A DNA stretch of 64,000 nt. It comes from Seison nebaliae (Eukaryota). Of this stretch, positions 1 to 64,000 are shown one piece after another. How positions within the stretch are numbered: the first letter of the stretch is position 1; every line of letters starts with the position of its first letter. The translations under genes and the position numbers were made by a program. The stretch spans positions 1 to 64,000 of the forward strand of contig JALJEE010002868.1 in the NCBI GenBank assembly GCA_023231475.1, in the 5' to 3' direction. The notes beneath the pieces are model-generated. The model was not told the DNA's origin, did not search any database, and was given only the letters and a program-made list of their open reading frames with translations.

Positions 1-2583
1 TTAATGGAGAGACTAGAAACTCTTGGTAAAGAGCATACTATCGGGTTGAATCGAATAGCGGAAATTAACGACAAATTACAAAACATATTCAATGCGGTCA
101 ATGGAATGAAAGACGAAATAACCGGATTAAAAATACAATTAAGAAATAACGAATGCGAACAAAGAGCGCTTGGTGTTATGGTAAACGACTTGAATGCCGG
201 AGTGCCTTTCACAATCTAACACTATCGAAAACGAAAATGAAGTTAAGATGGTTGTCAATAAATCTCCGTTCACAAGAGTAGAAAATCATCCAGCTCAATC
301 GTTTGTTGAAGTGTTAAAGAACCGCCCTTCGAAATCCGGAAACGAAACTAATGTGAAAAGAGGAACTAAGAAACCTCTGTGCACTGGAACTAATATAAAC
401 TCTTCGCTATCTGCTGTCACTCGGGAAAAAGAAACCAGTCCTTCGTTCAATTAAGGCTTCGAACTTCGCCTCCTCGACTACTATCGAAATGTTTCAGGAA
501 TATCTCGGAAATTGTAAACTACCATACCATAAAGTATGGAGATTGAAGCATAAGAAGTATGACGACTCCAATTCAGTAGCTCGCACGTTCATCATTAGGT
601 TCGACATCGAAGATAAAAATAAATTTATCAACCACCCTATATGGCCGGAAGGCACATGTGTCACCGACTTCTTCTTCTCCGCGTCAACAAATCAATTCCT
701 GCCAGAAAGATGTGTTGAAAGTACGAAAAGAAATCTCGGTGATGTATCGATAGTTCAGTCGATAGAGACTTCGTCATCAAACCAAACATCCATCACACTT
801 TCGAATGGGAAGAATGATTGACACTTTTCCGATCTACCCGATCGGACCACTTCAATTCATCCCAACAACTCTGGAGCACACCCTTCATGATGATCCACTT
901 TCTATTCTCGCACATTTTTCTTCCACAACGATTTCTCAACACAATTTCTCAGGTCCTCCTATTCCGAATTTCTCCTCCATTTATCATCTCAAAATTCGGG
1001 CGGCTGTTTCTCTTAGAAAGTTTTGTATCGATCCCTCTCCGTCTAACTCCATTTCTGTTCTTGAACATCGAAAAAATTTTCGCAGGGCCGTACGGAAGTG
1101 TCTCAGGTCAAAATTCGAGGCAAAACTCAAAAGATCATTTCTTACTTCAGGCGTTCACAGTATCTGGAAATTGGTGACAGATAAGGCTTCGGAATAATGG
1201 CTCCAATATTTCAGTCGAAGATTTTGCGATCTATTTCAAGTCTTACATGTACGACGAAGCGATCGTTCCGTTCGATCTCCCTTCCATTATTGAGTGAAAT
1301 TTCAATTTCAATTTTTTCTCTTCTCAAGACATGTATGATCAATCACTGCACTCGACGGTTCGAAAGCTCATGGTCTCGACGATATCTGCATCAAACTAGT
1401 ACAACACGCCCTACCTTCTCTCATCACGATTCTTACCAACTACATTAACGTGGCGATGTTAGAGGATTGTTTTTCCCCCTCCTCTTTCCTCTTCAAGGTG
1501 ATTCCGATTCTGAAAAAACCGAACTTAGATTCTTCTTCTTTAAATTCGTATCGTCCGATATGCATTTCTTCTTTTGTGTTAAAAGTAGTTGAGAATCTCA
1601 TTCTATTCCGCTATCGCAACATTCTTTTCTCTTCATCGTATCAATTCGCCTACCGTTCTTCATGTCGTGGCACTTATCCTCTACTTTTTCTCCTTCGCTC
1701 AGCCATCTCATGTGCAAAGGAACAGAACATGTTCTCTACATGTTCTTCTTCTCGACGCTTCTAAAGCTTTCGACTCTATTGACGTGTCTTTCGCGTTAGA
1801 TCACTTGTGTCGTGCGAACGTCGAGACTCCTATTCTCATATTTCTTTTTCATCTTTTTTACGAATCTACTGGACGTGTCGTTATTGACAATCAACTCACC
1901 GAGATTTTCCCAATCAATTCTGGTGTACGTCAAGGTACTATTCTCGATGCCTGGCTCTTCCGACTAGTTATCGACGACGTTCTCCGCGATTTGAACGATT
2001 CATATAACGTCCATATTGGGAACAATACGTTCTTCTACGGCATTCTTCTCTTTCCCTCCAAGAACTAAATTCATTCCTCTATGATTACGTTTGCAGATTT
2101 TTAAAAGTTTAGTTTTACCTCTTTACTCTCTGGAAACGATTTTTTCTTTTACCGAACGTTCTTTTTTGTCCATTGACCGCGCATATAATCGGTTGATAAG
2201 GAGACTAGTTTGCTGTTTTCACAGATGCTATCGTTATCTAGTTTGCTCCTTCCGCTACCTATTCTCTTCTCTCGTCGAGTCTTTACACTTATTGACAAGA
2301 TCAATGAATCGAACTTCAATATTTCACAAATTCCGAACAGAGACATCCTAAATAATCGTTCGGTTTTTTCGCATACCGTTCGTTATTACGGGTTATCGCG
2401 TGAAATTCAAATTAAGGATTTAAGAGATTTTACTTTTTCCTATGATCCCGCAATTTCTATGTCTATTGATATGGATTCTCTCGCTGAATTACACCGATTA
2501 ATCAATATCGGCGATGATCAAACTTTTTTTTCACTTTTTTCTAATTTATCCCGACGGGAATTTAATTAATAAATAATAATAAT
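1..2583 (+). mobile_element. Degenerate non-LTR retrotransposon (LINE): broken ORF1 plus frameshifted RT ORF2, truncated by the window edge
   Basis: ORF1 fragments at 4-821: coiled coil, then 'HPIWPEGTCVTDFF', like a LINE ORF1 C-terminus. ORF2 fragments at 805-2569 carry LINE RT motifs: 'KVIPILKK..SYRPIC', 'QFAYR', 'LLDASKAFDSID', 'GVRQG'. There are multiple stops and frameshifts. A (TAA)n-like tail lies at about 2564-2583. Confidence 0.9.
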
Positions 2584-3147
2584 TACTTCCTGGCGACACT
2601 GCATACGAGATGGACAGGAACTATCCAATTTGGTTATGAAACATTCTGAATCATAATCATTGCCATTCCTTATAGTATTAATAGTTTGTTGGCGAAGATT
2701 AATTTTGAAAAATTATGCCAATTTCATTCATTCTTCCTAAAATATCATTCCTTTAATATGAGTTCCCCATCTTATCATTAGTTCTTATTCATCTTTCAAG
2801 ACATAAACTCCCCGAATGATTTCCTTCCACTCTTGACAGAAGATTTTCTTACTAATAATTCGTCCATCATTCGGAAACATTTAAACTTTTCAATTGTTTC
2901 TTAATTTTTTCCAATAATTCAGATTAATTTTAAATTCTTGCCAAATTTAATCTGTTTATGTTGTGGAATGTATGTGATTAAAATCCAATTTAACCTGTAA
3001 TTCTAATAATTGTCACATGTGTGTGATGATTTTGAAGGAGAAGTTAAAGACGATCGACTATTTCAATTAAGCAGCGTTAGATATAAATGAATAATAAAAT
3101 TAATCAATTATAAAGGTGTTCCATTGTAAGTTGGCATTAAATGTAAG

Positions 3148-5793
3148 ATGCATCTTGATATTAAAGATCCGTTGTTACTCATTGAATCTTTTTACGATTC
3201 ATATGAGAAGTTGATGAATTTTTACAACGAAGAGATTTCTCCAAGAATTCATGACGAGAATGATGAACGAAATGTTTGGAAGAGATTCGAGCGGAAGATC
3301 TCTCCAATTTCATCTGCCTTTTGTGGTGATGGGCATGATGTGTCGATTGGTGCCACAATCTCCATCGATTGTGCGATGATCAGTGAAATGAATTGGGATC
3401 AATTGACACAGAATATTGGCGAGTTCTCACTTCGTTTCAAACAGATTTCCATACAACGTTTCCAATTACAACAAAAATTGAAAGGAAAACCAGTGAAATG
3501 TTCGTCGAAAGATTTCGAGGAAATTTTCGATTATCTTCAACTTAAATGTCCATTGATCAATTCGTCCGAACGGAATTCAATTGAAACCGAAAAAATCTTT
3601 CAAATCGTACAACAAATGAAGGAGGAGATGATGGAGAAGAAATGGGAAGATATTCGACAATTTCTTTTCAAACACATTTCCAACTACATTTCAATGAACC
3701 AAATTCCATCCGATGATTTGGAATTGACAATTTGGAATAATTTAATGAAATTGAGAAATGTCAAATTTCTCCAATTCTTCTTCAAACACTTCCCCATTTC
3801 AAGTTACTTCCAATTCCAATATTCGGTTGCCCCTCAAATACTGGAATTGATCATGAGATTGGAAAATGAGGAAATTGTCGATTGTCTTTTCCACAATTTC
3901 TTTCTGGACAGACGAATCGAAAATTTGAAAGATAAAAATTTCTTCAAACAAATTTTCTTCTCATCAATTCCTCTTCTCAATTCCATCAATTTTCCATACG
4001 TCTCCAACGAGTTTCATAAGATTAACAAATTCGATCCATCTTTATTTACTTCAATTATTGACAATGAATTATTTCTTCAATTTCTTATGAAATCTACAAT
4101 AATTTCTTTCCAATTTTCCTTTATGATTCTCACTTTGAGAAAATGGGAAAAATTAAATTGGGAAAGTGAAAAAATAATTTTCGAAAATTTCTTCGATAAA
4201 TCCATCAGTTCGATAAATGTAGATGAGTTGGAAGGAAAGGAAAGATGGTTCTTCGTCAAATTCTCTATGGAACTTTTCTTGTCGATTGGAAATAATTTCG
4301 ATTTTTATCAGAAATTCTTCGCCGAATTATTCGTGAAATGTTTATTTGACGATCGATATTTCTTGGAGAAGATCACTTGTCAACAAATGAATGAAAAGAA
4401 TGGATGGAATGATGAATTTATCACATATCTCCTCCATCAATTATTTCAAAATGAGAATTTGATGAGAAGGAAAAATGAAGAGGAATTTTTCGAATTTCTC
4501 CAAATCTTCCATGAAAATTTGAGATCAATCCAATTCTCTTCTACAGAAAAATATTTATATTTGTCTTTGGAAAAAGGAAAACGTTCACAGATCATTCAAT
4601 TGGAATTATTCGATTTTATCGATTTCACAAAAATCACTTCGGAAAAATTATGGGAAATTTTGAAAAAATTTCATGGACAAATGAAAGAATGGAAACGAGG
4701 GACAACTTTCTACTCATATTTCCTGGATCGATTCCAACGATTATTTATAAGATTTGTTAACGATTTCCTCTTCCAATTAACAATATCATCAACGGAAAAT
4801 GGAATTTTATGTGAAATCTTTTCTCTTCATCTTTCGTTGAAAAACGAGAAATTTTCTATTGAACAATTTGAACATTTCCTTCAATCATTTCGTCCCATCG
4901 ATGAGACTCATCTCATTCGATTAATTTATGATTTGATTGTGGTGGAAGTTCATGAGAAATATTGTGGAAAAATGTGTGAATTGAAGAAGGAAAATATATG
5001 GAATCTCATCGATCTATTGGTAAATGTGGATAATGTTAATAAAGAAATCATTTTCGAATTGATCAACATTCTCTTAAAACGATCATCTGACGGTTTAATT
5101 TTGAGGAGAATATCGAAAATAATTTCGAATTTATTTGACAACATTCACGAAATGAATCATTATTATCATTCCTATTTGACGATGATAAGATTGATTGATT
5201 TCTCTCCAATTCCATTAACATTTAAATTTGACGACATCACATTTCAGTATTTGTATGCAACAACCATCGTGATGGAAATGAAGAAGACACATCCGATTCT
5301 GTTCGAAATGATCTTTGGAATGAAGTGTGAGAAAAAGGAATTAGAAATGGAAGTTTCGTGGGAAAAGTTGTTGAAATGGACACATGAATTAATTTTGAAT
5401 TCTTTCCAATTATTAAAGAGATTGGAAAATTCTTCTTCTTTGTCTATTTTTATTCGATTGCAACTCGTCACTATTTGTCAATTATTCCAAATGAATTTAT
5501 ATCAATTATCGGAACGATTAGAATGGATATCGAATCAATTCGATAATCATCGTCATTCATTTATTGGACAATTTCTTCCCAATAATCCATCAACTCATGA
5601 GAAAATTCTTCGTCATTTCTCTCAATATCATCATGTGTCTCTTTCTCAATTCAATAAGTTGAATAAACAAATGGAATTATTAATTAGAAAAGAGACGAAA
5701 ATTGAAGAAATTAAATTAATTCCAAAAGATTTCCATTATCATCTCAAAGAGAATAAACATTTCGAAATGAAACAATTAAACAAGCAGAAACAT

Positions 5794-5827
<34 letters not shown>

Positions 5828-8800
5828 CAATGATGGTTGGTCGAGAAAAAATTTGTAGGGAAATTCCTCCTCAACTCTTCACCATTTCTAAGAAGAAAAT
5901 CAGTTTATCAACGAGTGAATATGTGAAATTGATGATAGAACGATTCGTAGAACCGACAATAAAATTCCAGAAAAAATATGAAGAAATTTTCGAGATTTTC
6001 CTTCGGAATAAATTCAAACGATTATCATATCAGGAAGGTGTGGTGATTCAATCATTTGAATGTCATCGGAACAATGTCATTTCTAACATCTTCCTAAAAT
6101 GTAAATCGGCGGCGTTAGTGACTTTCCAACCGATATCCGGTCTCAAGATTGAAGAGCGAGAAAACGGAAAACGTGTCGAATTGAACGAGAAATTATGGAA
6201 TCGAATGAAACTGAAAGAGATGGAGATTATGAAGGATTTCCACCAATCCATCCAATACGAATGGGATGTCATTGAATTAGAAACGAGACAAATTAATCCA
6301 AATTCATTTCCAATCCATTTCATCATTCAACTCATTCATGATAAGAGTAAGACATTAAATGAATATCAAACGATTTTCAATCATCTTATGAATTTCTTCT
6401 ATGAAAATCATAAAAATGGAAAATCCATCGAATTTCATATTATTCCAATTCCTCATAATTTTTATGAGAATTTCAAACAATTTGAACAACTTCAATTAAA
6501 TCAACTTCTCTCACTCACTCTCGATGACGAAAAGAGAATTCTTATCAATCTTTTAATTTCTCTCATAACCGACAAACGAAATATTTCCGATCATGTCGAT
6601 TTATTTCCATATCTCGTTCATTTCCTCGACGAATATCGTCGTCTCGGCGACATTGATAATGAACAATCGAAAATTTGTTATTCTCTCATCAATCTCTTCT
6701 CCATCAATTCCGTCATTAAACGAATCATTTCTGTTCAACATTTGAATAAATGTCTCAAATTTCTTATGAGTAACATTTCCTTCAATTCCCCACCAACTCT
6801 CCAACAAATTCAAGAAGATATTTCATTTGAAGCGAATGTGGAAGATGAATATTTATTTGTCGATGCTGAAAATTCTCCAAAATTCTTCACTGTCAAATTT
6901 GTAAAAAATTTGAAAAATTTCATTTATTTCCACATTCTCCATCATCTCCATTCTCTCCTCATTGACGAATGGTCATTGAATGAAAATTTATCGATCAATC
7001 TCAATGATCTCTTTCACATGCGAAATGAGAAGATGGGATGTGTTGAACGAAAATTATTCGATTTATCGATGGATCGAATCGAATTGAAAATTGAGAAATT
7101 TAAGGGATTTTCTTATTCGAATCAATTCCTCCAATTCTTCATCGAACATTTCCACATTCTCCTCCAACATTTATTCGTTGATCGATTTATTCGATTAATT
7201 CACTCTTGTCATTTAGCCAATCTCATAAATCGTATTGAATTAAATGAAACGATAAAAATTAACGAATATTTCATCATTTTCAATCAAGCTCAATCCCATT
7301 TATTTTATCACGAAAAATCTTTTCAATCCACAATCGATTTTCATTGTGATATTTTCCAATTATTCTCATCATCCTCATCAAAAGTAGAAATGGTAACAAT
7401 TCTCGACATTATCCAACACATTTTATTCAATGAACAAATTGAGAATAAAATGGAAATCATTCAAATTTATTTTGAACGTTCTACAAATTTCGATTATTCT
7501 TATAAAATCAATTCGCTTCATCAATTGAAGATTGTCCACGAGAAATTGTTGAAAGAGAATATTAATCAATCTTTATTAATTCAATTTTATCATTTTCTCC
7601 CATTCACTGAGATTTTGGCTGGAGAAAATGAGGAATTACGACAATATCTTTTACGAATTCTTCTCAAACATTGGACGAAATTGGAAATTGGAAATTTATT
7701 TAAAAATGAGAAATTCAATCAAATCATCCATCAACTTTCTTCAACTCAACTTTTCTTATCCCCAATTTTCTTGTACGAATTGGTAGATGAATTAAATTTC
7801 CGTTTCAAGAATTTCCATCAAATCGAAATGTTCTCCAAACACGAAATCTCGTCAATATTCCGTCGATTATATTCCGATAATCTCAAATATCAATTCCGCA
7901 CTCTACAATTGAAATGGTTAAGAGAAATCGAAGAATTCGATCCGAAATTATTCGAATTTAGTCTATGGAATTTATTCGCCGAAATAGAAGAATTTGATGA
8001 TGAGAATTTATTTTCTATCTTTTTCCATAATTTCTGTGCATTCTTCGAGCATTTCCACAATGAACAATCCGTTGATCTCTTATCCAATCGAGATATATTT
8101 GCGAAAGAAAATTTCTGTTTAATCTGTCATCAGAAAGCGGATTGTCAATTGAACATCATTTTCCACATACTCTCCGAATTTATTTCTGACGAGAATTTCG
8201 AAAAACGATTCCATCTTTTCGAGAAATGTCTTGAGCGATTGACTCTTGCCAATTTTTGGAGATCCACCAACAATTTCTTATCATTTGTGAAGTTGTTGAA
8301 TAAATTAATCGATCGATTTCCTGATCGTTTTTATCGGAAACTAATCCTGAAAAATGATATTCTACCGGTTTTGATGGAATTGATACGGAGTCATTGGTCA
8401 CATCTCTTACCTTTTATTCGATACATCGCTAAATATGGAGAAGAATTTCAATCATCCAAACGGATGGAAATGTTCATTGAACGACTTCCACATCTCTTTC
8501 TCAAGGAGACTTCGTGTCAAATCATTTTTGAAATTATCTTCAATATTCATTCGTCGACATCATCCATTTTCTTATCTCTCATCGATCACATCCCAATCAG
8601 TTCACAATTCCATGATTATATGAATTGCAAATGTTCATTGAAATATCGATTATTCAATCGTTTCATTTCGTTTTGTGTTGAGAACGAAGAGGAAATTGAA
8701 TTAACATCTTTCATTTTTCGCATATTATCATCGAATGATCGATCTATCCTCCAGAACAATTCCTTCCACATCAAATTAGACAACAATTGCCAAATCGATT

Positions 8801-8922
8801 GGCAACAACTACAGATGATCTTGAGAGAAATGAATGATTTACAAATAAATTTATTGTCTCTCACGGTCAATTGTCGAATATGGTACTTCTTCCATAAACT
8901 TCACGAATTGGCTGGAATATAA
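3148..8922 (+). CDS. Large single-ORF hypothetical protein (1924 aa), probably all-helical
   Basis: Uninterrupted 5.8 kb ORF in AT-rich DNA. F/I/L/E/K-rich amphipathic composition with a poly-P/poly-T linker near 5795-5830. No family recognised. Confidence 0.8.
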
Positions 8923-9169
8923 TCGTATTCAGCATTCAACTCAACATTTTCACAGAACTCTTTTCTTTTACGATTCAATATAAATTTTATTTTTTTTATT
9001 TCCCATAAATAATTCATCATCTATGATTGATATGATAATTAATAAAATAGAAATTATGATAATAATTATGTTGGATTACATCAACAAGATTCTTCTTAAC
9101 CAAATCGAATGTTCATTATTCTCCACATATCTTTTGGTTTCAGTTCCGAAATCTGGTAAGAAAGATTAT

Positions 9170-9425
9170 AATTAAGCCGAATCCTTTCGTCCTATTTTTA
9201 TATGAAATGAAGTGATAAAAATAATAGAAAAGATCATCCGAAACAGATACTCATCTATTCTCTATGCTGCTTCCCTACAATTCGCTTATAGGGAGAAAAC
9301 CAGAAGAACGCTTCCATTAATATTACATCTTCGGGTGTTAATCGCCTAATGTAGTTCGTTGAATGTTAAATTTATCGTGTGTTTTATCGATGCGTCAAAG
9401 GCGTTTGATTCAATGGATAGGGATA
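9170..9425 (+). mobile_element. LINE RT fragment (pseudogene), same family as 1-2583
   Basis: Reads 'FRPIFI*NEVIKIIEKIIRNRYSSILYAASLQFAYREKTRRTLPL...*...CFIDASKAFDSMD'. This is colinear with 'YRPICISSFVLKVVENLILFRYRNILFSSSYQFAYRSSCRGTYPL..LLDASKAFDSID' in the first copy. In-frame stops are present. Confidence 0.85.
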
Positions 9426-10309
9426 TAAATTCAAAATTGCCCAAACTTGGATTCATCCTAAATAATAGAAAAAAAAATATATATCTTTTTCACTTCAAAT
9501 CTCTTATCTTCCATATTTTCACGGGCTCACTTTCACTTGGGGAGAACATTTTTCAAAAGTTTACTAAAAAAAGGAAAATCACAAATGTTCGACTTCGTAA
9601 AATTAGAATCATTTATTTTTTTTCCGATGATATTAATTACTTTATTTGATTAATTAAATATCGGAGAATTGGTGGAATTCATATCAAACTGATCGATTGA
9701 TTGAATTACACATTTGTCATGCTATGAGATTAATTTTTCGATTACGTCATTAATCAAATTAAATAGTATAAGATATTGAAAAAATAAATAATTGTATAAA
9801 TAATTAATAATTATGTTAATTGATTAATTGGATGAGTGGTTTGTCTGAAAGTCGCCTTAACTTGAAAGTTAATCAAAACGAAAGTGAATTCTAGGGAAAA
9901 TATTCAATTTCTTATTCTTTCTCTTTAACTAATAAGGAGGGCTCTCCATTTTGGTAAAATTTACAAAAATAAATGAATTGGTCTTTGAAAAGGTTTTGAG
10001 TTGAAAAAAACGATAATCTGTTGAATTTTAGAGAGAATTTTTTGTGGAAAATGAAAAGCACTACCAATTTTTGGATTGATTTTAAGAATAAAAATTTTCT
10101 CGAAAACAATTTGAAGTAATTTCCCGTTTTTTTTTAAAATAACTTTTTAAAATACTAAATTGAAAATGAACGAATGAATGAATGAAATGAGAGAGAAGAA
10201 GAATTTTCATAAACTTTTTATTAAACGAAATTTCATTATTCCAAATGAGAAATTGAGATATGGCGAATTGGAATAATGAGAATAAATAGAAATAAATAAT
10301 AAAGTAGAG

Positions 10310-10975
10310 TTATAGATACCAGACGGTACAATCATCATTTAACAATTTCGCCAATTTCTTCGGTCTATTATAATTTTGTCGATTCTCCTTCTTCACTCGT
10401 TTCAACAGAGAACGAACACTATTATTCTTTTTGATTTGTGGTTTCGTCGACGGTTTCTTCATATCGATTCCTTCCAGAATCAATCGCATTTTCTGACCGA
10501 TTCTCTTTATTCGTTCAACATCATCATTTGACTCTTTGGATTCTAAAGAGACATCGTATAATCCTTCATCGGATGAGAATAGAGGACGTAAATTATCCTT
10601 CGCTTTCGGTGTACTACTTCCAGAAATTTCGTCGAAATTCATTGTAGTTTGTGGAGATCGATTTGTTTTCGGAGTTGATGTCAATGGAAGATGGACGACG
10701 TTGTATTGGGAATTGGAAGATTGTTCGCTGTCTGAGAAGGAACTTCTCGTCCACAAATGACATTGACAATGACAACATTCCATACAATCATCGTTGGATG
10801 AATCGATTTGTGGAATGATGACGAAATTTTCATAAATGTTCCTCTCCATCACATTTTCACGTTCGGGAATTTGGGATAATCGAGAGGATTTTTTTGATTG
10901 TCTCTTGGAGATGGATCGTTTCCGTTTCATGGATGAAATGGAGAATCCTCGTTTCAAATATTTTCTCAATTGCAT
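10310..10975 (-). CDS. Hypothetical Ser/Lys-rich protein (at least 221 aa); the frame stays open upstream to a possible acceptor near 11072
   Basis: 666 nt ORF with a coding-like composition and basic clusters. No family recognised. Confidence 0.6.
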   Translation of the reverse strand: MQLRKYLKRGFSISSMKRKRSISKRQSKKSSRLSQIPERENVMERNIYENFVIIPQIDSSNDDCMECCHCQCHLWTRSSFSDSEQSSNSQYNVVHLPLTSTPKTNRSPQTTMNFDEISGSSTPKAKDNLRPLFSSDEGLYDVSLESKESNDDVERIKRIGQKMRLILEGIDMKKPSTKPQIKKNNSVRSLLKRVKKENRQNYNRPKKLAKLLNDDCTVWYL

Positions 10976-13330
10976 ATTTTCGTCAAATTCGATTCTTGTA
11001 CTTTCGAAAGGTGGCAGTCGAGTACTTTCAAGGAAATTACTTCGATAACGAATAGGATTTTTCTGATTATTCTACAAAAGTGAAAAAGAAAGAAATTATG
11101 AGAATGTTTAATAGTTGACGATTTGAAGTCGTTTCGATTTTATTGATAAGAAACGGATTGGAGATATGGTCGTGAAAAAATCATTAAGCAAATTATGAAT
11201 TCTAATTAACATGAATATTTCTCGTCACATTTATCAATTAACATAACCATCGAACTACTTAAGATGGATTGGTATAGATAGATAGATAGATAAAAGATTC
11301 CGATTGAAGAGAATGTTCAATTTACAATTACATAAGTCCGAACGAAATGAGTGGAAAAATATTACGAAATTTATGGAAATGAATAATTCGGTGACTAGTT
11401 TGTTCATTAGATATGAAGGGAGAGACTTCCAATATTTATATCGGTGGTCATATCAATGTTGACTGTGAACATTCTCAGACATTCAGTCACACGTCCTCCG
11501 ATCAACTTCTATCCCACTAATTTTATCAAGAACACCAAATTTAGACAGGAGAAAATTTCACGAATTAAAAACAAATAGATGGAATTGACGAAGGATAGTG
11601 AAATTTTCATCGTTTTTATTCAGTCAACCCCGAGTTGGGAGTTGATGGTGGAATGATGACTTAAAAATTATCGGTGGAATTGAAAGCGTCTGTTCTCTAC
11701 AGGTGGACGCAGGTCAATTGGGAAATGAGTTTCTCATCCTCAATTCAAAGTCAACAAAAAGACGAGTTGGATTGATTAGGGGAAAGATGTTGAATTAACG
11801 ACCAAAATTAAAACTGAGCTCAACCGACTGAGTTCAAATCGCAATCGAAATTAGTTGACAGTAGGAAAGATTGGTTGAAATAAAGTCATTCGTCTTCCAA
11901 TTATGATGAAGAATAACCTGATAAGAAGATGATAGTATTGTCGATTTACTGCTCCGAATACCTTTCATTGTGATGGTCGTTCGTGAAGATAATTTGTTGC
12001 TTCTTATTTACTGATTGAGTTTGGGATATGGTTTGATGAGAGTTGATGAAATAATAAGACACAAATGGAGTATCTTTATATGTTTAGTATGTTTAAAATT
12101 GATATCTGGGAGAAATGTAGTTGTTAATGGAAGATGATAAAAATGAAATGGATTGATAAATGTGATTTATTTGAAAGAATGAAAGGAGACTGATAATACA
12201 TATGTTCGTATGCTTATATAAATAACAGATGACGACGGTGCTTAATGGTTCCGATTGGGTGGAAGCACGGCCGCTAAAAAGTTAGAAGATGCAGACATAG
12301 TAATTTTATTGTCTAACGAACATATTCGTTCTGATATAAACAAATAGAAAGATTAGAATAGATCAATGGCATGACGCCGACTCGATGGAGGAAAGATAAT
12401 TGGCGTATTTATTGTCTTTATTCATTTCAGGTGAATCGGACGCCCTTCCGTCACAATTAGCATGAGAATGAATTCGTCCATTGGAAGAGGCATTGTCGTC
12501 TGTTTATTATTGTGATTCATTAACAATGCATTCGATTAACAACAATCAAAAGCGACGACAAAATGATGACGACAAGCTAGGCGACGTATGTTAATGGAGT
12601 GATCGTGGTTTTCTTCACATTCTTTCGGACGGGACGATTGAAATTACAAAAGAAACAAACATTTCCCATTTCAACCTATGTGTCAATATCTTATGAATGA
12701 AGAGCGAGTGAGAAACATGAGAAAAGAACATTAGGAAGTGTGAATCGATCTTATGCTTATCACGAAATTGTATAGACGATGCATTCGGGAGAGAGCGTCT
12801 ATCGCAATGATAATAAACGTCTCTAATGAAATTATGGAACATGTTTATCTTTTTTCAATCATTCAGTTTTAGTTAGTTCAACAAATCGAGTTATCTAAAA
12901 CTGGATATCTCTAGAGAATGATTCGGCAAACAAATATCATTTTCTTCCAATTCTCTCAATTCACATAATCGAATGAAAGTTTAGTTTTTGAAGTAGCGTT
13001 CTTTATGAATTTGTCATAAACAGTCGGCGTCAATGATGTCCATTGGACCATACGGAACAACAGTTTCCGACAAATCCATCTATCCTAAAGAAGCCATTTA
13101 GCAGTTGAACAGTTTGCTTTCCTCTAATTATTCTTCTTCTTCGTCCCACACAAAAGACTAGTCTCGTTAACACATTTAACTTTTCCATTTGTTCGCCAAC
13201 CATTTCTAGTTCGCACAATCTCCACGATAATTCTCGCTTCATTCTCATGAACATGATGATTAGGAAGTTCCAATTAAGAGTTTGGAGTTAATCATCTGAT
13301 CTGACTAACATCGACACCATTCATCATCGA

Positions 13331-14983
13331 ATGACTGATGAATGTATTGGCACGTTTCGAACAGGAGGCCTTATCAATGGAACGAAGAGTTCGATATCTT
13401 TATCAATAAACAAGATGGATGAAATGATGAATGAGGAAATCGATCGATTGCGAAGTGAGTTAGAAGAAGCGGGAGAGAAGATATTTGAACGTGATAAACA
13501 GATTGAGGCGTTGATCAAGGTACAGGAGAAATTGGAGAAAGAGTATACCGAATTATCGGCCGCCGTTTTCGAAGAGGCCAATAAACAAATGAACTCGATG
13601 AAATTGAAAGAGATGTCAGCACATGAGGAGAAGAAGAATGCCGAAATGAAAGTTTTGATTGTTTTGAATAATTTATTAAAATTTGATAGGAATTTTTCAG
13701 ATCGAATGTATGACTACCGAATTACACCGTCTCAATCGTATAATTAAGGAAGAGACAATAAAGAAATCTGATTCGATGCCAAAAGTTTCCATTGAGTTCT
13801 CCGTCTCATCTCATCTCATCTCATTCCAATTGTCAGTTCTTCGGATCGTCTCAAATCTCTCCACAGGTCAGTTCTCACTCATTCATCATCATATCTATTT
13901 ACATTTTTACCATCTCATGTTTATTTTATTCAGTCCAATTTATCATCAGGTGCTCTATCGAACTCATCCTTCATTTCTTTCGTTCGTCGACATCGAGACA
14001 AACCGAAAAGTCATCGGAGAAATCATTCTAGTTTCATATCCTCCTTCACCGGATCCACTTTCTCCATTAACGATCTGTCAGATAAACAAATTTCGAATGT
14101 GGAAAGTTCATTTTTTATTAATTCAATTTCTCGTCTCTTAAATAATTTTTAGTTGAAGAAGATTTCGTCATCGAGACTAATCTCAAATGCATTTCTGATA
14201 TTAATTACAAGAAAAATTTAGAATGTTACAATGCGAAATTTCAAGTTAATTTTTTTTAATTTTTCTTCTTGCTCTTGTCGACGTTGCTTGGGTGTTTGGG
14301 ACGACGACAAAACAGAAAGAGTTTAAGAAATTTATTATAAAAACAATTTCTCCTTTTCTCTCGGGTATTTCGTTGTCAGTTGAAGGAAAGTTGTTTATAT
14401 TTCAAATTGTTTCTCGATTGGAAACGTAACACTAATAAAAAGCAAATAATCGGAAAAGATTTCCAGTCAAATCCATTCCTTCTCACTTTATATGATCTAA
14501 TCAAATCAGTTATTCCCATAGATGGCGATATAGTTTATTTTTATTAATTTATCATCTAATTCATCTCATGACTTTTTTTTTTGTTAAGTTCACTTCATTA
14601 TTCCACTCCATCATCACTCATACCATCGATATTCAACCATTAAGGTTTCCTCTCCATCTTAATTCATCACCATGTCTCCAACATGACCATTTTTGTCCAC
14701 TCCAGGAAAAATAAGAACAATGATAATAATTTTACTCATTCAATGAAATTAGACGAAAGTTGTAAACTAATTGAAATTAGTGAAGAAACGAGAAATAAAG
14801 TTTAGTTTGAAATTATTTTGCTATTAATCTCTTCTGAAGATCATCGCAATTTGTAATCTGATCGATTATCTGAAATACATCGCGACGGAAGTGGTGAAGT
14901 GTAATGAGATTGAAATGTACGCTCGAATAATACAACATCTCTCAATCTGCTTATTAAGTAAATTTGACTTTTTTTTCTACTAA
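13331..14983 (+). CDS. RAB3IP: Rab3A-interacting protein / Rabin8 (Sec2-domain Rab GEF), multi-exon; 5' end uncertain
   Basis: Sec2 motif 'LEKEYTELSAAVFEEANKQM'. Downstream exons match the family: 'SHRRNHS', 'LFLDWK..NPFL', 'HTIDIQPL', 'RNK|IIAICNLIDYLKYI...LSKFDFFFY*'. Inferred introns: 13652-13700, 14031-14081, 14106-14152, 14533-14588, 14645-14705, 14800-14839. Others are unresolved. Confidence 0.85.
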
Positions 14984-16700
14984 AATACTTTTCAGAGAGT
15001 TAAAACCGATTTTTTTTTCAATTTTACACACAATTTACACATTTTAACACAATCAACACATCCATCGCCCACTCGAATGTGATTTTAATTAATTTCCCGA
15101 TTTTTTCCCATTCCACATTGACCCGTATCTACTTAATAACGTATATATACATTGTGCATATTCTTCGTTCTTGTTCATTATTCACTGGACCTATAAAGTT
15201 TATTTAGTCGTCAAATTTCATTAAATAAAAATTTTCATATAAAGAAAAAAATCGATTATTTTATGGTTGTGACACAGTCCGCGTGATTGAGGACGTGGCT
15301 GGAGTTGGGAAGCATGATTTCAAGGTGAGTTTGGATTCTAATAAAACTTTCTTTCTAATAGTTCAACATTTGAGATGAGATTTTCTCCAGAGAGTTATGA
15401 CACGAAGAAAATATTTGACGAGATTGTTTTAGAATAATATGAATATCTTCGTCGCTGCCATGACGACGAGATGAAAAGAAGTCGGTCAAAAGATGATATT
15501 AACATAAATTATAGGAAAGGTATTACTCGAACTAATTTAAGAATGGACAATACTCGCGAAATGTGAGGAGATGGACTCAGAGTTGATGGGCGTTGGTTGA
15601 CTAGAATTGCCAATGTTATTGTTCGAATGTTGATGGTAAATGTTTATAGTTCTCATCTGACGGATGAATTTTGGACATTCAACGAATTCTAGTGAATTAC
15701 GAGAAAACATTCTTTCCAATTGTCATGGAAACTCATGTTTTTCTCACATACCATCATCTTCTTTGGAGTAGAATGAATTGCGAATAGATTGTTATTTGGT
15801 GTTCGAATATGTTGTCGGTTGCATAATAATTGTATTAAGGGCAGTATAAATTATTAAGTCCTGTTTCATTGATTATCGTCATCCTTCATTCATTCTCACT
15901 CTTATATCTTCTCGTTGAGAAACGGGAGACTTCTGTTTTCCTTTTCACTTCCAAGAAACATCTCCAGGAAATATCAAACTTTCATATTTCTCATGTCGGC
16001 TTTCCTTCCTATTTTGCTACGTCGCTCACTCTGCTTACTGTACGAATGGGGAACCGACTGATTGGGAGTCGAGCAAGCAGCTTATAGTAAGCCTCCTAAG
16101 CAATTCACTTCTTTCCTTGAGAAATATTCGTTTCTTCCTTTACGGAAGTCTTTTGCTTTACTAACAAAACAAAGTGGTAAATATGCAAATACAACTATTC
16201 CAATAATACTTTCACTTTGTTTAATTGAGGTCACATCATTGCCTGTTACGTAGAGTTTACTGTTCTACATGTACGTATTCCCCCCCGTACCTTACTTGCG
16301 CTCACATACATGTCGCGGGTGAACCTTACGTGAAAGAATCTCATCGAATACTTCTATAGGTACATCCACTAATTTTCTGAAGGAATTACTCACTAACTTT
16401 GGTTCAATTCTTCCGATTTACAATAACCATTTCTTCCTCACTTCTTCTTCTCCTTCTTCTTCTTATACCTATTAGAGAATAAAACGTTATTACCATTTCT
16501 TCTCTCTCTTTCTCTCTCTCTCTGTTTCGCACAAACCGATTCATATATGAGATTGAATATGAATTTCTTTCTATTCGTCTTCAAATAATCAGAGAATAGA
16601 AAACTTAATTCTCCCAGTAGGCGAGCTAGCTAACGTGGTGAGCCAAGGTGAAAATTTTTATTTTCAAATTGAACAAACCTACGTCAACTCTTCTCAGTCA

Positions 16701-18745
16701 ATGACATTGAAAAAAATTCCACATATTCGTCTCAATGATGACAATGAAGTGTTCGAATCGTTTGCTCGTATGAGCGAACTGGGTAAAGGTGCATTTGGTC
16801 AAGTCTTCCACGTAATAGAATGTACGACGAGAGAGAATTACGCTATGAAGATTATTAGGAAACATAAAGTTTGATTCGATTGACAGGAAATTTCCATTTG
16901 CTCGCCATCAATCTTTAGATCGGCAGTCGTGAAGCAATATCTCTGAGTAATGAAATTGAGATATTGAAGAAAGTGAATCATCCGAACCTCCTTCGAATTT
17001 TTCGAGTGATTGAAACTCGTAAAAATGTTTATTTGATAACGGAATTATGTAACGGTGGTGAATTGGGCAGTGTTCTGAAAAAAAAGACGAAACTACCAGA
17101 GAGAATCGTGAGAAAATTCGTTCAATTGATAGCGAATGCTCTCGCTTATCTCCATAAACATTGTTTGTCGTTTCATCTCTTCTTATTTCTATTACTCCTA
17201 ATTATTAGCTATTGTTCATCGTGATCTGAAATTGGAGAATATTTTGTTAACGATTCCATATTGTGAATCTAACGATTCGGATATAAATCTCAAAGTTTCT
17301 CTTCTCTTAACTCAATTGCGAGAAATAGTAAAAAGATTTCAGATTTCGGTTTAAGTGAAACAAGAGCGACGCTCAATCAATCCGGTTTACTCGACGGTTT
17401 CTGCGGTACCCCCAACTATATGGGTTTCCGACGTCTTTTTAAATTTTTCCAACGATTTCTCTTTGTTTAATAGCTCCCGAAATCATCGACAATAAACATT
17501 ATAGTCAACAATGTGATATTTGGGCTTTCGGAATTATCATTTTCAAATTGTTACCTTACTCATTTAAATTATGGTTCTTTTTGATGGTTCCCTTCCTCGA
17601 CAGATTGGTGGGGAAATATCCGTTTGAACATGACAATTCGTCTCAATTGATGAAATCGATTTGTACGAAAGACGTGAATTGGAAGCAACTTCACATCAGC
17701 GAGGAATGTTTAGATTTATTGAAAAGAACGTTACACAAAGATCCGGCACACAGGATTTGTTCATCCGAAATTCTCAATCATCCATTCTATCAAGTTCCTC
17801 CTCATTTCACTTATTTCATGTTAACGAGGTTGTGATAATTATTAGAACAAAAAATTTACAGAGTGTGACATTCGTCTAACGAAGAACATCATCGAATTGA
17901 TGAGAGAACATAACAACGAGAAGAAATCAGAGAACGTGGTGGAACGGAATAAAAAAATCATCAAATGCTCTTCGGCGAAAACGCGAAAATTCGCGACGAA
18001 TCTTCCATTAAACGTCATATTTCGTCGCGATCGAATGAAGAGTCCCTATCCGAGGAAAGACGTCGAACAACGTATCAAATCGACGAGGGAGAAATATGAG
18101 GCTAAATTCAATTTGAATAATTCGAGAGATTTGAAATTATCTCCCGACTATTTACCGTTAGTGAATGATCGATATAATTGGAGACGGACGAACACTGATC
18201 CGATACGCCGATTACGTTCCGAACAGAATGACGATAAAAAGAATGACTTAACATCCATTCTCAAATCGGACATGAAACGACAAGTCCAAACGTCGATGTC
18301 CACAAATCATCCGATGATGAAGGATGGGGATCATCGGTCACAAGACGTTGATCAATTGAACGAGAAATTGAAAGTGGAATTGAAAGTGAATGTGAGAAGT
18401 AATAATGCACAGAAATTGAGAATGGAAGCAGCGAAGAGACAAATGCAATTATTCTCTTCAGAAGTGAAAGTTTCCAATCGTTTCCTCCCCAAAACCAGAA
18501 AAAGTTCTTCTTCAGCCAAATGTAAAGTTAGAAATTTAAGGAGAAAAACAAATTTAATTAATTTCCAAAGATATCCATCGTTCCAAAACGTACGACTACT
18601 CTACTCGCCACATGTGATAAATGAGATATCCTACAACTGCCTCCCTATAAATAGACATTGTCCATATGAAATTTCTAACATGAACCTCCTCTTCCCTTTC
18701 CCACATTCTCCATCTGTAAAAGCAAATCGGAAGATCGAAATTTAA
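16701..18745 (+). CDS. STK33: Serine/threonine kinase 33 (CAMK group) with a long basic C-terminal tail
   Basis: Motifs: 'KIPHIRL', 'LGKGAFG', 'IVHRDLKLENIL..INLK|ISDFGL', 'CGTPNYM|APE', 'YSQQCDIW', 'NIIELMR'. Introns: 16869-16918, 17163-17208, 17295-17335, 17424-17473, 17550-17603, 17794-17845. The tail may contain further introns. Confidence 0.9.
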
Positions 18746-18813
18746 GAAAATCGTTTAGTTCTCATTGTGGAAAGAAGTCTCATTCGATCGAAAAATCGTT
18801 TTTTCAACTTCTC

Positions 18814-19344
18814 ATGAAAATGCTCTTCAATTCGTTCGTCACATTACTCGTTTATTTGGTGATGAATGTGCAATCACGTCCCATCGTCACTCAGCCTGAT
18901 GTTCCTTATATCAAGAATTATAATGGAACCATCTCCATCTCATGGCATCGAATGATTGATGACTATATCTCCAAATTATTCTACGATAGGAAGTTGAATG
19001 TTACCGAGGATCTGATCAATAAACCGGAAGTTGACATTATTCACATCGAACCGGATCGACCTTATTTGGACAATTTCGAAAATCTCTCACAACCGGAAAT
19101 GACGATAATGAACGATCTAAATGATGTGATCCATTCGAATAACGAAGTACTTGATCGAGAATCGCATAAAGAAATCATTCCGATATTTGACGGGAAATTC
19201 AATGAAATGAAACAGTTCGATCAGTTTGATGAGGATACGCGCGAGAATTTGGAAGCGATTGAACCGGCGAAGAACAACGATCAACAAATGGATCGAGAAC
19301 AAAGAATATGTTGCAACTCCAACTACTGGCAACCGTTCGCTTAA
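18814..19344 (+). CDS. Secreted precursor-like protein (176 aa)
   Basis: Hydrophobic N-terminus 'MKMLFNSFVTLLVYLVMNVQS', an acidic Asp/Glu/Asn body, and a C-terminus 'REQR-ICCNSNYWQPFA'. Confidence 0.7.
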   Translation: MKMLFNSFVTLLVYLVMNVQSRPIVTQPDVPYIKNYNGTISISWHRMIDDYISKLFYDRKLNVTEDLINKPEVDIIHIEPDRPYLDNFENLSQPEMTIMNDLNDVIHSNNEVLDRESHKEIIPIFDGKFNEMKQFDQFDEDTRENLEAIEPAKNNDQQMDREQRICCNSNYWQPFA

Positions 19345-19981
19345 CATAGTATGCGATTAATGAATTAATTGATGATTTTCTCGTTTCCTCTCATTCCGAT
19401 TTGCCAATCGATAATCCATATTTTTTTATTAATTTAATTTCTATTCTAATCAATTTATTTATTTGATGCGTGATCGATCGGATCGATCGATTTGTTAGTT
19501 TCAAAAAAAAATTTTTAAGTTTATTAATTAACAGATATGAATTGATACATATGCAAGAATGAATGAATGAATGAATGAATGAGTGAATGAAATGAAATGA
19601 AAAGAAAGGAAAGATGAAGGAAAGTTCCATAAGAGAATAATTGGATCATATAATGATGAACTTAGTTTTATTGAATTTAAAATTCACAAGATAAAAGGGA
19701 AATTTGAAAAGACTGTTTCATCACTACAACCAGATATGTAATATGATTATTGACGGTGGAAGTTGATGTCCGGAACGACATAATATTAGGGCCGAATATG
19801 AATCGATTATTATTATGGAAATTAGAAAAGAAGAAATTGTTGTTTCGCTTGGTCGATATGAGAAATTTTGGGTTGTATATATGATGTGTGGGCGGTTGTG
19901 TGTGCTGTTGTATAAATGTGTGTGTTTATTTGTGAAATGGTTTCTTTAAAATTGAAAATGATTTAAAAGGTTTAAAACGTT

Positions 19982-20029
19982 TGTGTGTGTGCATGTGTGT
20001 GTCTCTGTGTGTGTGTGTGTGTGTGTGTG
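19982..20029. repeat. Interrupted (TG)n microsatellite
   Basis: Directly visible. Confidence 0.9.
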
Positions 20030-21308
20030 AAGAAAGATGGAAATGTGGGAATCGATCACGATCATGGAGCAAGAGAGTTAAAGATCAATAGAATAAGATT
20101 TAGATAACTGTTCGGAGAGAATTACATGTTTACTCTGTATAAAATTGAAGATTTCCTGTTGTGATGTGCTAGGAAAGGGAGAGAAGAAGGGCGAAAAAAA
20201 ATTTGACTTTACAATCATCCGATTCCGGTTACTGTTGTTGTTTGTGTGGTTCACTTGTGAAAATGATAATTCGAAAGTAAAAGTAGGAAATGAAATTAAT
20301 GTTCGGAGGAATGGAATGAGATCACATCTGAATGAAATGGTGAAAGTAAATGGAAATTGTTTAAAATCAAATTTATCAATAATTATCTAATTTAGGATTG
20401 ATGTGTTGATTGAAGTGATAATAAGAATAATAATAAAAATAAGAATAAAATCCATCAAATCTAATTCTGTCTATTGGCGTTCTTATTATGTTTTCGTTTT
20501 TCATGATAATTGTCTGTCTCGATATGTTTAGTGGAGAATGAGTAAAATTTCATTTTATGCAAATAACTTCATGATGATAATGATGATGATGATGATGATG
20601 AAATCATCGAGTCCTATTCGATAAGACACGAGGAAGAATGAGAGAAAAACGTTGAAGTTTTTTCTTCATACTACAACTACAAGAAAGATGAACCAATTTT
20701 TAGTCATCGCCAACTGCACGAAAATTGAGAGAATTAACTAAGAGAATGAATCGATAAGAGTTTTTGAATAAATTTCATTCAAATAATATTTTTAATCGAT
20801 TATCGATTGTTGTGTGAAATATATAAATCATCAACGAACGACAGCTGCCGAATCGGGACTAATCGGCGAATGAGTTCTCGATCGATTGGGGATGGTGAAA
20901 AGGGAAATGAAACAAATTTCTAATCTAATGAAAAGACAAATATGGTGTGTTTGAAACGAATCAATAAATTGGAAAATGAGAGAAATTAGAAAAATAATTT
21001 GACTTGTTCTCTTTGATAGAATAAAAAGAAAGAAAATGATAACAACGGTGATGGTGATTGGGAGTCGTGTCGAATGATAATAGTCGTGTTGAGGAGATGG
21101 TGGGCGGGTGGTTTGGAAGAGTTGTCTACCTTATTCATTAAATAATTGATCACCGAGAAGAGGGTTTTCATACGGAAACACATTTTATTTGTTTATCCTT
21201 TTTTTTATTGTTGAAATGAAGACTTGCAATTTGCTAGACTGCTGATGATGATTATTATTATTAATAATTATAATGTTATGGTAGAGTTTGAAGTAATGAA
21301 GATGACAA

Positions 21309-21340
<32 letters not shown>

Positions 21341-21427
21341 GGAATAGATACCGGGAAATGTTGATGATGTTGTGTAAGAAGTTTTTCGTAAAAGTTGGAA
21401 GGAGAGATGGAACAAAGACAGTTCCGA

Positions 21428-24400
21428 TCAGTAAATCGAAAGAATACCATCATCACCTTTCCTCGCCCTCACCATATCCTCCTCATACGTAGTGATGGAC
21501 CACTGCTCCGGATTGTTGATGACTGGCGACGATTGAGCAGACGACGATGTAGATGAGGAATAATTGGAGGCGGATGAAACACTTTGTGGTGAGTACAGAG
21601 AGTCATTCGACATAGTATGAAAGAGAGTGGAGGCTGTCACTGTCGTTGATGATTGTGAGAAATATGATGATGATGTTGATAATGTTGATGATGATGATGA
21701 TGAGGAAATATTATTTACAAATATCTTCTTTGGTGAACTACATCGGAAATGGGAATATTGAGACTTTGAGAAATTATCAAGATCTTCATTATTAATACGA
21801 TCCAATTTCCTTGCTGTCGTCGTCGGTGTTGTTGTTGTGGTTGGATCTTCTTTAATGAGCGGTATTCTAACAGAAAGTAACGGTAGAATGGTGAAGGATG
21901 TTGTTGTTGTTGTTTTCCTATTTGTTCCAATGTTTTCCGTTGATGACGTTTTGGAAGGCGATGATGTTGTTGGAGGTGTTGATGGTGCAATCGATATAAA
22001 TAATGGTTGTGCCCTTTCCTCATATTGATTGGATTGACTTTCCGTTTTATTGTCTCGAGTGGTGGTGGTGGTGGTGTGATCATGAGACGACTCGTCGATT
22101 CTCAAATCGGAGAGAGGAGTACGACGTTCTAATTCATCAATCGGTTCGATGTGTTCTGTAGACGAATATTGACTACGTGCTAGACAAATATCACCAACAC
22201 GAAGTTTGATGCATTTCATTCCATATCGACGTTCCGTCAACGACGGACAAATAGAACACCATTGTTGTGATATCGTATTAAACAACGGTTCTGCTTCCGT
22301 CAAAAAGAGGAAGATCTGTTAGGAAAAGAAAAATAATTGAACTTCATCACAAGAAAGAAATAACTGTTCGATTTGATGTCGTTCCATCATTAACGGACGA
22401 TGAAGGATTTTCTATTGACGTTGACGGACAAATGTTCACATCGATATGAGTCGTTCTTGTCGTGATGGTGGTTGATGTGAGTGGGAGACTAATTGAATCG
22501 GTCATCGAAGTCGTCGAACAAGAAAAGAAAGTTGACGTGGATGTTGTGGTGGTGGAGGAGATGGTGGATGTGGCAGAAAGAAATGATTGAGGAAGTACAT
22601 CCAATTTGAGTTTAACTTGTGATTTGGATCTTCTCAATAATTCGTCGTCTTCACTGGAATCATCTTTCCGGATTAGACAACTCCCACCATTCCCATCACT
22701 CCCACCATAATAATAATCATCTTCGGTCTGTAATGAATCAGAAGATTGTGATGGTGATTCGTCATTCCTCTTCAACGACATAATGGGTGATGGAACTGGA
22801 TCATTCTTGTCCAATTCCATATCAGACAACGAGAGAGAAGAGGAAGATGATGAATCTTTTATAAAAAATTGTTTCTTCAATGTTCTCGTGGGCTGACAAT
22901 GTTGAGACAATTGAGATTCTGCTATCGATTGTTTCGAAGTAGTTGAAGGAGTGGATGTGCCACTGAATTTCACATTTTCTTTTGATGACAACCACAAATG
23001 TTTGTGGTCAATTCGTTTGTGAATGTCGTCTGTTGTACCTTTTCCTAATGACTCACGATTCGTTGTGGAATATAAGAAGGATGATGGCGAGTCGGTCGTT
23101 GATGGTAATTGTGTTGATTTTTGATTAGACAACAAATTTTTCTTTTTCATTTTCCGAAATAGTTTCGAAGAGATTCGTCGTTTTTTCCGATATTTAAATG
23201 ATTTCCTCTTCAATTTCCTCTTATTCTTCGTTATAATCTCCAGAATGCGACAAGCATGTAAACGGATCTTCTTCAATTTCCTCCTCTCGTCTGTTGTCCT
23301 TAAAATAATTTGCTCTATAGTCGGTGTGAGAGTGGCGGTGGTTGGTGTTCGTGGAATGCCACTGAGCGATTGAGACATGGCCAAAGATGGTGAGCCTACG
23401 ATTGTGGTGGATGTGGTTGTATGAACGGTAGTGGAAGAAGGAGGAGTGACAGTGAGTGGAGATTTATTAAAATATTCAGCAGATGAAATGAAATCATCAC
23501 GATGTAATTCCATTATCGATTTTCTGACATTATCCTGAAGTTGAATAATATTATCGGAATTGAAAACGCGAAACGGATCGATTGGGAAACATTTGGATGA
23601 CGATCGTTTCGCTGAGGATTGTGTCGTTGGTGATTTCTTTTCTGATTTCTCCCATTTCCGTTGACGATTCTCCTTGTTCGATCGATCACTTCTCAATCTC
23701 TCGTCGTCATTACTCTCCATCATTCGTTCATCGGTTGACACTGGAGATATATTTTCAAAGTTCGTTCCACATGTCAATTCAGAAGTCTCTTCTGGGTTCT
23801 CTTGTCGTTGTTGTTGTTCGAGTAAATATCGATATAAAGAACTCAACAATTCTTTATCGGTCGATGATGTAGTAGTAGTGATGGCAGTTTGACTGGTAGT
23901 TGTGACATTTGTGACGATTGAATGAGAGAGATCTGATGAGAAAGTGGAATTCGACTGGTTCTCACGTTCAGTTGAGAGATTACTTCCATGGAAATTCTGC
24001 AAGAGGAACGTGAGAGCATCGGACAAGCGTTTGGACAGATATGAATATTCAGCTGTTTGAGAACTAGTCTCGGTGTGTGTACGAGTGCGACTGGATTGTG
24101 AAATTGTGCTAGATCTGCCTATTTCCTCCAATTGATGAGATTCATCTTTTTCTAATGACATGTCGCTGGTGCTCGTCCAATGATGGATAGATGATGTGGA
24201 TCGATGCTGTTCTATTTGAGGGAGTTGTGACAAATTATATGAATGAGATTGACAATATTGAAGTGGATTAGATGGGTGGGATTGATATGATGACGATGAT
24301 GATAATTCGACTTGTTGCTTCTCCTCCTCCTCCTTACTTCGACTACTCCTCAATTGACTTAACGTTCTCAACAATTCATTCGAGATCGATTCATCCAATA

Positions 24401-25363
24401 AATTGAGTTCGATAGAATCTGATGGTTGTTCGTCGGTCGACTGTTCACGTTGAGGAGAATAATGTGATTTTGGTTGGGACACACCTCTTCGTTTCGTTAT
24501 GAGACCCTCGATGAATTTCTGTCGCTGTTCCAACATTTTTGATTGGCGAATCCCTGAGAAGGAAGCCGTCGTACTAGTTGAAAGATATGAGTGTAATATG
24601 GAATCAGATAAATCTGGTCGTTTCTCTGATGATTTCGATACATGTTTATAGGACTGCTCTAATCTTAATGAAGTGGGAGATTGGTGTTGTTGTTGTTGTT
24701 GATGATGATGATGATGATGATGTTGTTGTTGTTGTTGTTGACGAATAGGATACTGTTGCTGCAATTGCTGTCTGAGGGAAGCATGAGGTAAATGACGAGA
24801 CGATGAATCATATCGAACAGATTCACTCGATGGATTGAAATCGGATTGAAGGAGTTCGGTTGTTAAATCGATTGGATTTTGATGTTGGAGAGAAGTTTGT
24901 ACATAAATTGACGACAAAACGTTGGAGAGATGAGATGGTATCATGCTCTTGGATGTGGTGATGGTGGGGAAGAAGGATGAAGTTGTGATGATTCGAGTGA
25001 TAGAACGATGATGGTCAAAAGATGATTGACGTGATGATTGTTCTCTCAATTGTTCGTGTCTCTGCGTGTCATACGACAAGATAGAAGGCGATGTTGCAGT
25101 TCTATTGATAGCAGAAGATATCGGTGATAACTGAGAAGATGATGACGATAAAGAAAACGGTCTAACAGATCTATCCTGACCATAACCCTGATGATATGCT
25201 GTTGAATATAAACATGGTGTAGTCGTTGAGAGAGATGGTATACTTTGATGTTTTAATTGTTCTTTTCGTTCTTGATGATAATGACGTTGTTGTTGTTGTT
25301 GTTGTTGATGGTGATAATGATGAAGAGGATTGTGTCCAATATGTTGTTCATATGAATATCTAA

Positions 25364-25402
<39 letters not shown>

Positions 25403-25910
25403 GGTACTGGTGCTGTTGCTGGTGGTGTTGTTGTGGAAAGAGTAGATTGGATGTAGTGAATGAAACGAAATTGCCTATTTGATGTTCACATCCCGGTGGA
25501 CGTTGTTGTTGTTGAGATGGATAATTTAATTGTTGATGTAACTGATGTTTAACATTAGTTGGTTGATATGTGGACGCGGGATGTTGTCCCGTTATATTGA
25601 AATAAGAAATATTAGGATTGATAACTGTTGTTGTTGTGGGTGGTGGTGGTGGTGGTGCTGCTGATGGTGTGGTAGTTATAGTAGAATGAGTAAGATTGAT
25701 GGATGTACCTGATAGGAGTGTTGTAATGATTCTTGAACATAAAGTGGGAACAGTGAATGATGGAGTAATAGTTGCACTAGTATTAGTTGTAGTAGAGATG
25801 GGATTATTAGAGCCACTTACTCGCAATGATGATGAGGATGATGATGATAACTTTTCCGACTTTGAACAACCGTGCTCATTGTCATATTCATTCTGTTTTC
25901 TTCCACTCAT
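21428..25910 (-). CDS. Large low-complexity (Ser/Thr/Gln/His) protein of about 1475 aa, probably nuclear; two exons, 5' end may extend
   Basis: The 1187 aa and 291 aa ORFs join in frame through a 49 nt GTT..CAG intron (22364-22316), giving 'SNRT|IFLFLTEAEP'. Contains poly-Q/H/S/T runs and an NLS-like 'KRKLKRKSFKYRKKRR'. Confidence 0.75.
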
Positions 25911-27967
25911 TGATGTTGTGTAGATGATTCCATAATATATTCAAATATTGACAACAACCAACGAGTTCGTTAATGATAAAACAAGAAACATTCAAGAAAT
26001 TATTCAGCTTTCTCTCGTGTTCGCCGCTCAGCTCCGGTTTCGGAGTACGGCGCAAATTCCATTCACAATGACGATAACTTCACTTTCTGTGAGAAACTAT
26101 GAAAATGGAGAAAAATCGATTAATCTCTAATCTACGCATACCGATTTGTAAAATTTCTAGAGCACAAAACTTTTCATTTCTCCTATTTCTTGTAAATTCG
26201 AACAGAAAATGTTTTGTATAAATAAGACGTTTTTTTTTGGGTGGACAAATTCGGAACTATAACCATTTCACAGTACTCTCCTTCTACAGAAGTTTGGATG
26301 GAAAAAATTATTTTAACTAATCGTACGAAACAGTCATTTCTATAATAAAAACGAACCATAATGAAATGAAGATGCCATTCCAATTAAATGGATGGCGGAA
26401 AAAGGAAATATTGGTAGGAATTCTCAATTGAAATTCTCAATAAATTGAAGTGAATAAAATAAGTATCAAATTTTTCTCTATATGTCGAATAAGTTACGCT
26501 TATACATGTTCACATCGTAAATTTCACAACCTATATACATGGCCAGCCTACAGGTAAGGAATAAATTCACAATTCCTTATTCTTCATGATCATCATGTTT
26601 ATTCTCTTCATCGTTGTCCCAATCGATCTGTTTCGTTGATATGAAATGCTCCGCATATATGCAACTCACACAATAATAACATTTCCTTTAACATATGTTA
26701 TATATCGCTCTAATTTTGGCTTCAATGCCAAACAATGTAGCAATTCTTAAAAGAAACGGTTGATACCTGGTCCGGTGGATGACCAAAGCTCAACCAGATG
26801 AGTTCAACGGAACAAATTACACCGCCATTGCCTTCCTTCCTAAAAGAAACACTAGACAAATCGAATAGAAGGCTAACTAAATAGAAAAGGAAAAAGAAAC
26901 AGATATCTCCTTCATTCATGGACCTTTCCACATTATATAACTCTTACACACACCAACTCACACGCACTCGCACGCACACACACATACACACACATACACA
27001 CTCCAACTTCGCCACATACGCACACACATACAATTATCAACGAACGGACACAGGCGCATGTATACTTACTTCTACCATAAATTGGTTGAATAATATTTGC
27101 TAGTTGGTCCATAATTTTATACAATATCTCCATACATATACATGAATACATTATCCCCATATGCATACACTAACACACGGCAACATACGTCTAGAGACCA
27201 CCATCACTGAGTATAAAAGAAGTAAAAGATAAAATGAGAATTAATAGACACCATCCATTATGGCAAGAGAGAAGGAGCCGCTAGTCGATAATAATTAGAG
27301 AGAAATAATGTTCAGTGAATATGTAATAATAATTCATCAACACGAACTTCATCATTTTCTACAAACGTTGAAAAAAACTGATTTGACATATCGCACATAC
27401 ATAGTGTACGCATACTCCGGAGTCGTACTCAAGTGCTATCGATCTCATATTGAGTCGGAGATCGAGATAACTATTCCTATTCTTCGTAGCATACACAGCC
27501 AAACATATACTGAAAGGAATCCACCCAAACCTAGTGGATTGTACACGCAACTGATAAAGAAACTTTAATCTTTCTCACATCATACACGAATGAATATGGA
27601 CCATTAAGGTTGAAGGATTATTAATAGGAAAGGAAGGAATTATATTTTTCTCACTTTCATCAAAATATTAATTATAATACATTACATAACATAATTAGAC
27701 ATCTATTCATGTGTACAGTCGACCAGCTACATGTTATGTAAAAGATGCTCGCTGCTAAACAGACATCAAATCATGACAGTTGCTACAACAGAAAGGAAAT
27801 TTTATAGAAACTTTTCTTATATAAAAGAAAACTTTAAAACTTATTTCCTTGATCTATTTACTCTACAACAACATCTTACTTTATGACGCTATGTGTATCA
27901 CTACACGTATTTTATATAATAAACAAACAGCCTAATGACTCCATTTCACTAAAGTACGCTATGCTTT

Positions 27968-27992
27968 CTTACTTACTTACTTACTTACTTAC
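27968..27992 (-). repeat. (GTAA)6 tandem repeat, (CTTA)6 on the + strand
   Basis: Directly visible. Confidence 0.9.
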
Positions 27993-30423
27993 TTCAATCG
28001 GTTACAGTTACTAAGATATCAAGGACATTTTGACACCAAATCACCTAAAAACTAAAATACGAACGTTCCTTCTCCTACTAAATGTTCATTCTCTCAGGCA
28101 AATGTTCTGAGAGTCGTCTCCCATAACCTCTCCAAGCACACCGTATTTCCTTCCTCACCGCAACTTCTTTCCATGTTCTCCTTTTCTGATTCCAACAATC
28201 TATTTGACATTGGCTAAGTAATAGTTGTAAGTCGTCGATATCCACATCAACACATTGACAAATAGACTTACTTCTACTTACTACTACACGTTATGTCAAT
28301 TTACTATGATGCATATTATAGTAAATTATTCCGTACAAATTCATTTTGCACTTTTTCCCCTTTCTCCCCCGCCGCCACCACCACTCTCACTACTATCACT
28401 CTTGCCACTAATGAATGGAGATTATACAAATAATGGGAAGGCCATCAAGGTTGTGCGCGAACTATATATTACATCGTCCAATTTTCCTATTAATAAATAA
28501 CTACACCACTTAATGGAACAGTCTTTTATCTCAAAAGAATTAAATGAAAAATGTTTAAATGAAAATTTTATCTTTCCTATTCTCAAATTCCACTCCAATA
28601 TTCCACATGCATACGGCTGCGACATTGGAAACAGAGACCATTACCTCTCAATTCTTATGCTTTATATCACAATAATTCCTTCATGACTTATCATTTATTT
28701 AATAAGATTCTTTCATAACAAATTGAGCAACGGTAAATTCGATTCTTTTTCTTCTTCTTCTTCTTCCCTATTCTAGTGGCGATATGGCACACAAACTGAT
28801 TTTCTCTAAAACTTTCCACTACTCTATATAATTCAATTGTCTTTACGTTTACGCATTCTTTCTATACTTCGTCATCTATCTGCACGATTCCATCGTCCCA
28901 CAACAACAACAACGACCATATAATGAAAGTGTCCATAGTGGAGATATTTCTAGTTGTAAATATTATTGATGGTTACTATGTGCATTCTCTCACCATTTTT
29001 CTCTCCCTTTCATCCAGTTCTAATTTCGATCTAATGTATAATTTTTCGATAATTATTCATATTCCTTTCTTGACAGCACGACATCGCTGACGATTTTTTG
29101 TAAGGGATAATTGTACGGTCAATGCCGAAAGATATTCAATATCGATGTAGAAAGACACATCGTATTTTTTTCTTTTTTCATGTACAAATATGTGGTTTTC
29201 TCTTTCGTCACATATACACATAATATTGTGAGAACGTCATTCCCTGAATCTCTACCAAAAACACTAAATTTACAGACATCTAGATACAATAGAACTATGA
29301 TCGGTGTAAACCTGCCTTAAAATTGATAAAAAAAAAGAATTGTTGAGAAGAAAAAATGAAAAATATTTTAAAAAACTTTAGTATGAAATTTAGTGAAAAT
29401 TTTAAGAGCATGAAAAATTTATCATTTCTGAAAATTCCATTGAAATTATAAATGTTCCAATAGTTTTTTATTCCCCTTAAACGAATTTTGCTTAATTCTC
29501 AATAAATTTAAAGACGATGAACTGGGCAAGACATAATTCGTCTTCTGGCACTCTTCTTAATTAGTTTAATGGCTGATTAATAATGGAAAAGAATTCATGC
29601 TAATAAACTTCTGGATGGAATGATGGTAAAGAAAAAAAAAGTGATAATTCAATTGGGATGACTTAGAAATAGGATTGGTAATGATCTATCTGTACATTGG
29701 GAGAATAGACGGAATGGAGACAGTTGTAAAGAGAAGAAGAATCATGTGAATACATATAAGGGAGTTGTGCAATGGTTTGTGAGCATTTGTTTCACGAAAC
29801 TTTTCCATACAAATTAGATACGGAGGTTTAGTGTTTCTCGTCGATTAGTTGAGTAAAAGACACAGAATAATTGAAGGAATGTAGACGATGACTTGGCTAA
29901 GATTTGTACGAATGTGCGGAGTTGTAAAAATGATGGTGGAAGGAGAAAATAGGAATAAATATATAACGAAAGAAGAAAAATGAAATGAAGAAATGACCGA
30001 ATGAATTTTCGAGAAATACATCAGTTTTTTGTCAGTTGTATGTATGGAGAACATCGATTTTACAAGGTTACACAATCAATTCACATAATAAATAGAAGAA
30101 AAGAAAATTATTATTTCAAAAGAAAACCGAAGAAAGAGAAGAACGATAATTCCAAAGAAACTGACATCATGTAAAAAGTATAGGAACATAAAATGCATCT
30201 CCCATGGACAGAAGCAGAGCATATACTACTTCTTCCTCTAACTTTCTTTTATAACTTATTTATCAAAATAACTCCGACGTAACATAAATATCCAATTACG
30301 GGGAACTATGTTAATAAAATTTCATTTGCCGCATCACCATTTTCTTCCAAATTCATTCAACTCTCACAGGAGTGACTTTAAAAACGTCTGAAAACAATTG
30401 TTAGTCGACTATTCCGTCATAGC

Positions 30424-30452
<29 letters not shown>
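30424..30452. repeat. (CA)n microsatellite
   Basis: Directly visible. Confidence 0.9.
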
Positions 30453-30454
<2 letters not shown>

Positions 30455-31084
30455 CCCAACTCGAGAACCTTCACCGTTACAATATTTGAACATGAATCAA
30501 TTTCATTAGAAATAAATAAACAAAATTGAAAGTGATCATTCAAAGAATGGAAAGAAATTATGAAAACGTTTCCTCACTAGTTATTTGACAAATTTTTTTG
30601 AACAAATTCTTCATTTGAAAACGATAGTCAGAGACAACTCGAATTGTCTCTTTTATTTCACTTCCATTTAAATTCCGTCAGAGTCAGATGAGTTTCATTT
30701 AATTATTCCAATTTTCACTAAATTCGAAAACATTCAGAATAATTAATTCAATATTTTAATTTTTGCATGATGGGAATTTATCAATGAATTTAATGAGCAA
30801 TTCAAAAGAATTGTTAAGAATTTTTTTTCATCTAAAACACTTAATTTCACAATTTCTTACACATTTTCTCCACACTTTCACTTAACTGAAAGAATAAAAG
30901 TTAAGCCAACATTTGAGAGTGCGGGAAATGAGAAAGAGCGTGACAATTCAAAAGTGGGAAAAGAGGTTAAACCGGACAAAATTTCGGTGACGAATTGTCA
31001 TAAACGAGAAATGTGAGGTCGTTCAGCTTATTATCATAAAGGAAAATTTGGTGAAATTGGTTAGTATTTTTGTTTTGAAGAAAG

Positions 31085-34000
31085 TTGAGATGGAGTGTGA
31101 GAAGAGAAAAAATTAAAAGGATAAGCCGCAGACAAAACAATTTTCGCGTACCTCACAATTTGAGAAAAATGCACGAAGATTCCGAACTGATTCTTCCCGA
31201 TTTGCCTCCAACCAACTCCGATTTCCAATTCGACGATGATGACAAGACGATAACGACGACGACGACGACGCGGAAATCGAATAATGGAATTCGTGCCATC
31301 CGTCAAGCTGATAAGGAGACGAAGGATAAACAGCGAGCAGAGCGTGAGCGTATCCGTCGTCTGGAACGTGAACCTGATTTAATGATGGAAACGGTTGACG
31401 GAGCGATTATGTTAGAGAAGGATATTTCTATTTCGAAATTGATTTCTGACAAATTGAAAAAACATCAAGTTGAAGGAGTGAAATTTATGTGGGAGAATTG
31501 TTTCGAATCAATCGACGGATTGAATAAGACGAGTGGAACAGGTTGTATTCTCGCTCATTGTATGGGAATGGGAAAGACTTTGCAAGTCATTTCATTAATT
31601 CACACTCTCGTCAAATATCAGGATCTTACTCACATTCATCATATTATTATTGCGGCACCATTGAACACATTATTGAATTGGAAAAAAGAAATCGAATATT
31701 GGACGAGAGATTGTTCACCTAAATTACTCGTTCATCATATGGTGGAAGCGAAGACGATGACTAAACGTAGTTCAATTCTCAATTATTTTTATGATGTTGG
31801 TGGAATTCTATTAATGGGTTATGAATTGATGAGGACGCTCATTGGTCATGTGGAAGATATTCAAGTGAGAAAGAAACCAGATCAATTATTAAAGAAACAA
31901 AAACGACCTCGAAAGAAAATCACAAATGCACAACGAGATCTCATTAAGAAGACACTATTAGATCCGGGAGCAGATCTCGTTATTTGTGACGAGGGTCACA
32001 TTCTCAAAAATGTCAATACATCCATTTCGAAAGCGATGAGTCTTATTAAAACTCTGAGACGGATCGTATTGACAGGAACGCCACTTCAGAATAATTTAGT
32101 GGAATATTATTGTATGGTCAATTTTATCAAGCCGAATATTTTAGGAAGTGTTGGATTATTTCGTAATCAATTTGTTAATCCGATTAGAAATGGAGAATTG
32201 AAAGATTCGTCAATTCAAGAAGTGAATTTGATGAAACGTCGAAGTTTCGTTCTTCATCAATTATTGGAAGGATTCGTTCAACGGAAAGATTATCGTGAAC
32301 TTGCTAAAATGTTACCGAGTAAACATGAATATGTAATTCTTTGTCGATTAACACGACGCCAATATGATTTGTATAGTCGATATTTGCGTATTGTGAAAGG
32401 AGTATCCAAATCGAAAGAAGTTCTCATTACTCGATTATTTAGTGATTATCAACAATTACTTCGTGTTTGGAGTCATCCATGGGCATTACCACTTCATCAA
32501 ATTCGAATATTTATTAATCAAAATGTCCCAAAGAAACAACAACGATTAGAGGAAGAATTTCGTGATTTCATCGATGACGATGATGTTGAAAATGATTTTA
32601 CTTCATCTAGCGAATCTGAAATTGATGGAAGTCGTCGAACCAAATACAGACGAATAAATTCCACATCATCTTCCGTTTCATCGACAATGTCATCATCGAA
32701 GAGAAATGTGAAAAAAGCGAAACAAAGAATCAGTTCAGATGATAGCGATATCAGAGAATTATCAGGTGAACCAGATAATGGAAATGATTCAGATTATATT
32801 GTCGATTCAGAAGACGAAATGGAATTCGATACGACTCATCTCTCTCTCATTATCAAACGAATGTTGAATGGACAATCGAATTTCACCGAACGCGAATTGG
32901 AGAAATTGAGAAAAACGGGCAAATTGAATTGGTATGCGGATTTATGTCCCACTTCTATCCAATATGATGAGACACAAGCTGGAAAGATTATGATGTTAAA
33001 ATCGATTTTATTCAAATGTGAAGAAAGAAATGAGAAAATTCTTATTTTCTCTCAATTTCTCACATCACTCGAAATGATTACTAATTTCCTCAAACATTGG
33101 GAAGAAGAAGATCGTTATCGTCCTGATGGTTCCAAATTTCTTTATCGTTATGAAAAAGATTACTTACGAATTGATGGTAGTACTACTGCACATGTTCGAC
33201 AGGAATATATTAGTGATTTCAATGATGATACAAATCGTCGTTTACGCATCTTTCTCTTATCGACGAGAGCGGGCGGTATCGGTGTCAATATGGTTGGTGC
33301 AAATCGTGTGATACTTTTCGATGCATCCTGGAATCCCTCACATGACGTTCAATCTATTTTTAGAACTTATCGATTCGGTCAAAAGAAATCCGTTTACATC
33401 TATCGATTAATTGCTGAAGGAACGATGGAAGAGAAGATTTATAATAAACAAATTACAAAAATTTCATTGGCTGATCGAGTAGTGGATGAGAAACAAGTCG
33501 AACGAAATTTCAGTCAAACTGAAATTACGAAATTATATGAATTCACTTCGAAAATCGTCGAAACGGAAAAAGAAGATGACATCGATGAATCATTAATGTT
33601 AGATGAAACATTGAAAGAGAAGAAACGATTAATAAGTTCATCGTCAGAATCTGATTCTTCAATCATTAATTTGGAAGATGATTATCCTCAAAAGAAAGTT
33701 GAGACAAAGGAGAAAGATATCGAAGATATCGATTATAATAATTTGATGAATGTGATTCGTTTGACGGATAAAGTTCCCAAATTGGCTCCAGCTAAAGAAG
33801 ATGAATTATTATCCGAAATTCTCGCTAATCCAATTCTCACTCGATATATTAAGAAATATTTCGAACATGATTCTCTTTTAGTTCATAATGCTCATGAGGA
33901 ATTAACGGAAGCAGAACGAGTACAAGCATGGGCAGATTATCGATCGAATAAGAATGATGCAACTGTAAAGACGACAATTCCTTCTACTACCGGATCAGTT

Positions 34001-34901
34001 CCCATTGCCCCCAAACCAAATCAACCGACAACATCTTATTTGGGAATGTCGAACAATTTAAATAATCTTTTCTCCGGTACAATTAATAAGTTGGTCACAA
34101 TAACATATTCCTTTTAGTCGATTTTCTTCTTTTAGTAATTATCTTCCAATTCCTGAAATCGATAGTAGGAATTTATTAGAAGCACTGAAAATGAGCGATA
34201 TAAAAATCCATGGTGTTGGCCCGAACAACGGTTAGTTCAACTCTTTAATTTTTTTTTCAATTTTTTTTTAAAATTTCTTTATTTCAATTTTATTTTCAAT
34301 TTTTTTATTTCAATTTTTTTTCAATTTTTTTATTTCAATTTTTTTTTTTAAATTTATTTTTTCAATTTTAGATGCTAAAATAATCGAACGAGCCAAATAC
34401 CTCAAGGATTATTATGTCAAATTATGTACAGATTATCCTGTGGTACGAACGCTCAATCAAAAAAGTATTTTCATGACAATTGTCGAGGTTTTCACATTTT
34501 TTTTCTCTCCATCTCTCATTTCCTTTTAGAACATCCGTTTATCATTGACTGATATCGCTAATATTATTTTGAGTCGACATATCGTGTCATCGTTGGCACC
34601 CGCTCTCAATCCATCATCAGATCGCACAAAAAATTTAATAGCGTCAACATTAAATTTGATGGAGGGAAAATCATCTCAATCATCTCAAAACACCACTACC
34701 ATAAACAATAACAACAACAACAACAATCATATGAACAAGAAGAATGATGAGGTGATCGTGTTATCAGATGATGACGATGAGGATGATATTTCGAAAATTA
34801 ATCCGAATAGAACTTTCAATTTTATAGCGAACGTCGACGATGATGACGATGATGTTCTTCCAATCACCAATTATAATGATGAGGAAATCATTTTGGATTA
34901 A
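31085..34901 (+). CDS. ATRX: ATRX/XNP SNF2-family chromatin remodeller; first in-frame ATG at 31169, 5' end uncertain
   Basis: Motifs: 'LKKHQVEGVKFMWENCFES..GTGCILAHCMGMGKTLQV', 'DPGADLVICDEGHILKN', 'LTGTPLQNNL', 'FDASWNPSHDVQSIFR', 'HDSLL..EELTEAERVQAW'. 3' introns: 34090-34135, 34231-34371, 34488-34529. Confidence 0.93.
34245..34370. repeat. Degenerate tandem repeat (TTCAATTTTTT..) inside an ATRX intron
   Basis: About 7 units of TCAAT followed by T-runs. They expand the intron to 141 nt. Confidence 0.8.
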
Positions 34902-35155
34902 TTTTCTTCTTTAGAATCTATTTCATCTTCTTCTTCTTTTTATGATTTCCATTTCTTTGTAATAAATTTTTTTTATGAATAAATTTAAAATTGTTGAATC
35001 ATTACAAATATTTCATTTCTTTGATATTCTGTTGAAGGTTTCTTTCTGTTTCCCAAATCAATCATCTCCATCAACACTGAGGTGAGATGAGAAATGGTCA
35101 TTTAAATTGTGGAAATATTTCTCAAAATTACTATCGTTTTATTATTTGGAGAAGA

Positions 35156-38100
35156 ATGTATCGGATCTTTTATCTTCAATTCCTCATCTATTTCTTCACT
35201 TGTTATTTCTTCATTCGATTATTTTAAATAAATCCTTTAAAATCTTCTCTTCTTCCTTATGAAAAGATATCGATACATTTAATCACAATTCAAAATGTTT
35301 TCATTTAAATTCCATCATCTTCATCTTATCTCTTAATTCCAAAAAGACATTAAAGGATTCCAACGAGGTACTTCCTCATTCTTTCGTCAACGATATGGTC
35401 GACCGGATATCGTTTTCCGAAATAGTTCAATTTCATTACTCTCCTTCAATCTCTTCTTTCATTATTCATAAATTCAGTTTTTGGCAATCGTCAACCATAC
35501 AAGAAAATCATTCCAAGTATCATCTTCTTTCTTTTCCGCATTTTTATTTGAATTTAGAAGAAATGAAATTCATTGCTCGTCCTAAATCTAACGCCGATTT
35601 TGATGAGGAGAAAATTGGTGTCCGATTACAAGAGCAATTGGAGAAGAGGAAATTGTTATTTCAGAAGAAATTGAATGAATTAAATCGATTGAAGAAGCAA
35701 TTGCAAAAACGAGAACTTCGTTCAAACATTTCATTTCTCTTTTAATTTTCTATCGTTTCAGAAACCGGTTACAATGATCAGATCGAACGATATCGACGAG
35801 AATTCAAAACTAAATCTGATGGTTTCCTCTCACATTCCATTCTCTATTTCAATTCTCATCAGAATTAACACAACTCAAACATTTCTCCAATATGAAACGT
35901 GACGCAATGAAGAAATTAAGTTAATATCTTTCCAGAAAAACTTCATTTAATTTCTATTTTCTCAAAGAACAATCGATTAATAAAGAGAAAGAAACGGGAA
36001 AGAATTTAGGTGATAAATATACTTAAAACGAAATTTAACATTCTCTCTTCAACAGATAATCAGATTGTGACGCTGCAGAAAGATCTTGAAACGAAAAAAA
36101 AGAATTTGGATAAAGTCGATTATAGTTCGTCTATTTTTATTCAGTCTACTCTTCCATAGAGAATCCCATTATAGAATTCTACAACAAAAGTCGATTGATT
36201 TGTAATTTGAGTGATACGAGAACCAACTTAAGTTTTCCTTCAAATTTATCTCGAGAATGAAATTCGAAAAAATAACATTCAGTTAACGAAGTGGAGAATT
36301 TGAAGAAGAAGATGGAGTACGCACAGAACCAGTTGGCGGATCTCCACATCGAATTAATAAAGAAAACGAACGAAACAGGAAATCTGACAAAAATTCAAAA
36401 AGTTTTAGTAGAGAATCGTTTGGCAACTGACTACAAATATATAACAACACAAATTTTGTTGTTCGATCAAACTTTGCAATCATTGGAATTGAATTCGCCA
36501 AAAAGTTCATTTTCCTTAAAGTTCCAAGTCAATTCAACTCGTTATTTTCTCTAGAGATGATTGTTAATCCACTATTTCGAGAGTTTCTCGAAAATCTCTC
36601 ATTGTTGAAAGAAAGTAATTTTACGAAACAATTGAAACGAAAACGAGCCACCAATTCTCCTTTCGGCTTAGCCATTCCAAATAGTCCTGTGGTGAAATTC
36701 GAGACAGGTCTCTCGTCCGTTCAACGTTGTTTAACGAGTAAACGTATCCAAATGAATTCATTGAGATACGACATGATTAATCTGATAAATCGTTCTTCAA
36801 ACTCATCAATTCTTTTTGACTGAATAAAATTAATTTGTAGAAATTCAAGAAGAGAAATCAGTCACAGAGAAACGTGTCATCGATTGTAACGAGGCTCGTT
36901 AGAGATTTTTATTATAAACTGTCCAACCATTTTCTCCCAAATAGATAAAGAGTTGAATGTAACGAAGAATTTTATTCAAACTAAATCGAATTATCTTTCA
37001 AAATTGACAACGGGTTGAAAAATAATTTTTGCACAATTTCTTTTCACATTATTTTCACATTATTTTCACAATCCGCCCACAATACTTTTAGAAGTGAACT
37101 CATTGTTAGTACGGAAGACGAGTGTACAGAATGAGACAGATGTTTGCAGTTCGTCTTTTTTTATTGGCAAATCGAAAATTCTCTTATCCTTAGCACAAAA
37201 ATATCAAACTTTAATAAAGATGGTGAAAGATTCGTATAAGGATTTAAGTAAGAAGAAAGGTCAGTTGGAAATGTGGAAATGGAAACTGGCAGGAATCACA
37301 ACCAATTATGTCAATTTAAGTTGGGTAATTGAAGGAATACTTTTCTTGTGAATATTTGAGATAGATGCGGCCGATTTGAATAATAAGAGAATGATCGAAT
37401 TGAAGAAATCGGAATACGATTCAACTTTAGCAAGTTAGATAAGAAGAGAAGAAGAAAAAATGAATTTGGCTTGAATAGAATTAAAGGAAGCATTGGAATT
37501 TGTGAACGAGACATTCAATGACGGTTTCTCCAATGGAGAGAAGCAAATATTAACTCTTCAAAATAAAATAAAAAAATTGACGACGAGTTCGGAAATTTGA
37601 TATGTTTTAACAATTTTAATTTTCTCCATTTCCAAATGAAAGAAGTGGCAAGTGTGACGGATCCGGAATTGAATAAAATAAGTTTTGAATTTTTGTTACA
37701 TTGTCGAAAGTGAAACTGATTTGAACGAATAGTCGACGAATTCGAGAGTAGCAATGTCGATTATTTTTACCATCCTTCCGATATCAACCTATTGGATGGT
37801 TTCTCTCAATATTTTCTCTTTAATTCTCATCTCTTCTCTCTATCTCTATCTCTGTAGACACTACGTACAGTTTCTTCAACGATAAAAAGTCGGCAATCGA
37901 TACGGAAATTGTTGCCATGGCAACTACAATAGGAACTCTATCATCGCCTAAAGTACGGGAGGATTTCGAAAATCCCAAACCCACTGCTACTGATGAGATC
38001 GAACTCGTCAAATGTGGTTACCAAACTAAAACTACTTTGATCGGAACGGCAAGTAAGTTTGAATTAGGCTGGTTGGATACCACCTGTCCACTATCCGGTA

Positions 38101-38394
38101 AATTTTCGAGAGTTACTCGATCATTTATCGTCGATCCGGATGCGGATCCGCCTGTTACTCCACCAGTCATCACAGTGTTAATATTGAACTCTCTAATATT
38201 GAAGATTTGCTTTTGATTCTCTCATAGTCGCGACAATAACAAATGGGAATTAACTGTAGAGGAATTGACACTTTTAAGTTCGAACGAAGTTGAGACGATG
38301 GCAGATATCTTCACTTATAAATGTTAATTTTTTCTCGATTTCTGGACAAATATTTCCTCAATTTTTTTCAGGTGATTATGGGACATGTTCATAA
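35156..38394 (+). CDS. Orphan secreted coiled-coil protein (708 aa), 23 exons
   Basis: Manual splicing of 22 introns gives one open 2127 nt CDS. Introns: 35202-35266, 35297-35346, 35425-35477, 35517-35557, 35720-35761, 35822-35862, 35920-35967, 36010-36055, 36125-36174, 36232-36282, 36505-36554, 36792-36840, 36898-36944, 37014-37091, 37149-37193, 37320-37364, 37434-37478, 37587-37642, 37682-37732, 37799-37857, 38177-38227, 38323-38371. It starts 'MYRIFYLQFLIYFFTYIDT' and ends 'YKCDYGTCS*'. Confidence 0.7.
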
Positions 38395-38762
38395 GAAGAA
38401 AAAAAACTGTTGGAGGAGAATGGAATTAAATTGATAATTTGAAAAATAAATGATAATTTCATGATAATTCTCTCACCATCTTCATTTCCATCATTCACAC
38501 ATTAATTGGTCGAACTTATTTTTTGATGAATAAATATGTTTGATGACTTGCCACTCATTCACATTCGAATAAATTAATAATTATTTATTATTGTTTGGAG
38601 GTAATTCAATATGTTCCCAGTGATTGGGGACGACCTTGTCGAGTGAGAAGAACTCACCAATCGATCGTCAACAGATGTCACAATAAGTGGAGATGTGATA
38701 AATTCTTCTTCTACATTGCCTTCCTTCCTTCTTTCATTTCATTCGTTTACTTCATACAATTG

Positions 38763-39960
38763 ATGAGAAGAAATATGTCTGAGAAAGAGAATTTCTTGCG
38801 CAAATTCAAGAGTGTGAGTGGCGACGGTCTACGACAATTGACAGCCACTGAATTCTTAGAAGTTTGGGAGCATTTCGACAAAGACAGTTCATGCTTATTC
38901 ATACATTCTTCCCTCCACCCTATCCCTCGCATTCTCCATCACTTCCACAGATAACGGTTATATTGAGAATGATGAACTCGATGAATTCTTGATACAATTA
39001 GCAACATCGAAACAATCATCTTTCAATCCGAATGTTTCCTCATCGTTTTTTCATGAAAAAGAAAAAATAAATAATTTTATTTCTTCTCAGGCAATTCCCC
39101 GAGTAGCCATGGAAGACATGAAAGAATGTTTCCTTGCCGCTTATGATGAGAATGATGACGGAAAAATTGAGATTAGTGAAGTTGATCATGATTCTCTTTT
39201 TTCTCTTTCTCTTTTAACTTTTTCTCTCATCGAGGACAGTTGGCCGAATTACTACCAACTGAAGAGAATTTTCTACTTTTATTCCGTAAATCGAATCCTC
39301 TCGAATCGAGCGGTGAATTCATGAAGGTTATCCCAAATTTCTTTGAATGTTTTGAGGCAATTTAAAAGGAAAATAAAGATTTGGCGAATGTTCGACGACG
39401 ACTGCAGCGGAAGTATTGACAAATCGGAATTGAACGGATTCATACGTTCGCTCATCAGTCAGACGAAGAAGAAAAGTTCGACGATAAAGAAAACCACTTC
39501 TTTAGATATCGACGAAGAGAAGATCGAAGAATATGCTGTCAGTATTCTCCGAATATTCGATACGAACAATGACGGTAAATTGGAATTATGTGAAATGACG
39601 AAGTTACTCCCTGTCAAAAACAACTTCCTCCACAACATAGACGACATCGGCTATTCAGGTTTGATCGACGATGACGATATCGATGAAATCTTCGACAAAT
39701 ACGACGATGACCGTAATGGATTCATTGAGGAGTATGAGTTAGATGGTTTCGTACGCGACATGTTCCATTATACACGATCCAAATCGAACGAAGAGAATGG
39801 AGATGTGAACGAGGACGAATGTCAAGAACAGTTAGAAGAATTCAAACATTGTTTGCTTACAGGTAGTGATGTGGATAATGATGGAAAGTTGAGTAAAGCG
39901 GAAATTAAGATGATATTACATGCAATGCAACAATCATTAAATTCGAGAAACGAGAGTTAG
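38763..39960 (+). CDS. Calbindin-32/Cbp53E-like hexa-EF-hand calcium-binding protein
   Basis: Motifs: 'NFLRKF..LRQLTATEFLEVWEHFDKD|NNGYIENDELDEFL', 'ECFLAAYDENDDGKIEISE|LAELLPTEENFLLLFRKSNPLESSGEFMK|IWRMFD'. Introns: 38887-38950, 39034-39090, 39181-39239, 39327-39378. Confidence 0.92.
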
Positions 39961-41992
39961 AAGAAGAACATTCTTCCACAACACGAAAAGAATTAGTCGA
40001 ATTAAAGTGTCAATTAATGAATAATGATTCATAACAAGGACTTTCTTCTACTCGAATTCTACATTTTAATTGAATAATCGATATGTTTTATAATTGTATT
40101 CCTATTGTACCAATTCTTAACATTTGCCTTCTTCTTCTTTTTTTCATATATTTCCCCTTCCATTGTTAGTGGGAATTGTTCGTAATTGAATTAAATTGAA
40201 ACGAAACTATGAATTCATCTGACTACACACCATATCTCATTCGACGACGAGGAGGAGAAATAATTCAAATATATTCGGATTAATTTATCATCATCATCAC
40301 CATCATAACCACCACTCATAGTGGAAGTGGTATCTTATCATTATGATCATTCATTATCATTTGTCTTCAATTCTCCCAATACTCTTTTTGACAACAAATT
40401 AAAATTCATTTCAATATTTTCTTTTATAAGATTTCAGTCAATTCCAGACTTTAATTCTTATTCTTCTCCATGATGATGATGTTGATGATGAGGAATTCAC
40501 ATAGATGTTAACAATTCGACAATGTTAGAAGATAAGAAGAGGAATGTACAATTATATTCGTTCGAACCCATTTCAACAAGATTGTGTGATAAGAAGAAGA
40601 GATGTTCGAAGAGATGTTCGTTCAATAACAATCTCCTAAAGGAACTGCTCGAGTCATATGATTACGATATGGAGGAGGAACGTGGAACTACTAAATTGAC
40701 ATTCGAAGTTCATTCTTATTCATTTTTCACTTTTATTTTCATTTGTTTTTCGTGAGTTTTGTGCTTATGATTATTGTTCGTTTGGTGACTAATCGGAGTT
40801 TAATTGAAAAATTCAATATCTTTAGGCTATAAAATATTTTTTTTCGGATTCCTCCTTCCAAACTCTCACTTCCTTACGAATAGTACATCCTCGTACGTGT
40901 TATCGACGCACACACAATAATTCTAGTTACATTACAACATAACATATTTCATATATGAAGTTAAAACCGAAAATTCTTAATAGAAAACTTTTGATAAAGG
41001 AAATTGTTTCGTTATTTCACATAATTCAAATCTGAATCGTATAGTTGCTACATCTCTCACTCGTTCTCTAATTATTTGCCTCGCTCCCAGAACAAAGACC
41101 ATCTCGTCGATAATGGAACGAGAGCGTTCATAGATCATGAGAATTACCATTTCCGACCATTCACCGTCGATAGAAAACATAAATCTCCCATACCACTATG
41201 GAACGAACGACGAACTTGTACGGCAGAAGAAAAGGAAATTCACAATAAACACACGAACAACAACAGCAAGAGCGGAAATAAAGATCTATCGGATTTGATT
41301 CTGTACTCGAAAAAAATTCAAGTTCTCCTTTTGTTCTCCTTCCTGTCAGTGACATTGATTCAGATTCATGAAATCCTCACTCCCCACAAAATGAACAAAG
41401 GAAATACGAGACATGTGGAAATAATTCGACCATCATCGAAGAACAGTCCGATTCGAACGACGTTCATTCTAACCCCATCGACGACATCTTCAAAAAGTAA
41501 TGGTAGAATGAAGTGAGTAGAATTGTTCTTCTTATTATTTGAAGATTTGTCGAATTTGTTCAATGTCGAAGTAAGTTTTTCTTCTAGAAGAGAAATTCTC
41601 TTTCGATTGAATTCTTATGTTTAAATTCCTCAACTTTACCTCCTTTCTACCAAGTGCTACTTGATGATGTTGATGATGAAATATACACGAATTTCTATAA
41701 TTAGAACAAACAGGAAGGAAACATTTGCTAAACGAAAACTTTCCTCTTCGCCTCTCCATTTGAAGGGAAGTCTCCTACTACGTCTAATTCTTCTTTTATT
41801 TTCTTTAAACATCGAAGGTCTCAACGAAACAAAAATGACTGCACATCTTCCTCCTACCAACTACGCCAACAACCTACCAATTGCGCAATCTCAATAGGAT
41901 CCAATGATAATCACTTCTATTCGGCGAAGAAATTATGGCGTCCATCCTCTTCTCAATATCAAATCGATTTAACAGGCAATCTAATCAAAACG

Positions 41993-43255
41993 ATGACTAA
42001 TCATACCACTACTACAAAGAAAATTTCATCTCCCCAAATCTCTTCGATTCTCACCGAAATTCATCAGAACAATTCGCCCAACAATCGACCCAAATCAAAA
42101 TCACTACGAAGAAGTCACAAAGAATCAGCCTCTTATAAACAGTACAGGAAAGTGGAGAGTCTCAAAGAGAATCCGAAGAAATTAACGAAAGACCATCAGG
42201 AACATCTTCATTCGAGTCAAAACAAGTCACCATTATTCTCGGCGAGTGAAACGAGTATATTGACATCCGAATCATCTCAATCATCTCAATCATCTTTTCA
42301 CTCATCTTCACATAATAAAATGATTACAACAACTAACGATCAATCGGATGACTTGATCGTCGATACAGTGAATGAGGGGAAGAAAGTGGAAGAATATCGA
42401 TATGCCGATCCATTAGAATTACACATTGACGAATCGAATTACTTCTCAGACGATTTCAATCCTGCACATATTATTAACTTGAAAACGAAACATATCAATT
42501 TCCATCGTCGTGTTCATGATCTGACGATAGAAGTTGAAGAGACAATTAGGAGAGAGAAATTATCGAAAAAGATGAAGAATGAAATGGAAACTGATTTTTC
42601 ATTCTCCAATCGACGTCCAACTCTTTGTTCGAATTGTAAATATTTTCTTCAAACTTATCGTGTCCGTTCGCCATCTGCTCAAAAGAAGAATTCGTTGGAA
42701 CAGCGAAATTGTTTCATTTGTGAAGCGCGTCGTCGTAAAGTGTTACCATATATCAATCCACCAATTCAGATCAATCGACTAACCAAATCAGATTTCTCGA
42801 AGAATGTTGATAAGAAATTAAATCGACCCATTTCTAGCATGACGACGCGACCACTCACTTCGCCCAACGTCCAAAGGAATTTGACATCCATTCAAATCAG
42901 TCGAACATCTCCACAACGTCATCAACATCGATCGACAATTCAAGAGAAATCGAAACAAATCATTCTACCTTATCGCTCCCTCAACGACAATAAGAACGCA
43001 TCAAATAAGACGGAAGTGAAGATAAAGAATAATCAAATCAATCTCAAGAAATATCCGGAAAGTATCCTCAAGAAAGAGAACAGTTCAATTTCGATGAAGA
43101 GTGAACACAAATCAGTGAACTTCTCGTTGAAACTTCCAAGATCACATCGTCATGAAATGAAATTAATTCCTGCACATAAACGTCGATTATATGAAAGACA
43201 AATTTTCCATATTCCCATCGTCAGTACCACAACGATGACACCACTCTATTTATGA
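41993..43255 (+). CDS. Hypothetical basic Ser/Lys-rich protein (at least 420 aa); probable upstream exons within about 40500-41990
   Basis: 1263 nt ORF with a CxxC..CxxC pair ('CSNC', 'CFIC'). Upstream ORF pieces at 40522 and 41076 are flanked by GTT..AG candidates but were not resolved. Confidence 0.6.
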   Translation: MTNHTTTTKKISSPQISSILTEIHQNNSPNNRPKSKSLRRSHKESASYKQYRKVESLKENPKKLTKDHQEHLHSSQNKSPLFSASETSILTSESSQSSQSSFHSSSHNKMITTTNDQSDDLIVDTVNEGKKVEEYRYADPLELHIDESNYFSDDFNPAHIINLKTKHINFHRRVHDLTIEVEETIRREKLSKKMKNEMETDFSFSNRRPTLCSNCKYFLQTYRVRSPSAQKKNSLEQRNCFICEARRRKVLPYINPPIQINRLTKSDFSKNVDKKLNRPISSMTTRPLTSPNVQRNLTSIQISRTSPQRHQHRSTIQEKSKQIILPYRSLNDNKNASNKTEVKIKNNQINLKKYPESILKKENSSISMKSEHKSVNFSLKLPRSHRHEMKLIPAHKRRLYERQIFHIPIVSTTTMTPLYL

Positions 43256-43302
43256 TGACGTGTCAAATCAAATCTCTTTTTGTTTTATAAAACTATTTTA
43301 AA

Positions 43303-44513
43303 TTAAAAATATTTCTTACGAAAAATGTGTTTGTCCTCTTCACTCATGAACGACGCTGCTAACGCGTCTTCATTTGTCTTCTTTAAAACTTCTTCTGATA
43401 ATTTCATTCCGTTCCTTGATATATCGAAATTGTCGTTGATGTAATCGAGGAAGATTGCCGGATCATCCGAATTGATAGAGAAGGGCACATCATCATGTGC
43501 AAATCTCACACAAGGATGTTTCGTCCAATCGTCGTGAGGCATAATGGCTGATTGTAGATACCAGGAAGACCAGGGACAAGTTTCAAAATGAACTTTACTC
43601 GTTCTAGCTAAATCGTAAATTTTTCCATCGTCCAACACATGATAGCCATGACCGATACGTTCCGCGAACATATCTTCTATAGCTTGTTTGACGTGGAAGG
43701 CTGGTCCTGATTCACCTGCATGAACAGTACGATGAATTCCTAAATCCCGAGCTTTCTTGAATGCATCGATATGTCGTTGATCGATTGGATCGGTCACTGG
43801 TTCACCACCAGCTAAATCCATTCCAACGATCATATTTCTTCCCTGGAATTTTTCAATTAATTCAACAATTTCCATCGACTTCTCTGGTTCATGTTCCATA
43901 CAACATAGAATTAGTTTCACATCGATATCGGAACTTTTCCCTTTTTCAACACCTCGAATAGCTGCCTCGACTACTTGTTCGCCAGTGAAATTATTAGTGG
44001 TGAGAGTAAATGGAGCGAATCGTCCTTCCACATATCTCAGTCCTTTATTCTTCATATCTTTCGTGAATTCTTCGAATATCAATTCAATAGCAACTTCATC
44101 ACCGGAAAATAATGGTGTAATGACTTCGAACACTTTCAAGAAATCGAATAAGTGACCACGTTTTCTGTATATCGTTTCGTTGAAAGGTGGAGGTTCGACA
44201 CCCTTCAATTTCGCCAACTTCTTCACCGTATCGTAACTTATGGCACCGTCAACATGAACGTGCAATTCGATTAATGGCTTCGTCATTTTCGTACCTTTCA
44301 ATTTCAAGACGGTGAATAATGTGGCGATACTGGCGGCTAGTGTCTAGAAAGAAGAAGGAATTATAGATGAGTGAAATATTGATTTAAATCGATGAAATCG
44401 AAATGGTAGGTAATCATTATAGCAATAGATCTAATTGAAGTGAGATGTAGAAAAGAAATGCTTACGACGAAAATGATAAGGGAAATCAATGTTATGCGAC
44501 GAGTTCGCTCCAT
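43303..44513 (-). CDS. ADA: Adenosine deaminase (ADA1 type) with an N-terminal hydrophobic segment
   Basis: Motifs: 'ELHVHVDG', 'YVEGRFAP', 'HRTVHAGE', 'AERIGHGY', 'HFETCPWSS', 'SINSDDP'. Exon 1 (44513-44466) joins in frame across a GTAAG..TAG intron at 44465-44344. Confidence 0.92.
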
Positions 44514-45106
44514 TATTTCTTTAAACTGAATTTAATGTACACTCTCTAAAGGAAAAGACGAGTCTGAAAGATGAATTGTAATTCTTCCTCTTTTAAACCA
44601 AACAAACAATGATAATTGAAAGAGATTGTAAACATTCTTTATTTATATTCTCCTCTCTATATACATACATTAATACATATGGACAATATAGACTGATACA
44701 TCAGATACGTTAGAAATTGCAAGATCGTCGTTGTTGTACGTAGATGAGTACACATCGATTGGACACGATTATTGGAGAGAAAATGTGTTTACTATTTTTT
44801 TCTTTTCGTATCAATTTTATTTGTTCAGAAAATTTTTGTTTTATTTCTCAATTTTTGATAGAGTCAATAAAATTCAACTAATACAAAGATATAAATCAGT
44901 TTTTATGAGACAATCGTTTAACGGAAATCCTTTTTTCGTGGTTGCAAAGATGAAAAGACCAGTTCTTCTAGTCATTCTAACAAAACGATTGAAATGAAGG
45001 ATGGAAGTCTTCGTTCAGGAAGTGAGGGAAGAGATTGGAATTGAGGAAAGGAATGAGAATGTGTTCCGTTCGAAAAGCAAGCTATTAATTAAATTAGGAA
45101 AGGACA

Positions 45107-45856
45107 ATGTCGGGACGGAAGTTGAGGATATTGTGTATTCATGGATATCGACAGAATTCGCGAACTTTCTACCAGAAATTGGGCTCGCTAAGAAAATCGT
45201 CAAAATCTTTGGCTGAATATAGTTTTAATCGGATCATCTCTTCCACTAATCTCTTCCTCTACTAGTCATTCCAACGGCTCCATTGAAAGTTCCGGACAAA
45301 TTGAGTGATGAGGATGACGCGGAATTCGGGTGGTGGTTCTCTCACAAAACTGATGATGGAAGTCATCGATATAATTGTTTAATAGAGACGGAAGCAGCAT
45401 TAGATTATGATATTTCTTTACGATTCATGCAACAGTTCGTATCGGAGAATGGTCCGTTCGATGGAATAGTGGCTTTCAGTCAAGGTGCTTCATTTGCATC
45501 ACTCATCATGAACAATAGTTTGTGTTTGTTCCACAATTAATTCATTCTTCTTGTTAGTTAAGGGACTTAAGTTTGTTATTCTCTTTTCTGGTTTCATAAC
45601 TGGACAGAAGTCTCATCGACCTTCATCGATGGAGAAAACGGAAAACATTGAAACGATCCACGTATACGGGTTGAATGATCAAGTCGTTCCAGTACAGTTG
45701 TCACGTCGTCTAGCTGAATGTTATGAAAGGAAGACGATCGTTGAACACGAGGGCGGACACTTTATTCATTTCCGTGACGAAACTAAATCAACAGTGTTAA
45801 CTCTGTTAAGGAGATATCATTCGATTGTTAATGATGGAATGGGAAAATCTTCTTAA
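45107..45856 (+). CDS. OVCA2: OVCA2/FSH1-family serine hydrolase (esterase)
   Basis: Motifs: '[12 protein letters not shown]', '[13 protein letters not shown]', '[10 protein letters not shown]', 'HEGGHFI'. Introns: 45222-45265, 45518-45557. Confidence 0.9.
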
Positions 45857-45980
45857 TTATTATCCTTCATGAGTCCAATGCGTGATTTGATTAATTAAAA
45901 TAAAACTCTCATAAATTTCATCCAACTCAAACTACAAATGTACATAATATTCATTGTTTATTTAACTTCATGAAACAAGA

Positions 45981-48126
45981 ATGAATATCTCACTTAAACT
46001 ATTACGACATCTGTCGTCGTTCATTCCCACTGTCGTTCTCGTATTAATCCCGATCGTTGCATTACCCATCCTCTTACAAGGTGATGAGGAAGTTCGTTCC
46101 CCTCTTCTTCTTTCCTTATTATTCTCTCTAACCATCTTATGATGACAGTGGAGGAAAGCAATATATATTATGATCGTGGTGGGCAGTTATTGGGTGACGG
46201 AGACACTTCCTCTCACAATCTCTGCATTTCTGCCCGCTATCCTAGTGCCAGCTTTCGGTATCATGACAGGGAAAGAAGTAGCCATCGCTTATATGAACGA
46301 TGTTCTACTTCTTCTATTTGGAGGTATGGCATTCGGTTCCGCTATCGAACGATCAAATCTCCATCAACGAATCGCATTGAAACTTCTCCTAATATTTGGC
46401 GCGTCGTCAATCTCGTTAGTTACCGGTCTAATGATTTCTTCAGCCTTCCTCTCCATGTGGATCAATAATACAGCGACAACTGTCATGTTATTGCCAATTG
46501 GTCGAGAGATCATTTCAAAATTGGAAGAGGTTCGGCTTGCCCACGAGAAAGGTGAAATTAACGAGACATTCGAAATGGAGTTCATCATTTCCTTCTCTAA
46601 CAAATCATTCCATTCAAAATTAGATCTACGATCAATTTGGAGATTGATGAGAAAATCAAAAAATCAGAAGAAATTAAAACGAACGTTCAAACATTGTCAG
46701 AAGAGAATGAAAAACTGATTAAAGGAATGTCGTTGGGAATTGCATATGCGAGTTCGGTGGGTGGATCGATGACACTCATTGGAACTGGTCCCAATACGAT
46801 TCTGAAAGGAATGTTGGACAGGTTCAAAATTTCCTTCATCGAATAATAATGGAAAAATATGTTTTAGAACTTATCCAAAAAACGATTTGAGCTTCTTCAA
46901 ATTTATGATGTTCGCCGTACCAAATGGAATTCTCATTTTTCTCGGTACTTACATTGTCATCATTTGTATGTTCTGTCGATCAGAGTTTCATCTTTTTCCT
47001 CTTTCTCATTATTATACAACTTCCAATTTCATAGTTTAATCATCCTCTTTAAACGAGTGACGAGAAGATCAGAAACGGAAGAAAGTATGAAAGATAAATC
47101 GAATAATATTCGAACAGTTCTCCGACAGAAATATAAAGATTTGGGTAAATTCAAGTTGTAATTGAACATTGAACATTGACTTATTATTCATTTGTAGATG
47201 GGCAGAAATTTGGGTTCTCATTTTCTTCATTTTAGTCATTCTACTCTGGTTATCACGAGATCCTCAATTCTGTCCTGGATGGGGAACATTTTTCACATAT
47301 AACGGTAAATCGTTAACATCTCTCCATTCTCATCAATTCATAAGATAGATTATTAATTCATTTATTATTAGTTATGCAACCGATTCATTACCTATCATTT
47401 TCGTATTGGTCATGATGTTCATCATTCCGAAAGAGAATATTTTCAATAAGCAATATTGGAAAAGTTCGATTTCTCTTCGAAAATTCTTCTCTTCCATCGA
47501 TCATTTTCAGAGAATAATCGAGGAAGTATTTTAACATGGAAATTTGTTGAAAGTAAAGTTCCTTGGGGAATGCTCATATTGATTGGAGGTGGATTCGTAA
47601 TATCAGAAGCTTCGAAAAAAACCGGTCTTACTAAAGTTTTGGCTGACGAATTGAAAGGTTTAGTGAAGTTGGGAGAGAAATCAGCACTCTTCTTATTAAT
47701 CATGACGATTGGTCTACTCACTGAATTGATGTCGAATTCAGCTGTGGCTACACTATCGGCTGATATAATGATGGAAATTGTTGATAATATTTCCTCTTAA
47801 TATTTCTATTTAATCATTCGTTTCAGGCTATCAACGCATCATTGCATCCACTCTATTTTGCTCTACCTTGTATCATTTCTAATTCGATGGCATTTATGTT
47901 TCCGGTAGCTACGCCACCTAACGCAATCGCCTACTCTATGGGAAATATTCGAATGATCGAAATGGTTTTCTTTTCTTCCATTTTTAATTGATTCTCTTAT
48001 GCTTCTCTCTAGATCCGGACTGGTATCCTATTAAATATCTTGGCATATATTTTCATATTCATCTCCGCTATCTCGTTGGGGGAAGCGGTATTCCATCTGT
48101 CTCGATTACCCAAATGGATGAATTGA
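45981..48126 (+). CDS. SLC13/Indy-family Na+-dicarboxylate/sulfate cotransporter, 10 exons
   Basis: Motifs: 'AIERSNLHQRIAL', 'LSMWINNTAT', 'YASSVGGSMTLIGTGPN', 'LWLSRDPQFCPGWG', 'TELMSN', 'AFMFPVATPPNAI'. Introns: 46092-46148, 46580-46623, 46822-46867, 46985-47034, 47155-47197, 47312-47371, 47464-47510, 47780-47826, 47965-48012. Confidence 0.93.
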
Positions 48127-48871
48127 TGTCATCCGAAACAATTCCTAATAAGTTCTATGATAAATGTAATATGTTGTCATTAATACTCTTTTTTTTTTTA
48201 CTGAAATTTTAATTTACGATTCAACATTTTAATCATCATCATTTTGAGAGTGAGAAAAAGAATTATGGTGACTCGGATTTCTCACCAACGAAAGAAAATA
48301 AATTAAATTCGTATTTTCGAGAAATTTGACGGAATGGACATCGTCACTTGACTGTCTAAAAATGTTTTCATTTCTCCCAAAATAATACGGTTAAACAATC
48401 AGATGAAAAAGTGAAATATTTTCTGCTCCATAATTAATTAGAGATAATTACGGAATATTTGCTCGTAATAGGAAAATCTCTTAAGGTAAGGGAAATCCTT
48501 CTAATAATTATGTCACATTGTCATTACCCGAAGAAGGACAATTATGCACGGAATAATATTTTTTCCAAAAATTTTATATTTCCATCTAATTCTTGAAAGG
48601 AAACATGACAAAATCTCGCAAAACAAAACTGAGATATCGCCATCAAAGCAACACGGGAGTTTAATTGTAAAATACGAAAATATTTTCCCTTTAACTAATT
48701 GGATGTGAGTGAGTGAGTGAGTCATCGTCGTCATTATGAGAGAAGCGCTCTTATAATTGGACATGGAGGAGATATCTGCAAAATTCCGTTTTCTTTTCGA
48801 CAATTTTCACGAGTTCGCCTTCTTCCATTCCTTTCCTACTTCTTTCTACGACCAATCCCACAATTTCATTT

Positions 48872-50014
48872 TTATTTTTCTTCTTCTTTCTCCTGACATA
48901 AATCGAGTAAGACATTCTGAACTTTCGTTAACAATTCATCGTCGAAATTCGAATTGGAAGGTGAATCCGGTTCCATCTCGTTCGACTGACATGTCAGCGC
49001 CTTCTCCTCCTCCTCTTCCTCCTCCTCTTCTACCACCACCGTCCCATTCTTCTTTTCCTTTAATTGCTCCATTTCCAATTGTAACTCGTCTACCTTCTTA
49101 CTGAGTCGATCATTATCAATTGTCAATTGCTCGGTGAGTTTTTGTTGTAAGAGGAATTGGTGTTGAACATTTCGAGTGGATTGTTCCGAAATGTTGAGTT
49201 GAGATTCGATTGTCTTCTTCTCTTCGATAAGTTTCTCTTGCGACATTCTCAATTTTTTCATTTGCTCAACCAATCTCGTCAATTCTTCTTCCTGACTCTC
49301 GATTTTGGTAGACATTCGATTACGAACTCCCTCCCATTCACGTTCTATTCTCTCCCATTTGTCTGGCGGATGAGGGAGTTGTTCGACATTCGATATTGTG
49401 CGCTCTTCTTCCACACCAGACTCATGCAAAACAGACGTTGTGTGAAGTAAATGCAATTTCTTATCAGCGAGATGAATTCTCTTTTCTAATGTCTCAATTT
49501 TCCGTTTGATATCAGATTGCCGATTGACTTGGTTGCAGAAGGTTGCCGACAGATAGCGACTAATCTTTTCGTAGGATTTATCGTCGTGATGTTGAATGCG
49601 ACGGAATTTGGTGAGATGTCGTTCCTTCTCCAATGTCTTTCCAATCTCTCCAATTCTTCTTTCATAAGTCGTTTCGATTTGTTCGCGTAACAACCGTTCC
49701 GTCTTGTACTTGTGCAGGTATTCGAAAGCCTTTAACCTCCACAAATTCCATTTTAAGGATTCATTATAGGTCATACGATCCGGTCGATGAATGTTTTCTA
49801 ATGATGATATTATTTCACGCAATTCGTCATTCTCTTCATGTAATCGTCTTGTGTCATCTAATGAATCTGATGGTAGAAGATCATCCAATTTCGTCAACAT
49901 TTCGTCTTTGTCCTCCGTTCGTCCATTCTCCATCAAACGATTATTGTCAATAATAATATCACTTACCAAATTCTCATTTTTCTCCTTTATATCCCGTCTC
50001 TTCCCAAATGACAT
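48872..50014 (-). CDS. Coiled-coil protein, possibly CCHCR1-like
   Basis: Long heptad-rich ORF from the ATG at 50014. 'WRLKAFEYL' and 'LEKRIHLADKKLHLL' resemble conserved CCHCR1 segments as I recall them (WREKVFAL; LNNRLSYAVRKV). The identity is tentative. Confidence 0.6.
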   Translation of the reverse strand: MSFGKRRDIKEKNENLVSDIIIDNNRLMENGRTEDKDEMLTKLDDLLPSDSLDDTRRLHEENDELREIISSLENIHRPDRMTYNESLKWNLWRLKAFEYLHKYKTERLLREQIETTYERRIGEIGKTLEKERHLTKFRRIQHHDDKSYEKISRYLSATFCNQVNRQSDIKRKIETLEKRIHLADKKLHLLHTTSVLHESGVEEERTISNVEQLPHPPDKWERIEREWEGVRNRMSTKIESQEEELTRLVEQMKKLRMSQEKLIEEKKTIESQLNISEQSTRNVQHQFLLQQKLTEQLTIDNDRLSKKVDELQLEMEQLKEKKNGTVVVEEEEEEEEEKALTCQSNEMEPDSPSNSNFDDELLTKVQNVLLDLCQEKEEEK

Positions 50015-50555
50015 TGCGAATGAGCGAGAGAGAGTGTGAGAGAGAGAGAGAAATGGAATAATTCTGATGGAACCAAATCTATCTCGAATGGAATTGAAGG
50101 CTAAGACTTTGTCTGTCAATCAACCGAATTGATAGATTGTTATCAATCAATTTCTCCGTTTTCTACTGTCCACAAGCCCGAATTGCTCAAAGTGGCAAGA
50201 GAACATATTCTTATCCTAATTTTTTATTCATACAATAATTGACTTAAGTCGTCCAATTAATGCTCCTTTCACTAATCAATGCCATCATCTTTCCTCCATT
50301 TTCCTCGAAATTCTGTTGAGCAACACAACGAAACTTCTTCTTTTATTCGATGTCCCCTTCTCCTACGACTTTCTTTCTTCCTATTAACTTAATGGATTTC
50401 TCATAAATACCAGTTAATAATTTAAGTTTTATCGACAATTTCCATCTCATTCATAAACATTACCCAAAACGACTAATAAGGAGTGCGACTCCTTATAAGG
50501 CGACCCATTCCCTCCCAATTCTTATCATTTTAGTTTTATCATTTTACAATAGAAC

Positions 50556-50828
50556 ATGTCTCTTCGTTATCATTCAAATGCGATAAATGTTTTCTTGATC
50601 TGTATTGTGCTTTTCCAAATTACCGAATCATTCAAACTCCGATGGAATTTCCAAGCACCTACAATCAATAAAGACCAAGATGACTCCTACCGATTATACA
50701 AAGTTAATAAATTTCTCATTCTCCTCTTTTTCATCCTCCATCATCAAGTTATCCGTTAGGTCCACTCTAATTTCCATTTACCATTATTTCCCATTTTCCC
50801 ACATCAACAAGTTGCAAACTCACTTTAA
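50556..50828 (+). CDS. Candidate small secreted protein (71 aa, 2 exons)
   Basis: Signal-like 'MSLRYHSNAINVFLICIVLFQITES'. A GTT..TAG intron at 50703-50759 extends the frame to a TAA at 50828. Confidence 0.4.
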
Positions 50829-52249
50829 TGAATATTAGCACTCGAATTCCATATAAACCTCACAATTAACCATTTCAAACTCTTATCTAATACGTAGTCT
50901 CTATTCTAGTTTCGATACAAATATCAAAAACAAAAGCCGCATATTAAGAGAGGAAGCCTGCTTTTAGTTTTTGTTTGAACTTCTATTTATTTAGCCCATT
51001 TTCAAGCTATACTCTAACGCTCTCCAACTAATCCTTGAACATGATGGTAAGTATTTCAAAATTTCCATCATTTATCTCCCAACATTTCAGCATGAACCTT
51101 CTAAGAATTATCCACATTTGGTCCTTCCCCACGAATTATATATCCTCATCCTTAATTTATCTTAACTAGATTATTATTAGGTTTAGCCTATGGGAAAAAT
51201 TCAAATTCTTCTAATTCGAACAAGTTGAAGATATGTGAGGGCGTTAAGTTTCCAAATGAAATCGGTTTAATGACTATTGAAAAATTTCATTACTATTAAT
51301 CCCTAATTAAGAATGTCAGTCTACTAACGATATGTATCGGATTATTAATGAAACGAAATAGATGAAACATGCGATGGTTTTCCTTTCAAACCGACAAGTT
51401 TTCCATTAAAAAAAGTAAGAAAATGTTTCCTCATTTCCCGAAGGAAACAGTTAGTAGTAGTTAACTTCATTTCATTTCCATCGCTATACTTGAACAGTGC
51501 ACAAAATTAATTCAACTTATGATAATGAGGGAAATGTCGTGACAATGTTAAAGGAAATTACTAACAATTATAAAAATAAAAATATTCTTTTTGCCCTCCA
51601 ATATTTTCACTTCGTTTATTGAATTTGTTAGTGGAATTGTTCGTGGAAAAATTTATTTATTTGATGCGGAACAAAAGTAGTTTCAGATAAATTTCTCATT
51701 AAAATTCAATTTAATAAAATTAAGTTTTAAGTTTTTTTATTGAGATTTTTTCAAATCATTTAAATTTTCTGTTTCCTTGGGAGGAGAAGTAGAAAAACCA
51801 TTTCTTAATTCTATTTTTCTAGAGAATTGAAAGCAAAAAATTTGTGTATTACCAAATATTGAACAATCTCCTTTCGGATCTCAGTTCAAGAAGATCATTA
51901 TTTGTGGCGAATCATTTGAAGAGATTAAGAAATCGTTTGAGTAAATCGAGGACCGCCGTTCGAAGTTCCGTCGATTTACCCACAAATCCAACATCATATT
52001 ATCGACGTTTTTAACATGACTAATTTCAAGCAACGCAAAATTGAAGAGAAGAATAATTCTGGAAAAAAAAATAATTAAAAAAATTTTGGATTGAATCTCA
52101 ATCTCCTGATTTATACTCCTACTACTACTATGTTTTACTTCTAATTTATCTTTTATCGAGAAAAAAAAATTATGAAAATTATTCCATTTCTCTTTTTCCA
52201 TTATCAGTCTGAATTGACAGAGAATGAAGTTTTGAATTAATAAAGAATT

Positions 52250-53383
52250 TTATTTAGAAATAATCGAATTGGAGGAAATGGTAATTTCTAATTCGTTGTC
52301 GTTCATAATACTGATGTTATTTCTACCGTTCGATCTCTCGCGATCTGCTCGTCGTACTCCATTCGTCACATTGATATCGAGTCGATAATTACGATTTTTC
52401 GATCGTTTGGCGTCTTCATAACTGAATAATCGTTTAGGTGATTCTCGTCTTCCTGATTGTTGTCTATCCAATTCGGCGAGTTCTTTATCGAAATCTGTTT
52501 CATTTGAATCAGGTTTATTAGGGAAATTGACGGTTCTTTTAGAAATACGTGAATGAACCGACATACGTCCATGTGTTCTATCCGAATACATTCGACTATC
52601 ATTAATTGGAGAACGATGTCGTTGAATTAACGTCGATTTATTTTCTCGTTTTTCATCCTTCGCCAAAATATTCTTCAATAAACCATCTTTGTCTGATGAA
52701 TTCAACATCGTCTCCCATGACGATTGAGCATCGATTACTTTGTCTGTGGGATCGTTATATCTTTCGTCCATCACTTGTGCCATCTTTGTCCGTTTGGATC
52801 GACTGAGTAACGATCGTCTCTGAGGAGCTTCAGACCATCGAGCGAATCTCATTTTCATATTGGGATTATCCAACACTATTCGATATGGAGTGCGTTCATC
52901 AGACATACCATCAAAATTCGTTGGAATTGTCAATTGTGCAAGAACAGTAGCTGCTTGAAGAATATCATTGAAATTAATTACACCTTTAAACGGAAATGAA
53001 ACGATTAGGAAAAGGAAAAAATAATAACAAATATTCGGATTTACAAAATTGACATAAGACGCTTCGAATATGTTATCGACTAATTTATGAATGTCAGCAC
53101 TCTCCATTCCGAAACATCCCGACACATAAATACTTCTCCCATTGAAATTCGAATCGATTTGCAACGAATGCGACACGTCTTCCGTCTTCTTTCGACGAAA
53201 ATCATCACCTGTCAATTCTAATGATTCGAGTAACTTATCCAACTGGGGAAGGTTAATTAGATTGGATGAACGTTGGGAACCGAACCGTTCGGCGCGTTGA
53301 ATCCGTCTTCCTAATTCCTGTGGATATAGAGAGTGAAAAAAGAAGGAAAGAAGAATGGAAACTGTATGGAAAATTGATTCCAT
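52250..53383 (-). CDS. NCBP3: Nuclear cap-binding protein subunit 3-like (RRM-like domain)
   Basis: 'RAERFG', 'SIYVSGCFGMESADI..YVNFVNPNIC|VINF..AATVL' and 'MKMRFA' follow the NCBP3/DUF2414 pattern. Two in-frame 45 nt GTT introns lie at 53362-53318 and 53028-52984. Confidence 0.65.
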   Translation of the reverse strand: MESIFHTVSILLSFFFHSLYPQELGRRIQRAERFGSQRSSNLINLPQLDKLLESLELTGDDFRRKKTEDVSHSLQIDSNFNGRSIYVSGCFGMESADIHKLVDNIFEASYVNFVNPNICYYFFLFLIVSFPFKGVINFNDILQAATVLAQLTIPTNFDGMSDERTPYRIVLDNPNMKMRFARWSEAPQRRSLLSRSKRTKMAQVMDERYNDPTDKVIDAQSSWETMLNSSDKDGLLKNILAKDEKRENKSTLIQRHRSPINDSRMYSDRTHGRMSVHSRISKRTVNFPNKPDSNETDFDKELAELDRQQSGRRESPKRLFSYEDAKRSKNRNYRLDINVTNGVRRADRERSNGRNNISIMNDNELEITISSNSIISK

Positions 53384-53879
53384 GACGAATTGGAAATCTC
53401 AACTAGAAAACGAGAAATTATAAATCTCAAAAGACCGATCTGATATTGAGATTAGACGAGGATGAAATTGGGATTACAATCTACTTCAAATCTCTCTGCC
53501 AACTCAACATGACAATTGGACAATGGTAAAACGAACATTCATATCGAATAAACATCATTCCTTCCCACAGTAAAACATTGCAACGAAATGAATGAGTGTA
53601 GTACACAAGCGTAACATATTAAGCTGAATATTTTGAAATAAACTTTTTTAAAGTCCTCTTCGAAACTAACGGATCGACAAATCTCAATCGTTTGACAGTT
53701 CAACATTTCGGCTCATTACCCAAAAAACGTCAAGAAACCAATGTCGAAAAAAAAAGATGAATAAGAAAGCAGATATAAATTTGAAATATAAGCTTACGAA
53801 CTTTTATTTAAACATAAGAATTTTTAGAAACATCTTACTTTTTATATCATATTAATAATATGTAAATTTTTAAAAGACT

Positions 53880-54992
53880 AATTTTAGTGTATTATTATAA
53901 GTAAAACGATGTTTAATAAACATAATATTGATCGTAAATAGTCAATTATTTGTCTAACAAATTGTGAGAAATTTTTTCGTTTATATTTGTCGGGAAAGAT
54001 CTGAAGTGAGAAAAAATTAGAACTATTTAATTTTGAATATTGAAGAATCAAATGGTATTCCGTTAACATTTTCTTTTTTTAGCTTAGATTGTTTTATTCA
54101 TCGAAACTGTGCCTTAAACAATCAAATTCATAAATCATAGAAAAAGTGGAGTTCATACTAAAAAGTATAATATTGACAGAAAAATTTAGCAGGACTGTTG
54201 AATTGTTCACAATCTACATATGTTGGATGAGGAATATATGATATATTAATATCGGAAACGAGGGAAAAATACCTCTTAACGATTAACAATGGAAAAGGAG
54301 GGATACCAATTAGACAGAATATAAACGCCCGAGTGAATCGACGTTCACATCCTACTAACAACTCACTGTAAGATGTCACACCATCGATTGTATGCTGAAT
54401 GGAATATGCATAGAATGCATAGACTGTAAGGAAAATGAGATAGATGCCTGAATTCTATAAAAATGCTGGATTTTCAATCTGAAGAATCGAAAAGAAAAAA
54501 ACCTCAGAGAAATTTGGATCTGATTTGGTCAATGGACAAGGAAGATTTCAGACGATTATCAATTCTATATCCGAGGAGAATGAAATAATTGTAGACTATT
54601 TCAGAAAGTTCCGAATAGCGAGGTAAAATGATTCGATTAGTTAGGGATTTAGACTTTCTGGTGTTACATTCAATTCCACATTGGCTCATTCTTCTCATTA
54701 CTAGATCATAAAATGTTTTCAGGTTTTTTGATGAGTTTGCGAGGATGACTATATCATCAGCATATGGAAGAACTGCAAGATAATTATAGTTTTCCAAGAA
54801 GAAAGAGAATCGGTTATTGCAAGGAATTATTACATCGTCAAGTATTTTCCCAAATATCCAAGAGGCGAGGATGGAACCTTGACGTACGGCTTTATTGATT
54901 ACATATTCGTTTCCAATGCGTTCATTAATTTTTATTCGACCGATGAAATTCTTCGACAGCCGTTCGTATAGTATATTAGAAAGACAATACAA
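53880..54992 (-). mobile_element. 5'-truncated LINE RT/3' fragment, same family as 1-2583
   Basis: Motifs 'VRQGSILASWIF' and 'LPYADDIVILA'. The downstream 'PPFPLLIVKRYFSLVSDIN' parallels 'LPLPILFSRRVFTLIDKIN' in the first copy. Frameshifted. Confidence 0.85.
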
Positions 54993-57900
54993 TATATTAT
55001 GTCAATGATTATTCGTCTAGTTCTTCTGCTAAAGCTGAAAGCAAGATATAGTCTAAAAACAATTTTTTGGTATTTTACGCCTATAAATTAATTTTTAGCA
55101 TATTTTTTTTTATACACTAATATAATATTTTTTACTCTTTAAGACGTTCCTCCTGGGTAAATTTCAAAAGAAACAAGGTAACTCATTAGTATAGTCGGGT
55201 AACTCATTAGTTATAAGAAGTGTTCAGAGCACAGAATGGATCTTTGGAAATTATAGTGAGAAAAAGAATGAATTATATATTAAATAGAAATAGAATGAAT
55301 TAGATTGTTCTGACGTTCGGAAGGAGGATAATTCAAGGTAAACACGAATAATTAATGTTAACCATTCAATATGTTACGTATTATTATTATTAATAACATC
55401 ATAAAAATATTAATTATCATCATTTGCTAATATAAAATTTTGAAAAGAAATTTTCCTCATTCACAATTATTTGTAATGATTAAGAAGGATTAATCACCAT
55501 TCACATTAAAGGGACGATGGTGATTTACGAATAATTCCAAATGATAAAAAGTGGAATAATTATCTTGAAAATTTTCAAATTGTTTTAAATAAAGTTTAGT
55601 TAGGAAAAAGAATTTAAAAGAATTCCTCATGTTAATTCACAAACGAAAGAGATGGAAGTTGTTTCCATTCAATTGATGATATTGGAAAGAAGTTCATTCC
55701 TCTTCTTTGACATTCTTTGGCAGAACATTCACCTTTCTAGATAGTTCATTACGAACTTTATATTTTAGTCGGCTCTCATATAAGAATGAATATAATAGTA
55801 ATAGAATAGAATAATAGAATCAGTGAATAAGTTTACATAAGACTTTTCTATCCTTTTCTCATGAATGAACTTCAAATTTGAACAAGTAAATTACAAATAT
55901 CATTAACAAATTACAGTAGTTTCGTCAATTGAACTTCGGTTCAACTTGAAGGGTTTCCATTGGTCACCAACAGTAGGAAATTTTCTCTATTTCAGAATGT
56001 ACAGTTGTTGACCGACCTCGAATGGTAGTCAATTGTTTACAAATAGTTTTTAGTAGTTTTTTTATTACTATAAGTCGAATCTGTGAAAGGAGTTGACCTT
56101 TAGTTTGCAGTCAACCCATATACGAAGAAAAGGAACGTAGTTAACTTTTTTTTTAAAGAACGCAGCTCATTTGTAAGCAAAAGGAATCAATTTAACCTTG
56201 ATTTCGAAAAAAAGAATTCAATCAACCCTTATTTTCCCAATTGGAAAGTATTCAACCCATTTTGTCTAAAATTAGAATGAAGTCAACACACCATTTTCAT
56301 GTAACTAAACGAAATTTTATTTTTTTAGAAATTAAATAATAATTCGTCTTATTATTTGTTCAAGGTTCAAGAATGCAATGAAAGAATTTTCAATTTTAAA
56401 TCTGCATATTTCTTTTAGTCACATGACATGTCAATTGTCGTTAATCTGTTCATATTACACTCTTCCCAAGTCTACCCGGTTGTTTAATGCAAGATCGAGT
56501 ACTTGGTTCCTGACAATCTGAAAAATCATATACAAAAATACCGTAACCTAATTTCCAACGACCATAATCATGACTCTTTATTTTTCATTTATCAATTAAC
56601 TACTCTATAGGGATTTACAGTTATAATAAAAAAATAAAATATAATAGTTCTTCTTATTAATTATGCATTCATTTTTCCATATATTGAAATATATGCTTTC
56701 CACGTTCACTCAATATTTTTTCATACTATTCGATACTATTCATTCATGGTATACTATTCCAAAGTTTATTTCAATTTAATAATTTTATAGTTATTTCCCA
56801 AATTGTTAAATTGTCGGAAAAATTTGTCGGATTTATGTTCCAACTTTGGGTGGAAGCACAAAAGTTTCTTGGGGAATTCATTTTTTTTTTCGAAATTTCT
56901 TTCTCTATCTAATACATATATTGTGATAGCTCGAATTAGTTGGAAGTGATTTCCATGGTGAATAGAAAGAAAACGAGAGCGAATAGTCTGGAAATTGGAG
57001 TAGGTCGTTAAACTTCAAAATCTCCTTTTTTGTCTCCATAGTAATGATTTGTTGAAATTGGGAAAAAATAGTGGGACCAATTCATAAAAATTGGGAAGTG
57101 GGAAAGGGGTTTTTCTCCGATAAAAACCGTATAAGAAAAGTGGAAGAACTTAATGAATAATGTGGATAGAATTAATGGGAAATATAATTTGAAAAATTTT
57201 TAATTAAAACAATATCATTTCCATCAAAACTTTACCGCTTTCTGACATTTTTTTTCGTCAGATAATGGAACGAAAAAAACCATTAAATAAACTCATCTTA
57301 AGAAAGACATTTAATTAGAAATATTACTTGAAAATATTCTGTCTCCTTCTCAATCATTATTTTGATCTTAACATTTTTGATTTGGAGTGAAATATTTTGA
57401 ATATGTTGAATTTGACGTTGGTATGTGAAGTTTTGTTGTAGGTGGATTATTAGTATCAATGGATCAACAGATTAATTTATTTTTTGGTTTTTCTTAAAAT
57501 GTTTACTAGCTTGCTTATCTGCCTACATATTTCACTCTGTTCGAAAATGAAAGGTGAGTGAATTGAAGAGAAAATTGAGACATAATCACAAACGAAGTTT
57601 GAGTTGACCTTCTTCTATATTCAAAATGAGAATTAATGTCGAGAACATTCTACATAATGACACTGGTGCCTTAACTTTTAGTGAGAGAGAATTGGAGAAT
57701 GAAGTTGTTGCACATTTGGTCTGAGGAGGGGAATGAAGAGACTTAACGAAATATTCAAATTGGATACCTTACTTTAATCTTACTTTAACTATGAGAAAGC
57801 GATCGGATTTTCCCCCATTATAATTTGGAAAGAAGAAGAAAAAAAACGGATCGTAAATGTATTATTTTGTACCTAGATAGATTGGTAAGTGGGAGTGGTG

Positions 57901-58682
57901 GACAGTGCATTTCCAGTTACTATTCTCCTTGAAACTGTTGAAGGAAGACGAAGCGCTAAGTCGTCGAGAGGTGAAATGCTCAGAATTCAAATGCTATTTC
58001 TGTCTATTCATCTCCCAGTCGTCGATCAATCAACTGATTGATGGGAAATTGGAGTGCCGAATAAATTATCTCCATTCTCAACATTTATTATTCGGGTAGA
58101 ATTGAATAACATTTCGAACTATTTTCTTTCCTTCTTCCACCCTTGAACACTCGCTTTATTTGGTCAATAAGATTATTGCATTAAATGTGATAATAGATGA
58201 TGTGTATGGCAGATGATGGACATTTCCAGTTCATTTATCAGTTCATTCTACTCATTTATTCCTTCTCTTCCTCTTCCGTCACACTCCCTTCTTCAACAAA
58301 TAAGAAATGATTTGAAGAAATAGTCTGACTACAAACAACGAACAAATCTCTTGTTTTCTCTTATTTTTCTTTCATTCAACTACCACCCGCTAAATTGACG
58401 TCATATTATTTATTGATGTTATTCTATCGATTTTTCTCCTCAACGTTTATCCGAAATATGTTCATTTTTTCTAATTTTTTTTCCTTCGAAATATTTTTCA
58501 AACATTTCTTTCCTTTTCTTTTCTTGATAATATGAAAGAAATATTTCTCTCTTTAAATTCTATTTGGAAAAAAGGATTATTGTATGTAGTGCAAGTGGAA
58601 AAATATTCTTTAAATTTTTCTCTTTTTCAAAAATAATTTTTTAATTTGAAGATTTTATGAAATTGTCTCCTCTCGATAATTG

Positions 58683-58706
58683 GGAGAGAGAGAGAGAGAG
58701 AGAGAG
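58683..58706. repeat. (GA)n microsatellite directly upstream of the receptor ORF
   Basis: Directly visible. Confidence 0.85.
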
Positions 58707-58711
58707 GAAGA

Positions 58712-60427
58712 ATGTTACAATGTTTTGATTTTGAATCATATTATCATCGAGTAAATAAAACGATCGTAACGAATAAGAATGATTTACGTGCGATTAGGAA
58801 GAATTTGGAGAAAAATTATCATAATAGTGTTTGTTGGATCAAACCGAAAGAGTCGTCGTGTTTCGTTCGTTTCACGAAATTGTCGTGGCGTTTCGGTTGT
58901 TTTCAATCCACTGACGATTGTCGACGGAATGACACATATTGTTGTGGAGAGAAGTTGTGTAATTTGAATGATGAATTATTCCCAAATCTCTTCAGTGTCA
59001 ATGAGAGTGATCATCAACCGATATTTGGTGAGAACGAATGGAAATGGTTCGAATCGTCCACTTTCTTCCTCGCCACAACTCTCACCATCTTCATCATTCT
59101 CTTCATCGTTTCCTTGTACAAATATTGGCGATTATATTGGTCGTATAAGCAATTAAAGAAAACAGTTAATTTTCGTAGGAGTCGTCTGGTTTTTGCGAGT
59201 CGTGAACGAAAGACATCTTCCAGTCAATTGTCATTGAAATTCTCGTCACCGATATCGTGCAATTCGTCGATGTTCAAAAGTGATGGATCGACTAGTCCAT
59301 TGATTGGGAATGGTGGAAAGAAGAAGAATTTGATGAAAACCATTTTTGACAAATTAAAAAGTTTCAGTTTGATCAGGAGAGAATCACAAAAGAAAAGGAA
59401 CGAAGAACGAGAACTTCCTTTGATGACGTGCACTAAACCGTGCACTGGTTCAGACGAGACGGACATCGGTTCAGGTGGAGGTAAATTGTTGTTGAAGAAT
59501 CGAGATTTACGAAGTGAATTAAAATTGTTTAATCAAATCGGCTATGGTCGATATGGAGTGGTGGTTCGGGGACGATTACGAGACGAAGATGTGGCAGTAA
59601 AATTGTTTATGACGAAAGATGAAGAATCATGGAAACATGAAACAAATATTTATAATGAATGTAAAATTAATCATAATAATATTATTTCATATATTGCCTC
59701 AGATATGGTCGATACGCTCAATGGACCACAATATATCATCATTCTCGAATACCATCAATGTGGCGATTTAAGATCATATCTTAATGAGTTGTTAGCCAGT
59801 CATAAAACAGTCGACTATTCAACGGTACTCTCACTTCTTTATACGGCGTCATTAGGACTCAAATATCTTCATACAACGATTGATTCGATTTATGGGAAGA
59901 AAGCTCTCCTTCATGGCGATATTAATTTGTCAAATATTCTGGTGAAAGTGCCCGGTGTCGCTTGTCTCACTGATTTTGGCATGTCCATTTATTATAGTAG
60001 TGAGAAAAGTTATTTTAAGTCATTAATCGCTTCTACAACAATTGGTCGGGGTAGTTATCGATATATGGCACCGGAATTCCTTGACCGAAAATTCTCGTTC
60101 AAACATTATAAGAATTTGTTCGCGTCTGACGTTTATTCTTTCTCCCTAGTCATGTGGGCATTAGGTAGATGTTGTGAGAAAGATGTGGAATGTGTTGAAG
60201 ATCCATTCTCCTCATTCACCAATCCCACACAATCCACCATGTATGAAGTGGTGGTGTTGAAAGGTGAACGACCAGATTTCCTTGAACATGTCTGGAAAGG
60301 AGAGTTGAAACGACTCAAAGATCTAATCATCGACTCGTGGCATACTAACAGTGACGACCGATTAACTAGTCTAAGAATTTCTAAGAATTTATGTTGGTTG
60401 AAAGAACAATTGGAAGAACGATGTTGA
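58712..60427 (+). CDS. TGF-beta/BMP/activin type I receptor Ser/Thr kinase (divergent); signal-peptide exon not located
   Basis: Cys-rich ectodomain ending 'CCGEKLCN', transmembrane segment 'FFLATTLTIFIILFIVSLY', GS-like 'IGSGGGKLLL'. Kinase motifs: 'IGYGRYGVV..VAVKLF...ESWKHETNIY', 'YIASDM', 'RYMAPE', 'RLTSLRISKNL'. Confidence 0.92.
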   Translation: MLQCFDFESYYHRVNKTIVTNKNDLRAIRKNLEKNYHNSVCWIKPKESSCFVRFTKLSWRFGCFQSTDDCRRNDTYCCGEKLCNLNDELFPNLFSVNESDHQPIFGENEWKWFESSTFFLATTLTIFIILFIVSLYKYWRLYWSYKQLKKTVNFRRSRLVFASRERKTSSSQLSLKFSSPISCNSSMFKSDGSTSPLIGNGGKKKNLMKTIFDKLKSFSLIRRESQKKRNEERELPLMTCTKPCTGSDETDIGSGGGKLLLKNRDLRSELKLFNQIGYGRYGVVVRGRLRDEDVAVKLFMTKDEESWKHETNIYNECKINHNNIISYIASDMVDTLNGPQYIIILEYHQCGDLRSYLNELLASHKTVDYSTVLSLLYTASLGLKYLHTTIDSIYGKKALLHGDINLSNILVKVPGVACLTDFGMSIYYSSEKSYFKSLIASTTIGRGSYRYMAPEFLDRKFSFKHYKNLFASDVYSFSLVMWALGRCCEKDVECVEDPFSSFTNPTQSTMYEVVVLKGERPDFLEHVWKGELKRLKDLIIDSWHTNSDDRLTSLRISKNLCWLKEQLEERC

Positions 60428-63267
60428 TGAGTTTGTCATTCATTCGCATTTCCTCTCAACAACACAAACAACAACAACATGTCAGTCGTTTTTTTTTTTG
60501 TTTTTCGTTTAAACTTTCTCCACATCATACCATTCCCTCACCGTTTTCCATCAGAGAAACGTTCACGTTCACTTTCATTTTATTTATTTATGAAATAAAC
60601 AAATTAAATTTTCTTACAATTCATTCTTATCAATCATTTTCTTCTTCTCGTCGTGAGATGTATAATGTGGAGTGGAGAAGAATTGGGATTATTAGAGTAT
60701 TAAAGAGAAATTTTTTTATTCTGTATCAATTAAACAACTTTTCATTATTGTGTTGTTCATTATTTGAGGGAGCATTTGAAGATAGATCCACAAAATAATG
60801 TCAAATGGCAAAGTTAGAGATTATAATAGATATTAAATCTAATTATGGACAATAAAAACTATTTCGTTATTGTTCGTCGGTTTAGTCGTTTGGTTCAATT
60901 AATTATTGACCTTATCTCCATTGAGTGTTTAAGTTAAATGAATTCATTACTTCTCTCTCACTCAGTGAGAAGTGGGAAGGAATTGGGATTGCAAGTGAAG
61001 AAATATTATAATGTAATTATTTTTTGTCGAAGTCAGTTGAAAGAAAATTTAAGATCAGACTTCATCGAATCAGAAGAAGTGAAGTGACATGTCATAAATC
61101 TAATGGAGATTTCCCACTCCCACAATTTACACTTGGAAATTTTCTTTTAGATGTTTCATCTCTCGTCTTAAAAAACTGACGAAATTTCCGAGAGGAGATG
61201 TCGATTTGAAGTATGGAAATTTCTCTGAAGCTTTTACAGCTTCAAATTAGAAAGGAGAAATTAAGGAGAATATTATTGGGGAGAATGATGATAATGTAGG
61301 ATGGAAGAGAAGAATTTCTATGCACCATATTTTATTTAAAGATGCCATATCATTTAGGTTTATTTATTTTGCAGACAATTCATTCCTCTCGTCATGGAAC
61401 GATCGTTCCATTCACATTCCGATGTGAAATTAGTTAATTTATTTTCCTAATCTTTATCTCGAAGCGCAGTATCAATAGGAATGAACGACGCCCCAAATCT
61501 CTCCCAATGACGAGAAACAGGCAATCTCTTGTTTGTCGGGTCGCTCCAATTTCACATGTAAGTAATTGTTAGATGAACAATGCTCGTATTCATGATGTAC
61601 ATAATGATATCATATATCCACCATTGGCAGATGGGTAGGTAATAAGATTATTATTATTATTATTATTATTAATATTTTGGACATTGATGATAGACATACA
61701 TCGATGGATATAATTGTCTGTGTGTCTCCATGTGTTTTGTGTGCCTATGTGTTTTAATCGCCGTCCACTTCTTCTCCATTCCAATGCAGCAGATGAGATT
61801 ATTCATGACAAATAAATTTATTTAATAGGTAATTGAATTATAAACATATATGACTTTGACGCTCATTGTGATAATGAGAAAACGACTAAAAATATCAATT
61901 ATGTAACATCATTAGACTCTACTTTCTCCTTTACATCGTTCAATTTATAAGAAAAAAACTATTTCGTCCATTCTTCCTCGGGAAGAAGTATCTGCGAATT
62001 ACAGTAATTGATCAGCATTTATTAGGTCTCCAAATTCCGAGAAGATTTGCAATTTGGAAATTTGAAATTTATTTCTCTATTTTTCTTCCGAGAATTATTT
62101 CCAGATTAAAAAAAAACTGAAGCATTCTCTTCCGCGTCCAAATCCTTCCACTTTTAGTCGTTGGGGGATGAAATAAGTTCCGCTATCGAATCAGCTTATT
62201 TTATGTTCACGATTAAGAAGGATTGAAACTACAACAATTGCATGATTCTTCTGCTAAACAGACTTTCCTTAAGTTTCTAACGGGAAATTTCCGATTGTAC
62301 CAAATCGTTTTAACAATAACTACTTTTTCCTTCCCTACGTATATTTTCCTCATGATTATTATTCGTTTCTTTTTAAGAAGATAAACTAACTTTCTCTTAT
62401 TGCCCTTTTTCTCTTATGATGATGATGATAATGATGATGATGAACTTTATTATTATTACTGTAAGTAATTGGGAGTCGAATGGAATAGAAGAATTGAGAT
62501 TAACGAAACATAAACGGATTGATGAGGCGGACAGGCAATTATTTGATCGTTTAGTAAATTAAATGAGATGGAAGTAAGCGAACTAGCTGCTGATCGACAT
62601 TAGCAAATTTGGTTCGAGCGAGAATATGTTAAGTGAATCCTGATTATTCGTTTCGAACACAAAATGAATATTTCTCTCTAACCATTTCTTTAATAATAAT
62701 CTTATTTAATTCCCTTCAATTTCTTATTGGAATTATTTACTCCAAATAAGCGTTCATTCTAACAGTGAAGACATATCGATATTATTTTTCTCACAAATTC
62801 TCATTAATTCTCTCCTGTTTTCAAATAAATGTGAAAAACGACTAATAAAGTCGTTATTAAGAAAAAAATGAAGGAAAATTTCTTTTGAAGACATTTCAAT
62901 TTCGTCCGGAAAATAATGGTAGAGAAGTACGTTACGATTGTTTTCTTATTGACAATCTCTCTTACACTTCCACCACAACTACATCTAAAACTTTTCCTCC
63001 TCTTGCCCTCCAATTAATTATGAAATTCTAAAGGGGAAATGGAAGTTAACTGCGGAGAAATGCAATTAACGAAAGAAGTTTTTATAAACAATTTCAAGAA
63101 TTTTATGAGTAATTGATTTTCAAAAAATTTTAGTTCTTCTTTCCAGCTCCATCATACGTTACATACTCGGAAAAACTTTACGTCATTTTCCACATACCGA
63201 TTAACGTGCTTCCCATCTCTTATATTAATTGTATATTAATCATATGTAACTGATAAATTTGTGATTT

Positions 63268-63740
63268 CGGACCATATAGCTAAGTAGGACTAATTATTCG
63301 ATGAGGGACAGACATTAGGAGAGGACAGACGGTAAACAAAAAAAAATTTGTAAAGGACAATTTTCAAACATTTTATTGACATTTCGGACAGTTCTCAACC
63401 TGGATACTGAGAATATATCTGGAAAGATAGTAATAATACATAAACATTTTCCAGCAGACAGTTATTAACTAATAATTAGGACAGTTGTTAACTTACACAA
63501 CATATACAAGGCCAAGCCAATGGTTTTAGATACAGTTTTGCATTGAATCATCCAGCTTCAAATATGAAAAATTTGAAATGGATAATTTGTGGTAAGGCGA
63601 AAAAGAGAAAAACAATATTCGATAAGATTAAAGATGACAAACTGAAGAGATTAGTGCTCAATTATGACATAATAATAGATATTGTATCTCCACTTAACGA
63701 TCTTCTTTTTTTGTATACCAATCGATACTATATATTGTGA
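63268..63740 (+). mobile_element. Possible Mutator-like (MULE/Phantom) DNA transposon remnant
   Basis: Clustered GGAC(A) repeats at about 63268-63490, followed by 'NHP...GKAKKRKTIFDKIKDDKLKRLVLNY', which recalls a MULE transposase C-terminus. No second TIR or catalytic core was seen. Confidence 0.35.
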
Positions 63741-64000
63741 AATTAAATTTTCATTTAAATATATTTCATTTGCTCTCATAAACAAATTAACGATCTCCCT
63801 TTTATATTAATTTTTACGCTTTACCCTATGGGGATTCCGCATCTTAATAAAAAGAAAAAAATAATAATAAATCAAATTCCCGCGGGACAAATTTTTTCAT
63901 TAAAATAATTTAAAATGTTAAATTAAAAAAAAATTATATTTCTTCACTCCAGAATCAAAATATTTTTCCTACATTATAAATTTAGTTATAATTAATATTT

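Follow-up and report, generated by a model that had tools for sequence, protein, structure and literature searches.

A purine at the third intron position (+3) of the donor is among the most constant splice signals of animals. Gene reconstruction in a 64,000-nt stretch of DNA from Seison nebaliae, a relative of the rotifers (contig JALJEE010002868.1, positions 1 to 64,000; hereafter the window) raises the question of whether an animal lineage has replaced this purine with U and, if it has, what part of the splicing machinery reads the new base. The original prediction was that short introns here almost always begin GTT (54 of 57), and that donor recognition has been rewired through the snRNAs or through proteins and intron length.

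Donor bias in the window

We rebuilt the genes independently and estimated the +3 base by maximum likelihood over 48 predicted intron sites of the 64-kb window, using a gene model blind to donor +3 that allowed any GT at up to 30 nt as donor, and leaving out genes near 40450-43260 and 50537-51000. The estimate for +3 T was 0.954 (interval about 0.86-0.99), in agreement with the earlier 54 of 57. In a curated set of 44 introns (median length 49 nt, 42 of them between 40 and 64 nt), 42 donors were GTT, one GTG, one GTA and none GTC. This count omits seven non-GTT rows (25243, 39103, 39176, 39413, 45662, 47553, 53484) and ten GTT rows (14245, 14321, 18470, 39045, 40481, 40708, 40926, 41044, 45571, 53553) from a forced neutral parse at posterior of at least 0.75, the reasons for omission being long open frames, homologous coding sequence, a database model with another donor, or unresolved gene ends. 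A looser parse that admitted optional introns gave a +3 T of 0.8-0.9, with 0.7 just 2.4 log units under the best value. All estimates come from the DNA sequence of this one 64-kb window, whose predicted short introns are very probably biased to GTT donors. The introns are listed in Table 1. Two intron borders of the unnamed gene with seven intron sites are echoed by diverged contigs. Four sequencing runs aligned to 35500-48200 yielded no splice joints: two contributed short or diverged pieces and behaved as DNA, and two contributed none, an outcome that carries no information on expression.

Table 1. Predicted introns and intron-bearing genes of the window (a slash marks the exon-intron border)
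Feature	Positions	Strand	Donor	Basis or remark
RAB3IP-like intron	13652..13700	+	GTTTTG	ab initio
RAB3IP-like intron	14106..14152	+	GTTCAT	ab initio
STK33 intron 1	16869..16918	+	GTTTGA	homology-pinned, 31 bits over next placement
STK33 intron 2	17163..17208	+	GTTTGT	homology-pinned
STK33 intron 3	17295..17335	+	GTTTCT	homology-pinned
STK33 intron 4	17424..17473	+	GTTTCC	homology-pinned; in-frame rivals GTC and GTA trail by 12.8 and 27.8 bits
STK33 intron 5	17550..17603	+	GTTACC	pinned over retention
STK33 intron 6	17794..17845	+	GTTCCT	sole available donor
STK33 intron 7	18527..18570	+	GTTAGA	database model only
Intron joining two long open frames	22316..22364	-	GTTATT	
SNF2-family gene, 3' end, first of three GTT introns	34090..34135	+	GTT	ab initio; further donors 34231, 34488
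Unnamed gene, eight intron sites	35720..36840	+	seven GTT, one GTG	
Exception intron	36010..36055	+	TAG/GTGATA	posterior 1.0
Unnamed gene, seven intron sites	37320..38371	+	GTT in best parse	first site ambiguous under neutral donor
Calbindin/secretagogin-family intron 1	38887..38950	+	GTTCAT	gap-free junction
Calbindin/secretagogin-family intron 2	39034..39090	+	GTTTCC	database model
Calbindin/secretagogin-family intron 3	39181..39239	+	GTTGAT	gap-free junction
Calbindin/secretagogin-family intron 4	39327..39378	+	GTTATC	gap-free junction
Exception: adenosine deaminase first intron, 122 nt	44344..44465	-	GTAAGC	canonical-looking
FSH1/OVCA2-like intron 1	45222..45265	+	GTTTTA	database model
FSH1/OVCA2-like intron 2	45518..45557	+	GTTTGT	database model
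SLC13, nine introns	46092..48012	+	all GTT	five homology-pinned
SLC13 donors	46092, 46580, 46822, 46985, 47155, 47312, 47464, 47780, 47965	+	GTT	
SLC13 intron 6	47312..47371	+	GTTAAC	sole frame-keeping placement
Two 45-nt in-frame introns	52984..53362	-	53362 GTTTCC, 53028 GTTATT	ab initio

Four window genes are identical letter for letter to database proteins, three of which bear the name Seison nebaliae, and mapping the database gene models back at that precision yielded 26 distinct donors, 24 GTT and two GTA, with a GT..AG solution possible at all 26; GTT accounted for 12/12 donors in P0121, 5/7 in P0180/P0181/P0001 and 7/7 in P0182. Three of these donors are likely mispredicted: GTT at 44094, which falls inside a conserved deaminase helix, GTT at 45805, which reflects a gene fusion, and GTA at 39413. 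Donors were also pinned by homology, with profiles built from non-Seison proteins only; these scored all GT/GC..AG placements within 45 nt that kept the reading frame. Eleven of the 16 introns tested in this way were pinned (STK33 1-6; SLC13 3, 5, 6, 8 and 9), all of them GTT, while SLC13 introns 2, 4 and 7 were outscored by rival placements, the margin for SLC13 intron 1 was just 2.6 bits, and STK33 intron 7 had tied placements. Three of the four calbindin-family junctions align gap-free to secretagogin-family chains, bringing the donors fixed by non-Seison homologues to 14, every one GTT. The earlier count of 25 homology-pinned introns, all GTT, is thereby borne out for these 14 (STK33, SLC13 and the calbindin family), with OVCA2 and RAB3IP outside them, and the GTT at 47312 is indeed needed for the SLC13 frame, a GTAAAT 7 nt upstream being out of frame.

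Composition and reconstruction

The chance expectation for +3 T in such T-rich introns is 0.47-0.70, not 0.25. Intron interiors are 47% T, 53% of intronic Ts are followed by another T, and 21 of 30 internal intron GTs have T next. An unconstrained +3 that simply mirrors T-rich, TpA-poor intron composition would draw on these figures, and the loose parse does not strongly oppose a value of 0.7. Three composition-only nulls on the 48 sites nevertheless fit worse by 26.3, 18.5 and 8.4 log units, and the sites require no C at +3. Moreover, contigs of similar composition use a different base. In bdelloid-like rotifer control contigs (L001-L004 and L007, with L005, L006 and L008 excluded as near-copies of L007), intron T is 0.42 and TpA 0.69, against a TpA of 0.60 in the window; the same blind method, from a flat start, reached +3 A at 0.86 there and +3 T at 0.86 here, and 40 of 43 confident control donors were GTA. 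The two sets otherwise share U2-type introns of the GT..AG kind, about 50-60 nt long, with exon ends rich in A, information concentrated at +3 and little signal from +4 to +6. Composition is therefore a highly improbable source of the bias. Equally remote is a reconstruction artefact in which readers and predictors chose GTT for its abundance around exon ends (70 of 121 GT sites in 60-nt windows are GTT, and database models do carry the probably false GTT introns at 44094 and 45805), given the 14 donors fixed by foreign homologues and a blind model that moves to T here and to A in the control. Of the proposed rewiring, the part that the sequence evidence supports is a non-standard donor code in this animal lineage.

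Sequence features of the introns

The donor consensus read from the sequence is (A)AA/GTT-N-(G). Information sits at +3, slightly at +5 G and at the A-rich exon ends, whereas -1 G, +4 A and +6 T carry none. The original prediction had +4 to +6 varying freely and +5 G uncommon. Free variation holds at +4 (T 16/44, A 13/44, neither preferred) and at +6 (T 20/44) but not at +5, where G is present in only 25% of donors (11/44) yet is enriched over an intron background of 6.7% (p=1e-4), and is thus selected. As had been noted earlier, exonic -1 is often A (24 of 42 GTT donors, an enrichment), with -1 G at background.

At the acceptor, -3 is T or C in 38/44 introns and never G, and T occupies -6/-7 in 27/44, ahead of a YAG end. 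YTRAY, a candidate branch-point motif, occurs in 24/44 (14.5 in shuffles), and CTRAY in 7 (4.8 in shuffles). GC donors, when allowed, drew 1.9 of 47.4 expected introns. A +3 purine is a usual, not obligatory, trait of U2-type introns; here the GTRAG pattern fails at +3 in all but two of 44 donors, and a GTRAGT model with assumed frequencies loses about 179 log units. The minor (U12-type) donor motif is RTATCCTT, which none of the 44 curated donors matches. With GT..AG ends and a YAG acceptor in a pyrimidine-rich 3' end, the introns would be of the major-spliceosome type, defined across the short intron.

What might read the third position

Our preferred explanation, to which we give a probability of roughly 0.45, is that a single change in the U1 arm, from ACUUAC to ACUAAC, underlies the GUU donors. 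The U1 base facing +3 would go from pseudouridine to A, which would let +3 U make a Watson-Crick pair without a shift of register. Around it, U1 C4 and the U6 ACAGA box would be the partners of +5 G, the A-rich exon ends may base-pair with loop 1 of U5, which is rich in U, and +3 U may also wobble with U6 G44. The canonical U1 arm, AUACUUACCUG, does not tell the 44 curated donors apart from 63 GT sites nearby (AUC 0.52), and the best separator among single-base arm changes is ACUAACCUG (AUC 0.71, against 0.64 for an Entamoeba-type double change), a ranking that is circular by design and names a prediction, not a proof. The change is favoured by a +3 T of 0.954 without C, by the pinned donors and by the GTA of the bdelloid-like control, and the absence of a T or A preference at +4 fits one changed U1 base. 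Both non-GTT donors match better elsewhere (AG/GTGA and GTAAG), a pattern present in just 4/42 GTT donors, although these are two cases noticed after the fact. Against the change, the altered arm pairs weakly, at about 5/9 positions with a mean modelled energy near zero, and the GTAAGC of the adenosine deaminase model suits canonical U1. A canonical U6 would likewise account for the absence of C at +3, since +3 C pairs with yeast U6 G50 (PMC3632134), and Roy and Bowser (bioRxiv 10.1101/2022.06.08.495308) report Thecamonas, Micromonas and 69 Saccharomycotina species with atypical donors and an unchanged U1 arm. An Rfam scan of the 64-kb window at gathering thresholds returned no matches. The history might have run from an ancestor with weak, bdelloid-like GTA donors in which +3 relaxed, through a T-rich intron composition that drove many sites to T, to a machinery that adapted to the majority base.

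Rewired donor recognition has a precedent, since Entamoeba combines GUUUGU donors with a co-evolved U1 arm, AACAAAC, and a retained U6 ACAGA. Like Seison, Entamoeba has +3 U in nearly all introns, an AT-rich reduced genome and a retained +5 G, but it is a protist with few introns, whose donor motif is strict over six to seven bases (GUUUGU in 88-90%). The window belongs to an intron-rich animal in which just +3 is fixed (U in 42/44), with +4 and +6 free and no strict GUUUGU; the U1 change, demonstrated there, is a prediction for Seison. The original statement that no such code was known agrees, for animals, with our literature searches, which found no GTT-type donor code for any animal, but overlooks the published Entamoeba case. 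Six splicing terms are absent from two supplements of PMC8351084, a paper that reports S. nebaliae mRNA-seq data. The wider proposal is that, throughout the genome of an intron-rich animal, the 5' splice site was recoded from GUR to GUU and the U1 arm changed by one base, while close relatives keep GUA; it is tentative, the odds lying somewhat against it.

The main rival, which we consider rather unlikely, keeps canonical snRNAs and leaves the choice of donor to proteins. U1 would bind weakly or tolerate U opposite pseudouridine, the donor would be defined by U1-C, TIA-1-type U-rich binders, Prp8 or Prp28 and a fixed intron length, and +3 U would be kept for its wobble with U6 G44 where the +4 A and +6 U pairs have been lost. 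The atypical donors with unchanged U1 cited above are compatible with it, as are the tight intron lengths and T-rich interiors of the window. In yeast, where U6 G50 faces +3, A3U splicing improves with prp28 alleles (PMC3632134); two further papers describe U-pseudouridine contacts that aid human donors (PMC4856993) and TIA proteins that support weak donors via downstream U-rich tracts (PMC2766253). No special tract of this kind follows the donors here (T just past them, at 0.47, equals the intron mean), and protein-led choice alone leaves unexplained the fall of A, the bdelloid-like base, to 1/44.

U6 is the most conserved snRNA, which counts against a change of the ACAGAGA G facing +3 to A that would create a U-A pair for catalysis. 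Yeast U6-G50A does make an extra pair with +3 U (PMC3632134), and the C. merolae box is altered to ACUGAGA (PMC10158995); Entamoeba, however, gained its GUU donors with U6 ACAGA unchanged, and a U6 change here is improbable.

Canonical U1 in a register displaced by +1, where it would pair with -1 A, +1 G and +3 U, is less probable again. The enriched -1 A and background -1 G would suit it, and PMC4856993 describes human shifted or bulged-register donors that likewise start GUU after -1 A, but those are rare and need +6 G, whereas nearly all donors of the window are GUU and their +6 G does not exceed background (3/42). Since +5 G is enriched in the same GTT donors (10/42) and +6 G is not, the U1 register is normal. 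The required +7 U (14/42) is also at or below background, GTTNNGT and GTTRRG occur in 0/42, the AUC is 0.59, and A-rich exon ends accompany bdelloid-like GTA donors too; the shifted register is largely refuted here. Like U5-class sites, the donors would depend on exon contacts with U5 loop 1 to offset a weak intron side, but in a review of U5-class and U6-class sites +3 is usually A or G (PMC11732430), in contrast to +3 U and A-rich exon ends without -1 G.

Implications

If the donor code is as predicted, this lineage has swapped the +3 purine for U while relatives whose introns match in size and composition keep A, which makes it a natural experiment on whether U1, U6 or proteins read +3. It would also bear on how a single machine can change in step with its thousands of sites. 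Genes with GTT donors would be misread by prediction programs trained on other animals, and existing gene models for the window already hold probably false GTT introns. If the U1 change is real as well, Seison would provide an animal case of co-evolution between splice sites and an snRNA, with the GUA starting state preserved in close relatives.

Donor sites of the predicted introns

Among 44 curated introns of the window, the donor (5' splice site) reads GTT in 42, GTG in one and GTA in one. These introns are short (median 49 nt, with 42/44 within 40-64 nt) and end in YAG in 38 cases. A occupies exonic positions -3, -2 and -1 in 26/44, 22/44 and 24/44, against a background of 35%, and G at -1 stays at its background level. 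The frequent A at -1 had been anticipated in the original prediction, as had free +4 and +6 positions, both of which equal intron background; its description of +5 G as uncommon holds in that G is a minority there (11/44), yet this exceeds the 6.7% background. The two exceptions to GTT, TAG/GTGATA and GTC/GTAAGC, pair well at their other positions with the canonical arm (the U1 snRNA 5' end), as do just 4/42 GTT donors.

To fix donors by foreign homologues, we used profiles of 58 SLC13 proteins from outside Seison and of 86 kinase domains, scoring for 16 introns all GT/GC..AG placements that keep frame and lie within 45 nt. Donors were pinned in 11 of the 16, and all 11 are GTT; for these first 11 only, the probability of such an outcome is 5e-4 under a null of 0.5 and 4e-3 under 0.6. 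At STK33 intron 4 the GTT donor beat in-frame GTC and GTA rivals, and at SLC13 intron 5 it led GTAATT by 6.3 bits. Alternative placements outscored GTT at SLC13 introns 2, 4 and 7, where the loops are absent from the mostly bacterial profile; the GTT lead at SLC13 intron 1 was only 2.6 bits, and STK33 intron 7 was a tie. Three of the four junctions in the calbindin-family gene are gap-free against secretagogin-family chains, bringing the pinned donors to 14/14 GTT.

Blind estimation of the +3 base

A hidden Markov gene model, uninformed at +3 (the third intron base), was trained on the window. With 12 gene regions forced and introns permitted anywhere, so that optional false introns were included, the posterior for +3 T was 0.77 and the likelihood peaked at 0.8-0.9. 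Intron composition (0.43) lay 18 log units below this peak, +3 T of 0.7 just 2.4 below, and a GTRAGT model with assumed frequencies 179 below. Restricting the model to 48 sites chosen by the analyst, with any GT up to 30 nt away eligible, gave +3 T of 0.954 (interval about 0.86-0.99) and no C. The nulls here lost 26.3 (intron composition), 18.5 (base after T) and 8.4 (base after GT) log units, the last two being taken from inside introns. The chance level for +3 T is high because T follows 21/30 internal intron GT sites; the base-after-GT null is rejected despite this. Taken with the pinned donors, these rejections bear out the predicted GTT bias at the DNA level, to which we assign a probability of about 0.92.

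Among the diverged contig pieces listed of at least 50 nt, six are distinct. Three start at a predicted acceptor and cross the next GTT, two of them stopping at +3 and +4, and the other three span no resolved junction; these borders weakly suggest further support for the predicted introns.

Comparison with bdelloid-like loci

Scanning with the Adineta steineri deaminase gave eight metagenome loci, called bdelloid-like (best-segment identity 52-92%). Deaminase introns in three of them (n=13) begin GTA in 11, GTC in 1 and GTG in 1. The same free, self-trained model settled on +3 A at 0.86 in five bdelloid-like loci (40/43 confident donors) and on +3 T at 0.86 in the window (48/55). Since window and loci have introns of similar size and T content and are similarly depleted in TpA, and one method served both, composition and method do not account for the difference. 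The comparison with related taxa that had been proposed thus finds mainly GTA donors, unlike the window's GTT, and as judged from sequence the window's donor bias is distinct from that of its bdelloid-like relatives. CpG is over-represented in the whole window (observed/expected 1.27) and in one bdelloid-like locus, L007 (1.44); TpA is depleted (0.60 and 0.69).

Gene models and other features

The predicted gene names are upheld by best solved-structure matches (STK33; secretagogin and calbindin, the former scoring higher; RAB3IP) and by Pfam (FSH1, sodium:sulfate symporter family). For the SLC13 and calbindin-family genes there are 100% matches to proteins labelled Seison nebaliae, and for the kinase gene one to stored protein P0182; the deaminase frame, 43306-44295 (-), has 315 aligned residues identical to a Seison nebaliae-labelled protein, except one 15-residue gap. 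By these matches the DNA belongs to S. nebaliae or cannot be told apart from it. Mapped letter for letter, stored proteins give 26 distinct donors (24 GTT, 2 GTA) that agree with the original prediction but are themselves predictions, not independent proof of GTT. Three look false (2 GTT, 1 GTA), the doubtful GTA sitting in a frame-shifting isoform. The deaminase model P0001 removes 45 nt at 44050-44094 (-), inside a conserved helix, and the 15 residues encoded there align gap-free in 5/5 homologues checked; this GTT..AG intron is probably false. Model P0121 joins the FSH1/OVCA2-like gene to SLC13 via a 175-nt GTT intron, 45805-45979 (+), probably an annotation error because a stop at 45856 already closes the FSH1/OVCA2-like frame.

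The intron of the upstream adenosine deaminase exon has a canonical GTAAGC donor and spans 122 nt; the N-terminal stretch which this exon encodes resembles a signal or membrane anchor. To judge by the canonical-looking short intron at 51047-51090, GTAAG may persist in introns that are longer or lie in untranslated regions. Contig pieces X1 and X5 are ~89-90% alike to the window at 37362-37694 and 39089-39184, with similarity tracking exon borders, and indicate a putative diverged copy (second lineage or paralogue).

Further features of the window
Feature	Position	Strand	Remarks
Upstream adenosine deaminase exon	44466-44513	(-)	encodes hydrophobic N-terminal stretch
Canonical-looking short intron	51047-51090	(+)	ATG/GTAAGTAT, AG 44 nt on; outside any resolved gene
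1930-codon open frame	3130-8922	(+)	no introns, no Pfam match
Very long low-complexity gene	22347-25940 + 21428-22318	(-)	Ser/Thr/Gln-rich; parts linked by one 49-nt GTT intron
Broken open frames	399-2068; 54504-55001	(+); (-)	LINE reverse transcriptase-like pieces, by eye
Transmembrane kinase	58712-60427	(+)	no introns; Pfam kinase match; TGF-beta/BMP receptor likeness by eye

Recognition of GTT donors

A GTT donor code is apparently undescribed in animals: our literature search, with subscription journals mostly outside it, found no GTT donors for Seison, rotifers or other animals, and the SNEBB annotation paper may mention the motif. PMC8351084 reports compact genes; donor motifs are absent from its searched passages and two supplements.

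The U1 5' end is AUACUUACCUG (a passage of PMC4856993). Scored by this canonical arm, the 44 true donors and 63 GT sites in their vicinity are not told apart (AUC 0.52). Among single-base changes ACUAACCUG does best, at 0.71 on the same sites, a result that follows from the +3 bias and so counts as a prediction. A U1 arm with one base changed would recognise GTT donors, and we tentatively favour this explanation, at slightly under even odds, because Entamoeba offers a precedent, the specificity is for T alone and the +5 G register is intact. An Rfam scan found no snRNA gene within the 64-kb window. It is less likely that the snRNAs are unchanged and that proteins and intron length choose the donor, a reading kept in play because several odd-donor lineages retain standard U1 (in part of bioRxiv 10.1101/2022.06.08.495308). 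The +3 base, usually a purine, lies opposite U6 G44 in humans (passages of PMC11732430) and U6 G50 in yeast (an excerpt of PMC3632134); a change in U6 instead of U1 is improbable. A U1 register shifted by one, needing +6 G and +7 U after GUU, is largely ruled out by +6 G in 3/42 and GTTNNGT in 0/42. Under a one-base change in U1, the window's GTT donors would work similarly to those of Entamoeba, yet without its strict motif.

Follow-up and report, generated by a model that had tools for sequence, protein, structure and literature searches.

Why should a gene that is split by more than twenty introns interrupt its codons at the same position almost every time, and does such regularity mean that its small exons can be skipped at will, or does it record how the gene has grown? 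This question is raised by a locus on the forward strand of the 64-kb window, by which we mean the whole stretch of DNA analysed here from the small rotifer Seison nebaliae. Read in three frames, the locus (35156-38394, +) resolves into 23 exons separated by 22 introns, all of them GT-AG and 41-78 nt long, with its ATG at 35156 and its stop codon ending at 38394. The spliced translation of 708 amino acids is exactly that of KAI3379329.1, which NCBI lists under Seison nebaliae as the hypothetical protein SNEBB_003155. SNEBB_003155 is a real gene, annotated by NCBI and still undescribed. Two isoforms are on record, of 708 and 707 aa, which belong to one protein cluster and differ by a single residue that results from a tandem acceptor at exon 5. 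Exon 10 has an alternative in-frame acceptor at 36159 as well, which would add five residues (36160-36174) and is also phase 1; the corresponding 713-aa model was set aside, because the acceptor at 36174 reproduces the 708-aa form of NCBI. A sequence-only reading of this DNA had proposed a 708-aa frame that emerges from 23 spliced exons, most of them 30-110 nt, with all introns in phase 1 except for a phase-2 intron at 38177. The match to KAI3379329.1 bears out this model, the size range applies to 17 of the 23 exons, and 21 of the 22 introns are indeed in phase 1, the intron at 38177-38227 being the sole phase-2 one, so that 19 of the 21 internal exons are symmetric. The usual donor consensus is GTA or GTG; the donors here begin with GTT in 20 of the 22 introns, as do all 26 that were hand-annotated in neighbouring genes (13652-53362).

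Table 1. Coding span and exons of SNEBB_003155, in window coordinates; heptad positions are given as a to g.
Feature	Position	Strand	Description
Whole coding span	35156..38394	+	Locus SNEBB_003155; isoforms of 708 and 707 aa
Exon 1	35156..35201	+	Residues 1-15; predicted signal peptide (hydrophobic core); phase-1 intron downstream
Exon 2	35267..35296	+	30 nt; symmetric; likely cleavage site
Exon 3	35347..35424	+	78 nt; basic, aromatic-rich N-terminal segment
Exon 4	35478..35516	+	39 nt
Exon 5	35558..35719	+	162 nt; coil 1 begins; tandem acceptor giving 708 or 707 aa
Exon 6	35762..35821	+	60 nt; 20 codons; coil 1
Exon 7	35863..35919	+	57 nt; 19 codons; g to e
Exon 8	35968..36009	+	42 nt; 14 codons; e to e, heptad-neutral
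Exon 9	36056..36124	+	69 nt; 23 codons; e to g
Exon 10	36175..36231	+	57 nt; 19 codons; g to e; alternative acceptor 36159
Exon 11	36283..36504	+	222 nt; coil 1 ends; first 42 codons align with exons 9+10
Exon 12	36555..36791	+	237 nt; non-coil linker with KRKR; coil 2 begins; conserved in diverged copy
Exon 13	36841..36897	+	57 nt; 19 codons; g to e; Cys382 at a
Exon 14	36945..37013	+	69 nt; 23 codons; e to g; diverged copy spans both splice sites
Exon 15	37092..37148	+	57 nt; 19 codons; g to e; Cys427 at d
Exon 16	37194..37319	+	126 nt (69+57); 42 codons; heptad-neutral
Exon 17	37365..37433	+	69 nt; 23 codons; e to g; diverged copy spans both splice sites
Exon 18	37479..37586	+	108 nt; last four residues same as those of exon 14
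Exon 19	37643..37681	+	39 nt; coil 2 ends
Exon 20	37733..37798	+	66 nt; acidic linker
Exon 21	37858..38176	+	319 nt; most of acidic C-terminal head; Cys616, Cys640; followed by phase-2 intron
Exon 22	38228..38322	+	95 nt; phase 2 to phase 1
Exon 23	38372..38394	+	Final residues; Cys702, Cys707; stop

Is the phase bias a property of the region, of the way the gene was read, or of the gene itself? The 26 introns that were annotated by hand in seven neighbouring genes, on the basis of open frame and recognisable protein and with two uncertain-frame introns of the gene at 13331 omitted, are distributed over phases 0, 1 and 2 as 12, 8 and 6. Compared to these neighbours (8/26 in phase 1 versus 21/22) the excess is strong, with a Fisher p of 3.8e-6 and a binomial p of 3e-10. 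Furthermore, a Viterbi model that was trained on the neighbours only, contained no phase term, had start and stop fixed and was run at three intron penalties recovered 21 of the 22 introns exactly at the mildest penalty and 20 of the 22 at both stricter ones, the odd intron being the one for which it took acceptor 36159 rather than 36174, which leaves it in phase 1. An ab initio prediction over the whole window, the splice models of which included SNEBB_003155 itself, gave mixed phases in every other multi-intron gene. Since phase 1 is in the minority among the neighbours, and since a prediction that is blind to phase recovers the introns, the pattern is neither chance nor made by the reader. 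That phase-1 introns are over-represented close to signal-peptide cleavage sites, and within extracellular modules, is established (PMC8001218; see also PMC1626468). A narrow literature search, covering titles and the openings of abstracts, found no layout in which coiled-coil exons with phase-1 introns have been duplicated in a secreted protein.

Intron density is very uneven across the window, in which long intronless frames (3148-8922, 31169-34117, 41993-43255 and 58712-60427 on the + strand, and 50014-48872 on the - strand), among which Pfam identifies an SNF2 helicase and a protein kinase, adjoin genes with many introns of 40-60 nt. The next gene downstream of SNEBB_003155 (38775-39960, +) encodes a multi-EF-hand protein, which we take to be calbindin- or secretagogin-like, and has four introns in phases 1, 0, 0 and 0. 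An adenosine deaminase by Pfam (43303-44513, -) gains a hydrophobic N-terminal segment from a predicted short first exon and is possibly membrane-anchored or secreted, while an intronless frame at 18817-19344 (+) has a signal-peptide-like start and no Pfam match. The window also holds two broken retroelement remnants with RVT_1 reverse transcriptase (194-2569, + and 54158-55001, -), and a large predicted protein of ~1400 aa with low-complexity runs of Ser, Thr, Gln and His (21428-25910, -).

The part of the protein in which the introns can be held against a structural unit is the rod. Two coils, at residues ~82-290 and ~345-545, each show the 3.5-residue periodicity of a heptad, in line with the long coiled-coil body that had been read from the sequence earlier. 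The exon sizes of this rod recur: 57 nt four times, 69 nt three times and 126 nt, the sum of the two, once. The 19-codon exons run from heptad position g to e and alternate with 23-codon exons that run from e to g, such that one pair spans precisely six heptads, or 42 residues. With the register set from hydrophobicity alone, and with heptad windows and a register break between the coils that were chosen post hoc, all 11 introns within the two core windows fall at e or g, as do 13 of the 15 introns along the entire rod (P ~1e-4 once the selection of two positions is corrected for). Exons that end at e have a terminal Leu pattern in common, which for exons 14 and 18 extends to identity of the last four residues. 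The 23-codon units resemble one another beyond what a heptad-keeping shuffle produces (p=0.02); for the 19-codon units and for coil 1 versus coil 2 the corresponding values are p=0.16 and p=0.05, and at a lag of 42 residues the signal in coil 1 is no stronger than at other multiples of seven, and is absent from coil 2. Because 19- and 23-codon exons recur and their introns sit at e or g, the run of same-phase introns was most likely left behind when a phase-1 exon pair of 19+23 codons was repeatedly duplicated in tandem. Exon duplication had been the second of two options offered by the sequence-only reading, and it is this option that the recurring exons uphold, albeit with a likeness between units so faint that, while expected of old duplications, it is also the weak point of the argument. 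A duplication within the rod does not account for the phase-1 introns beyond its ends, of which four are N-terminal and three C-terminal.

What kind of protein, then, is built on this rod? The most hydrophobic stretch of 11 residues in the 708-aa protein lies at positions 4-14; its core is short and includes one Gln, and intron 1 interrupts codon 16 directly past this core, close to the probable cleavage site. The description of exon 1 as signal-peptide-like agrees with the hydrophobicity peak, by which measure the signal peptide is a predicted one. Residues 20-80 carry a net charge of +10 and consist for 18% of F, Y and W, and the linker between the coils contains a KRKR stretch (residues 315-318; 36635-36646) that is a possible candidate for a convertase site. 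Residues 546-708 are acidic and hold Cys616, Cys640, Cys702 and Cys707, matching the Cys-containing C-terminal region noted earlier: four cysteines in the last 93 residues, with four more located in the rod. N-glycosylation sequons are not enriched (9 versus a shuffle mean of 7.8). Two single-sequence AlphaFold models, made without an alignment, show long helices at low confidence (mean pLDDT 41.7 and 32.4). Judging from the N-terminus and the cysteines, the product is predicted to be extracellular; what we say of its oligomer state, the fold of its head and its function is what we infer.

Searches for relatives returned little beyond the protein itself. The whole protein gave one match among 7991 scored, exon 21 gave one among 259 longer candidates at 100% identity, and each of these is the query itself; none of 2323 shorter proteins matched. 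A phmmer search with exon 21 against 1.84 billion representatives returned itself and two repetitive sequences, the latter rejected as chance matches over short stretches only. Of 163 pattern matches in metagenome contigs none was confirmed, tblastn against plasmids and phages gave nothing better than E 0.8, the ESM Atlas nothing at 0.9 or above, PDB sequences none below E 0.37, and NCBIfam just SMC- and Rad50-type coiled-coil matches far under the cut-off. The paralog search covered the protein databases and the 64-kb window. As had been claimed, SNEBB_003155 behaves as an orphan within these databases, and going by these comparisons it is apparently single-copy. For the head, Foldseek with a low-confidence model (pLDDT 32) as query gave no match at E up to 0.001, and an internal repeat that was suspected by eye did not stand out (p=0.64). 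Two short collinear patches of the head do resemble bacterial surface Ig-like/HYR domains (PF16403, PF02494) at the right spacing. For this comparison 128 loci were gathered by a short motif, with 58 of 59 aligned members belonging to PF16403, and profiles from 103 dereplicated segments gave p=0.70 for the upstream part of the head, 0.015 for the downstream part with the motif excluded, and 0.12 for both. A semi-global profile scored the head at p=0.02 against shuffles and above 67 of 67 control pieces, while HHalign gave 7-13%, confined to the very motif by which the family was collected, and the Ig-like/HYR families of Pfam did not match. We regard this resemblance, which was picked by eye, as a weak lead.

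Evidence that the rod matters to the animal comes from a diverged second copy. In contigs of runs X1, X2 and X5, which behave as DNA, the locus is present with 0, 0 and 1 differences, and the same runs contain low-depth pieces that are 84-91% alike to it. Among the matches listed, these pieces cover exons 12, 14, 16, 17 and 19; all five start 2-6 bases ahead of an exon start, and two end three bases into the next intron. The listed differences are found at third codon positions in 33 of 39 cases (p=6e-11), and four of the exons have 31 silent versus 5 replacement codons. The resulting dN/dS is ~0.02, with a bootstrap upper bound of 0.05, over 91 of the 708 codons (exons 12, 14, 16 and 17), a sample without a control gene that an 80% likeness floor biases towards conserved exons, and that has no bearing on the conservation of the exons left uncovered, which form the majority and to which the large exons 5, 11 and 21 belong. 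These four rod exons are under purifying selection. Two distinct lineages have been reported within Seison nebaliae (PMC8351084), and a copy that stems from the second lineage would fit this report, though it may instead be a paralog. Conservation of this kind favours a structural role over an adhesive or host-facing one.

Could the same rod have acquired its introns one at a time, or could it be something other than a secreted protein? Introns gained singly at favoured sites, namely in phase 1 of charged e or g codons that follow a core residue, would account for the weak likeness between units, and the interrupted rod codons are mostly K, E, Q, D, N or H, residues favoured at e and g. However, phases are mixed in the neighbours, one of which (13331-15003) is itself a predicted coiled-coil gene, an exact recurrence of exons of 57, 69 and 126 nt would not be expected under independent gain, and by eye the exon ends share no common AG/G target; single gain strikes us as unlikely. 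About equally doubtful is the idea that the product is a filament protein of the cytoplasm, or one anchored in the membrane, such as an intermediate-filament-like component of the syncytial epidermis that has diverged far. An N-terminal segment that is basic and aromatic, a pair of coils separated by a linker, and a tail rich in beta structure resemble the layout of such proteins; the Filament model of Pfam is hit at E=0.82, and the lack of sequon enrichment points the same way. Yet this hit scores 9.7 bits against a cut-off of 40, no lamin tail is matched at E up to 10 (a range in which the filters of HMMER drop weak matches), the C-terminus is unlike any of the three lamin ends that PMC10125929 tabulates for Seison, and the hydrophobic N-terminus followed by a phase-1 intron also speaks against this reading.

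The remaining alternative is one that the sequence-only reading put forward as possible, and it fares worst: a gene akin to micro-exon genes (MEGs), in which symmetric exons are skipped combinatorially in order to vary a host-facing secreted protein. Skipping in frame is possible for 19 of the 21 internal exons, Seison nebaliae has a crustacean as its host (PMC8351084), and the ends of the protein, which lie outside the copy comparison, could be changing fast. MEGs are described as having exons of 6-81 bp, mostly 15 bp, introns of 0.1-5 kb and products of at most 189 aa (bioRxiv 10.1101/2023.06.21.545858). In SNEBB_003155, internal exons of at most 81 nt number 14 of 21 and make up 37% of the coding sequence, just one of 21 is 36 nt or shorter and the median exon is 66 nt; the introns are too short, at lengths like those of the neighbours, and a 708-aa product for which no paralog was found in databases or window is neither short nor part of an expanded family. 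Furthermore, dN/dS in the biased sample of four exons is far from the raised values reported for micro-exon genes (PMC4350168), and the sole recorded isoform pair differs by one residue. The heptad adds a further obstacle, as skipping a single rod exon keeps it in register in 2 of 15 cases, which is the rate expected by chance. The net shifts are 0 (two exons), +2 (five), +5 (four), +1 (two), +6 (one) and +3 (one), and according to PMC4786415 shifts of 2 and 6 turn helices into beta-layers in trimers, whereas shifts of 1 and 5 are demanding. We therefore consider combinatorial skipping very unlikely. A more restricted use of splicing can be imagined: because the pair amounts to six heptads, joint skipping of 19+23 codons would be heptad-neutral and could shorten an intact secreted fibre in steps of six heptads (~6 nm), while skipping 19 codons alone would bring about a helix-breaking +2 shift. 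Such a splice-tuned ruler, yielding graded attachment or eggshell fibres that possibly carry a bacterial-type Ig-like cap, is a long shot.

With moderate confidence, we read SNEBB_003155 as the gene for a coiled-coil rod in two parts that carries a small Cys-containing head. The product, by prediction a secreted protein, is likely a structural fibre held together by disulfides, and the phase-1 introns of its gene most likely arose by duplication of exon pairs. The N-terminal hydrophobic stretch would route the chain to the ER, after which chains would zip into a parallel coiled coil. Given a rise of 0.15 nm per residue, its two arms of ~200 residues would measure ~30 nm each, joined by the basic linker, where a convertase might cut. 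Cys382 and Cys427, both at core positions, could cross-link the chains, and the acidic head and basic N-terminus may mediate end-to-end or surface binding. At the gene level, the phase would have been set by the phase-1 intron that follows the signal sequence. Copying of 1-1 exons, to which the rod would have been tolerant mainly in heptad-keeping steps of 42 residues, would then have carried phase 1 along it. This mechanism is known in kind; new here are the recurrence of 19 and 23 codons and the placement of rod introns at e and g. The locus offers a clean, small example of a coiled-coil whose growth history is recorded in its introns, through two heptad positions and one phase. Moreover, it illustrates that symmetry of the reading frame alone is no evidence for useful skipping where the heptad acts as a second frame, and paired-exon skipping, if seen in transcripts, would raise its importance. 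As a conserved orphan that is predicted to be secreted, its product is a candidate for a role in structure or attachment in an animal whose group is held to be sister to the thorny-headed worms; on the glands of Seison, the literature search found nothing relevant among the papers listed.

How does this gene compare to systems that are better known? Stalk-and-head proteins include CD23, scavenger receptor A, collectins and olfactomedins, in some of which the repeats of the stalk lie on separate exons. SNEBB_003155 is like them in its predicted N-terminal targeting segment, its long coiled-coil stalk and its small Cys-containing C-terminal head, as an analogy of layout; the heads of these proteins gave no sequence match in Pfam or PDB sequences. 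With schistosome MEGs it has in common a predicted signal peptide, many symmetric exons, lineage restriction and a host-associated animal, and it differs from them by its larger exons, very short introns, far longer product, single copy found, low dN/dS in the tested exons and a rigid heptad that resists skipping. A further parallel is with the extracellular metazoan proteins built from class 1-1 exons. As in those, a phase-1 intron sits by the predicted cleavage site, nearly all internal exons (19/21) are of the 1-1 class, and exon borders match repeated units of the protein, here at e and g in units of 19 and 23 codons. No segment of SNEBB_003155 was found in any other protein by protein and Pfam searches, as would be looked for in a shuffled module. 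The mobile modules of class 1-1 are mainly of the beta class (PMC8001218), whereas the units of SNEBB_003155 are alpha-helical half-repeats of a coiled coil, rather than folded mobile domains.

What the first reader, a model, noticed from the sequence alone, without database searches (positions are those of the whole stretch)
44344..44465. Possible two intron classes: the longer introns keep U1-like donors
Seen: the only GTAAG donor found is in the 122 nt ADA intron. The 141 nt ATRX intron (34231) starts GTTAGT, a GTT donor that has the canonical +4..+6 AGT. Nearly all other introns are 40-65 nt with degenerate donors. Inference: short introns may be defined by length plus GTT, while long ones need real U1 pairing, implying two recognition modes or two U1 variants. 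The sample is very small, and the 78 nt intron at 37014 (GTTGAA) lacks the AGT.
Basis: partly seen in the sequence, partly recalled or inferred. Interest (0 to 1): 0.7.

Follow-up and report, generated by a model that had tools for sequence, protein, structure and literature searches.

The report
GTT-start introns, stronger when long
In this stretch of a rotifer-relative (Seison) genome 50 of 53 predicted introns begin with the unusual letters GTT, and the few long ones carry better textbook splice signals; this is likely one splicing machine retuned to read GTT, with long introns at the strong end of a gradient, rather than two separate intron classes.

Summary
The window is Seison nebaliae DNA: its proteins match public SNEBB models. 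I curated 53 introns in 10 genes; no RNA run was listed. The named introns check out: ADA 122 nt GTAAGC (the only GTA donor), ATRX 141 nt GTTAGT, 78 nt GTTGAA. 48 of 53 are 40-65 nt and 50 of 53 start GTT. Long introns do match the canonical donor better: +4A+5G in 3 of 5 over 65 nt against 2 of 48 (p=0.004). That is post hoc, and p=0.12 on held-out introns alone. A candidate 1.1-kb intron with AAG|GTGAGT would add support. Two classes are not shown. Three of four introns over 70 nt keep GTT, and short introns keep +5G (12 of 49, background 7.5%) plus A-rich exon ends. Best reading: one U2-type spliceosome shifted to favour +3U, perhaps through a changed U1 as in Entamoeba, plus the known rise of donor strength with length. 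No U1 gene is in the window. The near-fixed GTT donor in an intron-rich animal is the notable part; I found no report of it for Seison. The scan noted a different GTT class in another genome.

The parts
44344..44465 (-). ADA intron, 122 nt, donor GTC|GTAAGC (alternative in-frame donor GTCGTA at 44468); the only GTA donor of 53
   Evidence: no RNA
43303..44513 (-). adenosine deaminase gene (PF00962); exon 1 plus the start of exon 2 form a predicted N-terminal signal anchor
34231..34371 (+). ATRX-like intron, 141 nt, donor ACG|GTTAGT; body is a low-complexity T-rich repeat, so it is likely an expanded short intron
37014..37091 (+). 78-nt intron, donor GTTGAA, no canonical match at +3..+6; contains a short tandem duplication
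14245..14379 (+).
13867..13933 (+). 67-nt intron, donor CAG|GTCAGT, best canonical match in the set; an in-frame GTT alternative exists 4 nt downstream with a shifted acceptor
36010..36055 (+). 46-nt intron with TAG|GTGATA; the only non-GTT donor among the 48 introns up to 65 nt
57499..57553 (+). candidate signal-peptide exon for the TGF-beta/BMP type I receptor, ending in phase 1 at AAG|GTGAGT; not in the public model
   Evidence: inferred
57554..58706 (+). candidate long intron, about 1.1 kb (acceptor 58706, or 58651 with a 13-nt exon and a 46-nt intron); not counted among the 53
   Evidence: inferred
13331..14983 (+). RAB3IP/Rabin8-like gene, 8 introns
16701..18745 (+). protein kinase gene (STK33-like, name recalled), 6 short GTT introns; exons tile the Pkinase profile
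31169..34901 (+). ATRX-like helicase gene, 3 introns (46, 141, 42 nt)
35563..38394 (+). unnamed gene, 17 introns; six exon edges match edges of diverged-haplotype pieces
38775..39960 (+). EF-hand protein gene (calbindin/calretinin-like, name recalled), 4 short GTT introns
45107..48126 (+). FSH1-like hydrolase gene (2 introns) and SLC13 transporter gene (9 introns), all GTT, 40-60 nt

Best explanation
Seison introns likely use one ordinary major (U2-type) spliceosome whose donor recognition has likely shifted to favour U at position +3, and the longer introns are likely the strong end of a single gradient of donor strength, not a second class. Shown in the sequence: near-fixed GTT, A-rich exon ends, residual +5G, a tight 40-67 nt size peak, and more +4A/+5G/+6T in the few long introns. 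Inferred: short introns are recognised across the intron, so GTT, exon-end A's (U5 loop 1) and occasional +5G are enough, while longer introns need more U1/U6 pairing at +4..+6. Inferred and untested: the +3U reader is most likely a single U1 with A in place of U opposite +3 (box ACUAAC instead of ACUUAC), which would make GTTAGT the ideal donor. A U6 G-U wobble or a protein reader are the alternatives.
For: GTT in 50 of 53, and in 27 of 28 introns that have no alternative in-frame donor within 30 nt (p=5e-7 against 53%), so it is not my selection. A donor-neutral gene finder recovered all 9 SLC13 introns as GTT, though the SLC13 coding sequence was in its training set. Diverged-haplotype pieces end just inside GTT donors at 37016, 37436 and 39184. 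Three of 4 introns over 70 nt keep GTT. Short introns keep +5G (12 of 49, p=2e-4) and -1..-3 A (p=0.001, 0.006, 0.0004). Non-GTT donors look compensated: AG at the exon end in 2 of 3 against 4 of 50 GTT donors (p=0.03), as expected if +3U adds strength. Precedents: length-strength correlation in nematode, fly and fungi (PMC1713244); U5-type and U6-type donors under one U1 (PMC11732430); a single compensated U1 for GUUUGU donors in Entamoeba (10.1101/2022.06.08.495308).
Against: On the two held-out curated introns +4A+5G is 1 of 2 (p=0.12). Spearman over all 53 is not significant. Non-T at +3 is commoner in long introns (2 of 5 against 1 of 48, p=0.02), which a U1 tuned to +3U does not predict directly and which fits a second mode. 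The ADA donor has no exon-side compensation. In other lineages with odd donors (Thecamonas, Micromonas, 69 yeasts) U1 kept the standard box, so a changed U1 is not a safe inference. The introns are predicted from DNA; the public models contain at least one false GTT intron.
Confidence: 0.5

Rival explanations
1. Two recognition modes served by two U1 snRNA paralogs: a canonical U1 for long GTRAG introns and a variant U1 for short GTT introns.
For: Non-GTT donors cluster in longer introns (2 of 5 over 65 nt against 1 of 48). The candidate 1.1-kb intron has a perfect canonical AAG|GTGAGT, one of only 2 such motifs in the window, on a signal-peptide-like exon found without using the donor sequence (chance about 0.002-0.01).
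Against: GTT is shared by 3 of 4 introns over 70 nt, and short introns keep +5G. In Fritillaria, with far more divergent introns, the two U1 versions have identical 5' ends (PMC13326754). All five Entamoeba species gave one U1 candidate each.
Confidence: 0.15
2. U1 is canonical; +3U is a short-intron signal read by another component (U6 ACAGA box G-U wobble, U1C/Luc7, or a TIA-1-like protein), and long introns fall back on ancestral U1 pairing. One spliceosome, two weightings.
For: It explains why +3 purines survive in long introns. The U6 ACAGA box can pair with GUUUGU. Several lineages with odd donors kept the standard U1. C. elegans mett-10 mutants shift from GURAG to AG//GU donors, with AA//GUUGU as one example (PMC11347140).
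Against: 96% T at +3 (0.9 bit over background) is tighter than a wobble usually gives (my judgement). +4 shows no T preference (20 of 49, background 46%).
Confidence: 0.2
3. The length effect is small-sample chance plus model error; only the GTT bias is real.
For: Post hoc cut-offs; held-out p=0.12; the 78-nt intron has no match; a predicted 83-nt intron (GTTTCT) and a public 175-nt intron (GTTAAG), both dropped, are weak, and adding them gives p=0.06-0.09 at the 70-nt cut. Two long introns look like repeat-expanded short ones. The ADA donor and intron are not RNA-proven.
Against: With the two adverse candidates added, permutation p is still 0.010 at the 65-nt cut and 0.007 at the 100-nt cut; with all three extra candidates 0.002, 0.010 and 0.0007. 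The direction matches the known trend.
Confidence: 0.15

Closest known systems
Length-dependent splice-site strength (C. elegans, Drosophila, fungi, vertebrates; Dewey, Rogozin and Koonin 2006, PMC1713244, citing Fields 1990)
   Same: Longer introns carry stronger donors under one spliceosome.
   Different: Here the weak short-intron donor has a near-fixed +3T rather than merely less information, and the switch seems to lie near 65-100 nt.
Entamoeba GUUUGU donors with a compensated U1 (Roy and Bowser, bioRxiv 10.1101/2022.06.08.495308)
   Same: +3U replaces the purine in nearly all donors.
   Different: Entamoeba is intron-poor with a rigid 6-7 nt donor (88-90% GUUUGU). Seison is an intron-rich animal (up to 17 introns per gene here) with free +4 and +6 and weak +5G. 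Its U1 is unknown.
U5-type (AG//GUNNN) and U6-type (NN//GURAG) donor classes (Parker, Fica and Simpson 2025, PMC11732430)
   Same: Donors lean either on exon-end pairing or on +3..+5 pairing; short Seison donors lean on exon ends, long ones on +4/+5.
   Different: Seison exon ends are AAA-like, with G at -1 at background (10 of 49). The classes there are about 1:1 and not defined by length in the passages I saw.
Fritillaria borealis non-canonical introns (PMC13326754)
   Same: An animal spliceosome that handles divergent donors beside a minority of canonical ones.
   Different: Seison introns in this set all keep GT-AG (only GT/GC-AG was searched). Fritillaria uses U2AF paralogs and snRNA m6A changes, not U1 5'-end variants.

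Membership tests
U2-type (major) spliceosomal introns | GT...AG ends whose removal restores an open frame | tested here: met
   53 of 53 GT-AG; all 10 gene models open to one stop. Only GT/GC-AG ends were searched.
U2-type (major) spliceosomal introns | GTRAG-type donor consensus | tested here: not met
   +3 purine in 2 of 53
U2-type (major) spliceosomal introns | Branch-point motif and pyrimidine tract near the 3' end | tested here: inconclusive
   YTRAY in 25 of 53 against 18.1 +/- 3.4 in shuffles; mean 13 of 20 pyrimidines, some acceptors purine-rich
U12-type (minor) introns | RTATCCTT donor (motif recalled) | tested here: not met
   none of the 53 donors listed, including ADA GTAAGC
Length-dependent donor strength | Donor match rises with intron length | tested here: inconclusive
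   permutation p 0.002-0.03 by cut-off, Spearman p=0.17, held-out p=0.12
Two length-defined intron classes | Non-overlapping donor logos for long and short introns | tested here: not met
   3 of 4 introns over 70 nt are GTT; GTTAAT occurs at 48, 49, 51 and 135 nt; GTTAG at 45, 47 and 141 nt
Two length-defined intron classes | Two U1 genes with different 5' boxes | not testable with these tools
   no genome held; no snRNA hit in the window
Entamoeba-type donor/U1 coevolution | +3U donors in nearly all introns | tested here: met
   50 of 53; 27 of 28 unambiguous
Entamoeba-type donor/U1 coevolution | Rigid GUUUGU and intron poverty | tested here: not met
   GTTTGT in 2 of 53; genes with up to 17 introns
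Entamoeba-type donor/U1 coevolution | Compensatory U1 box | not testable with these tools
   no U1 sequence reachable
U5-type versus U6-type donor classes | Exon-side and intron-side pairing anti-correlated | not tested
   n=53 with 5 donors carrying +4A+5G is too few; only marginal counts were made

The most novel reading that the evidence does not exclude
Seison runs two U1 snRNAs with different 5' boxes, one reading the GTT donors of thousands of 40-65 nt introns and one reading ancestral GTRAG donors kept in long introns: an animal with a U1 duplicate specialised by intron length.
Probability: 0.13. Interest if true: 0.85.

Novelty: new variant of a known kind. Interest (0 to 1): 0.48.

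Why it matters
The length effect alone is a known pattern. What a splicing specialist would notice is an intron-rich animal whose donor has lost the +3 purine in 94% of the introns examined. Compensated U1 boxes are described for Entamoeba and Mastigamoeba, while many lineages with odd donors kept the standard U1. Seison would be an animal test of whether U1, U6 or a protein follows a genome-wide donor shift. It has a public assembly, published mRNA-seq and two diverged lineages (PMC8351084), so the test is cheap. It also explains why automated models here invent GTT introns.

Tried and rejected
No whole genome was held, so the genome-wide logo and U1 search could not be run. No RNA holder listed; the runs laid on 35400-44700 were contigs, X1 and X5 behaving as DNA with no splice joints, X6 and X7 with nothing laid. 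Rfam scan of the window: 2 weak chance-level hits, no snRNA. Metagenome scan for relatives: 20 ATRX-like loci, none close to the query, not used. Dropped before counting: the public 45-nt ADA intron 44094-44050 (deletes a helix present in all 10 aligned homologues); the public 175-nt intron 45805-45979 (GTTAAG; it fuses two unrelated Pfam genes, and the first has its own stop at 45856); the predicted 83-nt intron 11154-11072 (GTTTCT, gene start unresolved); unresolved candidates at 15325, 18527, 37149, 38017, 40708, 41323, 41514, 41571, 51047, 53457-53797 and 57554. The 83-nt, 175-nt and 57554 cases were added back as a sensitivity test. A two-short-intron reading of the 135-nt intron fails: the only micro-exons (5 nt or 1 nt) break the frame (my reading). 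A 35-nt reading of the ADA intron runs into a stop (hand reading). Literature searches for a report of Seison or rotifer donors: Seison nebaliae + intron (5 papers); Seison + splice site (2); bdelloid + donor splice + introns (3); Adineta + splice site + U1 snRNA + spliceosom (0); rotifer + splice site + U1 snRNA + short introns (97 with 3 of 4 terms, 20 listed). None of the listings or passages I saw describes the donors. Subscription papers and supplements were not seen; supplements of PMC8351084 could bear on this. Fields 1990 was not held.

Full report
Identity. The ADA exon's best hit is Seison nebaliae SNEBB_003158, and neighbouring genes hit SNEBB_003159, 003150 and 003154 on a 118-kb contig. 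The window is therefore S. nebaliae (Seisonidea, Rotifera-Acanthocephala clade). No whole genome was held. No RNA holder was listed. All introns below are predicted from DNA.

Intron set. I built 10 gene models with 53 introns; every model is open to a single stop. Support: 23 introns match public models. Ten rest on homology: the kinase exons tile the Pkinase profile (2-35, 44-117, 119-132, 139-164, 166-188, 191-262), which fixes 5 junctions, and the other 5 rest on frame plus recalled similarity. Eight have one edge matching the edge of a diverged haplotype piece in runs X1 or X5, three of them on the donor side. Eleven rest on frame alone and 1 is uncertain. The public models are automated: one contains a false 45-nt GTT intron that deletes a conserved helix, so they are weak support. 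Dropped rows are listed under Tried and rejected.

Observation. Median length is 49 nt; 48 of 53 are 40-65 nt. Position +3 is T in 50 of 53, with one each of A, C and G. To test whether I selected for GTT, I listed introns with no alternative in-frame donor within 30 nt: 27 of 28 are GTT, against 53% GTT among GT pairs inside introns (p=5e-7). GTT is 38% of GT pairs in the window. The GTT bias is the firmest result.

Short donors are not empty. In the 49 introns up to 70 nt, +4A (12) and +6T (22) are at background, but +5G is 12 of 49 against 7.5% (p=2e-4). Exon ends are A-rich at -1, -2 and -3 (28, 26, 29 of 49 against 35%), while G at -1 is at background (10 of 49 against 20%). The working donor is roughly AAA|GTTNG. 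This contradicts 'length plus GTT only'.

Length effect. Introns over 65 nt: GTCAGT (67), GTTGAA (78), GTAAGC (122), GTTAAT (135), GTTAGT (141). +4A+5G is 3 of 5 against 2 of 48 (p=0.004). Canonical matches at +3..+6 give permutation p=0.003, 0.03 and 0.002 at cuts of 65, 70 and 100 nt. The ADA donor has an in-frame GTC alternative, and ADA homologues start near the Met downstream of the intron; the intron is favoured by the hydrophobic anchor it creates (19-residue hydropathy 2.44).

An extra test. The ORF at 58712 is a TGF-beta/BMP type I receptor. It starts at its first extracellular cysteine and lacks a signal peptide; that such receptors need one is established knowledge, recalled. I ranked upstream ATG-opened exons by hydrophobicity without scoring donors. 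The second-ranked ORF (57499) ends in phase 1 at AAG|GTGAGT, one of only 2 AG|GTRAGT motifs on both strands of the window (1.33 expected). Ten of 213 upstream GT sites close an exon that hydrophobic, so the chance of such a donor among them is about 0.002, or 0.009 for the looser G|GTRAGT. This would be a 1.1-kb intron with a fully canonical donor. The public model has no such exon, the acceptor is ambiguous, and other hydrophobic candidates exist, so I did not count it. With it, +4A+5G is 4 of 6 against 2 of 48.

Two classes? Not on this evidence. Three of 4 introns over 70 nt keep GTT. The same hexamers occur at both sizes (GTTAAT at 48-51 and 135 nt; GTTAG at 45-47 and 141 nt). The 141-nt and 78-nt introns contain repeats, so they are likely expanded short introns. 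First introns are not generally canonical: the first modelled intron is GTT in 9 of 10 genes. Non-GTT donors tend to carry AG at the exon end (2 of 3 against 4 of 50), which suggests +3U adds strength and its absence must be paid for.

Mechanism. Shown: the sequence pattern. Inferred: one U2-type spliceosome; short introns defined across the intron with GTT, exon-end A's and some +5G; longer introns needing more +4..+6 pairing. Untested: which component reads +3U. I favour a single U1 with A opposite +3 by analogy with Entamoeba, where the box is ACAAAC instead of ACUUAC. Several other lineages did not change U1, and the excess of non-T +3 in long introns fits a canonical U1 with a separate short-intron reader. 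I give 0.5 to the best explanation, 0.2 to a canonical U1 with another reader, 0.15 to two U1s and 0.15 to chance.

Comparison and what I read. PMC1713244: abstract and passages; it states that splice-site information rises with intron length in nematode, Drosophila and fungi. Fields 1990 was seen only as its reference. Entamoeba preprint: abstract, sections 12 and 14 and part 2 of Results. PMC11732430, PMC11347140 and PMC13326754: passages. PMC8351084: passages; it reports compact genes, mRNA-seq and two lineages, and the passages with 'intron' or 'splice' say nothing about donors. PMC10125929: passages, not relevant. Five searches found no description of Seison or rotifer donors; subscription papers and supplements were outside reach. 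Whether other rotifers share the GTT bias is untested.

Verdict. The genome-wide GTT donor implied by this window is a new variant of a known kind and makes a sharp, cheap test of donor and snRNA coevolution in an animal. Interest 0.48.

Noticed in passing
window 44094-44050 (-): The public ADA model SNEBB_003158 removes a false 45-nt in-frame GTT intron, deleting 15 residues present in all 10 aligned homologues.
   Followed up: yes
window 45107-48126 (+): Public model SNEBB_003159 fuses an FSH1-like hydrolase and an SLC13 transporter through a 175-nt intron; they read as two genes.
   Followed up: partly
window 44513-44287 (-): If the 122-nt intron is spliced, this ADA1-type enzyme gains an N-terminal signal anchor; only 2 of 119 homologues had a comparably hydrophobic N-terminus. 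A secreted or membrane ADA in an epizoic animal may act on host adenosine (speculation).
   Followed up: partly
window 17335, 37642, 39378 (+): Acceptors ending in purine-rich AAAG with no pyrimidine tract; A at -3 in 7 of 53 introns. 3' recognition may also be relaxed.
   Followed up: partly
window 15325 (+): The other AAG|GTGAGT motif lies just after the RAB3IP-like gene's poly(A) signal and 1.4 kb upstream of the kinase gene; it could be a 5' UTR intron (about 66 nt or 1.37 kb) or chance.
   Followed up: partly
window 40500-40846 (+): A small unmodelled ORF with a likely 50-nt GTT intron at 40708-40757; a diverged haplotype piece starts at 40758.
   Followed up: no
window 44593-44653: Non-coding stretch between the divergent ADA and FSH1-like genes that is conserved in the diverged haplotype of run X5; possible shared promoter element.
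   Followed up: no
window 36553-36781: Runs X1 and X5 hold a second haplotype about 84% identical, with changes spaced mostly at codon intervals; useful for tracing donor substitutions.
   Followed up: partly
window 3148-8919 (+), 48875-50014 (-), 58712-60427 (+): Long intronless coding stretches (1924, 380 and 571 aa, present as such in NCBI) sit beside genes with up to 17 introns; intron density is very uneven.
   Followed up: no
window 21428-25910 (-): 1478-aa low-complexity protein with an AXH (ataxin-1/HBP1) module and one 49-nt GTT intron.
   Followed up: no
window 766-2566, 9350-9646, 54161-55001: Broken ORFs that look like remnants of a LINE-type retroelement (by eye; resemblance recalled, not tested).
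   Followed up: no
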